Shown: piece after piece, positions 1-64,000 of the stretch | Numbering within the stretch: the first letter of the stretch is position 1 | Layout of the letters: each line of letters opens with the position of its first letter | From: Trichormus sp. ATA11-4-KO1 | GTDB taxonomy: Bacteria > Cyanobacteriota > Cyanobacteriia > Cyanobacteriales > Nostocaceae | Length of the DNA: 64,000 nucleotides | NCBI GenBank assembly: GCA_019358915.1 | Contig: JAHHIM010000013.1 | Coordinates: 32,001 to 96,000 of the forward strand | Direction of reading: 5' to 3' | The notes under the pieces: model-generated | Seen by the model: only the letters and a program-made list of their open reading frames with translations | Databases searched by the model: none | What the model was told of the DNA's origin: nothing | Made by a program: the position numbers and the translations under genes

Positions 1-2
1 GT

Positions 3-518
3 TTAAGATACACACCAAACCCTGTAGTTCCTTACCTACAGACCTTTGCTAGCATCACAGGTACTACCAGTCATTACACTAATGGCGATAATCAAAGTAC
101 CTTGACTGGTACAGTTGGCTTAGTCGGGCAAATTGGTCATTTTTCTCGCCCCTATCTAGACTATACCGCTTTCAATGTCAGTTATTCTCAGGGCTTAAAT
201 AGCGGATTATCGCCCTTTTTGTTTGATCGCTCTGTTGATAACAAAGTATTGAGTGCGGGAATTTCACAGCAAATTTATGGGCCATTTCGTTTAGGCTTTC
301 AAACATCAATTAACTTGGATACAGGTAGAGAAACTAGCACCGACTATATTTTGGAATATAGCCGCCGCACTTATGGAATCACCTTGCGTTACAATCCAGT
401 ACTGGAATTAGGTGGCTTCAGTATTAGAATTAGTGACTTTAACTGGACTGGTGGTACTGATCCATTCTCTGGTGGCGAAGTTAGGCCAGTTGTCGATGGT
501 GTGCGACAGGACAATTAA
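3..518 (+). CDS. C-terminal part of a DUF3769 / LptD-like outer-membrane beta-barrel protein (5' end outside window)
   Basis: Frame is open from position 3. C-terminus (QQIYGPFRLGFQTSINLDTG...DYILEYSRRTYGITLRYNPV...IRISDFNW) resembles cyanobacterial DUF3769 proteins. Confidence 0.7.
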   Translation, partial: LRYTPNPVVPYLQTFASITGTTSHYTNGDNQSTLTGTVGLVGQIGHFSRPYLDYTAFNVSYSQGLNSGLSPFLFDRSVDNKVLSAGISQQIYGPFRLGFQTSINLDTGRETSTDYILEYSRRTYGITLRYNPVLELGGFSIRISDFNWTGGTDPFSGGEVRPVVDGVRQDN

Positions 519-575
519 TTAGGGTTTGCTGAAAAAGAAAGAAACAAGGGAAACTTTTTTAGATCATCTCCCCAC

Positions 576-2084
576 TCAGGAAGGAAGCACTTTCAAAGGC
601 AAAGTAACAGTGAATGTCGTACCGACACCAACTTGACTGGTGACACTGATTGTACCCTGGTGAGCTTCAACACACCTTTTAACGATCACTAACCCCAGTC
701 CTGTACCCTGAATTGATTGAACATTTGAGGCTCGATAAAATGATTCAAACAGTCGAATTTGATCTACTTCCGGAATACCAATTCCGTGGTCTTGAATCCG
801 AAAAATGGCTACTTCTGCAATAGAATCACAGGTTAAATCAAAATGAATATTCTCCCCTTGAGGAGAATACTTAACTGCGTTAGAAAGTAAATTAATCAAT
901 ATGTAATGTAAGAGTCGCTCATCTATCAAAGTATCTGTGCATTCACCATAACAAGTAAAAATTACTTCATGTCCATTACTTTTATGATTAATCGCAGAAA
1001 ATTCTGCAATTATTTCTCTACATACTTGCTCTAAGTTTAGTAGATGTGGGTGGCACTCAATTTTTCCTACATCTGACTTACCCATAAACAGCACATCTTC
1101 CATTAACTGTTTCATGGATTCTATAGCACCTTTAATTCGTCGTAAGTAGGTGTTTTTTTTTGCTTCTGTTAAACGCTCTCCTTGGAGTTCTATCAGTTCT
1201 ACTGCTGTTTGAATAACAGTTAGAGGATTACGAAATTCATGAGAGACTGTAGAGATAAATAGGGATTTGAGATTGTTGAGTTCGCGCTCTTTATTCAATG
1301 CTTGCTCTAGCAATTCTGTTTGACGGCGTTCGCTGAGATCCCAAAAAACCACCACTACACCATTTATTTGGTCAGGTCGCCGCATGATAGGTGAAGCACT
1401 ATCTCCAATGGGAACTTTTTTTCCGTCTTTGGTAATTAAAGATGTGAATTCCCCTAAATAGACAACCTGTTGTTCTCGCAGCACCTTGATCACTGGATTT
1501 TCCAGTGAAGCTTGTGTCACTTCATCAATAATATGAAAAATTCTGGATATGTGCTTTCCCAGAGCATCTGCTTGCTGCCAGCCAGTCAATAATTCTGCTG
1601 CGGGATTCATAAATGTCACCATTGCTTGCTCATTGGTGGCAATTACAGCATCACTCATTGAGTTTAAAAGAGTTGCTAACCGATCACGATTCTCCCGCAA
1701 GTCACGTTCTAGTTGATGTTTTAATAGACCGATTTCAACAGCTATTCTTAAATCTTTAGAAGTAAATGGTTTAACAACATATCCAAAGGGTTGAGTGAGT
1801 TTCGCACGTTGCAGAGTATTCTCATCACCATAAGCGGTGAGAAAAATTACGGGAATATCCAATTGCTCACGAATATAAGTAGCGGCGGCAATACCATCCA
1901 TGTCACCTTTCAGGATAATATCCATTAAAACCAGTTCTGGTTTAATTTCCGATGCCTTGGCGATCGCTACTTTTCCAGAAGAAGCCGTGCCTGTAACCAT
2001 GTATCCTAATTGATTCAGTTGGCTGGCAATGGTTCTTGCTACAATCACTTCATCTTCAACGACTAAAATTCTCACTTGACCCAT
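576..2084 (-). CDS. Hybrid histidine kinase (REC-PAS-HisKA-HATPase)
   Basis: N-terminal receiver (ILVVEDE...LMDI...FLTA...KPF), PAS domain, H-box SHEFRNPL, N-box NAVKYS, G-boxes DHGIGI and GTGLGL. Confidence 0.93.
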   Translation of the reverse strand: MGQVRILVVEDEVIVARTIASQLNQLGYMVTGTASSGKVAIAKASEIKPELVLMDIILKGDMDGIAAATYIREQLDIPVIFLTAYGDENTLQRAKLTQPFGYVVKPFTSKDLRIAVEIGLLKHQLERDLRENRDRLATLLNSMSDAVIATNEQAMVTFMNPAAELLTGWQQADALGKHISRIFHIIDEVTQASLENPVIKVLREQQVVYLGEFTSLITKDGKKVPIGDSASPIMRRPDQINGVVVVFWDLSERRQTELLEQALNKERELNNLKSLFISTVSHEFRNPLTVIQTAVELIELQGERLTEAKKNTYLRRIKGAIESMKQLMEDVLFMGKSDVGKIECHPHLLNLEQVCREIIAEFSAINHKSNGHEVIFTCYGECTDTLIDERLLHYILINLLSNAVKYSPQGENIHFDLTCDSIAEVAIFRIQDHGIGIPEVDQIRLFESFYRASNVQSIQGTGLGLVIVKRCVEAHQGTISVTSQVGVGTTFTVTLPLKVLPS

Positions 2085-2091
2085 TGGAAAT

Positions 2092-4389
2092 TTATTGATG
2101 CAAAGTTAACTGCGGAAATTGAATTTTGAACACTGTTCCACGGTTACGTTCTACAGTCATACTACCTTCTAGTTGTTCTGTAACCAAGTCAGAAACTAAG
2201 GAAAGACCTAAAGAATCTGTATTACTCCAATCTAAATTATTTGGTAACCCAATGCCATTATCTTGAATAATCAACTCAATAGCATTACTAATATTGCGTA
2301 AATTAATCATAATTTTACCTGTTCGTTGCTGGGGAAAAGCATGTTTGAGAGCATTGGAGATTAATTCATTGATGATCAGCCCACAGGCAATAGCTTGGTC
2401 AATATTTAAACTAATGGCATCTATATTAGTTTCTAGCTCAATCTGACTAGGTACTATCTGATAAGAAATGAGGATACTAGTTGTCAAATTCTGTATGTAG
2501 TCAGCAACATCCAGTTGCCCAATATTAGATGAAGTATATAAGTTTTTGTGAATTAAAGATATAGAGTCAATGCGATTTTGGCTGTCTCGAAAAACTTTGA
2601 TAATTTCTGAATCTTTGAGTGTTTGAGACTGGAGTTGTAATAAACTTGATACAATTTGTAAATTATTTTTAACTCGATGATGAATTTCTTTTAAGAGAAC
2701 TTCTTTTTCTACTAACGCACTTCTTAAATTCATTTCAGCTTTCTGACGTTCAGCAAGTTCATTCTGAGCTTGCTGAAATATGCTGGATTGTTGAATGGCG
2801 ATCGCAATTTGCACTGTCAGTTGATCTAGTAAGTCCAATTGATTTTCTGACCACTCGCGGGGACCAGAGCATTGGTGCGCGACGAGTAAACCCCACAAGC
2901 TAGAACCAACATTGTCTCCACCTACTTCTAAAATAATAGGCACAACTAAATTAGCTTTAACCTCAAACTGTTCTAGCAATTGCAGATGACAATCACTAAG
3001 TTTAGCTTCATAAATATTGGCGATCGCTTGTTTGCGTCCTTGATGATAATCCAATCCTGCACCAGTCTGAAAACATGTATCTTCAATCTTGACACCTAAA
3101 GAAACTGTCCATCCTGCCTCTACTGACTCTGCGACAACTTTGCCACTCATATCTGAGGCAAATTGATAAACTACAACTCGGTCAACCTCTAGCAAATCTC
3201 GCACTTCTTTGACTGTGGCATTGAGAATATCTTGCAGATTCAAAGATTGACGAATCCTCTCGGCTACAGTTCGCATCAATTGCTCCCGTTCAGCTTGAGC
3301 TTTGAGAGCTAGTTCAGCTTGCTTGCGTTCTGTGATATCCTGCCCAATGCCGATAATTTGACCATCTCGAAGGCTAACATTAGTCCAAGACGTATCTATT
3401 ACCCGACCATCCCGCGCCTGAGTTTTAAAGTCACCCCAAGTGCGTTTTGCAGATTGAATAAACTCGATTACATACTGACGATATTCAGAATTAGGGTATA
3501 GCTCAGTTAGAATATCGCGGTCTTGAAAATCTTGCAACTGCCAACCGAAAACACTTTCTAATTCTTGGTTCACCCATTGGAGTTTACCTTCAGCATTGAT
3601 TAATGTAATCATCAATGGGATGCGAGCAAAAATACTTTGCAGAAACTCATTTTGTTCTTGGAGTTTTGCTTCCGCATTTTTGCGTTCAGTAATGTCTGAC
3701 AATACAGCTAATATTGCCGATTCACCGTTAAAAGTTAAATACTGAAGTGAAGCGATCGCCCAAAAAGAAGTTCCATCTCCTCTTTTGAGTGGGAGTTCAT
3801 AATTTTGCAGTGAGCCATGCTGGGAAAGAGCTTCTAAAACTACTTTAGCTTCAGCTTTATCGTGATATAAATCTAAAGCTAGATAATTAATTAAATCCTC
3901 TGACGAAAAACGAAATGTTTGAAAGAATTCTGGGTTAGCATATAAAATTAAACCATCAGATAAGCGCGAAATTATTAATGGTACAGGAATAGCTTTAGAA
4001 ATTGCTCGAAATCTAGCTTCACTCTCCTGGAGGTTTTTTTCTATTTGTTTACGCGCTGTAATATCTTTGATATCTACTAACTGGGCATTACATCCAGCAT
4101 AGTTTATTGGCTGTGTAATCGTTTCTACATCAATAATTTTTCCATTCTTTTGACGATGTTGCCATTCTTGCGATAAGTTTAATTCAGTTTTTTTTTCGGT
4201 TAAAGATTCCAGCAATCTAGTGATATCTTCTGGCGAGTAAATGTCAGTAATTCGCATTTGTAAGAACTCTTCACGAGAGTAGCCATATTGGGAAACAGCA
4301 GCTTCATTGACATCTAAAAATTTTAAAGTATTTTGGTCATATACCCACATGGGGTGAGGATGACTCGCAAAAAGGAGACTAGAATTCAT
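2092..4389 (-). CDS. PAS x3 - cyanobacteriochrome GAF - HisKA_2/HATPase sensor kinase
   Basis: Three PAS repeats ending in DITERK-like motifs; GAF with DTCF and CH motifs; HisKA_2 H-box [23 protein letters not shown]. Confidence 0.9.
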
Positions 4390-4531
4390 ACGGCTCTCTT
4401 GAAGGAAGAATTTATTGCCAATGCAAAGGATTGGGGACTGGGGATTAATGAAGAGTGCTGAGTGCTGAGTAAGGTAAAACCTATTTCTTCTTTCTCCTCC
4501 GCCTCTTTGCCCCTCTGCTTCTTCTATGCGC

Positions 4532-6064
4532 TCACCTTGGCCTTCCCAACGTGGTGACGTAAATCACAGCTTCATCAGCAGGAATGCCTAAAACTTCATT
4601 TACTTGGTCATCAAAAAAGCCGCCAATACCACTGACACCTAAATTTAGATGAGTTGCGGCTAAATTCAGCCGTTGTCCTAAATGTCCGGCATCCATATGT
4701 AAGTAACGGTAAACGCGATCGCCGTACTGAGCGATCGCGGATTTTAAATCGGCTGTATGAAAAAGCACGGCGGCTGCATCCCTTCCTAAATCCTGCCCCA
4801 AGCAAAGGAAGTGTAACTCGCGCCGGAAGTTTTTAAATCGAATTTGTCGTAATTCTTGAGCTTTGGGTGCGTAATAGTAACAGCCTGACTCTAAGCCTGT
4901 CACGCCACTGACAGCAATAAATGTTTCAATTAAATTTAGGTCAAAGTAGTCTGGAGAACTATCTAAACTTTGGTCAATATAATTTTGTGGTTGATAGGTG
5001 AAATCGAGTAAAGCTTTGAGTTCATCAAAGGTTAAATTATCGCCACTGTAAGCGCGGGTAGAACGTCGCTTATACATGGTGATTTCCAAATCTGACAGTT
5101 TTTCTCTCCAGTAAATGGGCGTGGTAGTCGTGGGGATTTTTAGACAGAAAGGAAAATTATATTTATCCTCCAAAGACTTTTCTTGTTTGACCGTTGGTAA
5201 ATTGAGTTTACCTGTGATTCCTGGTTGAATCTGGGTGTGGCGATGAAAATATCTTAGCAATTCCCCGTCTGGGATGGGTGGATAATTAGTTTCGGTAGCT
5301 GAAGGTAAAGCAGTACATCCCAGTGGTAAATTTTGTTGGATATCTAATAAGTCTGCCAGAGGCAGGATAGCGATCGCTCCTTCTTGTTGCGAATCGATAT
5401 AAAGTAAATCGTTGATGGCTTCATCGATAAAACCGCCAATCAAATGCGGGCGATAATCATTAATCGCCGCAGCTAACTCGATGTTACCCAACAAATGGCC
5501 TGTATCTAGAAATATTCGGCGGTAAGCCCTATCTTCATATCGCCACGCTGAACGATAGAAAACCCCAGTAATAATAATTGCTAATTGAGTACTTTCCAGA
5601 ACGGGATGCCAAAAACAAGCTTCTTGCAAAGCTTGCCAAACGTCACTTTCCCAATAATGCATCAGGGAGTGAGTCCGACATTGGTAGTTATACAATCCAG
5701 GTGGTAATAACGGCGTACCACGAGAAACTACATACACTTCAGCAGGATACAACCCCCCAGCACTGGGGGCAGCCCGTAAATATACTGTACTACCCATAGA
5801 AGGCATTCTTGCCGTCAGTCCGTAGCTGCGAAACAGTAACCGCGAAAGTCTTTGCCACCACTGCGCATATGGGTTATTAGCAAAGGCGGCTGGTGTTTCT
5901 TGAATGTAGGGTTTTAGATCAAAAGTCGAGCCAATTTTGTAGTCTTTAAACGGCACTGGCTGTTTAGCCCAGTCTAACCCCTGACTTTTAGCAGCAAGAG
6001 TTTCAGGGTGGTATTTAGTACGTTCGTGATAGTGTTGAGCAATGGATTGGTGTGTTTCTGGCAT
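4532..6064 (-). CDS. SagB/ThcOx-family tandem nitroreductase-fold oxidoreductase
   Basis: [28 protein letters not shown] and [11 protein letters not shown] motifs in two nitroreductase-like halves. Confidence 0.85.
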
Positions 6065-6315
6065 ATTAATTTAAATACTCTTGGAGCATCCTTATTTTGA
6101 TCTTGGCATTCATCAGCCTCATTATTTCGTATTAATAAGCACAAACTTCCATCTCATTATGTGGTGTTTAGTGATTGCCATTGGATATCTGATTATGACT
6201 TGATGCGGATGTTAACCAAGGGTGTGATATTTTGCCATGCATCTGACTCAGTTTTGAAATGTCAATAGCAAAATGTCAGTTTAAGGAAAACCATTGAAGA
6301 AATCGAGTTTGTTAA

Positions 6316-7236
6316 CTAATCAGAATTAGCTGATTCTGGTGTCTGTGTCAAACTTGGCGAATGAGTGCATCGCCAACGGATAAAACCATAGACACTAGCA
6401 GCCAAAATTAATAATAAGGGACTATAAACCATTAACCAAATACCCAATTTGAGTAAGCCAATAATAAATGTACCCAATGAGTTAGTGGAGTTATTCCAGG
6501 TTTCTTGAACTTGGGAACCTAGGGTACGCTGTGGATTGCTGCTAGACACGGCTGCTTCTAGGTTTAGCGTAATCGTGGAATATGCAACTTGATTTTGTAA
6601 GTTTTTCAATTGGGCGTCAATTTGTTCGATGGATTGCCGGACATTATTCAGTTCTTGGGCAACACTCAGCACATCTCTGATGGAACCCGCCCGATCCATA
6701 ATTTTTTGTAAATTGGCTTCAGTTTTCCGCAAGTTAGTTAATCTGGCTTGGAAATCCACTAAGCGATCGCCTACATCTTCCGCCGTAATATTACGATTAT
6801 TCACAGTGCCTAATTTAGCTAATTGCTCTAAGGTAGGCTCTAGTAAGTTTTGCGGAACTCGTAGTGTGATCGATGCCATATGACGGCCATTGTCTGTTGT
6901 TGGTTGACGTTCGTTTAACTTAATCAAATCTCCTTGCTGTTGATTAATCACTTGTGAGACAGCATCGATACTCTGACTTACAGAGTTGACAATTACAGTC
7001 ATTGCGGCCTTTCTAATCAGTTGAGGACGCGCACGGGGTATTGGTGCATTTTCTGTTTGTTGAGGGCTACTTTCACTCACCGCAGGTGCTGCTGCTTGAT
7101 TGGCCAGGCGATCGCCTGGAGGTAATCCCTGATGTGATGATGGCTGCACAGAAGCACAACTGGTGAATATTACCCCTCCCAGTAGCGCACTGATCAACAA
7201 AGTAGATTGGCGTGGTAATTGAGTTGAAACGTGCAT
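6316..7236 (-). CDS. DUF4349 family lipoprotein / membrane protein
   Basis: Lipobox-like FTSC; LRVP...AEDV...coiled coil...VAYSTITL; C-terminal TM helix. Confidence 0.8.
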   Translation of the reverse strand: MHVSTQLPRQSTLLISALLGGVIFTSCASVQPSSHQGLPPGDRLANQAAAPAVSESSPQQTENAPIPRARPQLIRKAAMTVIVNSVSQSIDAVSQVINQQQGDLIKLNERQPTTDNGRHMASITLRVPQNLLEPTLEQLAKLGTVNNRNITAEDVGDRLVDFQARLTNLRKTEANLQKIMDRAGSIRDVLSVAQELNNVRQSIEQIDAQLKNLQNQVAYSTITLNLEAAVSSSNPQRTLGSQVQETWNNSTNSLGTFIIGLLKLGIWLMVYSPLLLILAASVYGFIRWRCTHSPSLTQTPESANSD

Positions 7237-7525
7237 AATCTACCCCCAGATAGATGAAGTTAATCTCAGTATGGCTGGGGGAAAAACTTAAAGTTGGGAT
7301 TGTTGCAATATATGTAACAAAGGCGATTTGCGATTTGCAGTGGGATGGCCAGTTCCTGGCTCGGCAGTAAACTAGCATATGGGCTTGTGATTGGTTTATC
7401 CAATTACGCAATGCATTAGAAATATTAAAAGCGACAGTTGCTAGAGAAACCTCTCTATAGATGAATTGTCAAACAATCCTTAACCCGCTACTAAATAATG
7501 GTGACTGCAAACTACAGCTAAAAGC

Positions 7526-8395
7526 ATGGAAACCAAACAGCTAGGAAATACAGGTGTCTTTGTCAGTGCAATCGGTTTGGGTGGGATGCCCATGTCAATT
7601 TATCATCGTCCTCCTGAATCTCAATCAATTCCAGTAATTCATCGTGCTTTGGATCTGGGCATCACCTTCATTGACACTGCTGACTCTTACTGCAAAGATG
7701 AGTCAGACAAGCACCATAACGAGCAACTAATTCACCAAGCACTTGCCAGTTACAAAGGTGATATTAGCCAAGTCATTGTAGCCACCAAAGGCGGTTTAAT
7801 GCGTCCTCAAGGTAACTGGACACGCAACGGTAACCCGGAACATTTGCGCCAAACAATTCGCGAAAGTTTTGCGGCTTTGGGTGGTGACAAACCCATCGAT
7901 GTTTGGCAATATCACGCCCCTGATCCTAATTACACCATTGCTGAATCCCTCGCAGCTGCCAAGGCCGCCGTAGAAGCGGGTTTGATTCGATTTGTGGGAG
8001 TTTCTAACTTTTCTGTAGAACAAATCAAGCAAGCGCGGGATGTGGTGAATATTGTCTCAGTGCAAAATCAATACAGTCCTTGGGAAAGACAGCCAGAAGT
8101 GGATGGTGTCTTACAATATTGTGAACAAGAAAAATTGACATTTTTACCGTGGAGTCCCTTTGGTGGGATGCGTCGCCATGAAAACTTGCAAGATATTCCC
8201 GCGATCGCGCAGTTAGCTCAAGAAAAAGGCGTATCAGTATACTGTATTGTGTTGGCGTGGTTGCGTTCCAAATCGCCTTGTATTTTGCCGATTCCGGGCG
8301 CTAGTAAAATTTCTAGTATCGAAGACTCAGTACGTGCTGTCGATGTGAAACTATCGGCGGAAGAAGTACAAAAAATTGATCAAGCAACGTCATAG
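7526..8395 (+). CDS. Aldo/keto reductase
   Basis: IGLGGM, DTADSY, ATKGG, GVSNF, QNQYS and PIPGAS motifs. Confidence 0.93.
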   Translation: METKQLGNTGVFVSAIGLGGMPMSIYHRPPESQSIPVIHRALDLGITFIDTADSYCKDESDKHHNEQLIHQALASYKGDISQVIVATKGGLMRPQGNWTRNGNPEHLRQTIRESFAALGGDKPIDVWQYHAPDPNYTIAESLAAAKAAVEAGLIRFVGVSNFSVEQIKQARDVVNIVSVQNQYSPWERQPEVDGVLQYCEQEKLTFLPWSPFGGMRRHENLQDIPAIAQLAQEKGVSVYCIVLAWLRSKSPCILPIPGASKISSIEDSVRAVDVKLSAEEVQKIDQATS

Positions 8396-8505
8396 AAATT
8401 TTAGATTGCAGTCTAGCCAAAATTGTTTTCCCATTCCCTATTCCCTACTCCCCACCCTTTTAAGGTACAATCAAAAGCCTGCCAATTAATGACGATGCTT
8501 GCTGA

Positions 8506-9513
<1,008 letters not shown>

Positions 9514-9673
9514 TCAAGAAGGGAACAGAGGACAAGCCTCGCCGTGAGCGTTAGTTGAACTGGAATAGGGAACAGAGTTTTTGCTTTCTATTTTCTCTTT
9601 GGAAGTAAGAGATTCCCAATTCTGCAAGTGACAGGTTTTGGATGGGGTATAAATCCCCATCCAACATTCTCTG

Positions 9674-10909
9674 TTAAAGTTTAAACTTCTCAGTAATCCG
9701 TTTCATTGCTTCTTCCACATTTTCCCGGCTGTTAAATGCCGAAATGCGGAAGTAGCCTTCACCCGCAGCACCAAAGCCAGAACCAGGTGTACCCACCACA
9801 TTGACAGTGTGTAGCAACTTATCAAAGAATTCCCAACTAGACAGATTATTAGGAGTTTTCACCCAGACGTAAGGTGCATTCACTCCACCGTACACAGCCA
9901 ATCCGGCGGCTGTTAGTTGTTCACGAATAATTTTGGCATTTTCCAGATAAAACCCAACTAATGCCTGAATTTGTGCCTGTCCTTCCTCAGAATAAACCGC
10001 TTCGGCTCCCCGTTGCACGATGTAGGACACGCCATTAAACTTGGTAGACTGGCGGCGATTCCACAGCTTCCACAGTTCCACATCAGAACCATCGGCGGCT
10101 TTGGCTGTCAGTGTCTTAGGTAAGACAGTTAACGCACAACGAGTTCCTGTAAAGCCTGCATTCTTGGAAAAAGAACGAAATTCGATCGCACATTCCCTGG
10201 CACCGGCAATTTCATATATAGAATGGGGAATCGCCGGATCTGTGATATAAGCTTCGTATGCAGCATCAAAGAAAATGATCGAGTTATTAGCCCTAGCATA
10301 ATCCACCCATGCTTGCAAGTATTCTTTGGTAGCAGTCGCACCAGTGGGGTTATTGGGGAAACAGAGGTAAATTAAATCAACTTTCTTGGAGGGAATTTCG
10401 GCGGTGAAGTTGTTTTCAGCCGAAATCGGCAGATAAACTAAACCCTCAAACTCACCTTGCTCATTGGCAGAACCAGTATTACCTGCCATAACATTTGTGT
10501 CCACATATACGGGGTATACAGGGTCAGTAACAGCGATAATATTGTTTTTGCCAAAAATGTCGAGAATATTGCCAGTATCGCACTTAGAACCATCGGAGAT
10601 AAAGATTTCCGCAGCGTCTATCTCAGCTCCCCGTGCTTGGAAATCTTGGGCAGCAATTTTTTCCCTTAACCAAGCATAACCTTGTTCTGGCCCATAGCCT
10701 TTAAAGGTGGAGCGATCGCCCATTTCTTCCACAGCTTTGATCATAGCTGTGCGGCAAGCTTGGGGTAGAGGTTCGGTGACATCACCAATACCCAGGCGGA
10801 TAATCTGAGCATCAGGATTGGCTTCGGCAAAGGCATTCACCCGCCGGGCAATTTCGGGAAACAGATAACCAGCTTTTAGCTTCAGGTAGTTGTCGTTAAT
10901 CGTTGCCAT
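9674..10909 (-). CDS. dapL: LL-diaminopimelate aminotransferase
   Basis: [33 protein letters not shown]; start taken at MATINDNY. Confidence 0.96.
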
Positions 10910-11012
10910 AGTAAAGTTGAAAAAACGGCCTAGATAAAACAGCTTACTGCTAATTGATATATGCAATAGCGTGATTTTTTAAGAAAATTAAATATGCGTT
11001 TTCCATAACCCT

Positions 11013-11042
11013 TGTGGAGACATTACATGTAACGTCTCTACA
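11013..11042. repeat. REP-like palindrome
   Basis: TGTGGAGACATTACATGTAACGTCTCTACA is a near-perfect 30-bp palindrome resembling the GTAGAGACG...CGTCTCTAC repeats common in cyanobacteria. Confidence 0.6.
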
Positions 11043-11213
11043 TTCTGTTCATAGCCGTGGGATGAGTTAATTGCGGTCTACATCAAAAAAAGTAGTAACA
11101 ATGCAAATATTCCTTGAGGCTATCTATAATTAGTTCCGATGGCAGATTTAATGCCAAGGTGTGAATTGTTAATCTATGAATGTTCTGTAAAAATATTTAC
11201 TAAATTAAAAACA

Positions 11214-11486
11214 ATGAACATTCTTGCTTGGATTGTTTTAGGTTTAATTGCTGGTGCCATTGCTAAGGCTATCTATCCCGGTCATCAAGGTGGCGGTATT
11301 TTAGGAACAATTTTACTAGGAATTATCGGTGCATTTATTGGTGGCAGCTTGGGTGTATTTTTCAGTACAGGAACCTTTGCCTTAGCCGCACCTACCCTGA
11401 GTATTACAGGTATCATATTAGCGATTATTGGCGCGATCGTTGCCATTTTCTTATGGAACTTGCTAACTTCTCGTAGTGCTGTGTAA
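11214..11486 (+). CDS. GlsB/YeaQ/YmgE (transglycosylase-associated) stress membrane protein
   Basis: MNILAWIVLGLIAGAIAK...GIIGAFIGG; small protein with 3 TM helices. Confidence 0.9.
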   Translation: MNILAWIVLGLIAGAIAKAIYPGHQGGGILGTILLGIIGAFIGGSLGVFFSTGTFALAAPTLSITGIILAIIGAIVAIFLWNLLTSRSAV

Positions 11487-11555
11487 CAAGTTCAATTGCG
11501 GTTAGTTAGGTAATACTTAATTAAAGTCTGTTTCTACTTTTAAGAGGTAGATCCA

Positions 11556-11915
11556 ATGGATGTGGATAAATTTTTGCAGCGCTATGCTTCTGGAGAACGA
11601 GATTTTTCCCAGGTCGATTTGAGTAGAGCCAATCTGGGTGGAGCGATTTTACATCAAGTTAATCTCAGTGGTGCAAATCTCAGTAAAGCTAATCTGAATA
11701 AAGCACATCTTGAAGAAGCAAATCTCAGTAATGCAGATTTGAGTTCAACCTATCTAACAGCAGCAAATTTACAACGTGCTAACTTGCAAGGAGCTAACCT
11801 GCATAAAGCCGATTTAGATCGTGCCAATTTACGCTCAGCCAATTTGAAAAACGCTAATTTGGACGGAGCTAATCTGCGAAATGCTACGCTCCCTGATGGT
11901 AAAAGCTCAGATTAG
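11556..11915 (+). CDS. Pentapeptide-repeat protein
   Basis: Y.SGERDF start followed by A(N/D)LxX repeats. Confidence 0.92.
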   Translation: MDVDKFLQRYASGERDFSQVDLSRANLGGAILHQVNLSGANLSKANLNKAHLEEANLSNADLSSTYLTAANLQRANLQGANLHKADLDRANLRSANLKNANLDGANLRNATLPDGKSSD

Positions 11916-11964
11916 AGATCGTTTGCGGCAAATTTTTACTTAAGTAGTGTACGAGTAGGATAGC

Positions 11965-12117
11965 GTAAATAATTACAAGTTTGTAGTGAGAACTTTAGTC
12001 CTCTCTATCTCCTGTCAGAGACGCTTCGCGGTAAGCACAGCTATGCCCGCAGGGCTTTACAAAAAAGGGCTAAAGCCCTTACTACGAACTATTTCATTGT
12101 TTTAATTATTACTTACT
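11965..12117. repeat. Nested inverted-repeat (MITE-like) element containing SDR-type inserts
   Basis: Outer IR GTAAATAATTA / TAATTATTTAC. Inner 25-bp imperfect IR at 11978-12002 / 12066-12090. Internal AGCACAGCTATGCCCGCAGGGCTTTAC recurs inverted at about 61656-61683. Confidence 0.6.
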
Positions 12118-12246
12118 CCGTTATCTTTCATCGCAGAATAATTAAATTCCCTGATTTTTTACAACTAGATTAATTCAAAGAGTTGGGGATAGGAGAAAAG
12201 AGGTTTCATAGTCCCCAATCTTCAATCCCCTTGAATGATAAACGGA

Positions 12247-12798
12247 TTAGCGAGACTTACCAGAAGTAGAACCACCAGCAGACTTAGCCTCCTGAAGTAG
12301 CTGTGGCATACATTGTTCAATCTTTTGGGCTGTCTGTTCTTCTTGCTGCAAGTTTTGCTGTAGCAACTGCACAACCTGATTTTGATTCATCTGCTCGGCA
12401 ACCTTAATCATGCCACGGTAACAGGCAATCTCTAAGTTTTCGACCTTGGCCTGCGCTCCTGTTAGTGCCAAGTCCAGAATTTTAGGATTATCGGCAGCCA
12501 ACAACATAAGTTTTTGACCGTCACTGACAAGCCCAGCTGCACTATCACAATTCACTCGTTGTGGTTCCTGTCCCAAAATTTTGAATACCTGTTCCAGGTT
12601 CTGTATTTGCTGTTCTGTTTCGCGAATATGTGTCTCCATCAAAGACTTTAACTGGTTATTTTGACAACATTGGCACATCATCTGCATCGCTTCTAAAAAG
12701 CGATTTTCAGAATCGTACATTGCCCCTAATTCATAAGTGAATTTCTGTTGTAAGTTGGTAATTTTTTGTGTACCTGGACGTTCGCTGAGTTGAACCAT
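12247..12798 (-). CDS. Ferritin-like DUF892 (YciE/YciF) protein
   Basis: Helical; HIRETEQQIQNLEQVF, EIACY and LQQEEQT patterns. Confidence 0.85.
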   Translation of the reverse strand: MVQLSERPGTQKITNLQQKFTYELGAMYDSENRFLEAMQMMCQCCQNNQLKSLMETHIRETEQQIQNLEQVFKILGQEPQRVNCDSAAGLVSDGQKLMLLAADNPKILDLALTGAQAKVENLEIACYRGMIKVAEQMNQNQVVQLLQQNLQQEEQTAQKIEQCMPQLLQEAKSAGGSTSGKSR

Positions 12799-13069
12799 TT
12801 TAATCTCCTAAAGGTTTGACCCTGTATTCGACAGTCATACCTTTAACCTAAGTCCATCACCTGCGTCTTCTCTTCATACCTGAGGCACAGCTAACTGTTA
12901 ATTATGTCTGCTAAATCAGATACATTACTTAGTATCTGGGTTAGGTCAATTTTTTTGATTGACCATCGTGTCGTTCCGGAATACCACTACACTCCTACGT
13001 CACTATGATGACAGCCTCATCAGGGAATCAGTTAAAGTAAAGATACGTAAAGAAAGCGCTTTGAATTAA

Positions 13070-13750
13070 ATGGTTGCTCCACGCTTAGATGAAATATCTA
13101 CTCAGTTAGAAAGTCCGGATTTGCGCGATCGCATGGTAGCTCTTGCTAGTTTGCGTCATGTATCCCCTGAAGATGCTGTACCTTTAATTAAAAAGGTATT
13201 GGATGATGAATCTCTGCAACTGCGCTCAATGGCAATATTTGCCCTAGGAATCAAGCCAACAGCAGAATGTTATCCAATTTTGGTAAAGATTTTGGAAAAT
13301 GACCCAGATTATGGTATCCGTGCTGATGCCGCCGGAGCCTTAGGCTATTTGGGTGATGCTAGAGCATTTGAAGCACTGGCACGGACTTTTTATGAAGATA
13401 CTGATTGGCTAGTACGTTTTAGCGCAGCTGTTTCCCTGGGTAATATTAAAGATCCACGTGCCCGTGAAATTCTCATTCAAGCTTTAGATAGCAACGAAAC
13501 AGTGTTGCAAGAAGCAGCAATCTCCGCACTGGGAGAAATTCAAGATATTGAGTCTGTCGATAGTATCCTGCGCTTTGCCCAATCATCTGATTGGTTAGTC
13601 CGGCAACGTCTTGCAGAAGCCTTGGGAAATCTTCCTACTCCTAAGAGTATTTCAGCTCTAAAATACTTAGAAAAAGATAGCCATACCAATGTTGCTCAAG
13701 CAGCGAGAATTTCCCTCAAGCGACTTGAGGAAAAAGGCTATCAAGCCTAA
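13070..13750 (+). CDS. nblB: HEAT-repeat phycobilisome degradation protein NblB
   Basis: PBS-lyase HEAT repeats (DYGIRADAAGALGYL, DWLVRFSAAVSLG, DWLVRQRLAEALG); lies upstream of cpcS. Confidence 0.8.
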   Translation: MVAPRLDEISTQLESPDLRDRMVALASLRHVSPEDAVPLIKKVLDDESLQLRSMAIFALGIKPTAECYPILVKILENDPDYGIRADAAGALGYLGDARAFEALARTFYEDTDWLVRFSAAVSLGNIKDPRAREILIQALDSNETVLQEAAISALGEIQDIESVDSILRFAQSSDWLVRQRLAEALGNLPTPKSISALKYLEKDSHTNVAQAARISLKRLEEKGYQA

Positions 13751-13821
13751 TCTCAGCGTCTCCTGCTACCTTTTAATAATAAGTAGGATTTGTAGCATTT
13801 TCGTGCAGGGTAATTTCATTC

Positions 13822-14388
13822 ATGAATATTGCAGAATTTTTTGAGTTAAGTGCTGGTAGATGGTTTTCCCATCGTACTAGTCACCATTTGGCTTTTAAGC
13901 AAGCTGAAGACGGTAAGTCAGACATTGTAATTGAGATGCTGGCTGCCGATCATCCAGAGGTAATTAAACTGTGTCAGCAGTACGAAATTACTCCTGACTC
14001 CGCCTCCTGCGGCGCTAGAGTTACCTGGAACGGTACCATGGAATGGGATGAAGAAAAACACAGTGGCTCAACTGTGTTGGCTTCAGTTCCTGATGCCGAT
14101 AATCCTCATGAAGGCAAGTTACTGCGAGAAATGGGTTATGCCGAGAAAGCCCCTGTTGCTGGACGCTACAAGATGGGTAGCGATGGCGCTTTGACTTTAA
14201 CGACCGAATACGAAACCATGTGGTCTGAAGAACGTTTATGGTTTGCTAGTCCTAATTTACGGATGCGGGTAAGTATCCTCAAACGCTTTGGCGGCTTTAG
14301 TATGGCTTCCTTCACTTCGGAAATTCGGATGGGTGGTAGTTCATCAGCTACAAAAGTGTCAGAGGCGGCTAATTCCGTGTCTAGTTAG
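13822..14388 (+). CDS. cpcS: CpcS/CpeS-type phycobiliprotein lyase
   Basis: [40 protein letters not shown]. Confidence 0.92.
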
Positions 14389-14488
14389 TGGAAGTGGGGA
14401 GTTGGAAGTGGGGAACAAGGGAAAATTATCAAAGTAATTTCGCCTCATTCCCCTCATCTCCTGCATCTCCCTGTTTTCACAGCATCAT

Positions 14489-15961
14489 TTAAATTTGCAA
14501 CCAATTAGCGATCGCCTGCGGTAGTGGTAGCACAATGATCACTAACAGTGCCATTGCCATTAATCCTAAAATGTCACGTCCATTATCTAATTCGGTGACA
14601 TCGTTTAAGGCAGGTTCATCGATCAAGGGGATAAATAATAAAATAATCGCCCAGACAAAAAATCCTGACTGCACTAAAGAAAGTAGTAACAGTAATAAGC
14701 GGGAAATTTGACCAATGACCATTGCTGTTCTTTGCCCAAACATTGCATGGACAATGTGACCTCCATCGAGTTGTCCCACAGGCATCAAATTCAAAGCTGT
14801 GACGATTAGCCCCAAAAAACCAGCTATGGCTATGGGATGCAGGTTAATCGCTGATGTTGCCGTTAACTCGCTCCCTAATGCTAACTTCGCAACCAACGCT
14901 AATAAAATTGAATATTTAGGATTGAGTGCTTCAGGATTCAATAGTCCTGTTTGGTCACTCATGGGAACCACTTCCGAATTAGCCAAACCCCAGATTAACA
15001 AGGGTAATGTGACAACAAAACCTGCAATTGGCCCAGCAATGCTCACATCAAATAAAGCTCTGCGGTTGGGAATTGGACTCCGCATCTGAATAAATGCGCC
15101 AAATGTGCCTAAGAAAAAAGGCAGAGGAATAAAATAAGGAAGTGTTGCCCGAATTTTGTAGTACCGCGCTGTTAAATAGTGCCCCAGTTCGTGGATACCC
15201 AAAATAGTCATCAGCCCTAAAGCATAAGGCAATCCTTGCAACAAGGTAATTGGGTCAGATGCTAGTTGTTGCGGATCAAAACCAGCGATTGTTGCTCCCA
15301 CTAACGTTGTCGTCACCAAAGTAGCTACTAGCAAAAATAAAGCTAATCCTGGTCGTGTTACCTGTTCTGGTTGACTGGCATTTTTAGCTGCTTGAGTGTT
15401 AGGAACTAGCACAAAGAAAGGTTTGCCATTGAAACCCTCTTGAAAAATCAGCAAAAAGCGATCGCCAAATTGTGCTTCAATATTTGCCTTAATCTGCTGA
15501 TAAGCTCTAGTAGGTGTGGTTCTAATCTGACCTCTACAGATCACAGCCTGCGGTCTGTACTCAATATTTTGAATGTAGTAAACAGACCAGGGAAAACAAT
15601 TTCGCAGCTGGGTTTCTTCCGTTGGTTCAATGGGACGCACTGGTACTGGTTCTGCGGTAGGATGGATAGCCGATTGTGATTCAATAGCTTGGGGTTCAGT
15701 TTGTGGATCTCTTGGCGCTCGACGACCCCACTGAAACAACAGCCAGTATAACAGAAGGCAAATAATTGAGGGCCAAATGATCAGTAACGGCGGCGGCGGT
15801 TGTTTTGCTCCATAAATCACTGTCCACCCGCTTAATATCAATGCTGGTGTCATTAACACCAGCCACAACAACCAGACTGGTGTCCGGGTGATATTAGCGA
15901 CGCTGCGCTGCACCATCAAATAAGTAGCTAGTCCCAGTAGGAGGAGAAACCAAAATGTCAT
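14489..15961 (-). CDS. Site-2 protease (peptidase M50) membrane metalloprotease
   Basis: HELGH zinc motif, AGPIAG, LNLMPVGQLDGGH; start taken at MTFWF (approximate). Confidence 0.92.
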   Translation of the reverse strand: MTFWFLLLLGLATYLMVQRSVANITRTPVWLLWLVLMTPALILSGWTVIYGAKQPPPPLLIIWPSIICLLLYWLLFQWGRRAPRDPQTEPQAIESQSAIHPTAEPVPVRPIEPTEETQLRNCFPWSVYYIQNIEYRPQAVICRGQIRTTPTRAYQQIKANIEAQFGDRFLLIFQEGFNGKPFFVLVPNTQAAKNASQPEQVTRPGLALFLLVATLVTTTLVGATIAGFDPQQLASDPITLLQGLPYALGLMTILGIHELGHYLTARYYKIRATLPYFIPLPFFLGTFGAFIQMRSPIPNRRALFDVSIAGPIAGFVVTLPLLIWGLANSEVVPMSDQTGLLNPEALNPKYSILLALVAKLALGSELTATSAINLHPIAIAGFLGLIVTALNLMPVGQLDGGHIVHAMFGQRTAMVIGQISRLLLLLLSLVQSGFFVWAIILLFIPLIDEPALNDVTELDNGRDILGLMAMALLVIIVLPLPQAIANWLQI

Positions 15962-16150
15962 TTGCTCTTCAGTAATTTGGAAAAAATGTCTCACTAGTGT
16001 GTCGGCACCACAACCTACTCTACTAGACAGACTCTAAACCCCAATTTGTCTACAACAGTTAACAGAACTTATTAATTCTCAAGTGTTAATTCTTAAGAAG
16101 TTCAACTCTGTAAACCAATTTTTACCACTCCTCAGTTACGGTTTTTACTC

Positions 16151-16807
16151 ATGTGCCCCTTACCTCAACAGCCAAGTCATACAGCTAAGCAACCACGTCC
16201 GGTGCTAGATAATATCTTTGCTTTTCCACCAAATCGGGACACATTGGGGGGAACCTCTTACCTTATTGTAGGAAATGAAGGCAATATCCTGATAGATTGC
16301 CCAGCCTTAGAACAAACAAATCTGGACTTTTGGCGCTGTCATGGCGGCGTGCGTTGGTTATTTCTCACTCATCGGGGTGCTATTGGTAAAACAGCAGAAA
16401 TTCAGCAAACTTTGGGCTGTGAAATTCTCATTCAAGAACAAGAAGCCTATTTATTACCTGGGTTAACTGTAACTACCTTTGCCCAGGAATTCACACTCAC
16501 TACTACAGCAAAAGTTATTTGGACACCAGGCCATTCCCCTGGTTCCTCTTGTCTATACTACAGTGAGTTGGGAGGCGTGCTGTTTACTGGTCGCCATTTA
16601 GTCCCCAATCCCCAAGGCGAACTATTACCACTACGAACAGCCAAAACATTTCACTGGCCAAGGCAAATTAAAAGTCTTCAATTACTCAAAGAACGCTTGA
16701 CACCAGAAACACTCCAGTACATTTGTCCCGGTGCGAACACAGGTTTCCTCAGAGGTAAACGTGTCATAGATAATGCTTACCAGCGACTTTTGAGTGCTGA
16801 GTGTTGA
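16151..16807 (+). CDS. MBL-fold metallo-hydrolase
   Basis: LIDCP, FLTHR, WTPGHSPGS and LFTG motifs. Confidence 0.85.
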   Translation: MCPLPQQPSHTAKQPRPVLDNIFAFPPNRDTLGGTSYLIVGNEGNILIDCPALEQTNLDFWRCHGGVRWLFLTHRGAIGKTAEIQQTLGCEILIQEQEAYLLPGLTVTTFAQEFTLTTTAKVIWTPGHSPGSSCLYYSELGGVLFTGRHLVPNPQGELLPLRTAKTFHWPRQIKSLQLLKERLTPETLQYICPGANTGFLRGKRVIDNAYQRLLSAEC

Positions 16808-16850
16808 GTGCTGAGTGCGCTTGCCCTGAGCGAAGTCGAAGGGAGTGCTG
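16793..16850. repeat. AGTGCTG heptamer array with an inserted SDR-type element
   Basis: (AGTGCTG)n is interrupted at 16818-16843 by CGCTTGCCCTGAGCGAAGTCGAAGGG. Confidence 0.7.
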
Positions 16851-16898
16851 AGGGGAGATGAGGAGTATTTTGGTTCTTGTCCCCTTGTCCCCCACTCC

Positions 16899-18152
16899 CT
16901 ATTCCCCACTCCCCACGCCCGCCAAAACAGAATTTGTCTTCAACAATTCCAATGCTGCTTGATATTGCAGATCGGCTGCTGTGGCAATTTGTTCGCGGGT
17001 AATTGATTCTTGGGAAATTACTTGGTCTGGCTTAATGCCTAATTTGTTAATATCCCGATGGTTAGGAGTTTCGTATTTAGCAATTGTGACTGCCAAACCA
17101 GAACCATCTGATAATTCAAACAAGGACTGGATTAAGCCTTTACCAAAAGTAGTTTCACCTACTAACTGGGCACGACCATTATCTTGTAGCGCCCCAGCAA
17201 GAATTTCACTGGCGCTGGCAGTTCCTTGATTGACTAAAATCACTAAAGGATCGTCCGTTAAGGCAGGGCCAAATGATTCAAAACTACCCTGAATTCCTTG
17301 GCGATTTACCGTGTAGACGATAGTACCGGAATTTAACCACAGGCGGGCAATTTCCACTCCTGATTGTAATAACCCACCAGGATTATTTCGCAAATCTAGA
17401 ATATAGGCAGCAGCGCCTTTTTTCTCTAAACTAGAAATAGCGTGTGCCAATTCCATAGAGGCGTTAGCGTTAAATTGAGTGAGGCGAAGGTAGCCAATGG
17501 GCGTGCCTTGTGGTGAAAAACGCAAGTCGGCTACCACAGGGTTTAGCTCAATGCGATCGCGCATGATGCTAACTTCTTTTTCTCCTTCCCCATCTCGTTC
17601 AATCACCAGGGTGACCAAACTACCAATAGGCCCCCGCATTTTGGCGGCGGCTTCGTCAAGGGTCAAATCATCTGTGGCAATGCCTGCGATTTTGAGAATG
17701 CGATCGCGTGGTCTGATTCCTGCTTTATCTGCTGGTGAATCCATGATGGGAGTCACTACCTCCAGCTTTCCCGTCTGGGGATTTAGGGCAATTTGCAAAC
17801 CCACCCCAGTCAATTCACCAGAAGTATTTACCTGCAAACTGCGGTACTGCTGCGGGTCTAAAAAGCGGGTAAAAGGGTCGCCTAGAGTCTTAAGCATCTT
17901 CTGAATTGCCTCATAAGCTGCCTGATTGTTTCTCAGAGGCTTTTCCAGCGCCTTTTGCCGCGCCATCGACCAATTTTGATGATTAAACGTCTCATCTAGA
18001 TAGGTACGATTGACAATTCGCCAAACTTCTGAAACTAGCTTTTGCTCATCTGTCAAAGCTGCTGCTGGTGGAATGAGAGCGCCCAGCGCCAACCAAAACG
18101 CCATTAGCAATGAAAATCCTAGCCGAAAAACCTGTTTGTGCATGAACCCCAT
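16899..18152 (-). CDS. ctpA: Carboxyl-terminal processing protease (D1 processing)
   Basis: DPFTRF, PDZ domain (GVGLQI), LDLRNNPGG, TASASEI, GKGLIQ; divergent from petB. Confidence 0.93.
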   Translation of the reverse strand: MGFMHKQVFRLGFSLLMAFWLALGALIPPAAALTDEQKLVSEVWRIVNRTYLDETFNHQNWSMARQKALEKPLRNNQAAYEAIQKMLKTLGDPFTRFLDPQQYRSLQVNTSGELTGVGLQIALNPQTGKLEVVTPIMDSPADKAGIRPRDRILKIAGIATDDLTLDEAAAKMRGPIGSLVTLVIERDGEGEKEVSIMRDRIELNPVVADLRFSPQGTPIGYLRLTQFNANASMELAHAISSLEKKGAAAYILDLRNNPGGLLQSGVEIARLWLNSGTIVYTVNRQGIQGSFESFGPALTDDPLVILVNQGTASASEILAGALQDNGRAQLVGETTFGKGLIQSLFELSDGSGLAVTIAKYETPNHRDINKLGIKPDQVISQESITREQIATAADLQYQAALELLKTNSVLAGVGSGE

Positions 18153-18518
18153 ATCCAATGTCACCTGAACCCAAATTACCTAGAAATGCCCATTTACCTC
18201 GTTATTGATGAAATCTATATCTCAACTATGTTACTTTTTTTATAGAAGTGGTGCATTGCTCTCATCAACTTGTAGAAAGAACTGATGCGGTGCATCCCAC
18301 TCAACAAACGATAAAACCCACTTGGTATCCAGCATTTTTGATGTTGGCTTGCAAAGAGAACGCAATATATTCCATATTTACAGAGTGTTAAGTTTCTGAA
18401 AACTCTTATCACTCTGAAGGCTCAAAAGCAAACGAACAAACTCCCCTTTTTGAAAATCCCAAAAATCCTAATTGGGAGATTGATCAACCGCAACTGATTT
18501 TTAGGAACTTGAGATTGT

Positions 18519-19166
18519 ATGGCCAACGTTTACGACTGGTTTGAAGAGCGCTTGGAAATTCAGGCGCTTGCTGAGGACGTGACTAGCAAGTACGTCCCTC
18601 CCCATGTAAATATTTTTTACTGTCTGGGCGGAATTACCTTAACTTGTTTTCTCATCCAGTTTGCCACTGGATTTGCGATGACGTTCTACTATAGGCCAAC
18701 AGTTGCTGAAGCTTACTCCTCTGTACAGTACATCATGAATGAGGTGAACTTCGGCTGGCTGATTCGCTCCATCCATCGCTGGTCTGCCAGCATGATGGTG
18801 TTGATGATGATTTTGCACGTCTTCCGGGTGTACCTCACAGGTGGCTTTAAAAAGCCCCGCGAGTTGACTTGGGTAAGTGGTGTCATCCTAGCTGTAATCA
18901 CCGTTTCCTTTGGTGTTACAGGCTACTCCTTACCTTGGGACCAAGTAGGTTACTGGGCCGTGAAAATCGTGAGCGGTGTACCAGAAGCAATTCCCGTCGT
19001 TGGCGTTTTGATTTCTGATTTGTTGCGTGGTGGTTCTAGTGTTGGTCAAGCTACACTAACTCGCTATTACAGCGCTCACACCTTTGTACTGCCTTGGTTA
19101 ATTGCTGTCTTCATGCTGTTCCACTTCTTGATGATCCGCAAACAAGGTATTTCCGGTCCTTTGTAA
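18519..19166 (+). CDS. petB: Cytochrome b6
   Basis: [39 protein letters not shown]. Confidence 0.99.
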
Positions 19167-19409
19167 TCTACAAATTCAGCCAAAATGCAAAAAGGCAACA
19201 GCTTTCAGTTTCCAGATGGAGTTGTTTGTTTTAAACTTATGGGAAATCAGAAATAAATAACTCATAAGTGACAATAAGAACAAACAATTTATTTTAAGCT
19301 GAAAGCTGTAAACTCCCTCCGGGCTGCTTGCCGCAGACCAGGGTTGCCTTATAGCTGATGGCTTTCATCAATACTTTAACTGAACTTGAGCAGGAGAGCG
19401 CATTAAACA

Positions 19410-19892
19410 ATGGCAACGCAAAAAAAACCCGATCTGAGTGATCCTCAGTTAAGAGCCAAACTCGCCAAAGGCATGGGTCACAACTACTATGGCGAACCTG
19501 CTTGGCCTAATGACCTACTGTATGTATTCCCTATCGTGATTATGGGTTCATTCGCTTGTATTGTGGCTCTAGCTGTGCTAGACCCCGCAATGACAGGTGA
19601 GCCAGCAAATCCTTTTGCCACACCGCTAGAAATTTTACCGGAGTGGTATTTGTATCCTGTATTCCAGATTTTGCGATCGCTTCCTAACAAACTTTTAGGA
19701 GTGTTAGCAATGGCCTCAGTACCTCTGGGACTGATCCTCGTTCCCTTCATTGAGAACGTCAATAAATTCCAAAATCCCTTCCGTCGTCCAGTTGCGACCA
19801 CAGTGTTCCTATTTGGCACACTTGTCACCCTCTGGCTAGGTATTGGTGCTGCTCTCCCACTAGATAAGTCTTTGACCTTGGGATTGTTCTAA
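19410..19892 (+). CDS. petD: Cytochrome b6f subunit IV
   Basis: [25 protein letters not shown]. Confidence 0.99.
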
Positions 19893-20189
19893 ATTAGTCA
19901 CCAAAAAACCTTTGACGCCTGTCGTTTCCAGAGCACATACCATGGTTAGCAGTTTTTTGCAGGGTTTCCCTGATTCAAACTGCTGGCTAGTTCCCCAAAC
20001 AAGTATCCTCCGAAAGCAGCTGATACTTTTGGCAGATGAACTTTTGCAACTGACAGGCGTCAATTTTAGTATTCCAGGTAGCTACTAGGATATTTAGTTT
20101 TGGATAAAAACGGTATTCCAAAATCTAAAGTCACCAAAATACAAAAAATACAGACATTTTTTACTAATCTTATATTCAAGTCAAGGTCA

Positions 20190-20630
20190 ATGCTTAGCAT
20201 AGTGCAGCACGACCATCTGACGGTGAAGAGCGAACTTAAGCTCCTAAACTACGTACAACAATGGTTTGAGCAATTTTGTCTAAAATATTTATCTCAACTT
20301 GGCTGGTCAGAAGGCCAACTTTATCGCCTCAATTTAGCATTAGCTGAGGGTTTTACCAACGCAGTTCGTCACGCTCATCGTGCTTTACCACCGGAAACAA
20401 CTATAGAGATTGAAGTTAGTTTGTGGATTAACAGACTAGAGATGAGAATTTGGGATCAAGGAAAACCCTTCAATCCTGATGCCATCACTGAGCCACAGCC
20501 AGGTACTCTGCAAGTAGGGGGGTATGGATGGTTTCTTTTGCGGCGTTTAGCTGACCGTGTTGTCTACGAACGCAGTGCAGATGGGAGAAATTGTCTACTA
20601 ATTGTTAAATATGCCCAAGAAGGTCATTAG
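20190..20630 (+). CDS. RsbW-like anti-sigma regulatory factor (HATPase_c_2)
   Basis: LALAEGFTNAVRHAH, DQGKPF, GGYGWFL. Confidence 0.88.
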   Translation: MLSIVQHDHLTVKSELKLLNYVQQWFEQFCLKYLSQLGWSEGQLYRLNLALAEGFTNAVRHAHRALPPETTIEIEVSLWINRLEMRIWDQGKPFNPDAITEPQPGTLQVGGYGWFLLRRLADRVVYERSADGRNCLLIVKYAQEGH

Positions 20631-20796
20631 TACTGAGTTCTGAGTCTCATTTAATGTAAATAGTAAAAAATCAATATTTGTTGTATAAAAAAAACTACTC
20701 AATCTAGTAAAGTCAGCATACGAGTTATACTTGCTACTTTGTTACGATTTGGCAGCAGAAATGTTAGAAGTAGTAAATTTTGCCATAGCGTACTCA

Positions 20797-20950
20797 TAAT
20801 GAAGAGTGATGAGTTGAAAGTGCTGAGTGCTGAGTTAAAAGACCGCCCACACTTCGGCAAGGCTTAGTGACCACAATTCGCGTTGCATTTACCGAGTGCA
20901 AAAGTGTTTCCTTCCTCTTGTTATTACTCAGCACTCAGCACTCAGCACTG
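20797..20950 (+). mobile_element. MITE-like dispersed element with (AGTGCTG)n / (CTCAGCA)n inverted ends, copy 1
   Basis: Starts TAATGAAGAGT and ends (CTCAGCA)x3; aligns with 40430-40652 and, inverted, with 34968-35079. Confidence 0.7.
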
Positions 20951-21039
20951 TGTAAGGTAAAGTGTTTCCTTGCTGCGCTTATAGCCCGTGCTAAGTATAA
21001 ACCCAGTTGCTTCATTGCTCTCTTGTATCAACACTGTCC

Positions 21040-21145
21040 TCAACTATGTGACTACTGCTATAAAGAAAAATTATCTGGGTTGGGAACCTCAAGTTAGCTT
21101 TAAGGAACTATTAAAGAAAATGGTACAGGCAGATATAGAGCCGTG
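21040..21145 (+). pseudogene. Probable 3' remnant of a GDP-mannose 4,6-dehydratase (gmd-like) gene
   Basis: Translates as KKNYLGWEPQVSFKELLKKMVQADIE, resembling the C-terminal LGW.P..SF..L...MV..D motif of GMD/extended SDRs; no N-terminal Rossmann part is seen. Confidence 0.55.
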
Positions 21146-21204
21146 GCAAAACGGTAAAATTGCAACCTGCCACTCTACCCTCTCTGGGAGTATAAACAAT
21201 ATAA

Positions 21205-22368
21205 ATGCTGATTGATACAGTCGGAGAAAACCTCAATTCAGGTAAAAAGGTTAATAAACAAGCTAACCATGTCTTCGTGTTTTTAGAGATTTTTGCCTGC
21301 GAAGGTGGTATTCAATCCTATGTCAAGGATATTTTTCGTGCTTATGCAGAATTAAATGCTGGCTGTAAGGCAGAAGTCTTTTTGTTGCGAGATAATTATG
21401 ACCACTCAAATCCTTTTGAGTCTGATAGTTTAAAATTTCACTACTTTCAAAATAAGTTACCCCAAATAGGTAGATTGAAAATGGCGGGGGCTTTGTTGAA
21501 GTTCCTCTTACAAAAACGCCCCCAGCAAGTTTTTTGCGGTCACATTAATCTGGCAGTCCTGATCCAAATACTTTGCCAGCCGTTAGGTATTCCCTACACA
21601 GTCCTGACTTACGGCAAAGAAGTTTGGGAACCACTGAAAAATAGCGAAAGACGCGCTTTAGCATCAGCAAATGCCATTTGGACAATTAGTCGTTACAGCC
21701 GCGATCGCGCTTGTGCTGCCAATGGTTTAGATGCTAAAAAAATCAAGATGTTACCTTGTGCCATTAATGGCGATAAATTTACACCTGGTTCTCAGCAACC
21801 AGAATTAGTCGAAAAATATGGCTTAGGTGGTACTAAAGTATTAATGACCGTGGCGCGACTATGGTCAGGGGATATTTATAAAGGTGTCGATGTGACGATT
21901 CGCGCACTACCCCAAATCGCTGAGGCTTTCCCAGAAATCAAATATTTGGTAATTGGTCGCGGCGATGACCAACCACGATTAGCCCAACTAGCACAAGATT
22001 TAGGTGTGAGCGATCGCGTGGTTTTTGCGGGTTTTGTGCCTACAGAACAGTTAATGGCCCACTATCGCCTTGCTGATGCCTATATTATGCCCTCTCAAGA
22101 AGGCTTTGGGATTGTTTATTTAGAGGCGATGGCTTGTGGTGTACCAGTGCTATCCGGTGATGACGATGGATCGGCCGACCCCTTGCAGGATGGTAAATTG
22201 GGATGGCGAGTACCACACCGTGACCCAGAGGCGGTAGCAAAAGCTTGTATAGAAATTTTGCGAGGGAATGACCAACGTTGTGATGGACAATGGCTAAGAG
22301 AACAAGCGATCGCCACTTTTGGTATGGAAGCCTTTCGACAACGTTTACAAGAACTACTTTTGTCCTGA
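21205..22368 (+). CDS. Glycosyltransferase family 4
   Basis: GGIQ, YKGVD, EGFGIVYLEAMACGVPV. Confidence 0.93.
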   Translation: MLIDTVGENLNSGKKVNKQANHVFVFLEIFACEGGIQSYVKDIFRAYAELNAGCKAEVFLLRDNYDHSNPFESDSLKFHYFQNKLPQIGRLKMAGALLKFLLQKRPQQVFCGHINLAVLIQILCQPLGIPYTVLTYGKEVWEPLKNSERRALASANAIWTISRYSRDRACAANGLDAKKIKMLPCAINGDKFTPGSQQPELVEKYGLGGTKVLMTVARLWSGDIYKGVDVTIRALPQIAEAFPEIKYLVIGRGDDQPRLAQLAQDLGVSDRVVFAGFVPTEQLMAHYRLADAYIMPSQEGFGIVYLEAMACGVPVLSGDDDGSADPLQDGKLGWRVPHRDPEAVAKACIEILRGNDQRCDGQWLREQAIATFGMEAFRQRLQELLLS

Positions 22369-22490
22369 GTCGTAAGCCAATAGTCCCAAGGTGAGATTAA
22401 TATTTCTTGACTTTTGGTAGTTGACTGTAGGCTTTTGTCTCTCAACTAAAATCGCTATCCTAGAGGGAGAGGAAGACAATATTTTATAAA

Positions 22491-22868
22491 ATGAGCCTTA
22501 AATCTTTGCAATTGAGTATTGAAAATCTTCGCCCTTGGCTCACTCTGTTAGCAGTTTTTTGGTTGCTAGCATCATTAGGCTTAGGGTGGTTGGTGAATTC
22601 GTTGTTAATCATCTTTGGTTTGCTGTTGTTGACACCTGTTGTAGCTTTCTTCGGGTTTCGCTGGTGGCTACAACACAATTTAGTTACTGATCAATGTCCT
22701 GTCTGCCGCTATGAATTTACAGGTTTAAATAATAGTCAGTTGCAGTGTCCCAACTGTGGAGAGTCACTGTCAGTCAAACAGGGACATTTTCAGCGCTTTA
22801 CACCAGAAGGCACAATTGATGTTACAGCAATTGAAGTACCAGCCAAATCACTGGAAGAAAAAAGTTAA
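22491..22868 (+). CDS. Conserved cyanobacterial membrane protein with zinc ribbon
   Basis: Two TM helices, CPVC...CPNC, C-terminal TIDV. Confidence 0.75.
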   Translation: MSLKSLQLSIENLRPWLTLLAVFWLLASLGLGWLVNSLLIIFGLLLLTPVVAFFGFRWWLQHNLVTDQCPVCRYEFTGLNNSQLQCPNCGESLSVKQGHFQRFTPEGTIDVTAIEVPAKSLEEKS

Positions 22869-22934
22869 CACTGCTGTTATAGTATAATTACTGAGATAAT
22901 AACTAGCGATTACCCAATATGTAATGTATTTTTC

Positions 22935-23002
22935 TTGGGGTCTTAGTGACTTAGTGGTTAAAAAAATGACTTTTGCACCACAAAGGCACTAAGACACTAA
23001 GG
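22935..23002. repeat. Octamer-based inverted-repeat element (CTTAGTGN / NCACTAAG)
   Basis: Related copy at about 46206-46254 (CTTGGTGTCTTTGTGCCTTGGTGGT...CACTAAGACA). Confidence 0.5.
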
Positions 23003-23062
23003 TGGAAAGCCTAAAACTGGACAAAATTTTAAGTAGTTTTTACCCACCTTGATTTCTTTGTA

Positions 23063-23088
23063 TAGCCCCACCCTGTCAGGGTGAGGTC
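23063..23088. terminator. Hairpin just downstream of thiC, between convergent genes
   Basis: AGCCCCACCCTGTCAGGGTGAGGTCT forms an imperfect stem-loop about 10 bp after the thiC stop. Confidence 0.45.
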
Positions 23089-23096
23089 TATTAAAG

Positions 23097-24570
<1,474 letters not shown>

Positions 24571-24840
24571 ATGTAAATTGTACCACCTTGATTATGAATG
24601 CGGATGAGGTGTTTACAATTTATGAGGAGTGAGAAGAGCTTATTCTCCGCTTTATTGCACTTTATTTTAAAAGTAACGGTTGTACTGCTGACAAGAAGCC
24701 AATTGTTGTTAGCTTGCTTCACTTCTGGGCTGCAATACATACAACGAAGGCGATTGTTTTTGGGGTTGTCAGTGCAACAGCAATGCTTGAATCAAAGCAG
24801 CCATTGAGATACGCTATAACCCAGCATTTACAGCATCTTC

Positions 24841-25143
24841 ATGAAGTTTGAAATTTTTACGCCTCTCGGATTTATGGTTAGAACATCCGAAGAGTATTGG
24901 CAACGGTTGATCATCAAGCATCCTGATATTGAGGAGTTAGAGGAGCTAATTCGATTAGCTCTTGCCATACCGGACGAAGTTCGACACAGTAGCCGAGATG
25001 CAGAAGTATTATTGTTTTATCGGGTACGGGGAGAAGAACGTTGGGTTGTTGCGGTTGCACGGCGCTTAAATGGAGATGGATTCCTCATCACAGCTTACCA
25101 AACTGATGCGATTAAGGAGGGAGAAACAGTATGGCTCAAATAA
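24841..25143 (+). CDS. DUF4258-like (BECR/RelE-fold) putative toxin
   Basis: 100 aa, KHP...PDEVR.S..D...LFY...GFLITAY; overlaps the following small acidic gene. Confidence 0.65.
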   Translation: MKFEIFTPLGFMVRTSEEYWQRLIIKHPDIEELEELIRLALAIPDEVRHSSRDAEVLLFYRVRGEERWVVAVARRLNGDGFLITAYQTDAIKEGETVWLK

Positions 25144-25367
25144 AGGTGTTTTACGAGCCGGAGACAGAGCTATTAAGCGTATTTTGGCAAGTTCCAAGAA
25201 AAAATCAAATTAGTACTGAGCTTGGAGATGGTGTGATCTTGATAAAAGATGGGGCAAGTGGTGAGCCAATTGGGTTAGAGGTTTTGTCCTACCGTCCTGG
25301 GGACGACCGCTTTGATACTGTGAGTGTTGAGTTGGGGCAAATAAGTTCGATGCAACCAGCCAGCTAA
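25131..25367 (+). CDS. DUF2283-family putative antitoxin
   Basis: KVFYEPETELL...ELGDGVILIKD...GEPIGLEVL pattern. Confidence 0.7.
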   Translation: MAQIKVFYEPETELLSVFWQVPRKNQISTELGDGVILIKDGASGEPIGLEVLSYRPGDDRFDTVSVELGQISSMQPAS

Positions 25368-25448
25368 CAACCCGGTTGGAGCGGATTGACACAGAATCTT
25401 GGTTGGGCTGCAAAAGCTGCTAGCAACCGCAAAACTTGACCGTTGGGC
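25362..25448 (+). mobile_element. Integron attC-like recombination site (partly decayed)
   Basis: R'' AGCTAAC contains the upstream stop codon; GTTGGAGCGGATTG ... CAACCGCAAAAC forms the stem; R' is GTTGGGC; 87 bp. Confidence 0.7.
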
Positions 25449-25511
25449 TGCTGCGTTCGGCTTGACTCAGGTGCAAGTTTTGAACAGCTTAAACAGGTAA
25501 GAGGGCGAGTT

Positions 25512-25997
25512 ATGGAAATGTCGAAAGGTGAACTGACCTTTGTATTTTTGGCGGACAGACAAGATGCAATCCCAACTGTAGCACAATGGTATTATGAAGA
25601 GTGGGGCAGAGTTCCTGACAATTCGGTTGAGCAAACGATTGAACGGATAAAAGGCAAACTCAACTGCGATAAACCTCCTTTTCACATTCTGGCAATTTCA
25701 AAGGATAGCGTTCTGGGGGTTGCTCAATTTAAGCTACGCGAGACGAGCATCTATCCAGAAAAAGAGTTTTGGCTTGGAAGTCTTTTTGTTGCTCCTAAGT
25801 TCAGAGGTTGTGGTATCGGGTCAGCTCTAGCAGAAGAAATTGCTGTCATTGCCAAAGGTTTCGGGGTCAAATATCTTTATCTGCAAACGGATGCTTTGGA
25901 TGGAGGTTTGTATAAGCGTCTTGGCTGGAAAATCATCGAGACAACCGAATACAATAGCGTGCGAGTGGCTGTCATGGTAAGGCAACTGGTTGGGTGA
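25512..25997 (+). CDS. GNAT family N-acetyltransferase
   Basis: WLGSLFVAPKFRGCGIGSAL (motif A), LYLQT, LYKRLGW; RBS GAGGG at 25501. Confidence 0.9.
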   Translation: MEMSKGELTFVFLADRQDAIPTVAQWYYEEWGRVPDNSVEQTIERIKGKLNCDKPPFHILAISKDSVLGVAQFKLRETSIYPEKEFWLGSLFVAPKFRGCGIGSALAEEIAVIAKGFGVKYLYLQTDALDGGLYKRLGWKIIETTEYNSVRVAVMVRQLVG

Positions 25998-26080
25998 TAG
26001 ACCGAGCAGAAACACACCAACAACAGCAGAAAACCTTGAACTTTCACCGATAGACTCTTTATATTTGGTTTTTCCTGTCA

Positions 26081-26698
26081 ATGCGTAAGTATTATAAATA
26101 TATTATTTTTTACAAACCCTATGGAGTTCTCAGCCAATTTACACAGGAAAGTCCCAAACATATCACCTTGAAAGACTATATCCAGGTTGCCGATGTTTAT
26201 CCTGTAGGACGTTTGGACTGGGACAGTGAAGGTTTATTGTTGTTGACGAACGATGGAAAATTACAACATCGCCTCGCCCATCCTCGATTTGGACATCAAC
26301 GAACTTATTTGGTGCAGGTAGAGCGCATTCCTGATATAGATGCTATAAACAAGTTACAAAATGGTGTGGAAATTCAAAATTACCGCACTCAGCCAGCCCA
26401 AGTACGACTATTATCAGCAGAACCGCAGCTACCTGAACGTAATCCGCCAATTAGATTTCGGAAAAATATCCCCACAGCATGGTTGGAGATGACATTAACC
26501 GAAGGAAAAAATCGCCAGGTGCGGCGCATGACTGCGGCGGTAGGGTTTCCCACTTTGCGACTAGTCAGGGTAAGCATAGCCCATCTAAATCTCAATGGTC
26601 TACAGCTAGGTCAGTGGCGCGATCTCACGCCATGTGAACTGAGACTTCTGCATAAATTGCCTCAAAACTACAAAAGAGTTTCTAGCGCTAGGACATAA
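26081..26698 (+). CDS. RluE-like rRNA pseudouridine synthase
   Basis: [31 protein letters not shown]. Confidence 0.92.
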
Positions 26699-26887
26699 AG
26701 CGGCTTTTTAGTTAAATTTCACAACAGAAGCAATATATTTTCATGTTGACAAACGTAATTAGATGTAAATAAACGTAATTTTGAGCCAAAAGGACTATAT
26801 AAGTTTTTATTTGCCTCTTTTTGGCGCAAAATCAGCCAAAAGGATTATAATAATCTTTTTTTATTCCTGACCAGTTAACACCAGCCC

Positions 26888-28339
26888 TTGGGTGCAAGTT
26901 TAAGTCTTATGAGCCTTAATCAGCGATTGCGCGGAGCGCAGCGCCAGAGGCGATCGCTCTGGCATCAAACTCACCAACAACAAGATATCTTGTCTGCAAA
27001 ACCTGTATGCTTGGAATTTGTACCCGAACGAGCTTCAGATTTAGAACTTTGCACGGTAGCAGAAACGCTGCGTCGTACCCAAGAGGAACTTCAATGGTAT
27101 CGCCAGCTTTATGAACATACCCCTGCTATATATTTCAGCTTGGATACAACTGGAATAGTTCTGTCTGTGAACCAGTTCGGAGCAACCTGTCTTGGTTACA
27201 CGCCTGAACAATTGATTAACCAGCCTGTATTTAACTTGTTTGCAGCATCAGACAAACAAAGGCTATCTGATACATTCACACGGTTATTAACGGCTGCACA
27301 TCAAAGCGAAATTGTCCATAGGGAGTTTCGCTTAAACTGCCCTGCAAGTAAGATTGCATGGGTAAAAGTCGTAATGTGTTTATTACCTGGTGGGAATAAG
27401 CACTGTTCTTTGGAAGAAAACCAACAGCTACTTACCAACCAGGCGGAAACCTCTACATTACAGTCTGATCAAATAGATTCGGTAATTCTCATGGTGTGTG
27501 AGGATATTACTGCTTACAAGCAAACAGAAACTAACTTAAAAGAATTAGCACAAGCAGTTTTAAAACAGAGCCAAATAGCAGCACAGGCTCATTTAGAGGA
27601 AATGGATCACCTCAATCGCCTCAAAGAAGAATTTTTGAGTACGGTTTCCCATGAACTACGCACGCCACTAACTAATATGAAAATGGCGATTCAGATGTTG
27701 GGAATCACGCTGCATCAAGAGCAGAAGTTTTTGTCGGAAATGGCAAAACCACAAGCAGAACGATCAAAAGCATTTCGCTATTTTGAAATTTTAGATAACG
27801 AATGTGAACGAGAAATTAACTTAATTAATAACTTCCTGGATTTGCAACGGCTAGATACAAGTGCTAAACCCTGGGTGCTAGAAACAATTCAAGTGCAACA
27901 ATGGCTTTGGCGCGTTGTAGAGCTATTTAAAGCGCGCCATTATACCTCCTGTCAACAAAAGTTGCACCTTAGCATAGCTGCTAATTTGCCCCCGTTGGCG
28001 TATGATCCGTTGAGTCTAGAGCGCATCTTGGTGGAACTTTTGACAAATGCCTGTAAATTCAGCCCCTTAGATGCCGAAATTACCATTTCCGCCCAATTGA
28101 AATCTCATAATATCCAATTTCAAGTCATCAATTCCGGCGTAGAAATTCCTAGTTTTGAATTACCACGCATTTTCGACAAATTTTATCGTATTCCTAGTAA
28201 TGATCCACGAAAGCAGGGAGGAACGGGGTTAGGACTGGCACTAGTACAAAAACTTACTAAGCACTTAGGCGGAACAATTGCAGTGGAAAGTGGAGCAAAT
28301 CGGACTTGTTTCACCATCCTACTAGCGCTGAAGAGTTAG
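26888..28339 (+). CDS. PAS-HisKA-HATPase sensor histidine kinase (start may be 26909)
   Basis: PAS domain, SHELRTPL, NACKFS, GGTGLGL. Confidence 0.9.
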   Translation: MGASLSLMSLNQRLRGAQRQRRSLWHQTHQQQDILSAKPVCLEFVPERASDLELCTVAETLRRTQEELQWYRQLYEHTPAIYFSLDTTGIVLSVNQFGATCLGYTPEQLINQPVFNLFAASDKQRLSDTFTRLLTAAHQSEIVHREFRLNCPASKIAWVKVVMCLLPGGNKHCSLEENQQLLTNQAETSTLQSDQIDSVILMVCEDITAYKQTETNLKELAQAVLKQSQIAAQAHLEEMDHLNRLKEEFLSTVSHELRTPLTNMKMAIQMLGITLHQEQKFLSEMAKPQAERSKAFRYFEILDNECEREINLINNFLDLQRLDTSAKPWVLETIQVQQWLWRVVELFKARHYTSCQQKLHLSIAANLPPLAYDPLSLERILVELLTNACKFSPLDAEITISAQLKSHNIQFQVINSGVEIPSFELPRIFDKFYRIPSNDPRKQGGTGLGLALVQKLTKHLGGTIAVESGANRTCFTILLALKS

Positions 28340-28581
28340 GGAGTGGGGAGATGAGGGGGAATTGAAAATGCCCCATTCCCCATTCCCCAAAATATTATGA
28401 AGAATTGGCAGCCAATATCTGAAATATTTAGCTAATATGCGTCACAATTAATACGGCCACCAAAATTCACTGGTGAAACCACAATTTATTGTACGTCTAC
28501 TGGAGGCAGGGGCAGCCAATTGTGGCACTGGGGATATTTAGTGGCTAAGCACCTTGGAATGGGAATTAAGGAACTTCCACC

Positions 28582-30624
28582 ATGCTGATTTGCCCTCAGT
28601 GTACATTTGAAAACCCCGACACTAACAAATTCTGTCAAAACTGTGGTGCGTCCCTGACCCACAAGGTCTGTCCTGAATGCAGTACCGATGTCCCTGTGAA
28701 TGCACAACTTTGTCATAACTGTGGTGCGGAATGCGGCACAGTTTGGCAGGCAATTATTACCCAGGATGAGACTAGAGACTGGGAACTAGGGAGTGGGGAA
28801 GAAATAGCAGAGAAGACCACAGAACAAGAAAATCAAGAAAACTCACTCCCTCTCGCCTCAACTCTAGAGGAGACTTTGAAGTCACCTATCTTGGCAACAC
28901 AACTCACAGCAGGCTCTTATTTAGACCAAGAACAGCGTTATCAATTATTAGAACTGCCATCAGCCCCAAGGAAAAACGTTGCCAAAATCGAAGTGTGCGT
29001 GAGAGTGTTAGACTGCCAGCCTTATCAAATATCACCTGTTGAGGCAATACTAACCAATCAGCAACAGGGACTAGTAGTGCCATCAGTGGAAGCAGGTGGA
29101 ATTCCTAGCCTTGCTAAGGCTTATATCGATTTACAATCTTTAATTCATCCAGGAATACCACCAATTCATGATGCTTGGCAGCAGGATGATATGCAGGTGG
29201 TACTAATTGAAGACCGATCGCATTGGCAGTCTTTACTCGATTTGTGGCGAGATGAAACAACAGATTCGTTACAAATTTTACATTGGTTATATCAAATGAC
29301 CCAACTCTGGGCTGTACTGGAAACAGTAAATTGTCGACAAAGTTTGTTGGATTTGGCGAATTTACGAGTGGATGAAGACCAGACATTAGCGCTACAGCGT
29401 TTGTATGTGGAACCATTGAATAAACAGCCGGCGATTCCTGCGGATAACTTGGCTAATGCATCGTCTGAAGATGAAGAAAAAGAAACATTTACAGGTTTTG
29501 GGCAAACTTTCACTATCCAAGCTTTGGGACAAGTTTGGCAGGAACTATTTCGTCAGTCTCAACGCACTCAATTTGGTTCTATAGTGCAGACTTTGGAGGA
29601 TGTGGAACTTGGTAAAATTCAGACGGTTGAGCAGTTGCGATCGCGTTTAACTCAAATCGCTGCTGAACTAGAAACACCCATCACAGCAACTTTTCATCCA
29701 ATGGAAGAAAAAGATCCTGTTACACCTACCATTCTGCAATTAGATGAGTTAGAAGATTCTGCGGTCAAACCAGATGATCTGCCTACAGTTGTACTGTCAA
29801 TGCAATTGAGCAGCTTAGAAGACGCAGGACGCACTGATGTTGGCCGTCAACGTAATCACAATGAAGACTGCTTTGGGATTGAAACCAAAATCGAGAAATT
29901 GGAATTACCCAAAAACCGAGTCATACAAGCCCGTGGTTTGTATATTCTCTGCGATGGTATGGGCGGACATGCAGGTGGTGAGATAGCCAGTGAGTTGGCA
30001 GTTAAGACTGTGCGGCAATACTTTCAAGAACATTGGATTACCAACCAAATGCCCACATCAGATAGTATTCGTGAGGCAGTTTATTTAGCTAATCAGGCAA
30101 TTTACGAAACTAATCAACAAGATGCCCGTTCTGGTATCGGGCGCATGGGGACTACTCTAGTTATGCTTTTAATTCAAGGCACTCAAGCAGCAGTTGCCCA
30201 TGTAGGGGATAGTCGCCTTTACTGCTTGACACGCAAGCGCGGACTGGTACAAATCACGGTGGATCACGAAGTCGGTCAACGAGAAATTTCTAGAGGAGTG
30301 GAAGCAAACATCGCTTACGCCCGTCCAGATGCCTATCAATTGACTCAAGCTTTAGGGCCTCGTGATCAAAACTCAATTAATCCTGATGTGGAGTTTTTCG
30401 AGATCAATGAAGACAGTCTCTTCATTTTGGTTTCAGACGGTTTATCAGATAATGATTTACTAGAAATTCATGGGCAAACCCATCTAATTCCCCTGCTGAG
30501 TTCTGGCGCCAATCTGGAACAGGGGGTTATGGAATTAATTGATTTGGCTAACCAATACAATGGTCATGACAATATTACTGCTGTACTTATCCGGGCAAAA
30601 GTCCGCCCAAATATGGACAGTTAA
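28582..30624 (+). CDS. PP2C-type Ser/Thr phosphatase with N-terminal double zinc ribbon
   Basis: CPQC/CQNC/CPEC/CHNC; GRQRNHNED, CDGMGGH, HVGDSR, SDGL, GHDNIT. Confidence 0.93.
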   Translation: MLICPQCTFENPDTNKFCQNCGASLTHKVCPECSTDVPVNAQLCHNCGAECGTVWQAIITQDETRDWELGSGEEIAEKTTEQENQENSLPLASTLEETLKSPILATQLTAGSYLDQEQRYQLLELPSAPRKNVAKIEVCVRVLDCQPYQISPVEAILTNQQQGLVVPSVEAGGIPSLAKAYIDLQSLIHPGIPPIHDAWQQDDMQVVLIEDRSHWQSLLDLWRDETTDSLQILHWLYQMTQLWAVLETVNCRQSLLDLANLRVDEDQTLALQRLYVEPLNKQPAIPADNLANASSEDEEKETFTGFGQTFTIQALGQVWQELFRQSQRTQFGSIVQTLEDVELGKIQTVEQLRSRLTQIAAELETPITATFHPMEEKDPVTPTILQLDELEDSAVKPDDLPTVVLSMQLSSLEDAGRTDVGRQRNHNEDCFGIETKIEKLELPKNRVIQARGLYILCDGMGGHAGGEIASELAVKTVRQYFQEHWITNQMPTSDSIREAVYLANQAIYETNQQDARSGIGRMGTTLVMLLIQGTQAAVAHVGDSRLYCLTRKRGLVQITVDHEVGQREISRGVEANIAYARPDAYQLTQALGPRDQNSINPDVEFFEINEDSLFILVSDGLSDNDLLEIHGQTHLIPLLSSGANLEQGVMELIDLANQYNGHDNITAVLIRAKVRPNMDS

Positions 30625-30685
30625 GGGAAATTTTCCTCTAACCTCTAGCCTCTAATTCCTTTGTTCAGTTTATGCAGGTCGTATT

Positions 30686-31957
30686 GTGGTTATTCTGACT
30701 CTGTTAGAACCGCAACAAAAAACGCCACTCAAGCAATGGTGCTTTGAAAACTCCTCCGTAATTCGGATTGGTCGGGCGGCGGATAATCATGTTGTTTTAT
30801 CTGATAGTTTGGTTTCGCGGCATCATCTAGAACTGAGGCAGGTCAATCCTGCCAAAAATATTGGTTCTTGGCAGGTGATTAGTCAAGGCACAAATGGCAC
30901 TTTCCTCAATGGTATCCTGGTGATTCAGAGTTTGTTGCCAGATAATTCCTTGTTGCAATTGGCACAGGGAGGGCCGATATTACAATTTCAACTCCAGGAA
31001 ATACCGGATACTTGGTTGCGATCGCCTGAAGGTGGCGAGATACCAGAAAACACTGCTGCATCAGTCTTTTCCGCTAGCACCCCTGCCAGTTTATCTGCCA
31101 GTTGCAATCACGAAGGTAACTCGCCTAATAATCTATTTTGTATCCACTGCGGTCAACCTCTGTCGGTGCAACAAACCATTCGTCAATATCAGGTGTTGCG
31201 AACTTTAGGACAGGGAGGGATGGGGACTACTTATTTAGCTTGGGATGCAGCAGGCATAATTGCCGGAAAACCACAATTGTTGGTATTAAAGCAAATGAAT
31301 GCTGATATGGCGAAAATTGCCAAAGCCCAAGAATTATTTGAACGGGAGGCGTATACTCTCAAATCCCTTAACCACTCTGGGATTCCCAAGTATTACGATT
31401 TTTTTGTTGTGGGTGGTAAAAAATACTTGGCCATGGAATTAGTTCATGGACAAGATTTAGAAAAAAGAGTTTATGCTACTGGGCCAGTAACGCCCAGCCA
31501 GGCGATCGCTTGGATGATTCAAACCTGCGACATCTTACACTACCTCCATAGCCAAGATCCGCCACTGATTCACCGTGATATTAAACCCGCTAACCTGATG
31601 GTGCGAAATTCTGATAATCACGTAGTAGTATTAGACTTTGGTGCCGTCAAGGAGATTGGTACGACCCCAGGCACTCGTATTGGTGCAGAGGGTTACTGTG
31701 CCCCCGAACAAGAACGGGGACAACCTTTAACTCAATCCGATTTATATGCCATTGGGCCAACACTGATTTTTCTGCTCACAGGCGAAAACCCTTTTAAGTT
31801 CTACCGTCACCGGGGGCAAAATTCCCGGTTTGATGTCACCAAGGTGCCGACAATTACTCCTAAATTAAGAGAAATTATTGAACGCGCTACGGAGCAACTG
31901 CCACGCGATCGCTACCAAAGTGCTAAAGAACTGGCTGTAGCATTAGCTAGTTGCTAA
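30686..31957 (+). CDS. FHA-domain Ser/Thr protein kinase
   Basis: FHA (IGR...SRHH...TNGT); LGQGGMG, HRDIKPAN, DFG, APE. Confidence 0.93.
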   Translation: MVILTLLEPQQKTPLKQWCFENSSVIRIGRAADNHVVLSDSLVSRHHLELRQVNPAKNIGSWQVISQGTNGTFLNGILVIQSLLPDNSLLQLAQGGPILQFQLQEIPDTWLRSPEGGEIPENTAASVFSASTPASLSASCNHEGNSPNNLFCIHCGQPLSVQQTIRQYQVLRTLGQGGMGTTYLAWDAAGIIAGKPQLLVLKQMNADMAKIAKAQELFEREAYTLKSLNHSGIPKYYDFFVVGGKKYLAMELVHGQDLEKRVYATGPVTPSQAIAWMIQTCDILHYLHSQDPPLIHRDIKPANLMVRNSDNHVVVLDFGAVKEIGTTPGTRIGAEGYCAPEQERGQPLTQSDLYAIGPTLIFLLTGENPFKFYRHRGQNSRFDVTKVPTITPKLREIIERATEQLPRDRYQSAKELAVALASC

Positions 31958-32044
31958 GTATAGGTTGGGGGAATTGTGATTAGGCTGTGCCGTGAGCGTC
32001 AGCCGAACGGGAATGGTGAGTATTAAAAATACCTATTCCCGTCT

Positions 32045-32263
32045 CTACTCTTCGTCCCAAGCCTCTACTGCTAGCAGTTCGCCAATAGGGTCTTGCATAC
32101 TAAACCCAAAATCTTGCAGTTCTTGTTTCCAGTGCTGCCACTCATTGCCATAGAGCAATGCAATTTTCCAAATGCTATCAGTTGGTTTGATAATATTGGA
32201 TTCGACGAGTGATTGCACGTTACGCTGCAATTTCACCATTGGGTGAATTACTTGCTGAGTCAT
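32045..32263 (-). CDS. DUF4327 family small protein
   Basis: 72 aa, LQRNVQSLVE...W...K.EL...D.I.ELL..E.W.EE pattern. Confidence 0.75.
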   Translation of the reverse strand: MTQQVIHPMVKLQRNVQSLVESNIIKPTDSIWKIALLYGNEWQHWKQELQDFGFSMQDPIGELLAVEAWDEE

Positions 32264-32477
32264 AACCTCGATTCAATTCAGATTTTGTTTGGTAAATGCT
32301 TAATCAAAACTGCTTTCCGTTTTGCAATTGTCATCGATGCGTAGAGTTTTGTAAGTGGCAAAGCTAGTCTTAACTTTCTAACTATATCATAACAAACTCT
32401 ACTAATTAGCTGGAAAATTCGGTTTTGTACGGTAATTACCACCACAGAACTGAAATTCCTTTGAGCGCTCATCGTTG

Positions 32478-32506
32478 ATGCTAAACGAAAAAACTGGCCG
32501 TCCGGA
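32478..32506 (-). promoter_or_regulatory. Candidate DIF1-type promoter for the DUF4327 gene
   Basis: Minus strand reads TCCGGA-N17-TAGCAT, about 215 bp upstream of the ATG. Confidence 0.4.
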
Positions 32507-32901
32507 AAATTAAATTGAACTGACAACTAGGGACGACCTGGGAAATTTTATTTGTTTGTTTTATGCTCACTAAAATCTCTACGCTTGTTAGAAAACCATA
32601 GAAACTGGGAATTTTTGGGGTTTTTGTGCAACGTGACAAAAAAATTTATTGCACACATTTAAACGTTATATAGAATATCGCAAACATCTGGGATTAATCA
32701 AACTCCTTGCAAATCTTTATATAAATTTAATTTTTAACGAAAAATTAAGTATTTACCTTACTCAGCACTCTTCATGTCTTAAATAGGGAAATTCTTCGAC
32801 TACACAGCTTCCTTCTTTACAATTTTCACGTTGACCTACTAACACTAGGTTGACCACGCCCAGGATATTAACGGCATCGCTGGGCATTTTTATTTTGCCG
32901 C

Positions 32902-32938
32902 GCGTAAAATCCCACCCACAAGGAGGTGGGGATGTAAG
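32902..32938. mobile_element. Possible IS200/IS605-type terminal hairpin remnant
   Basis: GCGTAAAATCCCACC-CACAAGGA-GGTGGGGATGTAAG stem-loop; no transposase nearby. Confidence 0.35.
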
Positions 32939-33143
32939 TGCTACCACATAAAACTACCATTCAAAACAACGCAAAAGTCTAGTCCCAGGCGTTGGACTGA
33001 TCGCTTAAGGCAATGAGATTGACACTGAGCGTTTTTCACTGAGAAGTTTTTGCGACACAATCCACAAGAATTCTACTGGTTTCGACTGCTGATTTCCGAT
33101 AAAGTCTAGACTATGAAGAAACCTTAGACGAATAAGATACGCC

Positions 33144-35000
33144 ATGCCGACCTATCGATCCAAAACCTCCACCCAGGGACGCAATATGGCCGGTGCTCGT
33201 GCGCTCTGGCGCGCCACCGGAATGCACACCGAGGATTTCGAGAAGCCCATCATTGCGATCGCCAACTCTTTTACCCAATTCGTACCTGGCCACGTTCACC
33301 TGAAGGATTTAGGGCAATTGGTGTGCCGTGAGATTGAAGCCGCCGGTGGTGTTGCCAAGGAATTCAACACCATCGCCGTGGATGATGGCATTGCCATGGG
33401 ACATGACGGAATGCTCTACAGTCTACCCTCGCGCGAGATCATTGCCGATTCGGTTGAGTACATGGTCAACGCTCATTGTGCTGATGCCTTGGTCTGCATT
33501 TCCAACTGTGACAAGATCACCCCCGGAATGTTGATGGCAGCCCTGCGTCTCAACATTCCCACAGTATTCGTCTCCGGGGGCCCCATGGAAGCTGGCAAGA
33601 CGAAGCTCTCAGACCACAAACTGGACTTGGTGGACGCTATGGTGGTTGCCGCAGACGACAGCATCAGCGACGAGGTTGCCGACGAATATGAGCGTTCTGC
33701 GTGCCCGACCTGTGGCTCTTGCTCCGGTATGTTCACCGCCAACTCCATGAACTGTCTCACCGAGGCCATTGGTCTCGCCTTACCTGGCAACGGCACGGTG
33801 CTGGCGACCCATTTCGACCGCAAGGATTTGTTCCTCAACGCCGCGCGGACTATTGTCAGCATTACCCGCCGCTACTACGAGCAGGACGATGAATCGATCC
33901 TGCCGCGCTCTGTGGCTAGTTTCCAAGCGTTTGAAAATGCCATGACGCTGGATATTGCTATGGGCGGCTCTACCAACACCATTCTGCACTTGCTGGCCGC
34001 CGCCCATGAAGCTGGTGTTGATTTCACCTTAGCCGATATCGATCGCCTCTCGCGCCAGGTTCCCCAACTCTGCAAGGTGGCACCTAACACACCCAAGTAT
34101 CATATCGAGGATGTCCACCGGGCTGGCGGTATTCCCAGCATTCTTGGTGAACTGGATCGGGCTGGACTGCTGCACACGGACTTACCGACGGTGCACAGTC
34201 AGACGCTGAAAGCAGCGCTCGATCGCTGGGATCTCATGCGTACCGATGACGAAAGCGTCCACACCTTCTTTAAAGCTGGCCCTGCGGGGATTCCCACTCA
34301 GCAAGCGTTCAGCCAATCGACTCGCTGGCCCTCACTCGACCTGGATCGGGAAAACGGCTGTATTCGCAGCGTCGAAAACGCCTACAGCACCGAGGGCGGA
34401 CTGGCGGTACTGTATGGCAACTTGGCTGAGCGCGGTTGTATTGTGAAGACGGCAGGCGTAGACGAAAGCATTCATGTGTTTGCAGGACGGGCGCGCATTT
34501 ATGAAAGTCAGGATGCTGCTGTCAAAGGAATTCTCAGCGATGAAGTGGAACCGGGCGACGTAGTAATCATTCGCTATGAAGGGCCGCGCGGTGGGCCGGG
34601 GATGCAAGAAATGCTCTATCCGACCAGTTACCTGAAATCTAAGGGTTTGGGCAAGGTTTGTGCATTATTGACCGACGGCCGCTTCTCAGGCGGTACTTCA
34701 GGCCTCTCGATTGGTCATGCCTCTCCGGAGGCGGCGGCGGGCGGCAACATTGCTCTGGTTCAGGGCGGCGATCGCATCTTGATCGACATCCCCAATCGCA
34801 CCATCAATGTGGATCTATCGGCGGAGGAATTAGCCATCCGTCGTGCTGCAATGGAAGCGAAGGGCAAAGATGCCTGGAAGCCTGCGCAGCCCCGGCCGCG
34901 TCGGGTAACAGCAGCACTCAAGGCTTATGCAGCGCTGGCGACTAGCGCGGATCAAGGCGCGGTAAGAAATGCTGAGTGCGGCTCGACTGACTTGTACTGA
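33144..35000 (+). CDS. ilvD: Dihydroxy-acid dehydratase (E. coli-like long type), GC-rich
   Basis: [48 protein letters not shown]. Confidence 0.96.
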
Positions 35001-35079
35001 GCCTTGTCGAAGTAGCTTCGCCGAACGTCTGAGTGCTGAGTCAGAAGAAGAATAAGGAAGGACTTTCGCACTCATCATA
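34968..35079 (-). mobile_element. Shortened inverted copy of the AGTGCTG-ended element, carrying nested SDRs
   Basis: The reverse complement of 35029-35073 matches 40596-40640 (GAGTGCGAAAGTCCTTCCTT...TGACTCAGCACTCAG). Confidence 0.7.
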
Positions 35080-35094
35080 ATCACTAGGAATAGC

Positions 35095-36267
35095 TTAAAA
35101 TTTGAGGATTTCTCGGTCATAGTTGTCGGGAAGGGGTTCAATTTCCCAGACTATGCCTTCTCCTGCTTCTAAAGCAACTTCTACATAAAGTTGTTCTACG
35201 GCAGTTGTGGCTGTATCTTCATTGTTGGGGAAAGGCTGTAAATCTTCAGTCAGGAGTCTCAGTGTAAAACCACCAGGAATGGCTGCGCCCACTGTAGTGT
35301 GACGCAACTCAAAGCGCCAATATGGAGCGTCGGGTTCGCCTTGTGGTGTAATTAACAGTTCATATAATTGCCCGGCGATCGCTAGTTGGCGTGATAAAGT
35401 TACTCCTGGTGGGATTTCTTCTGCACTCCGCGCCCCCGCCGCACTCAACTGCATATTTAATTTTCCCCAGCCTATGGCTTCTGCCACTTGAGAAACGCCA
35501 CTTTGCAACCATTGGATCACTGAGCGTTGTTCTGGTAGCCCTATGCGGCGTTCATATAAACTTTGTCGCCAGCCGCCATGGGCAATTAATCCTCCCCACA
35601 ATTGAAAAGGAATAGCTAAACGCGGGGTGATAATTTCTGGATTTCCTAGCCGGGTAATGAGGTTTTGGGCTTGTGCCTGTGGTAGGGTGGGCAACTGGAT
35701 AGTAGCGCTACGTGTGACTGCATCTGCACAAAAATCCCGCACCACAGTTAATACACTGATATCAGCAATCATCTCAGTCGCATCCAAAGTATAAGTGCGA
35801 TCGCCTGAGTCATAATTGCCTTGATTTTTGAGTTGTTCATGAGTACAGTAACCCCAAACCCTGACATAACCTTCATCAGGTTCTACTTGGACTGCTAAAT
35901 AGTAATCACCCGCCCAACTCGATAAATCTACCCATTCTTGAGGTACACGTATTTCACTGGAGTCAATAGTTTCACTAGGAACCAAAATAAATCTAGTTGC
36001 GTCTGCTGTAACTGCGGTTCCGTTCACTAGTTCCCAAAAACTAGATAAAGCTGTAGTATTTGGCCAAACCTGGGCTGGGGATGTGAAATCCTCTTGCAAC
36101 CAAGGCAAAACAGCACCTAAACAAAGTTCGTTGAGATAAGCTTGATAACCAGAACTAGGTTGAGAAAAAGATTGACTGTGAAGACGTGCTTGACGTTCTA
36201 CAGTAGCAGGAATTTCCAAAATCAGGTCTGTTGAGGCAAAACTTATGATAGGGGTGTTAGCAGTCAT
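35095..36267 (-). CDS. DUF1822 family protein
   Basis: AYLNELCL..VLPWLQE, WELVNGTA, VPQEWVD..W.GDYYLAVQV, VWGY.TH; typical partner of the upstream sigma-like gene. Confidence 0.85.
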   Translation of the reverse strand: MTANTPIISFASTDLILEIPATVERQARLHSQSFSQPSSGYQAYLNELCLGAVLPWLQEDFTSPAQVWPNTTALSSFWELVNGTAVTADATRFILVPSETIDSSEIRVPQEWVDLSSWAGDYYLAVQVEPDEGYVRVWGYCTHEQLKNQGNYDSGDRTYTLDATEMIADISVLTVVRDFCADAVTRSATIQLPTLPQAQAQNLITRLGNPEIITPRLAIPFQLWGGLIAHGGWRQSLYERRIGLPEQRSVIQWLQSGVSQVAEAIGWGKLNMQLSAAGARSAEEIPPGVTLSRQLAIAGQLYELLITPQGEPDAPYWRFELRHTTVGAAIPGGFTLRLLTEDLQPFPNNEDTATTAVEQLYVEVALEAGEGIVWEIEPLPDNYDREILKF

Positions 36268-36352
36268 GGGTAATACTCCGGGGAACTCTTCAGCTTGTTT
36301 TGGATTTACCAGGGATTGCTATTCCCTAGCACAACAGACGCAAAACTTTGTT

Positions 36353-37531
36353 TTAGCATAGGTTAGAGGCGCTGTAATAGTTGTGCAGCCATTCCTCAAT
36401 CACAGTACTCATACTTGTTAGTAGGTCTGTTGTCACAGAAATATGCAGGGTATCTTTACTCCAATTAGCTAAAGAACGCAGCAAAATTTCCTTGGCTTTT
36501 GTCAGTCGCCGCGAAACGGTATACTGCTTGATTTCTAGTTGTTTGGCAATTGCATCTTGATTCAACTGCTGACTGTAATATAGTTGCAGAATTTGTTGTA
36601 CTTGTGGATCTAGTTGGGCGATCGCCGTCGCTAAAACATGTTTAATTTCAGTTTGTTGCGCAGTCCGCGTTGCTGTTTCTTCTTGGACGATGATTTCCTG
36701 GATCAGGGATTCTTGTTGCGTTCCTGGGAGATTATCAAGTAATTCCCATGAATCATCACCACTTTTGGAGACATTTAGCGAATCTGGGGTGGGATACAGA
36801 TATTTACGCGCTGCTTTTGCCGCACTTAGTAGCCATTTTTCTAAGTTTGCTGGGTCTTCTGACTGAGTACTTTGTGAATTATAAGCTTTAGCGATCGCCT
36901 GCCAAATCTCAGGATCTGGTCGAGAAAGTTGGCGGGAGTTACCAGCTTTTACAGGGACATACAGAGTTTTAAAACATCGCCAAGCTAAAACGTAAGTATT
37001 AATTGTCTCTGGGGATAAACCAGCATTTTGCAAAGACTCTTCCAACCGCTTTTGCGATATTTTGCGTAACAGACCCCAATCTGTACAAATATCAACTTCT
37101 CGACATTGGCGCAAGGTTTCGCGGATAGCACTACCAAAGATCACGCCGGCGTAGCTTTTGAGTGTGCTGCTTTGACTGGGATTAAAACCTTTCAAAACTC
37201 GATCAATTTGGGCGATCGCAATTTGAAAACAGTCTGCAAGTCTGTACTGAGTACTGACAAAGTTAGCAACCGTTTTTTGGGAAGTCCAATAGCAGGGTTC
37301 TTGTAAATAAGCGGCAAGATGTTGCTTGGCTAGTAATTTTGTTTCGGAAATTTGCCAAAACTTATACCAATACAAAACCCAAAAATACTCAGAACTTTCT
37401 TTTGGTGTTTGGTTTAAACAACTTTGAATACTGCGACGCAATCGCGATTCTATCGCCCAACGACTGAAACGGTCTCCGTCAAATTGCACGAAAGTTGAAA
37501 AAATTTCAATGATGCTTTGCCGAGGTTGCAT
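36353..37531 (-). CDS. Cyanobacterial sigma-70-like factor (DUF1822-associated family)
   Basis: HLAAYLQEPCYW and DWGLLRK motifs; C-terminal region-4 HTH (ILQLYY...QDAIAKQLEIKQYTVSRRL). Confidence 0.8.
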   Translation of the reverse strand: MQPRQSIIEIFSTFVQFDGDRFSRWAIESRLRRSIQSCLNQTPKESSEYFWVLYWYKFWQISETKLLAKQHLAAYLQEPCYWTSQKTVANFVSTQYRLADCFQIAIAQIDRVLKGFNPSQSSTLKSYAGVIFGSAIRETLRQCREVDICTDWGLLRKISQKRLEESLQNAGLSPETINTYVLAWRCFKTLYVPVKAGNSRQLSRPDPEIWQAIAKAYNSQSTQSEDPANLEKWLLSAAKAARKYLYPTPDSLNVSKSGDDSWELLDNLPGTQQESLIQEIIVQEETATRTAQQTEIKHVLATAIAQLDPQVQQILQLYYSQQLNQDAIAKQLEIKQYTVSRRLTKAKEILLRSLANWSKDTLHISVTTDLLTSMSTVIEEWLHNYYSASNLC

Positions 37532-37574
37532 AAAAAATGGGAAACCGACCTAAAGGAAGAGTGGAGGCGTTGAA
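37527..37574 (+). promoter_or_regulatory. Shared promoter-like motif, copy 1
   Basis: TGCATAAA(37527)-N13-ACCTA(37548)-N7-AGTGGAGG(37560)CGTTGAA; its CAT is the antisense of the sigma gene start codon. Confidence 0.65.
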
Positions 37575-37656
37575 CAATACCTGCACAAACTTTACTACAA
37601 GGAATGAGGGTCATGTTTCGCCTAGTAATGAAATTTTTAACATTTAATGGAGATTT

Positions 37657-38130
37657 ATGAAAATGTTACAACGTTCTTTAAGTTTTGCTGCTGCTAGTAT
37701 TGCCTTAACTGCTAGTTTAGTTAGTCCGGCAATGGCTGCCCCTGGTGATTTTGTGGGAACATGGGTGAATAAAGATGCTAATACTCGTGGGATTACTCGC
37801 TTAGTGATTACATCAGCAGGTGGTAATAAATTAAACATTCAAGTATTTGGTAAATGTCATCCCCAGGATTGTGATTGGGGTAAAACATCATTAGTTACCT
37901 ATGGTCTCAATGTCCAAGATACTAATCATAGTTATGCCTCAGCCAACTATAACAAGAGTTTTGCTAATTCTTTCTTAACCTTGGGTCATTCTGGTAATCA
38001 AATTATGTTGCAAGGCTACACTCAGTTTTTGGATAATAGTAATCGCCAAAATTACTATTCCCGTGATTACTTTCAAAAGCAAACAAGAGTGAGAGTTCCT
38101 GGTAATATTCGGAGATTGCCCAATTTTTAG
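37657..38130 (+). CDS. Secreted hypothetical protein
   Basis: Signal peptide ending PAMA; FVGTWVN and GKCHPQDCDWG; beta-rich; RBS GGAG. Confidence 0.75.
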   Translation: MKMLQRSLSFAAASIALTASLVSPAMAAPGDFVGTWVNKDANTRGITRLVITSAGGNKLNIQVFGKCHPQDCDWGKTSLVTYGLNVQDTNHSYASANYNKSFANSFLTLGHSGNQIMLQGYTQFLDNSNRQNYYSRDYFQKQTRVRVPGNIRRLPNF

Positions 38131-40067
38131 ATTTGTAATAACCCCTCTGGATTTACGGACAAAAGCGATCGCCTCTGTAATCCCTCTCGATGTAAAATCT
38201 CATTGGCTGCCAATAAGCCACTACTAACTGCCCTTTCCATTAATCCACAAGGGAAGGGCATTTTTACCCAATCTCCAGCAAATAGTAAATTAGATACATC
38301 GGTACTGGTTTCTGGACGTTCGGCATAACTCTTGGGTGGATATCCCGAAAAGTTACGCTGATTGACTAGTTCTCGATGCAGGATTTTGGCTTGTTTTAAC
38401 TCAGGCACAATTTCATAAAGTTCCTGTGCAAATGTTGTTAATAAAGCTGCTTGGGTGGGAAATTCTTTTTCTTTATAACAATAGGCGTGTAACTCTACAA
38501 CACTACCACCAGTGCGTTGTGACCAGTCGATGAATTGTTGTTGAATGCGATGATAAAGGGTGATACTATCAGTTAACTGGTAGCCAGATAAAGAAGTAAA
38601 ATTACTTTGTTTCCACTCAAAATCCCGGTCAAACCAGAAACGACACACAGCAAAAGGATCGGCAATACTCAACTTTTCGACTTGCGATCGCACTTTTTGG
38701 TCTACATCTCCACTAACTCGCTTGAATAGTTGTTGCACACCAGGGACATCGGTAGCAAACACATAATAATCGGCTGTGATTGTTTGTGGTGATAATGATT
38801 CATGATTTACTGCAATCAGTTGCAACTCATCATTTTGTCGTTGCGCTACTTTAAACTTAGGTAAATCTTGTTGAGCCGGCCCTTTTAAAACTTTACCATC
38901 AGCAGTAAACACTGCTCCATGACAAGGGCAATGAAATTTCCCGTCTGCTGCTTGCTTAACAGTACAACCTTGATGAGTACAAGTGAGGGAAATAGCTTCT
39001 TTACTCCCAGATGGTAAAGCAAATACTTCATCAGCCGCTCCAAAATATTCTATCTTGCCATCAGCAATAACTGAGTTTTGTTTTACCCAAAAAGGAACAT
39101 GGTTTTGATTACTGCCAACATAATAATTTAGGGCATCAATCTTACCTGCCACAGCCGGAACTTCACTCACAGTTGCACCAGTGATTATTTTACCCCCATT
39201 ACTTTGAATTGCTCTAGCAATAGGTTGCACTAAACTTGTACCCATATCATCTTTAGTGCCATTAAAAGCAAGTCCTTCTGGATTGCCAAAAAAATAAAAA
39301 TGAAAGAACTGCATGAGTTCTCCCACACTCATCATATCTGGAGCATTTAAGCTGGATTTAGCAAAGGGCAGAAAATACAAATCGTATAAACCCTGGGGAA
39401 ATTCTGTTTTTACCCAGTCAGCCACCGAGATATGATCAAATCGCTGATAGTTTCTTTCTCTTTGAAACCCAGTAATTGCTTGGAAAACTTGTAAATGCTT
39501 GAATTTAGTCAGATTAATTCCCCATTGGAAGCGGTTGGGAGAAGCGATCGCTAAATCTACAATATTCCAAGGAAAAGCCGAATGACTGGGGCGAAATACC
39601 TCTGGTTGGTATTTGGCATCGCGGTAAACTACAGAATAAAAATTTAACGATTGAAAGTTATGATTAATTTCCAGTTCGGAAACTACACTTTTTAGATTAT
39701 AATACTGGGGAAAAAATCCATGAAAGCCATGTTCCATCATGAAGTTTTCACCAGCAGCTTCTATTTGCCAACTAGCAATTTTGCCACCGAGTTGGGGAGA
39801 TTTCTCTAAGAGAGTAACTGCAAACCCTCTTTGACTCAATTCATAAGCACAAGCTAAACCTGCTAAACCACCTCCAACTACTACAACACTTTTATTTTGA
39901 TTTAAGATTCGTGGCAAACTCAGGGTATCTTTTTGAAAAACTGTTGGTTTTGGCTTAGTAAACCGGGAGTATCCTGCTCCTCCGACAATCGCACTAATGC
40001 CAAATAATTTTAGTAGTGTACGACGGGAGACAACAGATGATTCCGGTGAATTAAATAGTAAACTCAT
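38127..40067 (-). CDS. cruE: CrtU/CruE-like carotenoid desaturase/methyltransferase with inserted Rieske domain
   Basis: GGGLAGL FAD motif, EHGFHGFF, Rieske CTHQGC...CPCHG, AGDWV...MERAV; SRRTLLK N-terminus. Confidence 0.72.
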   Translation of the reverse strand: MSLLFNSPESSVVSRRTLLKLFGISAIVGGAGYSRFTKPKPTVFQKDTLSLPRILNQNKSVVVVGGGLAGLACAYELSQRGFAVTLLEKSPQLGGKIASWQIEAAGENFMMEHGFHGFFPQYYNLKSVVSELEINHNFQSLNFYSVVYRDAKYQPEVFRPSHSAFPWNIVDLAIASPNRFQWGINLTKFKHLQVFQAITGFQRERNYQRFDHISVADWVKTEFPQGLYDLYFLPFAKSSLNAPDMMSVGELMQFFHFYFFGNPEGLAFNGTKDDMGTSLVQPIARAIQSNGGKIITGATVSEVPAVAGKIDALNYYVGSNQNHVPFWVKQNSVIADGKIEYFGAADEVFALPSGSKEAISLTCTHQGCTVKQAADGKFHCPCHGAVFTADGKVLKGPAQQDLPKFKVAQRQNDELQLIAVNHESLSPQTITADYYVFATDVPGVQQLFKRVSGDVDQKVRSQVEKLSIADPFAVCRFWFDRDFEWKQSNFTSLSGYQLTDSITLYHRIQQQFIDWSQRTGGSVVELHAYCYKEKEFPTQAALLTTFAQELYEIVPELKQAKILHRELVNQRNFSGYPPKSYAERPETSTDVSNLLFAGDWVKMPFPCGLMERAVSSGLLAANEILHREGLQRRSLLSVNPEGLLQI

Positions 40068-40429
40068 GTTACACAATTAGATCTTCACGATCAATGACTG
40101 GCGTGAAATTAATGACTATCAGCTAATTAAATTTTAAAATTATTTTTGCAGTTTTTTATTGATGCTGAACGAAATTATTTTTGCAGAATTCAGGCAATTG
40201 TCAATACCTGATGATAAATTTTGAGAATAATGCACTTCAACTTTACATAGTCAACGTTTCTATCTAATGGGATGTCAGACAGCAAAAATTGAGTAAACAA
40301 ATTAGAAGATTATTTGATAGTTTAATATATTATTTAATAATTAGCTACCAAGAGTTAAGTAGTTGGTCATGAGCAGAAGCAGAGGAACAGAGGAGAATAT
40401 TAATACAATTTCCCCAATGCCCACTCCCC

Positions 40430-40652
40430 TAATGAAGAGTGCTGAGTTAAAAGTGCTGAGTGCTGAGTTAAAAAACCGCCCACATTCGGCAAGGCTCAGT
40501 GACCACAATTCGCGGGGTATCAACCTTCTGACAGTAATCAGATTCCGCCCACACTTCGGCAAGGCTCAGTGACCACAAGGGACGGGGCTTGTACCGAGTG
40601 CGAAAGTCCTTCCTTCTTCTTCTTTTGACTCAGCACTCAGCACTCAGCACTG
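40430..40652 (+). mobile_element. MITE-like dispersed element, copy 2 (longest)
   Basis: Same ends as 20797-20950; contains two copies of TTCGGCAAGGCTCAGTGACCACAA. Confidence 0.7.
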
Positions 40653-41082
40653 AGTAAGATGAATAGGATACAGCCTTGGGTCTGAACTATACCAGAATTT
40701 TCCTGCGCGATCGCCATAACAATCACACTCAAGGGTCAGAGGTTATGGTTCTGGTAAAGTTGCTAGTGGTCTATGACTTAGTACAGATTTGCGTAAAATC
40801 ATGGCGAATTGAGGTTGGAAATTTAAACGCAAAGGAGCGCAGAGGTACGCAAAGAATTCGCTACGAATTAATGAAATGTTGTACTTAGCTGCTGTGGAGT
40901 GTTGTTTTGCCATTATTTCATCTATCCTAGGAGTGATGTTCATTGAATTCGCCTCAGATTTTGGCTTTGGTTACGGCTGAGGATTGCCAGTCAGTTAACC
41001 CTTTGGTTTACTAAGAGTTGAGATTTGAAGCTACCACTGGTCAGAGATTTTGATATTCCCCACTCCCTACCCCCAAAATTCC

Positions 41083-41856
41083 ATGAAGTATTGGCGTGAA
41101 ACTATAGCTGTAACTCAGCGTATCTTAATTGAACTGTTGCGCCGTAGACGCAGCCTAATTTTTTGGAGTATTTTTCCCATTTCAGTATTAATCCTCAGTG
41201 GATTTATTCTAGTAGAACGGGCAGAATTATCACTAGCTGATGCTTTTGGATATGCTGCACCTTCTACTTTGGTAGGTGCGGCGTTATTTTTTAGCTGTTT
41301 GGGTGGTAGTGTGGCTACTGTTGTTGCCGAAAGAGAACAGCAGACCCTGAAACGTTTATTTATTTCACCCTTAAGTGGCACTTCCTATTTTTTGGGGATT
41401 TTTCTGGCTCATAGTTGCATTGGTATGGGACAGACACTTTTGGTTTATACAATTGCCGCTTTTTGGGGTGCTACTTTTAAGGGTTCTATTTTATTAGGAC
41501 TCACGATTATTTTTATGAGTATCGTGGCTTACGTTGGTTTAGGCTTTATTTTGGGTACTCAATTAGCTCGGCGCATCGAAGATGTCAACGCTTTAGTGGC
41601 TGCGTTTGGAGTTCCTTTATTAATTTTAGGAGGGGCATTTTTGCCTGCTTCACTGTTTCCCCAAAACCTAATTAATATTGCCAAATATAATCCAATTTAT
41701 CATATGAATGAAGCTTTTGTGGGTGTATCATCCCAAGGTTATGAAATCAGCCAAATCACATCACATTTTTGGTTTTTACTAGTGTTTGCATTGGTGATGA
41801 TTGTAGGTGGCTGGTTATCTTATCAACGAATGCTGATAGTAGAAAGAAGACTTTAA
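41083..41856 (+). CDS. ABC-2 type transporter permease
   Basis: About 6 TM helices, EREQQTLKRL, NPIYH. Confidence 0.9.
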   Translation: MKYWRETIAVTQRILIELLRRRRSLIFWSIFPISVLILSGFILVERAELSLADAFGYAAPSTLVGAALFFSCLGGSVATVVAEREQQTLKRLFISPLSGTSYFLGIFLAHSCIGMGQTLLVYTIAAFWGATFKGSILLGLTIIFMSIVAYVGLGFILGTQLARRIEDVNALVAAFGVPLLILGGAFLPASLFPQNLINIAKYNPIYHMNEAFVGVSSQGYEISQITSHFWFLLVFALVMIVGGWLSYQRMLIVERRL

Positions 41857-41867
41857 AATTTTTCAAT

Positions 41868-42764
41868 ATGCTAAAAATTCAAAATTTAAATAAATCATAC
41901 AACACCAGAAAAGTTCTTCAAAATTTGACATTGCATATTGAATCTGGAGAAATTTACGGTTTGCTGGGAGCTAATGGAGCCGGGAAAACCACAACAATCA
42001 ATATTATTTGTAATTTACTCAAGGCTGACAGTGGTAAAGTTACAATTAATCATCAACCAGTTTCTGAAGCGACCAAAAAAATAATTGGTATTGCTCCTCA
42101 AGAGAATTTACTCTATAAAACTCTATCTTGTGAGGAGAATTTGCAATTTTTTGCTGATATTTATGGACTAAATCGGGAAACACGACAAAAACAAATAAAA
42201 GCAACTTTGGCAGCAGTAAATTTATTAGACAGAGCCAAAAGTCCAGTGGAAACCCTCAGTGGTGGGATGAGGCGGCGGTTAAATATAGCGGTTGCTCTGG
42301 TACATCAGCCACAGTTAGTAATTTTAGATGAACCAACTACGGGGTTAGATATTGAAGCACGATATGAAATCTGGGAGTTGATTCGGCAATTAAAAAATCA
42401 GGGGATTACCGTTTTGTTAACAACTCATTTATTAGACGAAGCAGAGCGACTTTGTGATAGAATTGGTATTCTCAAAAATGGTCAGGTTCTGGCAGAGGGG
42501 AGTTTAGCCGAGTTACGCACTTTGATTCCAGCTTCCGAAATTTTAGTATTACAAACTGCACAAATAGAACAAGCGATCGCCCGCGCCCAATCATATGGTT
42601 TTACGCATAAATATTATGGTAATGAACTAGCTTTTTGGTTACCAGAATCTCTAGAATTAAAAGAAATTATTGCCCGGTTTGAGGGAATAGAAATTGATGC
42701 GATCGCACGTCAGTCCGTGCGCTTAGAGCATATTTATTTGGAAGTAACACAAGCAGGCGCGTAG
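41868..42764 (+). CDS. ABC transporter ATP-binding protein
   Basis: GANGAGKT, LSGGM, LDEPT, TTH. Confidence 0.95.
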   Translation: MLKIQNLNKSYNTRKVLQNLTLHIESGEIYGLLGANGAGKTTTINIICNLLKADSGKVTINHQPVSEATKKIIGIAPQENLLYKTLSCEENLQFFADIYGLNRETRQKQIKATLAAVNLLDRAKSPVETLSGGMRRRLNIAVALVHQPQLVILDEPTTGLDIEARYEIWELIRQLKNQGITVLLTTHLLDEAERLCDRIGILKNGQVLAEGSLAELRTLIPASEILVLQTAQIEQAIARAQSYGFTHKYYGNELAFWLPESLELKEIIARFEGIEIDAIARQSVRLEHIYLEVTQAGA

Positions 42765-42814
42765 CGACTTCCGGGAAGGAAGACCGCCTGCGCAGGTTAA
42801 AAATCTCTTAATGC

Positions 42815-45800
42815 TTAACTTTCTGACTCTTCTTGAGAGAACTTTTTATGGATGGTTTTAGTTTGTGTCCCATTAGCAGCAATGGCCGTCATTAGATAGT
42901 CAATTAAGTTGTCTGAAAAGGGAACACGCAAATGGAAACTACCATCTGATTTGAGTGTGATGGGATTACCACCAACAGTTACTGTTGCACCAGGCTCTGT
43001 TGCTCCGTGGATAATTAACTCAGCATCTGCTACAAACCAGAAATCGGCTTGGGGACGACTAAAGACGCGCACCCTGGGGGAACGGGCAATTGTCTCCCAG
43101 CGATCGCCTGCTGTTACATAGCCAATTTCGGCAATATAGTCACGATCGCTCGTGGGAATGGCGACATAGCGATCGCGTGTGATTTCCTCACATTCATACT
43201 GCTGCAAAAGCTGGGGAGGATGATAACTCAAATCCAAATCTGTGACATCATACAGGCGCAGAGATAATCGATATATGCCCGCATTTCGCAGTGCTTGCTT
43301 GCTAGTTTCGGCAATATGCCAAGCAGTATAAGCCCACTTGGCAGTCCGGGGTTTGAGGATAATACTACTTTCTTCATCTGGATTGTGCAAGTGCACGGAT
43401 GTTTCGTCTGCTGTCGGTGGATTTTCCACTGTAATTTCTGCTAGGGGAAGACTAAAGACGCGCACCCTGGAGGAACGCGCAATTGTCACCCAGCGATCGC
43501 CTTCAGTTATATAGCCTATTTCAGCAATGTAATCGCGATCGCTTGTGGGAATCTCTAAATAATGTTCTGTGATTCCTGACTCAATTTCGTATTGCTTGAC
43601 TAGTTGGGGAGTTTGATAACTTAAGTCTAAATCCGTGACATCATATAACCGCAGTGCCAATTGGGAGATACCTGCATTTTGCAATGCTTGTTGGCAAGTT
43701 TCTTCTATGTACCAAGTTGCATAAGCCCATTGAGGGTTCCGGGGTTTGAGGGTGATACTTCTTTCCCCCTCGATATTGAGTAAGGGATCATCTGTGGCTA
43801 GGGGAAGACTAAAGACGCGCGCCCTGGGGGAGCGAGCAATTGTCATCCAGCGATCGCCTTCAGTTATATAGCCAATTTCGGCAATGTAGTCGCGATCGCT
43901 TGTAGGAATCTCTAAATAATGTTCTGTGATTCCTGACTCAATTTCGTATTGCTTGACTAGTTGGGGAGTTTGATAACTTAAGTCTAAATCTGTGACATCA
44001 TATAACCGCAACGCCAATTGGGAGATACCTGCATTTTGCAATGCTTGTTGGCAAGTTTCTTCTATGTACCAAGTTGCATAAGCCCATTGAGGGTTCCGGG
44101 GTTTGAGAGTAATACTTCTTTCACCCTCGATATTGAGTAAGGGATCATTCCCAGTATTATAGGCTTGTTCCTCTGATTCGGTGTTGTCCTGATTACCAGA
44201 TATATTAGCCCATGTCCCAACGCCTGTTTCCTGTGACAGGTTAGATCCTGTTACATAGTCTATGGGTTCAGCCGCATCCGCTACTATATTCAATGTATCT
44301 TCGGGAATATCTGGGAATGTGGATTGTGAAGTAGTGACTGTCGGCGTAGGCTCCACATTTGATGTTTTTTCCTCTGCTACAGGTGAGATGATTTCATGAG
44401 TATGACTGAATTCTGTTGTATCACTGGTTTCTTCAATATTAGACCAGACGTTAGCTCCTGCTACTGCATCGCCAGCGACAGATGTAGTTTTAGTGATATC
44501 CTCAATTAAATCAGATTCTACTTGGTGTTGTTCTGCCGTCAATTCACCAGAGATATGCTGATATTCTTCATTAGATTTTACTTCAGTCATATCTGAGTCT
44601 GCTGGAGGAGTAACCTTAGATACATCTGGTATTTGAGGATATGAAGTATTAACTACAGCTGCTGGTGCTTCTATATCCCAAGGAGATTCGCTAAAATCAT
44701 AAGAGTTTATTTCAGTATAATTATTTAAATTTGTAACTTCATTAGGTGCATTATTATCTGCTCCTGTACCGGAAACTGTAGACGAAATAACTGCCCCCGA
44801 TCCTGCTACTAAGGAGGCAGCGTTGGATGTTGCTTCGGCTGGAGGTTCACTAACGGCAGGAGCAACATTCGTATCATTTGTTGCTATTTTTTCCCCATCG
44901 CCTGAAGGTAAATTTGGCATGTTATTTGCAGACTCAGTTGCCCACAAGCGTGACCGGAAAAACCACACCAGTAATCCGCCTATTCCCGCCGCAGGTAAAA
45001 GAAACCACCAAATTGGTATTTGTCTAGGACTAGAAGTTGTTTGTAAAGGAGGAGTGTCAGACGGCTGTTGGGCAACTGAAGTGGTGGCATCTGGTGTAGG
45101 ATTTGTTACAAGGAACGATGTTTGTGATTCTCCTCTAGCGATCGCCTCTGCTTCCGCAATTCTGCCTTCTTCTATAGCTTGCTGTCCTGGCGGTGCGAGT
45201 GTAAAACCGAGAAAGCTGGCTACACTAGGGCTAGGATTTTTTCTGTAAGCATAAACTAAAGGCTGGGAGTAGAGATATTGAGGATCATCTGGCAAGGCTT
45301 GCTCTAACGGGATCACTCGCACATTTGGCAGCTTTGATACATGATGAGCCATTGCATAGCTGATGCCGTCATTGCCCAATTGTTTAACGATTTCTGCGGT
45401 GTCATCCTCGTCAAGTTGAGTAGCATTAGAGCCTGTAGAAAATTGAGCAGCCTTGAAAGCCGGATAAGTGCGAAACGTATTGCGGGTATCACTGGTGGCT
45501 GGGCGATCAATTACCCGAATCTTACCCCCAGGAGCTCCCAATTGTGACCAATCTGTAATTCCTCCCCGGAAAATTCTCGCGAATTGCCTATCAGTCAAGC
45601 TGCCCTGAAAAGGATTATCTACACCCACGATAATCGCAATTTTTTCTCGGTGAATCGGCACTTGCTCCAGACCTTGCGCTTGTTCTTGCGGAGTCAAGCC
45701 ACGAGCGATCGCGACTACATCGACGGTTCCATCTAGCAAAGCTTGTATTGCTACATCAGCGCCGTTAGCAGCAACTTCCACATTTGTACCAAAAAACTGT

Positions 45801-46036
45801 TGCTCAAAACTTCTTTTTAGGCTTTGGTTAATTGCAGCCAAGCTAATCGAACCATCAATCCGCACCGTAGTCCCATTTTCCACTGTTTGTGGTAGTGGGA
45901 ACGAGGGAGCGTCAGTGGCAGATTGTGCCAGTACAGGTGTTGACACAAACAAAGGTGCTGCCATAGGGGTAGTGGCTAAGGCCAGCAATAATGCCAGACT
46001 GACTATTACACTATCTTTTTTTTCTATTTGCCACAT
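42815..46036 (-). CDS. PstS-like substrate-binding domain - TM - acidic linker - three DUF4912 domains
   Basis: Signal peptide; VRIDGS, IDRP.TSDTR and GISYA PBP motifs; TM WWFLLPAAGIGGLLVWFF; three PR..WAY..W...LRLYDVT...DYIAEIGY units; ADAELIIHGATEP tail. Confidence 0.85.
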   Translation of the reverse strand: MWQIEKKDSVIVSLALLLALATTPMAAPLFVSTPVLAQSATDAPSFPLPQTVENGTTVRIDGSISLAAINQSLKRSFEQQFFGTNVEVAANGADVAIQALLDGTVDVVAIARGLTPQEQAQGLEQVPIHREKIAIIVGVDNPFQGSLTDRQFARIFRGGITDWSQLGAPGGKIRVIDRPATSDTRNTFRTYPAFKAAQFSTGSNATQLDEDDTAEIVKQLGNDGISYAMAHHVSKLPNVRVIPLEQALPDDPQYLYSQPLVYAYRKNPSPSVASFLGFTLAPPGQQAIEEGRIAEAEAIARGESQTSFLVTNPTPDATTSVAQQPSDTPPLQTTSSPRQIPIWWFLLPAAGIGGLLVWFFRSRLWATESANNMPNLPSGDGEKIATNDTNVAPAVSEPPAEATSNAASLVAGSGAVISSTVSGTGADNNAPNEVTNLNNYTEINSYDFSESPWDIEAPAAVVNTSYPQIPDVSKVTPPADSDMTEVKSNEEYQHISGELTAEQHQVESDLIEDITKTTSVAGDAVAGANVWSNIEETSDTTEFSHTHEIISPVAEEKTSNVEPTPTVTTSQSTFPDIPEDTLNIVADAAEPIDYVTGSNLSQETGVGTWANISGNQDNTESEEQAYNTGNDPLLNIEGERSITLKPRNPQWAYATWYIEETCQQALQNAGISQLALRLYDVTDLDLSYQTPQLVKQYEIESGITEHYLEIPTSDRDYIAEIGYITEGDRWMTIARSPRARVFSLPLATDDPLLNIEGERSITLKPRNPQWAYATWYIEETCQQALQNAGISQLALRLYDVTDLDLSYQTPQLVKQYEIESGITEHYLEIPTSDRDYIAEIGYITEGDRWVTIARSSRVRVFSLPLAEITVENPPTADETSVHLHNPDEESSIILKPRTAKWAYTAWHIAETSKQALRNAGIYRLSLRLYDVTDLDLSYHPPQLLQQYECEEITRDRYVAIPTSDRDYIAEIGYVTAGDRWETIARSPRVRVFSRPQADFWFVADAELIIHGATEPGATVTVGGNPITLKSDGSFHLRVPFSDNLIDYLMTAIAANGTQTKTIHKKFSQEESES
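43440..44148 (-). repeat. Near-identical 357-bp tandem duplication within the DUF4912 gene
   Basis: CTAGGGGAAGACTAAAGACGCGC at 43441 and 43798; TAAGGGATCAT at 43781 and 44138. Confidence 0.95.
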
Positions 46037-46332
46037 ATGCTTCTTTTTAAGGTACAGAAAATGTATCTTTTTTATAAAGTAGGAGACGCGCTAATTATAC
46101 ATCTGGTGTTAACTTTCTTCTAAGTTCCTGAATATACTTAACTTGATCGCGATTCATCGACTGTTTAAAGTACTGATGGTAACAAATTAAAAAAGAGTAT
46201 CAAAACTTGGTGTCTTTGTGCCTTGGTGGTAAAAAAATCCGCATCACTAAGACATAATGACGGTTACTTACATTTATTACAGCCCTTACGGGCATCGCTG
46301 CGCGTGGGCGAACTTGGCGGTTAAAAAATAAC

Positions 46333-47703
46333 TTATTGACCTACCCAAGCGAGACACAAGTTGCGGAAATCATCGCCCCGCACTTCAAAGTTGGGGTACT
46401 GGTCGAAACTTGCACAAGCTGGAGATAGTAGCACTACAGGCGCTTGATATTGTTTAGCTAATTCTGCTGACCGAGGAACTGCTTTCTCCATCGTTTCCAC
46501 AATTTCGTAATTAGCATAACCCACCTCTTGTAGACGTTGGGCAAAGGCTGGTGCTGCACTACCAATTAATAACACCGCCGCAGCTTTAGCTTGAATTTTG
46601 GCTAACCAACCAGTATCATCACCAGGTTTGGCTTCACCACCAGCAATCAAAATCGCAGGGCTTTTCACAGAAACTAAACCAACTTCAGCCGCATCATAAT
46701 TAGTAGCTTTGCTGTCGTTAATAAAGTCAATACCTTGCCAAGTACAAATATGTTCTAAACGATGGGGAACACCAGAAAATTTGCGAATGGCTGTATCAAT
46801 AGCTTCACGTTCAATTCCTGCTAACCGCGCGGCTGCAACTGCCATTAAGAGATTTTGTAGGTTATGTTGTCCTACCATGCGCAAAGCAGAGGCTGACAAA
46901 ATTCTTTCTGGTGTAAAGTTTGGCTTTAACTTTTCTACAACCCAGCCGTCCTCAATATAAAAGCCTTGTTCACCCACTAAAAAATCTTGTCCTTTGACAC
47001 TTGTCCAGTAAGCATCAGGCCAATGACTGATACCCATTTTGTTTAAATAGGGGTCATCACCATTGAATACTTGAAAATGCGCCTGACGTAATAACTTGGC
47101 TTTGATGTTGTAGTAATTTTCTAACGTCTTGTGACGGGCCAGATGATCTGGGGTAAAAGTTGTCCAAATACCGATGCGGGGGGACAAAGTTACTGAAGAT
47201 TCTATTTGATAACTGCTAATTTCTGCGATTACCCAGTCGGACAACTTTTCAGATAAAGCTACTTCACAGGCAGCATAGCCAATATTACCACAGGCGGGAG
47301 CATTTAATCCGGCTGCTTGAAATATGGCGGCAATTAACGCAGTGGTGGTAGTTTTACCGTTAGTGCCAGTTACACCCACCCAAGGAGAAGCTCGCAAGTG
47401 TCGCCAGGCGAGTTCCATTTCGCCAATGGTTTCAATGCCTAATTCTCGCGCCTTGACTAACAGGGGAATATCCCAAGGGACACCAGGACTAACAACAATT
47501 AAATCAGGTAAATTACTGCCACTCAAATCGGGGGAATGCCCCAATTTCACAGTTATTTGCTCGGTAGCGAGTGCTTGTTGTTGTTCAAGGAGGGCAGGGG
47601 AGGTGTTACTATCACTGAGCATAACCTCCCAACCTTCCCGTTTCAACAATCTCGCCGTAGCAACACCGGACTTTCCCAATCCAATTACTGAAGCTCTAGG
47701 CAT
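46333..47703 (-). CDS. murD: UDP-N-acetylmuramoyl-L-alanine--D-glutamate ligase
   Basis: [39 protein letters not shown]. Confidence 0.97.
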
Positions 47704-47786
47704 AGACTGTAGCAGAGATCCCTGGTTAAGCACTCATTATCCTAACGCTTATTGGCAAAAATTACACCACCTTTTGTTGCTTTAGG

Positions 47787-49940
47787 CTACAGATTTTTGA
47801 CAATGGCACCAAAATCAGCCAACACACGGGCATGATTCCGCAGTAATCCTAGTAAGTGTAGCCGATTGCGTTTGATGTCTGGATTGGGGTCTATCACTAA
47901 AACACTATCTTCGCCATCGAAGAAATTAGCCACGGTGGGAGCAATTTTAGCTAATGCGGCAATCAACAGTTGATAGTTACGTGACTGTTGCGCCTCTTGG
48001 GTTTGTGGTACTAATTCTACTAAGGCGTTGTAAAATGCTTGCTCGGAAGACTTTTGGAAGAGTTCTGGCTGAATTAAATTTTTGGGTTCTAGCTGCTGGA
48101 AGTCTAAATCACCTTGGGCTGCTAGTCTGGTGGAACGGTTGACGGTTTCGTAGATTGTATCTAGAGTACCATTGTTGCGGATTTGTTGCAGATATAAGGC
48201 GCGATCGCGTACATCTAGCAAATCTTCTAACGCTCTTTGGGTGTATTCTGGATCATTTTCTCCCAAAACAGCGTTGACTAGGTCATAGTCTATTTGTTTT
48301 TCGTCTTGTAGTAAGGTGCGGATACGTTGTAAGAAAAATTCTTGCAAGGTTGTGGTTAAAGCATTTTGATCTTTGTTATATGTTGCGGCAAAATTCCCTG
48401 CTATTTGCGTTAATAACTGTGATAAATTAATCTGTAAGTTGGCAAACCAAGTAATATTAATTACTGCATTGGCAGCCCGACGCAAAGCAAAGGGATCTGA
48501 AGAACCAGTGGGAATTAAACCTAAGCCAAAAATACTGACTAAAGTATCTAATCTATCGGCTAAACCAACAACTTGACCAGTTAAAGTTTCGGGTAAATTA
48601 TCACCTGCACCTGTTGGTAAATAATGTTCAACAATTGCCCTAGCAACTTCCGCATCTTCCCCACTAGCTAAGGCATATTTTTCCCCCATAATCCCTTGTA
48701 ATTCTGGGAACTCATACACCATTTGACTCACCAAATCAGCCTTACACAATAAAGCTGCCCGTTGTATTTTTTGGCGTTGATTTTCTGCTAATTGTAATTG
48801 GCTACTAATGTAATCAGCGATGGTGACGATTCTATCTACCTTGGCACGGACTGAACCTAATTCTTCTTGGAAAGTAACCGTTTCTAACTGTGGTAAAAAG
48901 CTTTTTAAAGGTTTAGCTAAGTCAGCTTTGTAGAAAAATTTGCCATCAGCTAATCTAGCCCTAATTACCCTTTCATTCCCGACAGCGATGATATCTGATT
49001 TCCTTGTGTCACCGTTGGAAACAGTGATGAAATGAGGCAATAATTCTTGCTGAAAACTACCTTCTTTAAATACCGGAAAATAACGCTGGTGAGTCACCAT
49101 CACTTCGGTAATTACTTCCGTGGGTAACTGTAAAAATTCTGATTCAAAATTACCGACTATAGCCGAAGGGTATTCAACTAAATTTGTGACTTCCTCTAAT
49201 AAATCCGGGTAAATAATTGTAGAACCGCCAGATTTTTGGGCTGCTGCATTTACTTGGTTTTGAATCATCTTAGCCCGTGCTTCCTGGTCAACGATAACAG
49301 ATGCAGAACGCAGAGTATCTACATAATCGGTAGCTTGGGCAATAGTTACAGGTTTGGGATGTAAAACACGATGACCAAAGGTAATGCGATCGCTTGTAAT
49401 TGTCTTTGATCCATTGACCAATTCAATCGGTAAAACTTGATCATCTAACAAAGCCACCAGCCAGCGAATGGGGCGAGAAAACCTCACATCGCCATCACCC
49501 CAACGCATCAAGCGTTTACCTTCTAAACCAGAAATCCATTGCGGGACTAGTTCTGTTAAAATATCTGCTACCGGACGACCAGCAATGCTTTTCTTGACAA
49601 AGACAAAATCCCCCTTATCAGTGGGGCGAATTTCTAAAGCTGACAGTTCCACACCTTGTCTTCTAGCAAAACCTGTAGCGGCTGGTGTGGGCTGACCATC
49701 CTTAAAAGCAGCTTGAGCAGGAGGCCCCTTAATTTCCTCTTCCCGGTCTGGTTGCTGGGAGGGGAGACCTGTGATTAGTACCGCCAACCGCCGGGGAGTA
49801 CCGTAAACCTCTACAGCAGTGTTAGTGAGAGTATTGGCTTCGAGACTTTGGGGAACGCGCGATCGCCATTGTATTATGGCATCACTGAGAAAACTTGCGG
49901 GTAGTTCTTCTGTACCAACTTCTAATAAAAACGCAGGCAT
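47787..49940 (-). CDS. glyS: Glycine--tRNA ligase beta subunit
   Basis: [36 protein letters not shown]. Confidence 0.97.
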
Positions 49941-50047
49941 AGGAAAATATTTTAACTTTGCGTAGCTCAACTTTATCAGTCAACTCCCACAGTTTACCTG
50001 GGAGCATCCAATTTTGTTCAAACACCAAACACAAAGCTTGCGTTAAA

Positions 50048-50170
50048 CCTTGGCGACCCTCTGCGTGAACCTCTGCGCTCCTCTGCGTTTAAAAAGATGA
50101 TCTCACGTAAAGGCAAGCCAGTGCGCCCTGCGGGTTTCCCGACTTGTAGCAACTGGCGCACAAAGACGCA
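50048..50170. repeat. Composite intergenic repeat (CCTCTGCG array plus SDR-like insert)
   Basis: CCTCTGCGCTCCTCTGCGTTTAAA recurs inverted at about 40822-40845; GCCAGTGCG...GCAACTGGCG hairpin at about 50117-50158. Confidence 0.55.
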
Positions 50171-50300
50171 ATAAGTTTTGCTCATTCGGGTTGAGTTTCC
50201 TTAAACAAAAAAATAACAGCTTGCTATTCTCAATATTATTTAAATCCACGCGGATTTTACCCAAGATAATATAAAATCAAGGCTTACAAAAAAAATTATC

Positions 50301-50894
50301 ATGGAAACCCTCACCTTAAACATACCTCCAGCCGTAGGTTTAACCGATGAGCAATTTTATCAACTCTGCATTGCTAACGAACCTTGGCAATTAGAACTTA
50401 CTCAGACTGGAGAATTAATTATTATGCCTCCAACAGGCGGAGAAAGCGGAATTAGAAACTCTGATATTAATATAGAACTTGGTTTATGGAACCGTAAAAC
50501 CAAATTAGGGAAAGTCTTTGACTCTTCCACCGAGTTCAAATTACCCAGTGGTGCTTATCGCTGTCCTGATGCTGCTTGGATAAAGTTAGAACGCTGGGAA
50601 GCTTTAACAAAAGATCAAAAACGACGTTTTCCGCCTATTTGTCCTGATTTTGTGATTGAACTGCCCTCAGAAAGCGATCGTTTAGATAAGTTACGCGCTA
50701 AAATGCGGGAATATCAAGAAAATGGTGCGCGTTTAGGTTGGTTAATTGACCCGCAAACTCCTTTAGTAGAAATTTATCGCCCAGGACAAGATGTAGAAGT
50801 TTTGAATTTTTCTTTTGATCACCCTCCTCAACTTTCTGGTGAAGAAGTTTTACCTGGTTTTGTTCTAGATTTGAAGATTATCTTAAATCCTTAG
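50301..50894 (+). CDS. Uma2 family (PD-(D/E)XK) endonuclease-like protein
   Basis: GELIIMPP, FDSST.F, PDAAW, PDFVIEL.S, GARLGWLIDP. Confidence 0.92.
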   Translation: METLTLNIPPAVGLTDEQFYQLCIANEPWQLELTQTGELIIMPPTGGESGIRNSDINIELGLWNRKTKLGKVFDSSTEFKLPSGAYRCPDAAWIKLERWEALTKDQKRRFPPICPDFVIELPSESDRLDKLRAKMREYQENGARLGWLIDPQTPLVEIYRPGQDVEVLNFSFDHPPQLSGEEVLPGFVLDLKIILNP

Positions 50895-51009
50895 TAAATA
50901 GTTTACAGACAACTCGCCGCATTCTCGGTATTGTCTATGTCGGCTTTCTTCTCACCTGATTTCCACCCTTCCGCAGCCGATAAAAATGGTTAAGCCCAAA
51001 TGGTATAAA

Positions 51010-52290
51010 TCAATCCTGTAAAATTGTCTTTGAGACAATCCTAGTTTTTTTGAGGTCTGCTTGGGAAAGTTCTTCTCCAGCTTGCAGGCGAGTAGCTGAA
51101 CTTTGCAACACTGTTGCTGCGCCTTGATCTCCTATTTGTAAGGCGGTGTTAGCAGCACTTTGTAACATGGTCACAGCACCAGTGCGATCGCCTTGGTGTA
51201 ATTTTGCCTCAGCTAACTGAGTTTGGCGATACTTAGCTAGTGCCAAAATCGACTGTTGCACATGGGGATTAAACGCAGGTTGATAAGTCTGTACCACATT
51301 TGCATATATGGGCACCATTGGGGAAAGCAAATCCTGTTGGTTCACAGATGGATCATCGTAGCGAATTTGTACATGTCCAATCACCTGTTTACCTGCTGGT
51401 AATTGCCCTAGATAAATATTAGCTAAAACCACTCGTTCCCTATCCTGCATCAAATCGCCCAAGCGCACAGCAAAACCTCCATGCGGTTCTGATTGTACTG
51501 GTAACTCAATCGTATCTGGAGCAACTTGGGCAATGGGTTTGAGTTCTGCTAGTCGGACATGAGGAACCAAAGACAGCAGCAAATGGGCATTAGTTAGCCT
51601 GACAGACTGAATGCGCCGCAACAAATGACGAAATTGATCTAGTGCTTGTTCAGGGTGCTGAATATAGCCTAAAGTACCCCCACCAGCATCCACAATTTTT
51701 TCCAACAAATTCTGGTTCCAGTCATGACCAAAACCAAGCGCGTTGATAGTCAGGTTAATTTTAGTAGCCTTGTGCGCCAGTTCTAGACAACGCTTATTGT
51801 CATCTGAGCCAATTTCTAACTTCCAAATGCGCAAACTGCTTTCACCATGACCATCGGTGAGTAAAAAAGCCTGGGAAACAGCTCCTTTTGTCCCTTTCAT
51901 GAGTTCTGTGATTCCCAGTTGCAAACCTTCAGCAATTGCCGTCCCACCGCTAGCTTTGAGTTTCTTTTTGATTTGAGCTTTTATGCTGACAGCATCTTGA
52001 ACTGCTTGGTTGGGGATAATCACTTCAGCAGCACCAGCAAAGGCTACAACCGAGATGCGATCGCCTGGCTGTAGCCGATCCAATAATTGCTCTACGGCCT
52101 GGATGACAGTTGCGATTGGTTTACCATGCATAGAACCACTCTGATCCAAAATCAGGCATAAATTGAGTGGTAAATGCTGGTCAAACTCACCAGAGATCGC
52201 GGAAATGGAAATTGCCAGTTGACGCTGGTTACTCAATTGAGTTGCATCAACATTAGTATCATTTAGGGCACAGAGCAATTGAACTTTCAT
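51010..52290 (-). CDS. VWA-domain protein (paralog 2)
   Basis: MIDAS DQSGSM, GGT, LLTDG; colinear with the upstream paralog. Confidence 0.9.
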   Translation of the reverse strand: MKVQLLCALNDTNVDATQLSNQRQLAISISAISGEFDQHLPLNLCLILDQSGSMHGKPIATVIQAVEQLLDRLQPGDRISVVAFAGAAEVIIPNQAVQDAVSIKAQIKKKLKASGGTAIAEGLQLGITELMKGTKGAVSQAFLLTDGHGESSLRIWKLEIGSDDNKRCLELAHKATKINLTINALGFGHDWNQNLLEKIVDAGGGTLGYIQHPEQALDQFRHLLRRIQSVRLTNAHLLLSLVPHVRLAELKPIAQVAPDTIELPVQSEPHGGFAVRLGDLMQDRERVVLANIYLGQLPAGKQVIGHVQIRYDDPSVNQQDLLSPMVPIYANVVQTYQPAFNPHVQQSILALAKYRQTQLAEAKLHQGDRTGAVTMLQSAANTALQIGDQGAATVLQSSATRLQAGEELSQADLKKTRIVSKTILQD

Positions 52291-53543
52291 TAAATAGGGG
52301 TATCTTGCAACACGGTTTTTGAGACAATCCTGGTTTTCTTGCGATCGCTATCCGATAATTCTCCACCAGATTGGAGTTGAGTGGCAGAAGTTTGTAACAC
52401 CGTTGCTGCACCTTGATCTCCCATTTGCAACGCTGTTTTAGCCGCAGTTTGCAGCATTGTCGCTGCACCAGTGCGATCGCCCTGTTGCAACTTCGCCTCA
52501 GCTAACTGAGTTTGGCGATACTTGGCTAATGCCAAAATCGACTGTTGCACACGAGGATTGATCTCTGGTTGGTAAACCCCAGTGACATTGGCATAAACTG
52601 GGATGTTAGCGGTAAATAACCCCAGCTGATTTTGTGCAGGGTCATCATAACGAACTTGTACATTAGCGATCGCTTGTTTACCTTCTGGCAACTGTCCCAG
52701 ATAAATATTAGCTAAAATCACCCGTTCTGCATCTTTCATTAAATCTCCCAAGCGGACAGCAAAGCGTCCATCTGCTTCTTGCTGTATGGGTAACTCAATT
52801 GTGTCTGGGGAAACCTGAGCAATAGGTTTGAGTTCTGCTAGTCGAATGTTAGGCATTAAGGACAATAATAAATAGGCATTAGTCAATCCCACCGTTTGCA
52901 TGCGGTTAAACAGGCGATTAAATTCATCTATTGCCTGGTCTGGTCGTTGAATGTAAGACAAAGTACCCAAACCCGCATCAGCGATTTTTTCTAAAACATC
53001 TTGGTTCCACTTATCGCCAAATCCCAAGGTGTTCAAAGTCAAATTGTAACCAGTAGCCAGTTGAGCAAACTTCAAACAACGTTGATTATCACCGTGTTCA
53101 TTTTCACCATCAGTTAACAAAAAAGCTTGAGAAACAGTTTCTTTTTTCCCCTTTGCTAACTCCTCAATACCCAAACGCAAACCTTCATCAATTGCTGTAC
53201 CACCATCGGCAGCTAAACGATTAATTTGCTTTTTGATATGTTCGGGATCTTCAATCAATTGATTCGGTACCAAGACCTTAGCACGGTGATCAAAAGCGAC
53301 AACACTCAGGCGATCGCCAGGCTTGAGTTTATCAACTAAATTAGTGGCTGCTTTCTTCACAGTTTCTAAAGGTCGCCCATTCATCGAACCACTATGGTCG
53401 AGAATTAAGCATAAATTCAGTGGCACATTCCGGTCTTGAACTTCCGCGATCGCGGAAATCGAAATTGCCAACTGACGTTGACTACTCGGTTGACGCGCGT
53501 CCAAATTAGCATCATTGAGGATAGGCTGCAAATTGACCTTCAT
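52290..53543 (-). CDS. VWA-domain protein (paralog 1)
   Basis: MIDAS DHSGSM, GGT, LLTDGEN. Confidence 0.9.
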   Translation of the reverse strand: MKVNLQPILNDANLDARQPSSQRQLAISISAIAEVQDRNVPLNLCLILDHSGSMNGRPLETVKKAATNLVDKLKPGDRLSVVAFDHRAKVLVPNQLIEDPEHIKKQINRLAADGGTAIDEGLRLGIEELAKGKKETVSQAFLLTDGENEHGDNQRCLKFAQLATGYNLTLNTLGFGDKWNQDVLEKIADAGLGTLSYIQRPDQAIDEFNRLFNRMQTVGLTNAYLLLSLMPNIRLAELKPIAQVSPDTIELPIQQEADGRFAVRLGDLMKDAERVILANIYLGQLPEGKQAIANVQVRYDDPAQNQLGLFTANIPVYANVTGVYQPEINPRVQQSILALAKYRQTQLAEAKLQQGDRTGAATMLQTAAKTALQMGDQGAATVLQTSATQLQSGGELSDSDRKKTRIVSKTVLQDTPI

Positions 53544-53619
53544 AACCCAAAATTCCTAGTTCAGGATATATATATAAATAACTTCAAAGCGCCAAATCAG
53601 CACTACGGAAAAATTAGGG

Positions 53620-53672
53620 CACAGGTGACAGGCTTCGGCGTGAGCGCTCAGTCGAACGGTGACAGGTGACAG
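53620..53672. repeat. SDR-type element inserted in a GGTGACA heptamer array
   Basis: CTTCGGCGTGAGCGCTCAGTCGAAC (53633-53657) is flanked by GGTGACA units; relatives at about 9541, 31989 and 34979. Confidence 0.7.
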
Positions 53673-53797
53673 AGAGATTGCTCTTTTGCTCCTTTGCCCC
53701 ATTTCCTTGAATTAGCGAGAAATCCACACTTGATGTGAGCTAGCATCGCGCTAGGATGTATTACAGTTAACGGCATACTTTCAGGCGATCAGTTGCT

Positions 53798-54460
53798 ATG
53801 GACATTTCCCCCATCAAGGCTGTTCAAGCCCCATATTACGGTGATAACTTCTACCGGACACCACCGCCAGATTTACCTTCCTTATTGTTGAAAGAACGAA
53901 TTGTCTATCTGGGAATGCCACTGGTGCCTGCGGTCACGGAATTAATTATCGCCGAATTGCTGTATTTGCAGTCCGACGATCCGGAGAAGCCGATAAAAAT
54001 CTACATTAACTCTACTGGTACTTCCGGTTATAGTGGCGAACCCATTGGCTTTGAAACCGAAGCCTTCGCCATTTATGACACAATGAAATATATCAAGCCC
54101 CCCATTCACACTATTTGTATTGGTTCGGCAATGGGTATGGCAGCAATGCTACTCAGTGCTGGCACAAAAGGTTGCCGCGCCAGTTTGCCCCACTCTTCTA
54201 TTATCCTGCACCAGCCTAAGAGCTACGCCCAAGGTCAAGCAACGGATATTCAAATTCGGGCAAAGGAAGTTTTGGTAAATAAAGTGTCGATGGTTGATAT
54301 TTTGTCTTACACCACCGGACAGCCACCAGAAAAAGTTACCAAAGATATGGATCGTCTCTTCTACATGACTCCCTATCAAGCTCAGGAATACGGTTTGATT
54401 GACCGGGTTTTTGAAAAAGAAGAACTGGCCAATCCCCCACTACCAGCGAGTGTGCTTTAG
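53798..54460 (+). CDS. clpR: Clp protease non-catalytic subunit ClpR
   Basis: RTPPPDLPSLLLKERIVYLG; catalytic Ser replaced (AMGMA); insertion GTSGYSGEPIGFETE. Confidence 0.9.
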   Translation: MDISPIKAVQAPYYGDNFYRTPPPDLPSLLLKERIVYLGMPLVPAVTELIIAELLYLQSDDPEKPIKIYINSTGTSGYSGEPIGFETEAFAIYDTMKYIKPPIHTICIGSAMGMAAMLLSAGTKGCRASLPHSSIILHQPKSYAQGQATDIQIRAKEVLVNKVSMVDILSYTTGQPPEKVTKDMDRLFYMTPYQAQEYGLIDRVFEKEELANPPLPASVL

Positions 54461-54590
54461 TGAGTGCTGAGTGCTGTCTTGGGGTCTCCCCCGCCGCAGG
54501 ATGCGCGCAGCACTGTAGTGGAGCATCTGGCGTTGCGAGTTAAGAACTTGCTCACAATTCCCCAATTAATTATCAAGTGGAGTAACGAAA

Positions 54591-55184
54591 ATGCCTATAG
54601 GTGTTCCTAAAGTTCCTTACCGGATGCCCGGAGGACAATATACAGATTGGATTAGCATTTATGATCGCCTTTATCGCGAACGGATTATTTTCCTGGGGCG
54701 AGATGTTGATGATGAAATTGCTAATCAAATTATTGCCGTCATGCTGTATCTGGATTCAGATGATCCGGGTAAGGATATTTATTTATACATCAATTCCCCC
54801 GGTGGTATGGTCACTTCCGGCATGGCGATTTTTGACACCATGCAACACATCAAATCAGATGTAGTCACAATTTGCGTCGGTTTAGCTGCCTCAATGGGTT
54901 CATTTTTGCTGGCAGCTGGCACCAAGGGTAAACGGATGGCATTGCCTCATTCTCGGATTATGATTCACCAGCCTTCTGGTGGTACCCGTGGGCAAGCAAG
55001 CGATATCGAAATTGAAGCCAGAGAAATTCTCCGGATTCGTCACCAGCTCAATGGGATTTATGCTGAAAAGACTGGTCAGCCTATAGCCAAAATTGAAAAA
55101 GACATGGATCGCGACTTCTTCATGTCTGCTGCTGAAGCCAAAGAATACGGTTTAATTGACCGTGTGATTGAAGAACGACCCTAG
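54591..55184 (+). CDS. clpP: ATP-dependent Clp protease proteolytic subunit (ClpP3 type)
   Basis: [23 protein letters not shown]. Confidence 0.95.
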
Positions 55185-55373
55185 GAGTAGGGAGTGGGGA
55201 CAAGGAGAGATTACTAATATTAAGTCCTTCCACCCATCCCCCCATTCCCCATTCCCCATTCCCAAAAACCGTCTAGCGTGAACGAAAAATTAGCAGATTA
55301 GTCTTTATAATTAAAACCTTAAGGCTGGAAGCTAAAAGCTGAAAGCTAAATATTCGATAGCTGATAGATCAAG

Positions 55374-55997
55374 ATGGATCTTGGAGATTGCTACCGTTTA
55401 TTGGGTTTAAGGTCGGGAGCCTCTTTTGCTGATGTCAAAGCGTCTTACAGACGACTGGCGCAGCAATATCATCCCGATATCAACCCAAGCGACACCAAAG
55501 CTAAAGATAAGTTTATTGCTTTGACAGAGGCTTACAGATTCCTTTTAACGGTAGTACCTTCAGAGGAGATAGCCCAACCGTCAAGTCAATCTTCTGTATC
55601 TGGAAGTGGTGGCATCAACGCCACCCACCCAGAAACAGCACCAACAATCACTGTGACGGATGAAAAACCGCCCACTCAAAAGCTGCCTAATATTGTAGAA
55701 ATAGAGCAACGACTGAAGTGGAAAACTTATGAACAACTGCAACGGTTCTTAAAAGAAAGAAGATTTCCCCAAGCGATCGCTCTGGCGGAAGCTTTAGCGG
55801 TACGGTTACCACAAGATGCAGAGGTACGCCAATGGCAGGCGGTTGCTTATCAAATTTGGGGACGGGCGTTAATTGCCGAACATCAACTGTTGAAGGCCAG
55901 AATTTATCTCAAAAAAGCCCTAAAAACAGACCCTAACAACAAGGCTCTGTGGCTTGAGGTGCAGAGAGATTTCCAACGATTGGAGCAGATTTTTTAA
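55374..55997 (+). CDS. J-domain protein with C-terminal TPR-like repeat
   Basis: HPD motif, KF..L.EAY; TPR-like ARIYLKKALKTDPNN. Confidence 0.88.
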   Translation: MDLGDCYRLLGLRSGASFADVKASYRRLAQQYHPDINPSDTKAKDKFIALTEAYRFLLTVVPSEEIAQPSSQSSVSGSGGINATHPETAPTITVTDEKPPTQKLPNIVEIEQRLKWKTYEQLQRFLKERRFPQAIALAEALAVRLPQDAEVRQWQAVAYQIWGRALIAEHQLLKARIYLKKALKTDPNNKALWLEVQRDFQRLEQIF

Positions 55998-56546
55998 AAC
56001 TCTTGAGTGCCAGTCAAAATATAACTTTATTTATTAAATAAGACTAAATCTGCCTCTCATCCTTATTGTTGATTATTGATAATATTTTTTAATATCAACA
56101 CAAGGAATTGATGGTTTCTCAAAGCAATTTTAACGTGAATTCAATGAACCTTACCCCAACCCCTCTGGGACACTCAGAGGGGCAAAAATATCCTGGTTTT
56201 CAACGAAGTCAGAGGGAACACGGAAGACGGAAGAAGTGATATTAAATAAGGAAGTTTTGAGGCGGGATGGATACTAAAATTAGGTATATTTATTGGTGTT
56301 GTCTATTTTCGTGAGGGATTATTACTTAAATGCAGCCTAAAACGGTTAATTTAAAGATGATTTAAAAAATCATAATATTAATAAATATATGTAAACTTAA
56401 CTTTTTTGTTACAAAAGAGACTCAGTAAATTATATTTTATCACAGACAATATGTTTATCAGGTTGCTTTCGTAGTAATGAACCAAATTTGCTATGTAGAG
56501 TCTGAAGAACATGAAAGGGTTGCAAAAATAAGTTGAGGATCAGCGC

Positions 56547-57488
56547 ATGAAATTCGGAATTGATATAGGGCATAACTCTCCTCCAGATACAGGCGCAAGA
56601 GGGATAAAAATTGAGGATGTTTTAACCTTAGATGTAGGCAACAGAGTTATGTCTAAGTTAAGAGCTTTGGGGCATGAAGTAATACCATGTAAACCAGATA
56701 GGTCTAGTTCAGTCACGAATTCACTGTTTCAAAGAATCAATACGGCAAATACTAACAGGGTTGAGGTTTTTGTCTCAATACACTTTAATGCTTTTAATGG
56801 TCAAGCTAATGGTACGGAAGTATTTGCAGCTAGTGATACTGGCAGAAGAATTGCTCAACCAGTGTTAAATGAAATTGTCAGATTAGGATTTTTTAATCGT
56901 GGGGTTAAGAGTGGTTCCCACTTATACGTCCTGAGAAATACTAATATGCCTGCGATACTTGTAGAATGCTGCTTCATCGATTCACCAAGAGATATGAATA
57001 TTTTTGAATCGGAAGCAACGGCTAATGCGATCGTCAAAGGCTTGACAGGTACAGTTCCTAGCGCTCCTGTGAATCCCGTTCCCGATGAAGAACTAAATAC
57101 CGATACCACAGTCATCAGACTGCAAAAAGCCTTAAATCGACTAAAAATAACCGATAGAAATGGTCGTGCTTTGGTAGAAGATAACATCACAGGGCCATCA
57201 ACGAACTCTGCCACAGTAAACTTCCAAAATATTGCTGGGATTCAACCAACTGGAGTTGCAGACACAAATACATGGAATGCGATTAATCTGATTTTAGCCA
57301 AACGCATCATCAGACCCAACCATGCTGGAGGCCCAGTTGTGAGATACATACAATACCGTGTCGGGGTTGATGTTGATGGCGTTTATGGTCCCCAGACAGG
57401 GGAGGCAATTAAGAGATACCAAAGGCAAAATGGTTTACTTGCTGATGGAATTGTCGGAGGAATGACCTGGCAAAAATTAATTGGTTAG
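56547..57488 (+). CDS. N-acetylmuramoyl-L-alanine amidase (Amidase_3) with peptidoglycan-binding domains
   Basis: IDIGH, E, SIHFNA, PAILVECCF; DGVYGPQT and DGIVG..TW repeats; no signal peptide evident. Confidence 0.92.
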   Translation: MKFGIDIGHNSPPDTGARGIKIEDVLTLDVGNRVMSKLRALGHEVIPCKPDRSSSVTNSLFQRINTANTNRVEVFVSIHFNAFNGQANGTEVFAASDTGRRIAQPVLNEIVRLGFFNRGVKSGSHLYVLRNTNMPAILVECCFIDSPRDMNIFESEATANAIVKGLTGTVPSAPVNPVPDEELNTDTTVIRLQKALNRLKITDRNGRALVEDNITGPSTNSATVNFQNIAGIQPTGVADTNTWNAINLILAKRIIRPNHAGGPVVRYIQYRVGVDVDGVYGPQTGEAIKRYQRQNGLLADGIVGGMTWQKLIG

Positions 57489-57493
57489 CTTGA

Positions 57494-58078
57494 CTAGCCA
57501 CGATTTCGTTCTAGCAGCAGCATCATCATTAAACTTAATAAAACCTGCTGCTCTTCGCGATCGCTGAGTTGATCGACGGCTTTGATGGTAAACTTCCTAG
57601 AGAGAAAAGTCGGAATTTTCTCCAGACGCATCACAACCGTACCATCAGCTCGGCTGACTAAGTAAGTGGGATTAAACACATAACCAGTAAATATGCCCAA
57701 AACTGGGATTTCTGCAAATAAGGCATCTGCAATCTTCACCCACGGATTTTTCTCCTGGATGTTTAAGGTGGTTGTGTCGCCATCAAAGATATCATAGCGG
57801 GCACGCCACAGAGATTTTAAACCTCGCCGTTTTACCGAACCAATATAAGCGCCGTTGCTGTCAGTGAAATCATAGCGAGCCGAAAAGTCAATAATGCGAT
57901 CAGCTTTGATGTAGTACAGAGGATGGGTGCGTTCAACATCAGCAAAGATTGTAATTGCTTCCTTGAGTTTAAAAAGTTTCTGTTTTACGTAGAAAGTCAA
58001 ATTACCTTGAACATCAACAACAGATATTTGCGGAGCTAATGCCCAGAGTTTGAAGGTGAGTTCGAGAGGATACTGCAT
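57494..58078 (-). CDS. LURP-one / scramblase-like (Tubby C-terminal fold) protein
   Basis: YVKQKLFKLKEAITIF.D, IKADRIIDF, G.VKRRG.KSLW. Confidence 0.6.
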   Translation of the reverse strand: MQYPLELTFKLWALAPQISVVDVQGNLTFYVKQKLFKLKEAITIFADVERTHPLYYIKADRIIDFSARYDFTDSNGAYIGSVKRRGLKSLWRARYDIFDGDTTTLNIQEKNPWVKIADALFAEIPVLGIFTGYVFNPTYLVSRADGTVVMRLEKIPTFLSRKFTIKAVDQLSDREEQQVLLSLMMMLLLERNRG

Positions 58079-58194
58079 AGCACGATGAATATATATAATT
58101 TCTCACCTTATTAATCCCAGTTGTAAAAACTAAATAACGTCAGCCTAGAAATTTAACGTGAGTCTCCAACGGAGGCGAAGTTGCGGGAAGGAAG

Positions 58195-58248
58195 TGCATA
58201 AACCACAAAAGGTCAACCTATTGAGTAAGTGAAGGGGTTGAAACCCAA
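58195..58248 (+). promoter_or_regulatory. Shared promoter-like motif, copy 2
   Basis: TGCATAAA(58195)-N13-ACCTA(58216)-N7-AGTGAAGG(58228)GGTTGAAACCCAA. Confidence 0.7.
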
Positions 58249-58278
58249 GATACATACCAACACTGAAACTTTAGGAGC

Positions 58279-58938
58279 ATGACCATGAAATTCCGTCACT
58301 TAACTAGTTCTTTGCTAACAGCTACCGCACTTTTGACCTCCTCTCTCCCAGCTTTCGCAGGGCCGTTTGATGTTCAACCTGCTGGTATATTCAAACCTGC
58401 TACAGTTATCCCCGGAGCCGTTATTGGTAATGGAACCCCCAAAACTCCTGCTCACGCACCCAGCAACCCAGTAGGTAATAGTGAAATTCAAGGATTAGGT
58501 GACCATCAATCTTGGGTTGACCAACAAACTCTAGCAAAAGACCCCCGCGCCTTGTGTAGTGATATTGGTTTAGGCAACAACACTCGCAACAGTGCTAGCA
58601 AAGTTGCTCTAGCAACCTCTGTCAGCACTCGTTCTAGTTCTGCAAGTAATCACAAAAATGGTGGTGGCGGTGGTGTGAGCATCCTCGGTATTGGTGTCAG
58701 TGGTAGCGGTTCCAGCCAAGGTAGCAAAAACGAAAGTAATTCCCGCGACCAACGGATCAACCGCAACGAAGAAGAAAGCAGCAGCTCCTCCACAGTAGTC
58801 CAAGGCAAGAATTGCGATGCTTTTGTTAACTCTGCTGCTGCTAGAGACATGAACTACCAAGACAACCTCACTCGCCGCTATGAAATTAAAACTGGTCGTC
58901 GAGGACAACAGGTCAACCAACTGCTGGAAAATCCGTAA
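58279..58938 (+). CDS. Secreted Ser/Gly-rich hypothetical protein (start 58279 or 58285)
   Basis: Signal peptide ending PAFA; two Cys flank a Ser-rich segment centred on GGGGGVSILGIGVSGSGS. Confidence 0.75.
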   Translation: MTMKFRHLTSSLLTATALLTSSLPAFAGPFDVQPAGIFKPATVIPGAVIGNGTPKTPAHAPSNPVGNSEIQGLGDHQSWVDQQTLAKDPRALCSDIGLGNNTRNSASKVALATSVSTRSSSASNHKNGGGGGVSILGIGVSGSGSSQGSKNESNSRDQRINRNEEESSSSSTVVQGKNCDAFVNSAAARDMNYQDNLTRRYEIKTGRRGQQVNQLLENP

Positions 58939-59098
58939 TATATGGGGGTAAAGGGTACGCGGTCGGTTGTCTCCAATTACCAATTCTTAATTGCTATGTG
59001 GACTTTGAGTCTAAATTGGTTAATTTTTAATTTTTAATTGTGGAAACGCCGGGGGGTAAATACCCTGGCAATTGCTTTATTTATCCTCAGGAGAAACT

Positions 59099-59536
59099 AT
59101 GAAAAGCAGGCTAGGTAGAGGAATTATTATTCTTAGTACCACCTTGTTACTATCTGTAACATCTGTGGTAAATGCCCAAACACCATCTCGGAGAATTCGG
59201 GACTCTCAAATTCTACCGTATTTATTGGATAATCCTAATCAAAACTCATGGGTGAGAGTGCGTTGCGTTCCCAGTCATGGGCAGAAATTAGACTACAAGC
59301 GAGGTATTATCAGAGATAGACTCTTGCGCCCAAATGTTAGCGATCGCAATGGTACTGTCACCATAGAAATAGAAGGCAGTTGTCGGGATGTGAGAATTCG
59401 CGCGCAAGACGGCTCAGACTTTTTAGATTACCCCATCTACAATCCCTACATAGATGGCAATCATCACGATTTTGGCGATTCCTGGCTGACTCGTCCAGGC
59501 TCTGGGTGGTATTGGCTACTGCAACGTCAACGATGA
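59099..59536 (+). CDS. Secreted hypothetical protein
   Basis: RBS AGGAG; signal peptide ending VNA-Q; two Cys; aromatic C-terminus. Confidence 0.7.
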   Translation: MKSRLGRGIIILSTTLLLSVTSVVNAQTPSRRIRDSQILPYLLDNPNQNSWVRVRCVPSHGQKLDYKRGIIRDRLLRPNVSDRNGTVTIEIEGSCRDVRIRAQDGSDFLDYPIYNPYIDGNHHDFGDSWLTRPGSGWYWLLQRQR

Positions 59537-59571
59537 GGTTATGAAAAATTGGCACATGGGGACAATGAATC

Positions 59572-59610
59572 AATTCAAAATTCAAAATTCAAAATTCAAA
59601 ACTCAAAATA
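59572..59610. repeat. STRR heptamer array (TTCAAAA)n
   Basis: About 5 tandem copies. Confidence 0.8.
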
Positions 59611-59699
59611 AATTCTGAAATTTACCCTTTGGGTAAATTTTGAAATTCAACCTTGATTTTTCTGCTCAGGACTCAGGACTCAGCACTTTGACAACAGAC

Positions 59700-59753
59700 T
59701 GCATAAACTCAAAATAACTAACCTATTGATTGAGTGAAGGGGTTCAAGCCCAA
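59700..59753 (+). promoter_or_regulatory. Shared promoter-like motif, copy 3
   Basis: TGCATAAA(59700)-N13-ACCTA(59721)-N7-AGTGAAGG(59733)GGTTCAAGCCCAA. Confidence 0.7.
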
Positions 59754-59786
59754 AACAAACTACTGAAATCACAGGGAAAAACGATT

Positions 59787-60440
59787 ATGAAAATGCAAAT
59801 ATTATTGAGTCTTGCTTGTTCTATTTCTTGCTTGGGTTCTGTTACACTGCCAGCTAACGCTCAACCTGTTCCTACTGAGCCTACTGTGCAACCTCAGTCC
59901 CCAAGCTTCAGCGAAGAAATTACCGTCCCTCAAGATACAGCGATTATCGTTTCTTTTCCTGCACCTGTTACCATAGATGTTGGACAAAAAAAGGATTATC
60001 CCTTGACGGTTCCTTTAGCTAATGCTATCCAAGATGCTCAAGGCAATACCATAGCATCTGAAAATACTCCGGTAACTATTGTTCTCCAGCCCACAGATGG
60101 TGGCGCTAAAATTGTCGCCCAATCTTTAGTAATCAATGGTCGCATTGTCTCAATTAAAGCATCAAGTCAAACAATTCCCGGCACTACTATTACTCACAAA
60201 CGAGCTAACGACAAAGCTGTTGAAAATGGTTCAATTTGGGGCAGAATTGGTGGCAGTACCTTGGGCTTTTTAAACCAAGGTGATCCAGATCAATTTGACC
60301 GAGGCGCTATGTTGGGGAGTGCTGTAGGATTAATCTCAGGCTTACGTTCTGCTGAAAATACCCGTGTTGTGCAGATTCCCCAAAGCAGTGTGTATGTTTT
60401 GTCCCTTGAAGCACCTATCAGTTTGTCTGCTCGCCGCTAG
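59787..60440 (+). CDS. Secreted protein, possibly TrbI/VirB10-like fold with glycine-zipper hairpin
   Basis: Signal peptide ending ANA-Q; VPQDTAI.V...PLTVPL...I.D..G..I; G...G.IGG...GAMLGSAVG; closing strand YVLSLEAPISL. Confidence 0.6.
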   Translation: MKMQILLSLACSISCLGSVTLPANAQPVPTEPTVQPQSPSFSEEITVPQDTAIIVSFPAPVTIDVGQKKDYPLTVPLANAIQDAQGNTIASENTPVTIVLQPTDGGAKIVAQSLVINGRIVSIKASSQTIPGTTITHKRANDKAVENGSIWGRIGGSTLGFLNQGDPDQFDRGAMLGSAVGLISGLRSAENTRVVQIPQSSVYVLSLEAPISLSARR

Positions 60441-61419
60441 AATCATTCGATGGGTGTAGTATTGTTAAATAAAAGCTATGTTTGTTTTCAGCTTTTAAAT
60501 ACTTTTCTTGTAAAGGTTGCCACTGCTGCCATAACTGATCACGATTTGACGCTAATAAAGCAGCAAATGTCGGTAGATGAGCATCAATTTCTGACTTGAA
60601 CACATCTCCAAGCCACTCACCCATAACCACATTATCTTGCAGTTGTCCTAAAATATCTTGGATACCTTTCACTTCAGCAATACAAGCTGCATAAGACTCA
60701 CCATACAAGTCGGTAAATAACTCCATTTGGTAGCGTACACGTTTAGCCTGTTTCCGCAAACTATGAAGAACTTCACCTTCAGTTGCTAATTGTTGTTCTA
60801 TCTGTTCCGGTGTCCAGTTTGTGCAAATTTTGATCTCTGCATTCACAACTTGGGTTCCTACTAGCCACCCAGGATGTAGTAAGAAACTACTCACTTCAGG
60901 TAACAATAAATCTGGTAGTACTTGTTGAATTGGTAAAGATGCCAAAGGCTGATAGCTGGGTTTCTCTAACCAATCTGCCAACGTTTGTTTGAGAGATTTA
61001 TAAGCTTCATCCTTTAAAGTTGTTTGCGTTTTGGAGAATGCATCTTTACGTTGTTTAGCCAAAGCATTAAAAGCTGTTTGCAGAACTTCTTGTTCTTGGT
61101 GAGGTAAATGTGGTTGGTAAAGGGTTTCTAAAGTTTCTTTTAGTACATCTAAGTCTCTGAGGTTACCAAGCCGACGGGCAATTTTACCGATTTTTTTATC
61201 GCTGGCTGGCTTTGGTAAATTTAGTGCTAAATCAAACCTACTTATTGCCGTGCGTAGGCGACGCATCCCGACTCGCATTTGATGTAATGCTTCCGGATCT
61301 TCATCTTTCTTAACTGGTTTCTCCCATTTTAAGGTTTTCTTTAAGTGTTGTTGAATTGCCTGGTAAGCGTAATCTTTTAGACTTTTTACTGTGGGTTCTG
61401 TAAGCAATATCATATTCAC
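60418..61419 (-). CDS. CHAD domain protein
   Basis: EALHQMRVGMRRLR, LGNLRDLDV, HSLRKQAKRVRY, QDILGQLQD. Confidence 0.92.
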   Translation of the reverse strand: MNMILLTEPTVKSLKDYAYQAIQQHLKKTLKWEKPVKKDEDPEALHQMRVGMRRLRTAISRFDLALNLPKPASDKKIGKIARRLGNLRDLDVLKETLETLYQPHLPHQEQEVLQTAFNALAKQRKDAFSKTQTTLKDEAYKSLKQTLADWLEKPSYQPLASLPIQQVLPDLLLPEVSSFLLHPGWLVGTQVVNAEIKICTNWTPEQIEQQLATEGEVLHSLRKQAKRVRYQMELFTDLYGESYAACIAEVKGIQDILGQLQDNVVMGEWLGDVFKSEIDAHLPTFAALLASNRDQLWQQWQPLQEKYLKAENKHSFYLTILHPSNDSSGEQTN

Positions 61420-61747
61420 AAACTACTAAAATGTTGAGTATATATAATAGCATTAGTTAAAATTTACTCTACTCTGCTTAGATATATAACAATCCTCAAT
61501 CATAAGTCTTACGGACACATTTAGTGGTTAACAAAGCTATACCTGCAAGGGCTTGACATAAAATTTATCTTTTTTCTTAGTGCTTTTGGCGACTTGGTGA
61601 ACCAGCGCTGTAGTGAGGCGGAATTTCTTGGTGGTTTCCCCAAAAAGGAACTGCTGTAAAGCCCTGACGGGCATGGCTGCGCTGTGTGCCTTAGGTATAT
61701 AAGGGTTTCCTAACCTAGGCAACTGTGAACCCTGTTTATTTTGATAA

Positions 61748-61890
61748 ATTAAACCTCTTGCATAAATGCTGTGGTGTTGTTGAATACTACTAATTAGAAG
61801 TTCGCGCAAAGCCGCAAAGAAGACTGTCAAAAAAATGACTGTTACAAGTCATCTATGCAGATTATTAAAGATTCGTGCAAGAGGTCTATT
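61748..61890. mobile_element. Putative MITE, about 143 bp
   Basis: Terminal IR ATTAAACCTCTTGCA / TGCAAGAGGTCTATT (13/15 match); non-coding interior. Confidence 0.55.
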
Positions 61891-62141
61891 AAATAAGATT
61901 TTATAGGACTTATCATCAAAAGTATTTGTTGATGCTGAGAAATACCAGCTTATTTGTACTAGTAAACAACCTTCCCAAGCCAGGCGATCGCTTATTCTTT
62001 TTCTCAGAAAATAATTATTACTAAATGATCACTAAATTTTAATCTTTTGTTTACAGGCTGTTTACTTATTCTTATCAAACCAAAGATATATTTCAGGCGC
62101 TAAGTTTTACTTAATTTCTGTATTAACTACAGAAAAAATAA

Positions 62142-62987
62142 ATGAAAAAAATTCAGCGTCTCAGAGTGGTTTTGCTTTTTGCAGGTGTAGCATTATTCTT
62201 CATTCTGCTCAATTACCTGCAAAACCCACTAACTGCCCAAACCTCAAGTGTTCATTTAAGGATGGGGAATCCCAGTAATGCTGGTAGTAGTTTCAGTAAC
62301 CGTTTATTAAACAAATCACAATATGCAGTTTCTTATAACTGCTTCAGAGGTACACCAAATTGGGTGAGTTGGCAGTTAAATAGATCATGGTTAGGAAGCG
62401 CACCTCGCCAAGATGATTTTCGTGCAGATACCACAATACCTTCAGACTGCTACCGAGTCACTTCTTCTGATTATACTGGTAGTGGGTTTGACAGAGGACA
62501 TATGGCTCCTTCAGCAGATAGAACAAACACAATTGTTAATAACTCTGCAACTTTTTTAATGACAAATATAATTCCTCAAGCACCTGATAATAATCAAGGG
62601 GTATGGGCGAGTTTAGAAACTTATTCTAGAGATTTGGTAGTCAATCAAGGTAGAGAACTCTATATTATTTCGGGTTCTTATGGTTCTGGCGGCACAGGAT
62701 TAAATGGAACAAGAACTACAATTGCTGGTGGTAGAGTGACTGTTCCAGCCAGAACCTGGAAGGTTATTGTAGTCTTAAATGCTGTCAATTCTGGCGCTAG
62801 CAGCGTCAACACTAACACAAGAGTCATTACTGTAGACATACCTAATATCCAAGGTATCAGAAATGCGAGTTGGAGAAATTATCGAGTTAGTGTTGATACT
62901 CTGGAATCTAGAACTGGTTACAACTTTCTTTCCAACGTTCCTTCGTCTATTCAAAGTGTAATTGAGTCTAGAGTGGATAATTTGTAA
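62142..62987 (+). CDS. nucA: Secreted sugar-non-specific nuclease
   Basis: N-terminal signal/TM; PNWVSWQL, DRGHMAPSADR, TFLMTNI.PQ...NN.G.W. Confidence 0.9.
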   Translation: MKKIQRLRVVLLFAGVALFFILLNYLQNPLTAQTSSVHLRMGNPSNAGSSFSNRLLNKSQYAVSYNCFRGTPNWVSWQLNRSWLGSAPRQDDFRADTTIPSDCYRVTSSDYTGSGFDRGHMAPSADRTNTIVNNSATFLMTNIIPQAPDNNQGVWASLETYSRDLVVNQGRELYIISGSYGSGGTGLNGTRTTIAGGRVTVPARTWKVIVVLNAVNSGASSVNTNTRVITVDIPNIQGIRNASWRNYRVSVDTLESRTGYNFLSNVPSSIQSVIESRVDNL

Positions 62988-63112
62988 GCTCAACTTTATC
63001 CAAAATTCAGAACTCGGTTTTTTATCCGGCAAAAACCCTGGCTTTTTGGCAAATACTTTTTCTACGTCACAGATGATCTATGAAGTTTAAAAAGTAAAAC
63101 TACGGTAATTAT

Positions 63113-63163
63113 TGTGGGTTGGGCGTCCTCGCCCGCCCAAAACAGGTAAGATGCCTGTTACAC
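63113..63163. repeat. REP-like double hairpin between nucA and nuiA
   Basis: TGTGGGTTGGGCGTCCTCGCCCGCCC...ACAGGTAAGATGCCTGT. Confidence 0.45.
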
Positions 63164-63266
63164 ACGAAAACTTCAATACACGCCACTACACCTAATTTAT
63201 CTTTACATAGTTATAAATATTTTTACCTACCCAACTTATATTCGCCCAAAACTTAAAAAAATCATC

Positions 63267-63668
63267 TTAGGTTTCTATAAGTTTTGTGGAAACTCCGGCT
63301 AAATCTCCAGATGAAGTTTTACCAACAACATATACATCAATATCAATCGTACCTAAACGATAAACCTTAATATCCGTGAGGTTATCTTTGAGTATTTTGA
63401 CAAGGGATTGAAATTTTTGTACATTTTGTTTTTGTATGTCATCATGCCATTCTTTTTCTTCAGCACAGTTACGAAAAAGATAATCTAGTTCTACTGTTTC
63501 AATTGATGTGTCTTGAGGATGATTTGTTAACTCAAGGATTTTTTGATTTGTCAAATTTTCTCTGGCTTGGTTAGACCACAGAAAAACTTCAAAGGGATAA
63601 TCTGACTCACTCATCATTAGCAAATCATCGGAGGCTTGCCTGAGTTTTTTAGTAATTTCATTAGTCAT
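63267..63668 (-). CDS. nuiA: Nuclease A inhibitor
   Basis: LLMMSESDYPFEVF, VYRLG.I.IDVYVVG, GVSTKLIET C-terminus; convergent with nucA. Confidence 0.92.
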   Translation of the reverse strand: MTNEITKKLRQASDDLLMMSESDYPFEVFLWSNQARENLTNQKILELTNHPQDTSIETVELDYLFRNCAEEKEWHDDIQKQNVQKFQSLVKILKDNLTDIKVYRLGTIDIDVYVVGKTSSGDLAGVSTKLIET

Positions 63669-63718
63669 AAAGTTTTCAGTAAATAAACAAAATATATTTT
63701 TTAGTTTATTCCTAAGTA

Positions 63719-64000
63719 TTAAAGATTAGTGGAAATTGCTTGCACAGGACAGGTAGGAATACATTGTTCACAGACAATGCAGCGCGATCGCGTGAATGTT
63801 AATTTGGATGTTTCTGGATGGAGACTGAGGGCTTCTGTGGGACAAACCCCTGTACATAAACCACAGTGAACACATACATCTTCATCAATGGCAATTTCAC
63901 CTAGGTTATGGGAAACGTTAACATGGCGCGATCGCATCCATTCGATAGCTGCATCTAACTGGTCAATGTCCCCCGATAATTCTACCACCAGTTTGCCAAT
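63719..64000 (-). CDS. NIL-domain / 2x[4Fe-4S] ferredoxin protein (5' end outside window)
   Basis: CVHCGLCTGVCP and CIVCEQCIPTCP; frame open to the window edge. Confidence 0.88.
   Translation of the reverse strand: MGKLVVELSGDIDQLDAAIEWMRSRHVNVSHNLGEIAIDEDVCVHCGLCTGVCPTEALSLHPETSKLTFTRSRCIVCEQCIPTCPVQAISTNL

What the first reader, a model, noticed from the sequence alone, without database searches (positions are those of the whole stretch)
24708..26024. Integrase-less integron cassette pair (toxin-antitoxin + GNAT) between thiC and the RluE-like gene
Seen: the attC-like site at 25362-25448 has R'' AGCTAAC overlapping the antitoxin stop, a GCGG-A-TTG / CAA-CCGC stem with an unpaired base, and R' GTTGGGC. 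The exact reverse complement of R'', GTTAGCT, lies at 24708-24714, as expected for the start of an integrated circular cassette (24709-25442). Cassette 2 starts at G/TTGGGC, carries the GNAT gene and ends at a CCAAC-AAC (about 26015-26024) with the rest of its attC missing. Established: TA modules and GNATs are common cassette cargo, and attC clusters lacking intI (CALINs) exist. Inference: the cassettes were captured at a secondary site and are decaying, since the L' box has mismatches. No intI is present in this window.
Basis: partly seen in the sequence, partly recalled or inferred. Interest (0 to 1): 0.75.

Follow-up and report, generated by a model that had tools for sequence, protein, structure and literature searches.

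The report
Stranded integron cassettes shared between genera
Two integron gene cassettes (a predicted toxin-antitoxin pair and an acetyltransferase gene) sit without their integrase in a variable gap between two housekeeping genes of a cyanobacterium, and the same damaged block lies at the same spot in another genus, likely passed on by ordinary homologous recombination; this is a known and common kind of element.

Summary
The cassettes are real. A covariance model built from 27 other cyanobacterial attC sites hits 25362-25448 (bottom strand, 53.5 bits). Intact copies of both cassettes occur in arrays elsewhere and begin at the same G|TT positions. Corrections: cassette 2 ends at 26026-26032, not at CCAAC; with one attC this is a SALIN, not a CALIN; the attC is likely a chimera of two subfamilies and is predicted not to fold. 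The DNA before 24708 is neither attC nor attI, which fits off-target (attG) insertion. The genome has only broken intI genes. thiC-rluE is a variable gap (47 of 60 relatives, 0.2-3.6 kb). Two genomes of another genus carry the same block and junction with far less divergence than the flanking genes (fourfold sites 0.08-0.10 versus 0.38), so it moved laterally, likely without IntI. Such attC sites occur in 108 of 150 family genomes. The scan noted related cassette loci on three other pieces of this genome. Known kind; modest interest.

The parts
23097..24470 (-). thiC, left core flank (TPP riboswitch at 24477-24573 upstream)
   Evidence: Pfam ThiC_Rad_SAM E 1e-191; Rfam RF00059
24633..24671 (+). 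39-nt remnant of a GmrSD_N (DUF262) / PD-T4-2_A-like gene, an earlier occupant of the gap
   Evidence: 85-95% identical to that gene, which is intact beside thiC in G470, G338, G552, G422, G002; family names; G001 shares the remnant to 24664
24708..24714 (+). G|TTAGCT: crossover point and R' core of cassette 1
   Evidence: exact complement of R'' AGCTAAC; homology to cassette copies in G205, G077, G150 starts here; upstream DNA not attC-like or attI-like
24709..25442 (+). cassette 1 (734 bp; 762 bp in intact array copies)
   Evidence: copies between two attC sites in G205 and G077
24841..25143 (+). 100-aa predicted BECR-fold (RelE/BrnT/colicin D-like) toxin, DUF4258-like
   Evidence: no Pfam hit itself; 11 of 52 homologues weakly hit DUF4258; model pLDDT 89; the top 19 structural matches are all BECR-type toxins by their titles, best Z 7.3, rmsd 3.1, 87 aligned
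25131..25367 (+). 78-aa predicted antitoxin, DUF2283-like; overlaps the toxin gene by 13 nt
   Evidence: Pfam DUF2283 E 0.014, below cut-off; atlas 0.91-0.94 to DUF2283-named clusters; predicted to bind the toxin, score 0.89 vs best control 0.00
25362..25448 (-). attC, 87 nt, impaired and likely chimeric (left arm and centre of one subfamily, last 11 nt of the right arm of another)
25443..26032 (+). cassette 2, attC lost after the R'' box
   Evidence: 78% DNA identity, no gaps, to an intact cassette in G278 from G|TT on
25512..25997 (+). 161-aa GNAT acetyltransferase, substrate unknown
   Evidence: Pfam Acetyltransf_1 E 1e-12; no NCBIfam family over cut-off; 129 of 161 residues identical to the G278 cassette protein
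26026..26032 (+). GCAGAAA, remnant of the R'' box of cassette 2; homology ends here
   Evidence: in register with GCACAAC of G278; 24 of 40 identical before, 7 of 40 after
26061..26090 (+). end of a short dispersed repeat that supplies the rluE start codon
   Evidence: 5 places in the genome within 3 mismatches of its 21-nt core; separate repeat contigs in run X2; G001 has a different rluE start
26081..26698 (+). RluE-like pseudouridine synthase, right core flank
   Evidence: TIGR00093 over cut-off; best equivalog RluE, below its cut-off

Best explanation
This is a pair of integron gene cassettes, a predicted toxin-antitoxin module and a GNAT gene, stranded without integrase or attI in the variable thiC-rluE gap, where they were likely placed by off-target IntI recombination and are predicted to be no longer excisable. 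Shown: cassette identity and boundaries, lack of attI/attC before the first cassette, loss of the second attC, broken intI genes elsewhere in the genome, and lateral sharing of the block with genus g180. Inferred steps: (1) a cassette circle or array piece recombined through the bottom strand of its attC with a chromosomal GTT site just behind the remnant of an older defence-like gene (about 0.6); (2) a slip at the CCGC shared by two attC sites removed one or more cassettes and made the present chimeric attC (about 0.7); (3) a deletion removed the last attC; (4) the block then crossed between genera (about 0.9), likely by homologous recombination in the thiC leader and the start of rluE (about 0.7), direction unknown; (5) the toxin-antitoxin pair, predicted to be an RNase blocked by direct binding, likely persists because losing it is costly, while GNAT and attC erode.
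For: attC model hit; family covariation, 13 of 18 pairs with two-sided changes, 92.7% paired vs 23-38% slid. Intact cassette copies with the same boundaries. The 18 nt before 24708 score -32 bits on an attC right-arm matrix; 78% of 15008 background GTTR sites score as high. The family attI core is conserved beside 7 of 9 relatives' intI and at own C25 only; none here. IntI: C5 lacks residues 1-91, C25 lacks 34-234. Right arm is 2 (window) and 1 (G337) changes from ACAACTTCACC but 5 and 6 from the arm matching its own left side; none of 16 natural sites with that arm has this left arm. G337/G390: fourfold-site divergence 7/69 and 6/71 in the TA genes vs 302/781 and 300/789 in five flanking genes, Fisher p 4e-7 and 9e-8; GNAT remnant plus tail 106 of 106 nt identical; on an rluE tree they group (92/88) with six genomes lacking the block, path 0.20 vs 0.046-0.049 on the TA tree; thiC leader 93-95% vs 41-82% in other relatives shown. 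Three different deletions (G337, G390, run X5) start after the antitoxin stop. Toxin fold and complex (0.89 vs best control 0.00; mark reached by 116 of 157 solved and 2 of 215 mismatched pairs; contacts agree 98%, partner pLDDT at least 80).
Against: The far half of the original target site is gone, so an attG cannot be rebuilt; 24672-24707 is of unknown origin. G337/G390 lack the cassette's 5' end, so they do not confirm the insertion point. Sister species G001 shares the defence-gene remnant but holds other cassettes, reversed, so the order of events is open. Folding prediction is fallible: the C5 attC, with well-matched arms, also fails it (0.14). The assembly is a 73-contig draft, so an intact intI could be missing. 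No promoter-like site was found in front of the toxin gene. Structural Z of 7.3 is in the range that the tool calls common, and no catalytic test was done. Three deletions are few and were found through the TA genes or the junction.
Confidence: 0.75

Rival explanations
1. The pair is the leftover of a larger integron or array that once stood here or was moved here by rearrangement; attI or the upstream attC was later deleted up to the crossover point, so no attG event is needed.
For: The chimeric attC implies a longer array once; the locus is riddled with deletions; broken integrons are common in this genome and family; G001 also has an attC here.
Against: A random deletion would have to stop exactly at G|TT, where homology starts. 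No intI or attI trace here; no IntI match in any of 60 relatives' loci.
Confidence: 0.15
2. The gap holds a preferred secondary site still served in trans by IntI, and the genera acquired the cassettes independently.
For: attC at this locus in G000, G001 and G337; IntI over cut-off in 11 of 151 family genomes.
Against: The non-attC right junction is identical in G000, G337, G390; G001's cassette is reversed and joins elsewhere; only 2 of 65 fetched sources have an attC hit; the g180 deletions do not join at G|TT; own intI genes are broken.
Confidence: 0.05
3. The block was inherited vertically from the common ancestor of g1 and g180 and lost in other lineages.
For: Same position and junction in both genera; g180 has the most similar thiC leader after G001.
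Against: A non-coding GNAT remnant with 0 changes in 106 nt cannot sit beside 0.38 fourfold divergence under vertical descent; rluE tree.
Confidence: 0.04
4. Chance look-alike: ordinary genes with accidental GTT/AAC motifs.
For: The bottom strand folds no better than shuffles.
Confidence: 0.01

Closest known systems
[quoted passage not shown]
   Same: One recognisable attC, no intI or attI nearby, cassette starts at a GWT (GTT) in non-att DNA near host promoters' region.
   Different: Two cassettes with the last attC lost; chimeric attC; target cannot be rebuilt; later spread between genera; the paper's experiments used IntI1-3 in E. coli and V. cholerae and its text does not mention cyanobacteria.
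CALIN; Cury et al. 2016, PMC4889954 (passages)
   Same: Cassette tandem away from intI; the four origins they list are the rivals here.
   Different: Needs at least two attC; one full site and a 7-nt remnant are present.
[quoted passage not shown] 2017, PMC5635113 (abstract and outline only)
   Same: Fixed core flanks, rapid cargo turnover (Uma2, GmrSD_N-HEPN, BrnT pair, these cassettes), raised identity reaching into the flanks.
   Different: Here the exchange is between genera and the cargo is integron-derived.
Toxin-antitoxin and acetyltransferase cassettes as common cargo; Ghaly et al. 2021, PMC8618304 (passages). DUF4258 as BECR-fold RNase; bioRxiv 10.64898/2026.08.28.747851 (passages)
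   Same: Two-ORF overlapping cassette with BECR-like fold and a predicted binding partner; GNAT cassette.
   Different: This DUF4258-like/DUF2283-like pair has no curated family hit and no test found.

Membership tests
attC site | R'' with AAC and R' with GTT flanking inverted L boxes with extrahelical bases | tested here: met
   (alignment to model)
attC site | hit to an attC covariance model on the bottom strand | tested here: met
   own model of 27 cyanobacterial sites, 53.5 bits; IntegronFinder's model was not available
attC site | bottom strand folds into the recombinogenic hairpin | tested here: inconclusive
   predicted not to; 5 of 6 other own sites do, one with matched arms does not
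attC site | recombined by IntI | not testable with these tools
   needs an assay
integron gene cassette | ORF(s) between G|TT and a complementary R'', found in other arrays | tested here: met
   cassette 1 in G205, G077; cassette 2 in G278
SALIN | exactly one attC, no other att site and no intI nearby | tested here: met
   one significant hit in 64 kb; no attI; no intI on C13
SALIN of attG origin | insertion at a 5'-GWT-3' non-att site with an empty allele in relatives | tested here: inconclusive
   GTT junction in non-att DNA; no exact empty allele found in 300 family genomes
CALIN | at least two attC sites | tested here: not met
   remnant at 26026-26056 not above background
complete integron | adjacent intI and attI | tested here: not met
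type II toxin-antitoxin pair | two small overlapping genes, toxin fold | tested here: met
   Z modest
type II toxin-antitoxin pair | direct binding of the two proteins | tested here: inconclusive
   prediction supports, does not show: 0.89 vs control 0.00
type II toxin-antitoxin pair | toxicity and rescue | not testable with these tools
   needs expression tests
recombination-renewed HGT hotspot | conserved core flanks with variable cargo and recombination tracts entering the flanks | tested here: met
   crossover points not mapped

The most novel reading that the evidence does not exclude
In this cyanobacterial family IntI acts mainly as a rare seeder: it drops cassettes once at off-target sites in variable gaps between core genes, and they then travel between species and genera by homologous recombination of the flanks, with toxin-antitoxin cassettes outlasting their neighbours. 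That would explain attC sites in 108 of 150 genomes against IntI over cut-off in 10 of those 150, and this locus would be a dated natural record of the two-step route.
Probability: 0.35. Interest if true: 0.55.

Novelty: new member of a known kind. Interest (0 to 1): 0.32.

Why it matters
As an element it is ordinary: isolated cassettes outnumber CALINs in published counts and this attC family is in most genomes of the host family. Its value is as a clean natural case: both cassette boundaries are fixed by intact copies, and the block shows a second life after the integron, crossing genera with no integrase and keeping the toxin-antitoxin genes through three deletions. It also gives a cyanobacterial attC model, an attI core and an untested DUF4258-like/DUF2283-like pair. 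No paper on such cassettes in Nostoc-type genomes came up; supplementary tables of Cury 2016 and Loot et al., not read, may list them.

Tried and rejected
Similarity of the left junction to C13:15808 is chance: it lies inside an ABC-transporter ORF. G229 match to 24710-24735 lies in repeat-like DNA, not a cassette. A decayed attC before 24708: left- and right-arm matrices at background; the model's 12-bit match at 24671-24714 is on the wrong strand, E 2.1. A right-arm remnant at 26030-26056: -0.7 bits, reached by 5-10% of random windows; dropped. Extending the GmrSD_N remnant to 24703: not supported beyond about 24671. L108 looked like a cassette-1 copy but is a different cassette. IntI L-box recombination as source of the chimera: reported as very rare (PMC4792948 passages), so microhomology slip preferred. 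Foldseek gave no match at E<=0.001; PADLOC has no hit for the three cargo proteins. First attC heuristic was too crude. Exact-junction scans gave 2 genome records that appear to be the g180 loci already held and the window's own record; not counted again. No RNA holder listed. Runs X2 and X3 repeat the G390 and G337 deletions and X1 may be the source; not independent. No name found for the 26061-26090 repeat (listing only). IntegronFinder not available.

Full report
Observation. All four motifs are at the stated places. A BLAST and pattern scan of the own genome found the same 86-88 nt family at C25, C10, C5 and C73. I collected 52 such sites from fetched loci, left out the 20 with a left arm like the window's and 5 of unusual length, aligned 27 and built a model with the canonical bottom-strand structure. 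The pairs covary: 92.7% paired, 13 of 18 pairs with two-sided changes, 23-38% when slid (the seeds were chosen partly for arm complementarity, so this is inflated). The model finds one significant site in the window, 25362-25448 on the bottom strand, 53.5 bits. In the genome it finds 8 sites at E<1e-4; six score 68-82 bits (four of them were in training; the two that were not score 79 and 78), the window's 53.5 and one truncated site 41.

Cassette boundaries. In 300 class genomes one holds the GNAT DNA (G278, 78%, no gaps), and the match runs from the G|TT to the tail. There the cassette lies between two attC sites. From G|TT to the end of R'' is 590 nt in both, which puts the window's R'' remnant at GCAGAAA, 26026-26032; identity is 24 of 40 before it and 7 of 40 after. 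Cassette 1 has copies between two attC sites in G205 and G077 (762 bp, against 734 here) and a copy without attC in G150; identity starts at GTT. Most of the other 26 TA loci shown lack the cassette leader, so the module also lives outside cassettes.

What lies upstream. The 18 nt before 24708 score -32 bits on an attC right-arm matrix, below 78% of background GTTR sites, against +11.8 for the real attC. The attI core is conserved upstream of intI in 7 of 9 relatives' loci examined and at own C25; nothing like it is here. 24633-24671 is a remnant of a GmrSD_N gene (PD-T4-2_A-like by PADLOC) that stands intact with a HEPN gene beside thiC in several relatives. So cassette 1 begins at a GTT in non-att DNA, as attC x attG insertion predicts (GWT consensus, Loot et al., passages). 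This step is inferred: no empty allele was found in 300 family genomes.

State of the attC. The left arm and centre belong to the subfamily whose right arm ends TCAACCGGAAC; the window has AAAACTTGACC and G337 ACAATTTCACC, 2 and 1 changes from ACAACTTCACC but 5 and 6 from the expected arm. Of 16 natural sites with that second arm none has the window's left arm and most have GCGTTGGTGCGG. The simplest reading is a slip at the shared CCGC between two attC sites, dropping what lay between, then point changes. The site is predicted not to form the hairpin, though one well-matched own site fails the same test.

Integrase. TIGR02249 finds C5 (over cut-off but lacking residues 1-91) and C25 (lacking 34-234, next to attI and cassettes), plus a short fragment near the end of C37. 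No whole intI was found in this draft assembly. In the family, 108 of 150 genomes have an attC hit (29 candidates scored per genome) and 11 of 151, own included, have IntI over cut-off.

The locus. Among 60 relatives chosen as closest by thiC, 47 have rluE 221-3616 nt from thiC, with Uma2, GmrSD_N-HEPN and other cargo; the cargo genes of the window occur in 2 (G337, G390). The model hits only G001 and G337 among 65 sources. G001, the sister species, shares sequence to 24664 and then has a reversed attC and a BrnT pair across a contig break. In 388 family genomes 10 carry the TA DNA at E<=1e-60: the two g180 genomes here, seven after atpC, one elsewhere.

Lateral sharing. G337 and G390 have the TA genes, part of the attC, the GNAT 3' end and the same non-attC right junction. 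Fourfold-site divergence from the window is 7/69 and 6/71 in the TA genes but 0.38 over thiC, rluE and three further genes; the dead GNAT remnant and tail are identical over 106 nt. On an rluE tree of 24 rows they group with six block-free genomes (92/88, short of the tool's star), not with window and G001. Identity is raised in the thiC leader (93-95% vs 41-82%) and the first 100 nt of rluE (89-92% vs 43-86%) among the 30 rows shown. An identical illegitimate junction excludes independent IntI insertions, so the block moved locus to locus, likely by homologous recombination, as described for hotspots (Oliveira 2017, abstract). Direction is open; the window holds the fullest copy. Three deletions (25449-25926 in G337, 25404-25925 in G390, 25408-26012 in run X5) remove GNAT and attC DNA, none joins at G|TT, all spare the TA genes.

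Cargo. The 100-aa protein folds with pLDDT 89; the best 19 structural matches are CdiA, colicin D/E5, BrnT, RelE, YoeB, ParE, HigB-type toxins (Z 7.3-4.8), modest scores but one superfamily. The 78-aa protein is DUF2283-like. The complex prediction supports binding (0.89, best control 0.00; mark reached by 116 of 157 solved and 2 of 215 mismatched pairs), over invariant toxin residues 26-29, 50, 84, 86, 87. RNase activity, toxicity and expression are untested. The GNAT has no specific family.

Verdict. A SALIN-type cassette pair, new member of a known kind, common in this family; three sister loci of this genome were already noted by the scan. The lateral, integrase-free second transfer is the one point of more than routine interest. 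The host is taken as Nostoc/Anabaena-like from homologue names. The terms R', R'', L box and BECR membership of the listed structures rest partly on recall and on the passages cited.

Noticed in passing
L181-L186, L188: In seven other family genomes the same toxin-antitoxin module (truncated in two) follows atpC and is followed by a decayed attC left arm and a second copy of the atpC 3' end; same design as the duplicated cupin end at own C25.
   Followed up: partly
L010:5190-8620 (G000:C25): Decayed integron (internally deleted intI, attI, cassettes) whose last attC crossover runs straight into a duplicate of the 3' part of the neighbouring cupin-like gene.
   Followed up: no
L121-L127, L010:7500-7730: Conserved attI region of this family with several ATACGG..CCGTAT inverted boxes ending at AATAG|TT; a usable attI definition for these integrons.
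   Followed up: partly
window 24633-24671; L021, L022, L086-L090, L159: GmrSD_N (PD-T4-2_A-like) plus RiboL-PSP-HEPN gene pair recurs in the thiC-rluE gap of scattered relatives; the gap looks like a defence-cargo hotspot.
   Followed up: partly
window 26061-26090: The rluE start codon and first codons come from the end of a dispersed repeat in G000, G337 and G390; G001 and other relatives have a different start.
   Followed up: partly
L036, L035 (G001:C21, C149): Sister species has an independent, reversed BrnT-type cassette with attC in the same gap, split by a contig break with matching short ends that suggest an insertion sequence.
   Followed up: partly
L076:3900-5800 and L038: Behind the same TetR-like gene, G000 and G001 carry different cassettes ending in the same G|TTATGCAG flank.
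   Followed up: no
L120 (G012:C14): Full-length intI in GC-rich DNA without the family attI; possibly foreign or a contaminating contig.
   Followed up: no
L047 (G150): Cassette-1 copy that also starts at GTTAGCT in non-attC DNA and has lost its attC right after R''; a second natural attG-like case.
   Followed up: partly

Follow-up and report, generated by a model that had tools for sequence, protein, structure and literature searches.

Three exact copies of a long, three-part motif in the Trichormus sp. ATA11-4-KO1 window (the whole stretch of 64,000 nucleotides analysed) form a genuine promoter that is conserved, and its reader is most likely the 392-aa sigma factor encoded beside the first copy. 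The motif recurs in related genomes with constant orientation and spacing, and it co-occurs and is lost together with the gene for this protein, which has the domain fold of a sigma factor. As a whole, the data are best explained by a dedicated small regulon, a reading we consider probable, with the sigma factor as read-out, a DUF1822 protein as restraint and exported proteins as output.

The motif, its boxes and the start site

A pattern search of the window located the motif at 37527-37574, 58195-58242 and 59700-59747, always on the + strand, with no match in 100 shuffled windows. These three identically spaced copies, already described in the first-pass annotation, were the sole full matches across all 73 contigs of the assembly (5.97 Mb), where no further site with up to 6 mismatches over the 27 specified positions was found. 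A weight matrix trained without the source genome scored them at 42.9–49.9, compared with 20.0 for the next best site and nothing above 18 in the reversed genome. A bigger hidden regulon in the source genome was therefore rejected, as merely two weak additional sites (score 19–20) were detected. The two-box core TGCATAA-N15-CCTA alone gave 4 matches in the source genome versus 0–5 for other spacings, no excess; the signal is distinctive only with all three boxes. The motif starts 130, 84 and 87 nt upstream of the ATG in copies 1, 2 and 3, within the 84–130 bp first reported; the approximately 20 kb from 38127 to 57488 is unrelated housekeeping DNA.

The assignment of TGCATA as the -35 box, CCTA as the -10 box and GAAGG as positions +1 to +5 is supported by recurrence with fixed spacing and by the fit to a published transcription start site (TSS), in line with the promoter and the first two boxes originally proposed. 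Copy 1 thus has its -35 box at 37527-37534, its -10 box at 37548-37552 and a predicted TSS at 37563; the corresponding positions are 58195-58202, 58216-58220 and 58231 in copy 2, and 59700-59707, 59721-59725 and 59736 in copy 3, the latter two copies being followed by a short 5' hairpin. The start itself had been placed at the A of AGTG (37560, 58228, 59733), and had to be moved 3 nt downstream, to motif position 37, the G of GAAGG. For alr0566 of Nostoc sp. PCC 7120 the published TSS gives a 45-nt 5'UTR (PMC10287535 Data Set S1), and in a relative whose protein is 92.5% identical and whose gene order is the same, 81 nt separate motif start and ATG, which yields 45 nt if +1 is motif position 37, a fit by orthology that draws on one gene and a relative's spacing. 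Other relatives showed 45–51 nt to the matching start codon. The supplements of PMC3610870 contained no TSS table with sequences.

The third box, unselected in this test, was matched at 6 or more of 8 positions in 54 of 67 sites, versus 0.9% at shifted positions. GAAGG lay 11–12 nt past the -10 A in 57/60 sites, and shifted along with the -10 box when the spacer shortened. Hairpins were enriched past the start (z < -1.5 in 10/25 families versus 0/25 for the promoter part); pairing was rejected as the cause of GAAGG conservation, as +1 to +3 are mostly unpaired (0.26–0.38) and G-A-A is left unexplained by it. A search of 35000-60600 for structured RNA families returned no Rfam match. Two other readings were dropped, a leaderless GTG start and a reverse-strand sigma-70 promoter whose -10 would be TAGGTT, since both the fitted TSS and the orientation of the genes speak against them.

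The sigma-like gene and the distribution of the motif

The adjacent gene (36353..37531, - strand) encodes a large predicted alternative sigma-70-family factor, with matches to TIGR02937 (105 bits, cut-off 42.9) and PF04545 (Sigma70_r4, 33.5 bits), and is the single member of its family in the source genome. The structure model (pLDDT 92.3; an earlier one from 37 sequences, pLDDT 63.8, was left out) comprises sigma2 (residues ~2–147), a helical insertion of ~100 aa (148–252), a linker, sigma4 (291–359) and a C-terminal helix. Sigma2 superposed on RpoS region 1.2/2 (Z 10.5, rmsd 2.5, 96 residues), with conserved D100, Q103, Y127-A128 and R141, and sigma4 on the helix-turn-helix of sigmaE region 4 (Z 8.8, rmsd 1.3, 69 residues). 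SANT-like matches of the insertion (Z 6.5–6.7) were within noise for helical domains. The folded insertion and linker between sigma2 and sigma4 depart from the classical ECF (group 4) layout, in which a short linker joins sigma2 directly to sigma4. Across the family, the -35 box and the sigma4 helix are constant and the -10 box and sigma2.4 differ by clade, with CCTA, CATA, CGTA and CCGATA as clade-specific -10 words; conservation of 80% in the sigma4 recognition helix versus 57% in sigma2.3-2.4 agrees with this fixed -35 and variable -10.

Among 160 sigma loci, TGCATAA-N15-CCTA was directed away from the sigma gene 76 times and toward it once, so that the clade of this sigma lacks an ECF-type autoregulatory promoter. 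A CCGA variant was directed toward the sigma gene 7:1, mainly in distant clades. Copy 1 sits on the sigma start, as originally noted, its -35 box overlapping the start codon on the opposite strand; this position is kept in most orthologous loci, and in several lineages the two-box core lies 19–329 nt clear of it. Read on the opposite strand, TGCAT of copy 1 is the ATG CA of the sigma gene, and that part is coding-constrained.

Sigma homologs were present in 109/301 genomes of the order and 184/251 of the family. The scan of relatives that had been suggested found the pattern in 23 and 25 of the 301 order genomes, against 0 and 1 in the controls, and in 77 of the 251 family genomes, against 0 in the control, counts that overstate the case as the sampled genomes are kin. 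In the order sample, 26/109 genomes with the sigma gene carried the pattern versus 2/192 without it, and those two had either a fragment of a broken sigma gene or, at a distance of 20 kb, a distant homolog. In the family sample, it occurred in 64/80 genomes with a close ortholog, 10/104 with only distant homologs and 3/67 with no homolog, which upholds the proposed link to the adjacent gene and suggests that its product drives the promoter. When sites on the sigma start were excluded, a hand count gave 56/80 versus 2/67. The strict pattern was absent from 16 of the 80 genomes with an ortholog. Target 3 (see below) was found in 83/184 sigma-positive and 3/67 sigma-negative genomes, and is broken in two of those three; of 20 target 3 genes checked, 6 had no upstream motif, 5 of them in sigma-keeping genomes.

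An improbable alternative is that the promoter has another reader, a family paralog, a group 2/3 sigma or sigmaA with an activator, and that the adjacent sigma merely co-occurs. This would accommodate the sigma4 helix common to paralogs, which makes cross-talk possible, one genome (G457) with a site and no sigma homolog, and the PCC 7120 table (PMC10287535 Data Set S1), in which alr0566 is transcribed and nitrogen-induced and all3581, the presumed sigma ortholog, lies in no transcription unit; the paralogs alr1376 and alr7311 do lie in such units. All3581 and all3580 are presumed to be the sigma/DUF1822 pair of PCC 7120, all3581 being assigned by length (391 aa, that of the ortholog clade), domain and neighbour alone, not by sequence. 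Alr7311 is a 49% identical homolog with a DUF1822 gene behind it. All3581 has no divergent target, and the surroundings of alr7311 lack the motif. All3581, alr1376 and alr7311 appear as unclassified, region-4-only 'SigJ.1' proteins in PMC11119718, the available part of which lists them by domain content alone and gives no function, promoter or partner. Against another reader, the sigma is the only family member in the source genome, the motif and target 3 are lost along with it, the motif is unlike both the SigJ J-Box (GGGaAtacT) and the promoter of HetZ (TCCGGA/TGnA), and none of the HetZ ChIP peaks given for alr0566 spans its promoter.

A close comparison is sigma-HetZ/PatU3 (PMC13342950, PNAS 2026), described in the part of that report available as an ECF-type sigma of ~400 aa from cyanobacteria that carries insertions and whose co-transcribed soluble inhibitor contacts sigma4. 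Its promoter geometry is alike (a hexamer, 16 bp and a four-base -10), whereas the boxes differ (TCCGGA/TGnA versus TGCATA/CCTA) and hundreds of sites are given for HetZ versus 1–4 per genome here. Identity with HetZ was rejected by sequence and profile comparison, since NF037963 missed the sigma gene, the sigma family HMM missed HetZ and hhalign gave a probability of 14.5%, with the match confined to sigma4; likewise, DUF1822 matched PatU with a profile probability of 0.1%. The fold searches returned no HetZ structure. Separate hetZ, hetZ' and patU genes are present in the source genome.

The putative DUF1822 partner and related systems

The sigma factors of general ECF pairs and group 3 share a sigma2 plus sigma4 fold, a cognate promoter beside the gene and a downstream partner gene, and a gene downstream of and co-oriented with a sigma gene is in the typical anti-sigma position. 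Here that position is taken, immediately behind the sigma gene in 76/80 loci, by a DUF1822 gene (35095..36267, - strand; PF08852, 420 bits), which confirms the pair first called and encodes a soluble 390-aa predicted anti-sigma (peak 19-residue hydropathy 1.35). The complex model of the two proteins scored 0.83, versus 0.00 for the best of three controls, on a scale whose mark is reached by 116/157 solved pairs and 2/215 mismatched pairs; runs shared at least 79% of contacts, with a partner pLDDT of at least 85. The modelled interface spans the N-terminal half of DUF1822 (residues 9–214), no more conserved at its interface residues than elsewhere (0.48 versus 0.55), and residues 134–146 and 335–348 of sigma. 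The model thereby places DUF1822 over both DNA-reading surfaces, like an anti-sigma, and favours its proposed role as the regulator, presumably an inhibitor. Compared with typical ECF systems, the sigma is twice the size, the partner is soluble, the promoter is directed away from a sigma gene that shows no autoregulation in this clade, and there is a conserved third element at -3 to +5.

Neighbourhoods of EACC2-caspases with an ECF sigma and DUF1822, there called a TPR protein, were catalogued in 2021 (eLife, PMC8195603). The sigma/DUF1822 pair is common to both systems and was thus already in print; the promoter and targets are absent from the available part of that account, as is an anti-sigma role. 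A CHAT protein followed the pair at 13/22 distant loci, 11/70 mid-range loci and 0/56 close-ortholog loci, and in the window the neighbour is a convergent ilvD-like gene, with no adjacent caspase/CHAT gene. Elsewhere in the source genome there are two CHAT proteins, each behind another DUF1822 gene.

That sigma and promoter act as proposed and DUF1822 is a co-activator, chaperone or protease adaptor rather than an inhibitor seems quite unlikely to us: the model shows contact and not its sign, and DUF1822 also precedes CHAT proteins without this sigma and is termed a TPR protein in PMC8195603, yet the modelled interface on sigma is incompatible with promoter binding and the gene occupies the anti-sigma position. 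That the motif has no promoter function and is a dispersed repeat, the end of a mobile element or a local duplication is largely refuted and scarcely credible. All three copies do fall inside 23 kb in the source genome, and a single variant, almost unchanged, is shared like a repeat by three genomes from the same genus; yet the spacers vary while the boxes are fixed, orientation and start-codon distance are constant, the sites lie megabases apart with no physical cluster in closed genomes of relatives, Rfam has no match and the position of a mapped TSS is the one expected.

Target genes and the proposed regulon

Downstream of copy 1 lies target 1 (37657..38130, + strand; 157 aa), which in many relatives is the second gene, after a 264-aa exported protein absent from the source genome. 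Copy 2 precedes target 2 (58279..58938, + strand; 219 aa), with the motif retained upstream of 9 homolog loci and no PCC 7120 ortholog listed, and copy 3 precedes target 3 (59787..60440, + strand; 217 aa), the alr0566 ortholog by sequence, length and synteny. A fourth signal-peptide-like gene (59099..59536, + strand; 145 aa) is a candidate member that might, or might not, share the transcript starting at copy 2; ahead of it, at 59048-59069, lies a terminator-like hairpin. Targets 1–3 are mutually unrelated (blastp E of at least 0.09) and begin with basic-hydrophobic-AxA segments, called as signal peptides by a heuristic and not a dedicated predictor, both as first described. None matched a Pfam, NCBIfam or PDB entry; Atlas matches to an avidin-like cluster (0.84) and to aerolysin-like proteins (0.79), both below the 0.9 mark, are leads only.

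The regulon is tiny, with 1–4 sites per genome. Altogether, 98 distinct sites lay upstream of 25 unrelated protein families, some of which are probably there by chance. Heuristic signal peptides were found in 80% of 90 downstream ORFs versus 24% of 3679 control ORFs, so the proposed exported output is supported for most targets; 8 of the 25 families lacked such a peptide.

In the small regulon that we favour, RNA polymerase with the 392-aa sigma would read TGCATA(AA) at -36 to -29 via the sigma4 helix KQYTVSRR and ACCTA at -15 to -11 via sigma2, with melting at TA (-12/-11). Transcription would start at the G of T|GAAGG, and the transcript would usually begin with a short hairpin. DUF1822 would bind sigma, masking sigma2.4 and the sigma4 recognition helix, and block access to DNA until a signal freed it; release would most likely involve the adjacent CHAT protease in other clades, none adjoining in the clade of this sigma. 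The output would be three or four exported proteins.

A farther-reaching proposal, doubtful as a whole, makes the protein a separate sigma class. The start site A..T|GAAGG (-3 to +5) would itself be recognised, probably via the ~100-residue insertion, and -10 swaps between clades would run separate export programmes, for small secreted proteins, RTX-repeat proteins and lanthipeptide clusters. DUF1822 would be a new soluble anti-sigma fold. In some clades a CHAT protease would lift its block, and the protease-less clade might release sigma through a nitrogen-induced antisense RNA against DUF1822 mRNA.

A search of the available literature found no study of this sigma family. The small regulon would represent a common, uncharacterised gene switch in cyanobacteria that is now directly testable. 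Now that the promoter has a fitted start site, DUF1822 is its likely inhibitor and alr0566 can be named as a target in the model strain PCC 7120, this domain of unknown function and an unclassified sigma family become open to study. Moreover, since the sigma has 1–4 natural sites and its promoter is long and rare, the two could serve in cyanobacteria as an orthogonal switch for expression. The promoter may also be used as a marker for co-regulated secreted products in other genomes.

The motif in the window and its proposed target genes

Matches to the motif pattern were detected on the forward strand at 37527–37574, 58195–58242 and 59700–59747, versus none in 100 shuffles. The whole assembly contains these three sites only, with no further site at up to six mismatches, and with a weight matrix derived from other genomes the three copies scored 42.9–49.9 and the next two sites 20.0 and 19.2, while no score above 18 was obtained in the reversed-sequence control. 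Copy 1 alone constitutes little proof, because its TGCAT is the start of the neighboring sigma gene read backwards. The proteins encoded downstream (genes starting at 37657, 58279 and 59787) were described as unrelated in the first-pass annotation, and indeed no mutual relationship was found among them, nor any Pfam or NCBIfam family above cut-off.

Two weak motif-like sites of this genome lie at contig C65:112639 (minus strand), ahead of a caspase-domain/STAND gene with homologs preceded by the motif in two loci of relatives (L086, L106), and at C6:10037 (plus strand), 44 nt ahead of a signal-peptide-like ORF. Immediately upstream of copy 3, at 59540–59700, lie tandem repeats of short TCAAAAT-like and CTCAGGA-like units. 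Elsewhere in the window, the gene at 42815–46036 (minus strand) fuses a phosphate-binding-protein-like N-terminus to three repeated C-terminal domains (named by eye) and contains a near-exact internal duplication, and 51010–53543 (minus strand) holds two tandem von Willebrand A-like paralogs of 426 and 417 aa, also assigned by eye.

In the order sample, the motif with one mismatch was present in 23 of 301 genomes (control 0) and a looser pattern in 25 (control 1); in the family sample, a third pattern was found in 77 of 251 genomes (control 0). There are one to four sites per genome, and in closed genomes megabases separate them, so local duplication does not account for the clustering in the window. 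Among the loci collected to that point, 98 distinct TGCATAA-N15-CCTA sites were located ahead of ORFs in 25 families, 8 of the collected sites having no ORF within reach. In this larger set, a crude signal-peptide rule flagged 80% of 90 ORFs, as well as 17 of the 25 families, versus 24% of 3679 control ORFs. Named domains among the downstream ORFs include RTX repeats, beta-propellers, beta-lactamase-like proteins, lysozyme and a Mo-nitro_C protein, and some of the one-member families are probably due to chance. Within Nostocaceae, the target seen most often is an exported protein of 264 aa without a known family, encoded divergently from the sigma gene (L061:5130–5927, in a relative, and 26 other sites); its absence from this genome accounts for the longer distance of copy 1 (130 nt).

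Start site and third box

Before seeing any data, +1 was predicted at motif position 37, with A26 as −11 and T36-G37 as the pyrimidine-purine step. BAB72524.1, a 212-aa homolog of target 3, was provisionally assigned to alr0566 of Nostoc sp. PCC 7120 from accession order. The table-implied lengths of alr0566, all0565 and alr0564 (212, 146 and 397 aa) equal those of ORFs of the relative G532, in the same order, and the G532 protein at that locus is 92.5% identical to BAB72524.1; the agreement of lengths and gene order identifies BAB72524.1 as alr0566. The dRNA-seq start of alr0566 yields a 45-nt 5'UTR (PMC10287535 Data Set S1), UTR length in that table being ATG minus TSS, as verified on the sigma homolog alr7311. 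The motif-to-ATG distance in G532 is 81 nt, corresponding to a 5'UTR of 45 nt from position 37 and of 48 nt from position 34, the A of AGTG, where +1 was originally placed. Other relatives give 45–51 nt, the fit resting on G532 as the closest relative. Position 37 therefore puts TGCATA at −36 to −31, CCTA at −14 to −11 and GAAGG at +1 to +5, in agreement with the earlier choice of TGCATA and ACCTA as −35 and −10 boxes. The spacer is 16 bp, the same as that of the sigma-HetZ promoter in the accessible part of PMC13342950.

Among 67 sites gathered regardless of the third box, many of them orthologous, 54 agree with AGTGAAGG in at least 6 of 8 positions, versus 0.9% at shifted positions. In 57 of 60 sites the distance between GAAGG and the −10 A is 11–12 nt, and GAAGG moves together with the −10. 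Hairpins are enriched directly downstream of the start site (in 10 of 25 families versus 0 of 25), but +1 to +3 are mostly unpaired. As the third box is conserved while these positions are mostly unpaired, the start region may be read in a sequence-specific manner, which would be the most unusual feature of this promoter.

The sigma factor and its DUF1822 partner

The annotated sigma-70-like/DUF1822 pair was confirmed, the 392-aa product of 36353–37531 (minus strand) exceeding the TIGR02937 and Sigma70_r4 cut-offs and the gene behind it (35095–36267, minus strand) being DUF1822. In the order sample the motif was found in 26 of 109 genomes with a sigma homolog versus 2 of 192 without one, of which one has a broken sigma piece and the other a distant homolog. 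In the family sample it was found in 64 of 80 genomes with a close ortholog (E ≤ 1e-170), 10 of 104 with distant homologs only and 3 of 67 with no homolog at 1e-60; two of these three hold broken sigma copies, and one nothing. A hand count without the site overlapping the sigma start gave 56 of 80 versus 2 of 67. Target 3 was detected in 83 of 184 genomes with sigma and in 3 of 67 lacking it; two of these last three carry a broken copy of target 3. Twenty target-3 genes were missed by the strict pattern: 14 have a degenerate motif (ACATA in six), and the other six, from two related genera, have no motif upstream, with a sigma ortholog present for five. These counts are suggestive rather than a test, since kin genomes are not independent. 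At 160 sigma loci, the two-box core is directed away from the sigma gene 76 times and toward it once, and in several lineages the core lies 19–329 nt clear of the sigma start codon.

In a midpoint-rooted FastTree phylogeny (taken without support values; duplicates and proteins below 330 aa excluded), CCTA sites fell in one large branch, within which two sub-branches have no site near sigma. Of the 10 sequences in a neighboring branch, 8 have CGTA and none has CCTA; the words of distant members are CCGATA-like and oriented to their own gene, and TGCATAA is common to all branches. Throughout the family the sigma4 recognition helix KQYTVSRR is retained (identity to the query 80%, versus 57% for sigma2.3–2.4), and sigma2.4 varies between clades. 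Sigma sequence and promoter change in concert.

In one Nostoc branch (L056, L077, L078, L081, L082, L099), short tandem repeats inserted right after TGCATAA overwrite the sigma-adjacent promoter. CGTA-type promoters beside paralogous sigma genes lie ahead of a Nif11-leader precursor, a LanM lanthipeptide synthetase and an ABC exporter (L267:5892, minus strand, on a Nostoc sp. ATCC 53789 plasmid; L180) or of a radical-SAM gene and an exporter (L186), and also ahead of RTX-repeat proteins (L184, L188).

The structure model of sigma, built from 146 sequences, reached a pLDDT of 92.3, and its top Foldseek hits were all sigma factors; sigma2 aligned with its RpoS counterpart over 96 residues (Z 10.5, rmsd 2.5) and sigma4 with that of sigmaE over 69 (Z 8.8, rmsd 1.3), and residues from about 148 to 252 form a helical insertion. 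The sigma-DUF1822 complex model scored 0.83 versus 0.00 for the best control; the mark for this score, roughly applicable here as we used our own alignments, was attained by 116 of the 157 solved complexes and by 2 of the 215 mismatched pairs. Runs shared at least 79% of contacts, with partner pLDDT of at least 85. The modeled interface, on sigma residues 134–146, 156–200 and 335–352, supports binding of DUF1822 to sigma and suggests that it would occlude it; the DUF1822 interface residues showed no special conservation.

Among the 56 close loci with sufficient flanking sequence, 54 have DUF1822 behind sigma. An adjacent CHAT gene, searched with two proteins that are CHAT by Pfam, was found in 0 of 56 close loci and in 11 of 70 and 13 of 22 loci of more distant groups. 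Two more DUF1822 genes of this genome (C73:158242–161564, C6:111873–116526) each precede a CHAT protein; one of them follows a response regulator, and the other a protein of 237 aa whose match to sigma factors is weak. In 39 of 60 close-ortholog loci (e.g. L037:8495–8959), 1 of 71 mid-range and 0 of 22 distant ones, DUF1822 is followed by a DUF4870 membrane protein of 155 aa, which had no tblastn match in this genome; it is a candidate sensor, or may reflect plain synteny.

Expression in Nostoc sp. PCC 7120 and known systems

After nitrogen removal, alr0566 rises (log2 2.33 at 9 h and 3.21 at 24 h), as does an antisense RNA to all3580 (2.32 and 1.97) (PMC10287535). The DUF1822-sized all3580 has its own start site within the end of all3581, the presumed sigma gene (TU02354/TU02355, PMC10287535 Data Set S1). 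Both the absence of all3581 from every unit of that table and the co-orientation of its upstream neighbor count against the sigma reading.

As far as the accessible parts of these papers go, an ECF sigma with DUF1822 is reported in caspase neighborhoods (PMC8195603), three PCC 7120 members are left unclassified (PMC11119718) and the SigJ motif differs from the present one (PMC6495340). DUF1822 is absent from the main text of PMC7826278, and neither the promoter nor the regulon was found described in the literature outside subscription papers. HetZ, established in PMC13342950 as an insertion-bearing ECF sigma with the inhibitor PatU3, is a close analogy to the sigma/DUF1822 pair, yet belongs to a different family.

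Overall, the motif is a genuine three-part promoter, conserved and with a start site fitted to it, and is most likely served by the adjacent uncharacterised sigma factor; we consider this reading, with DUF1822 as the anti-sigma factor and a few exported proteins as the targets, quite probable.
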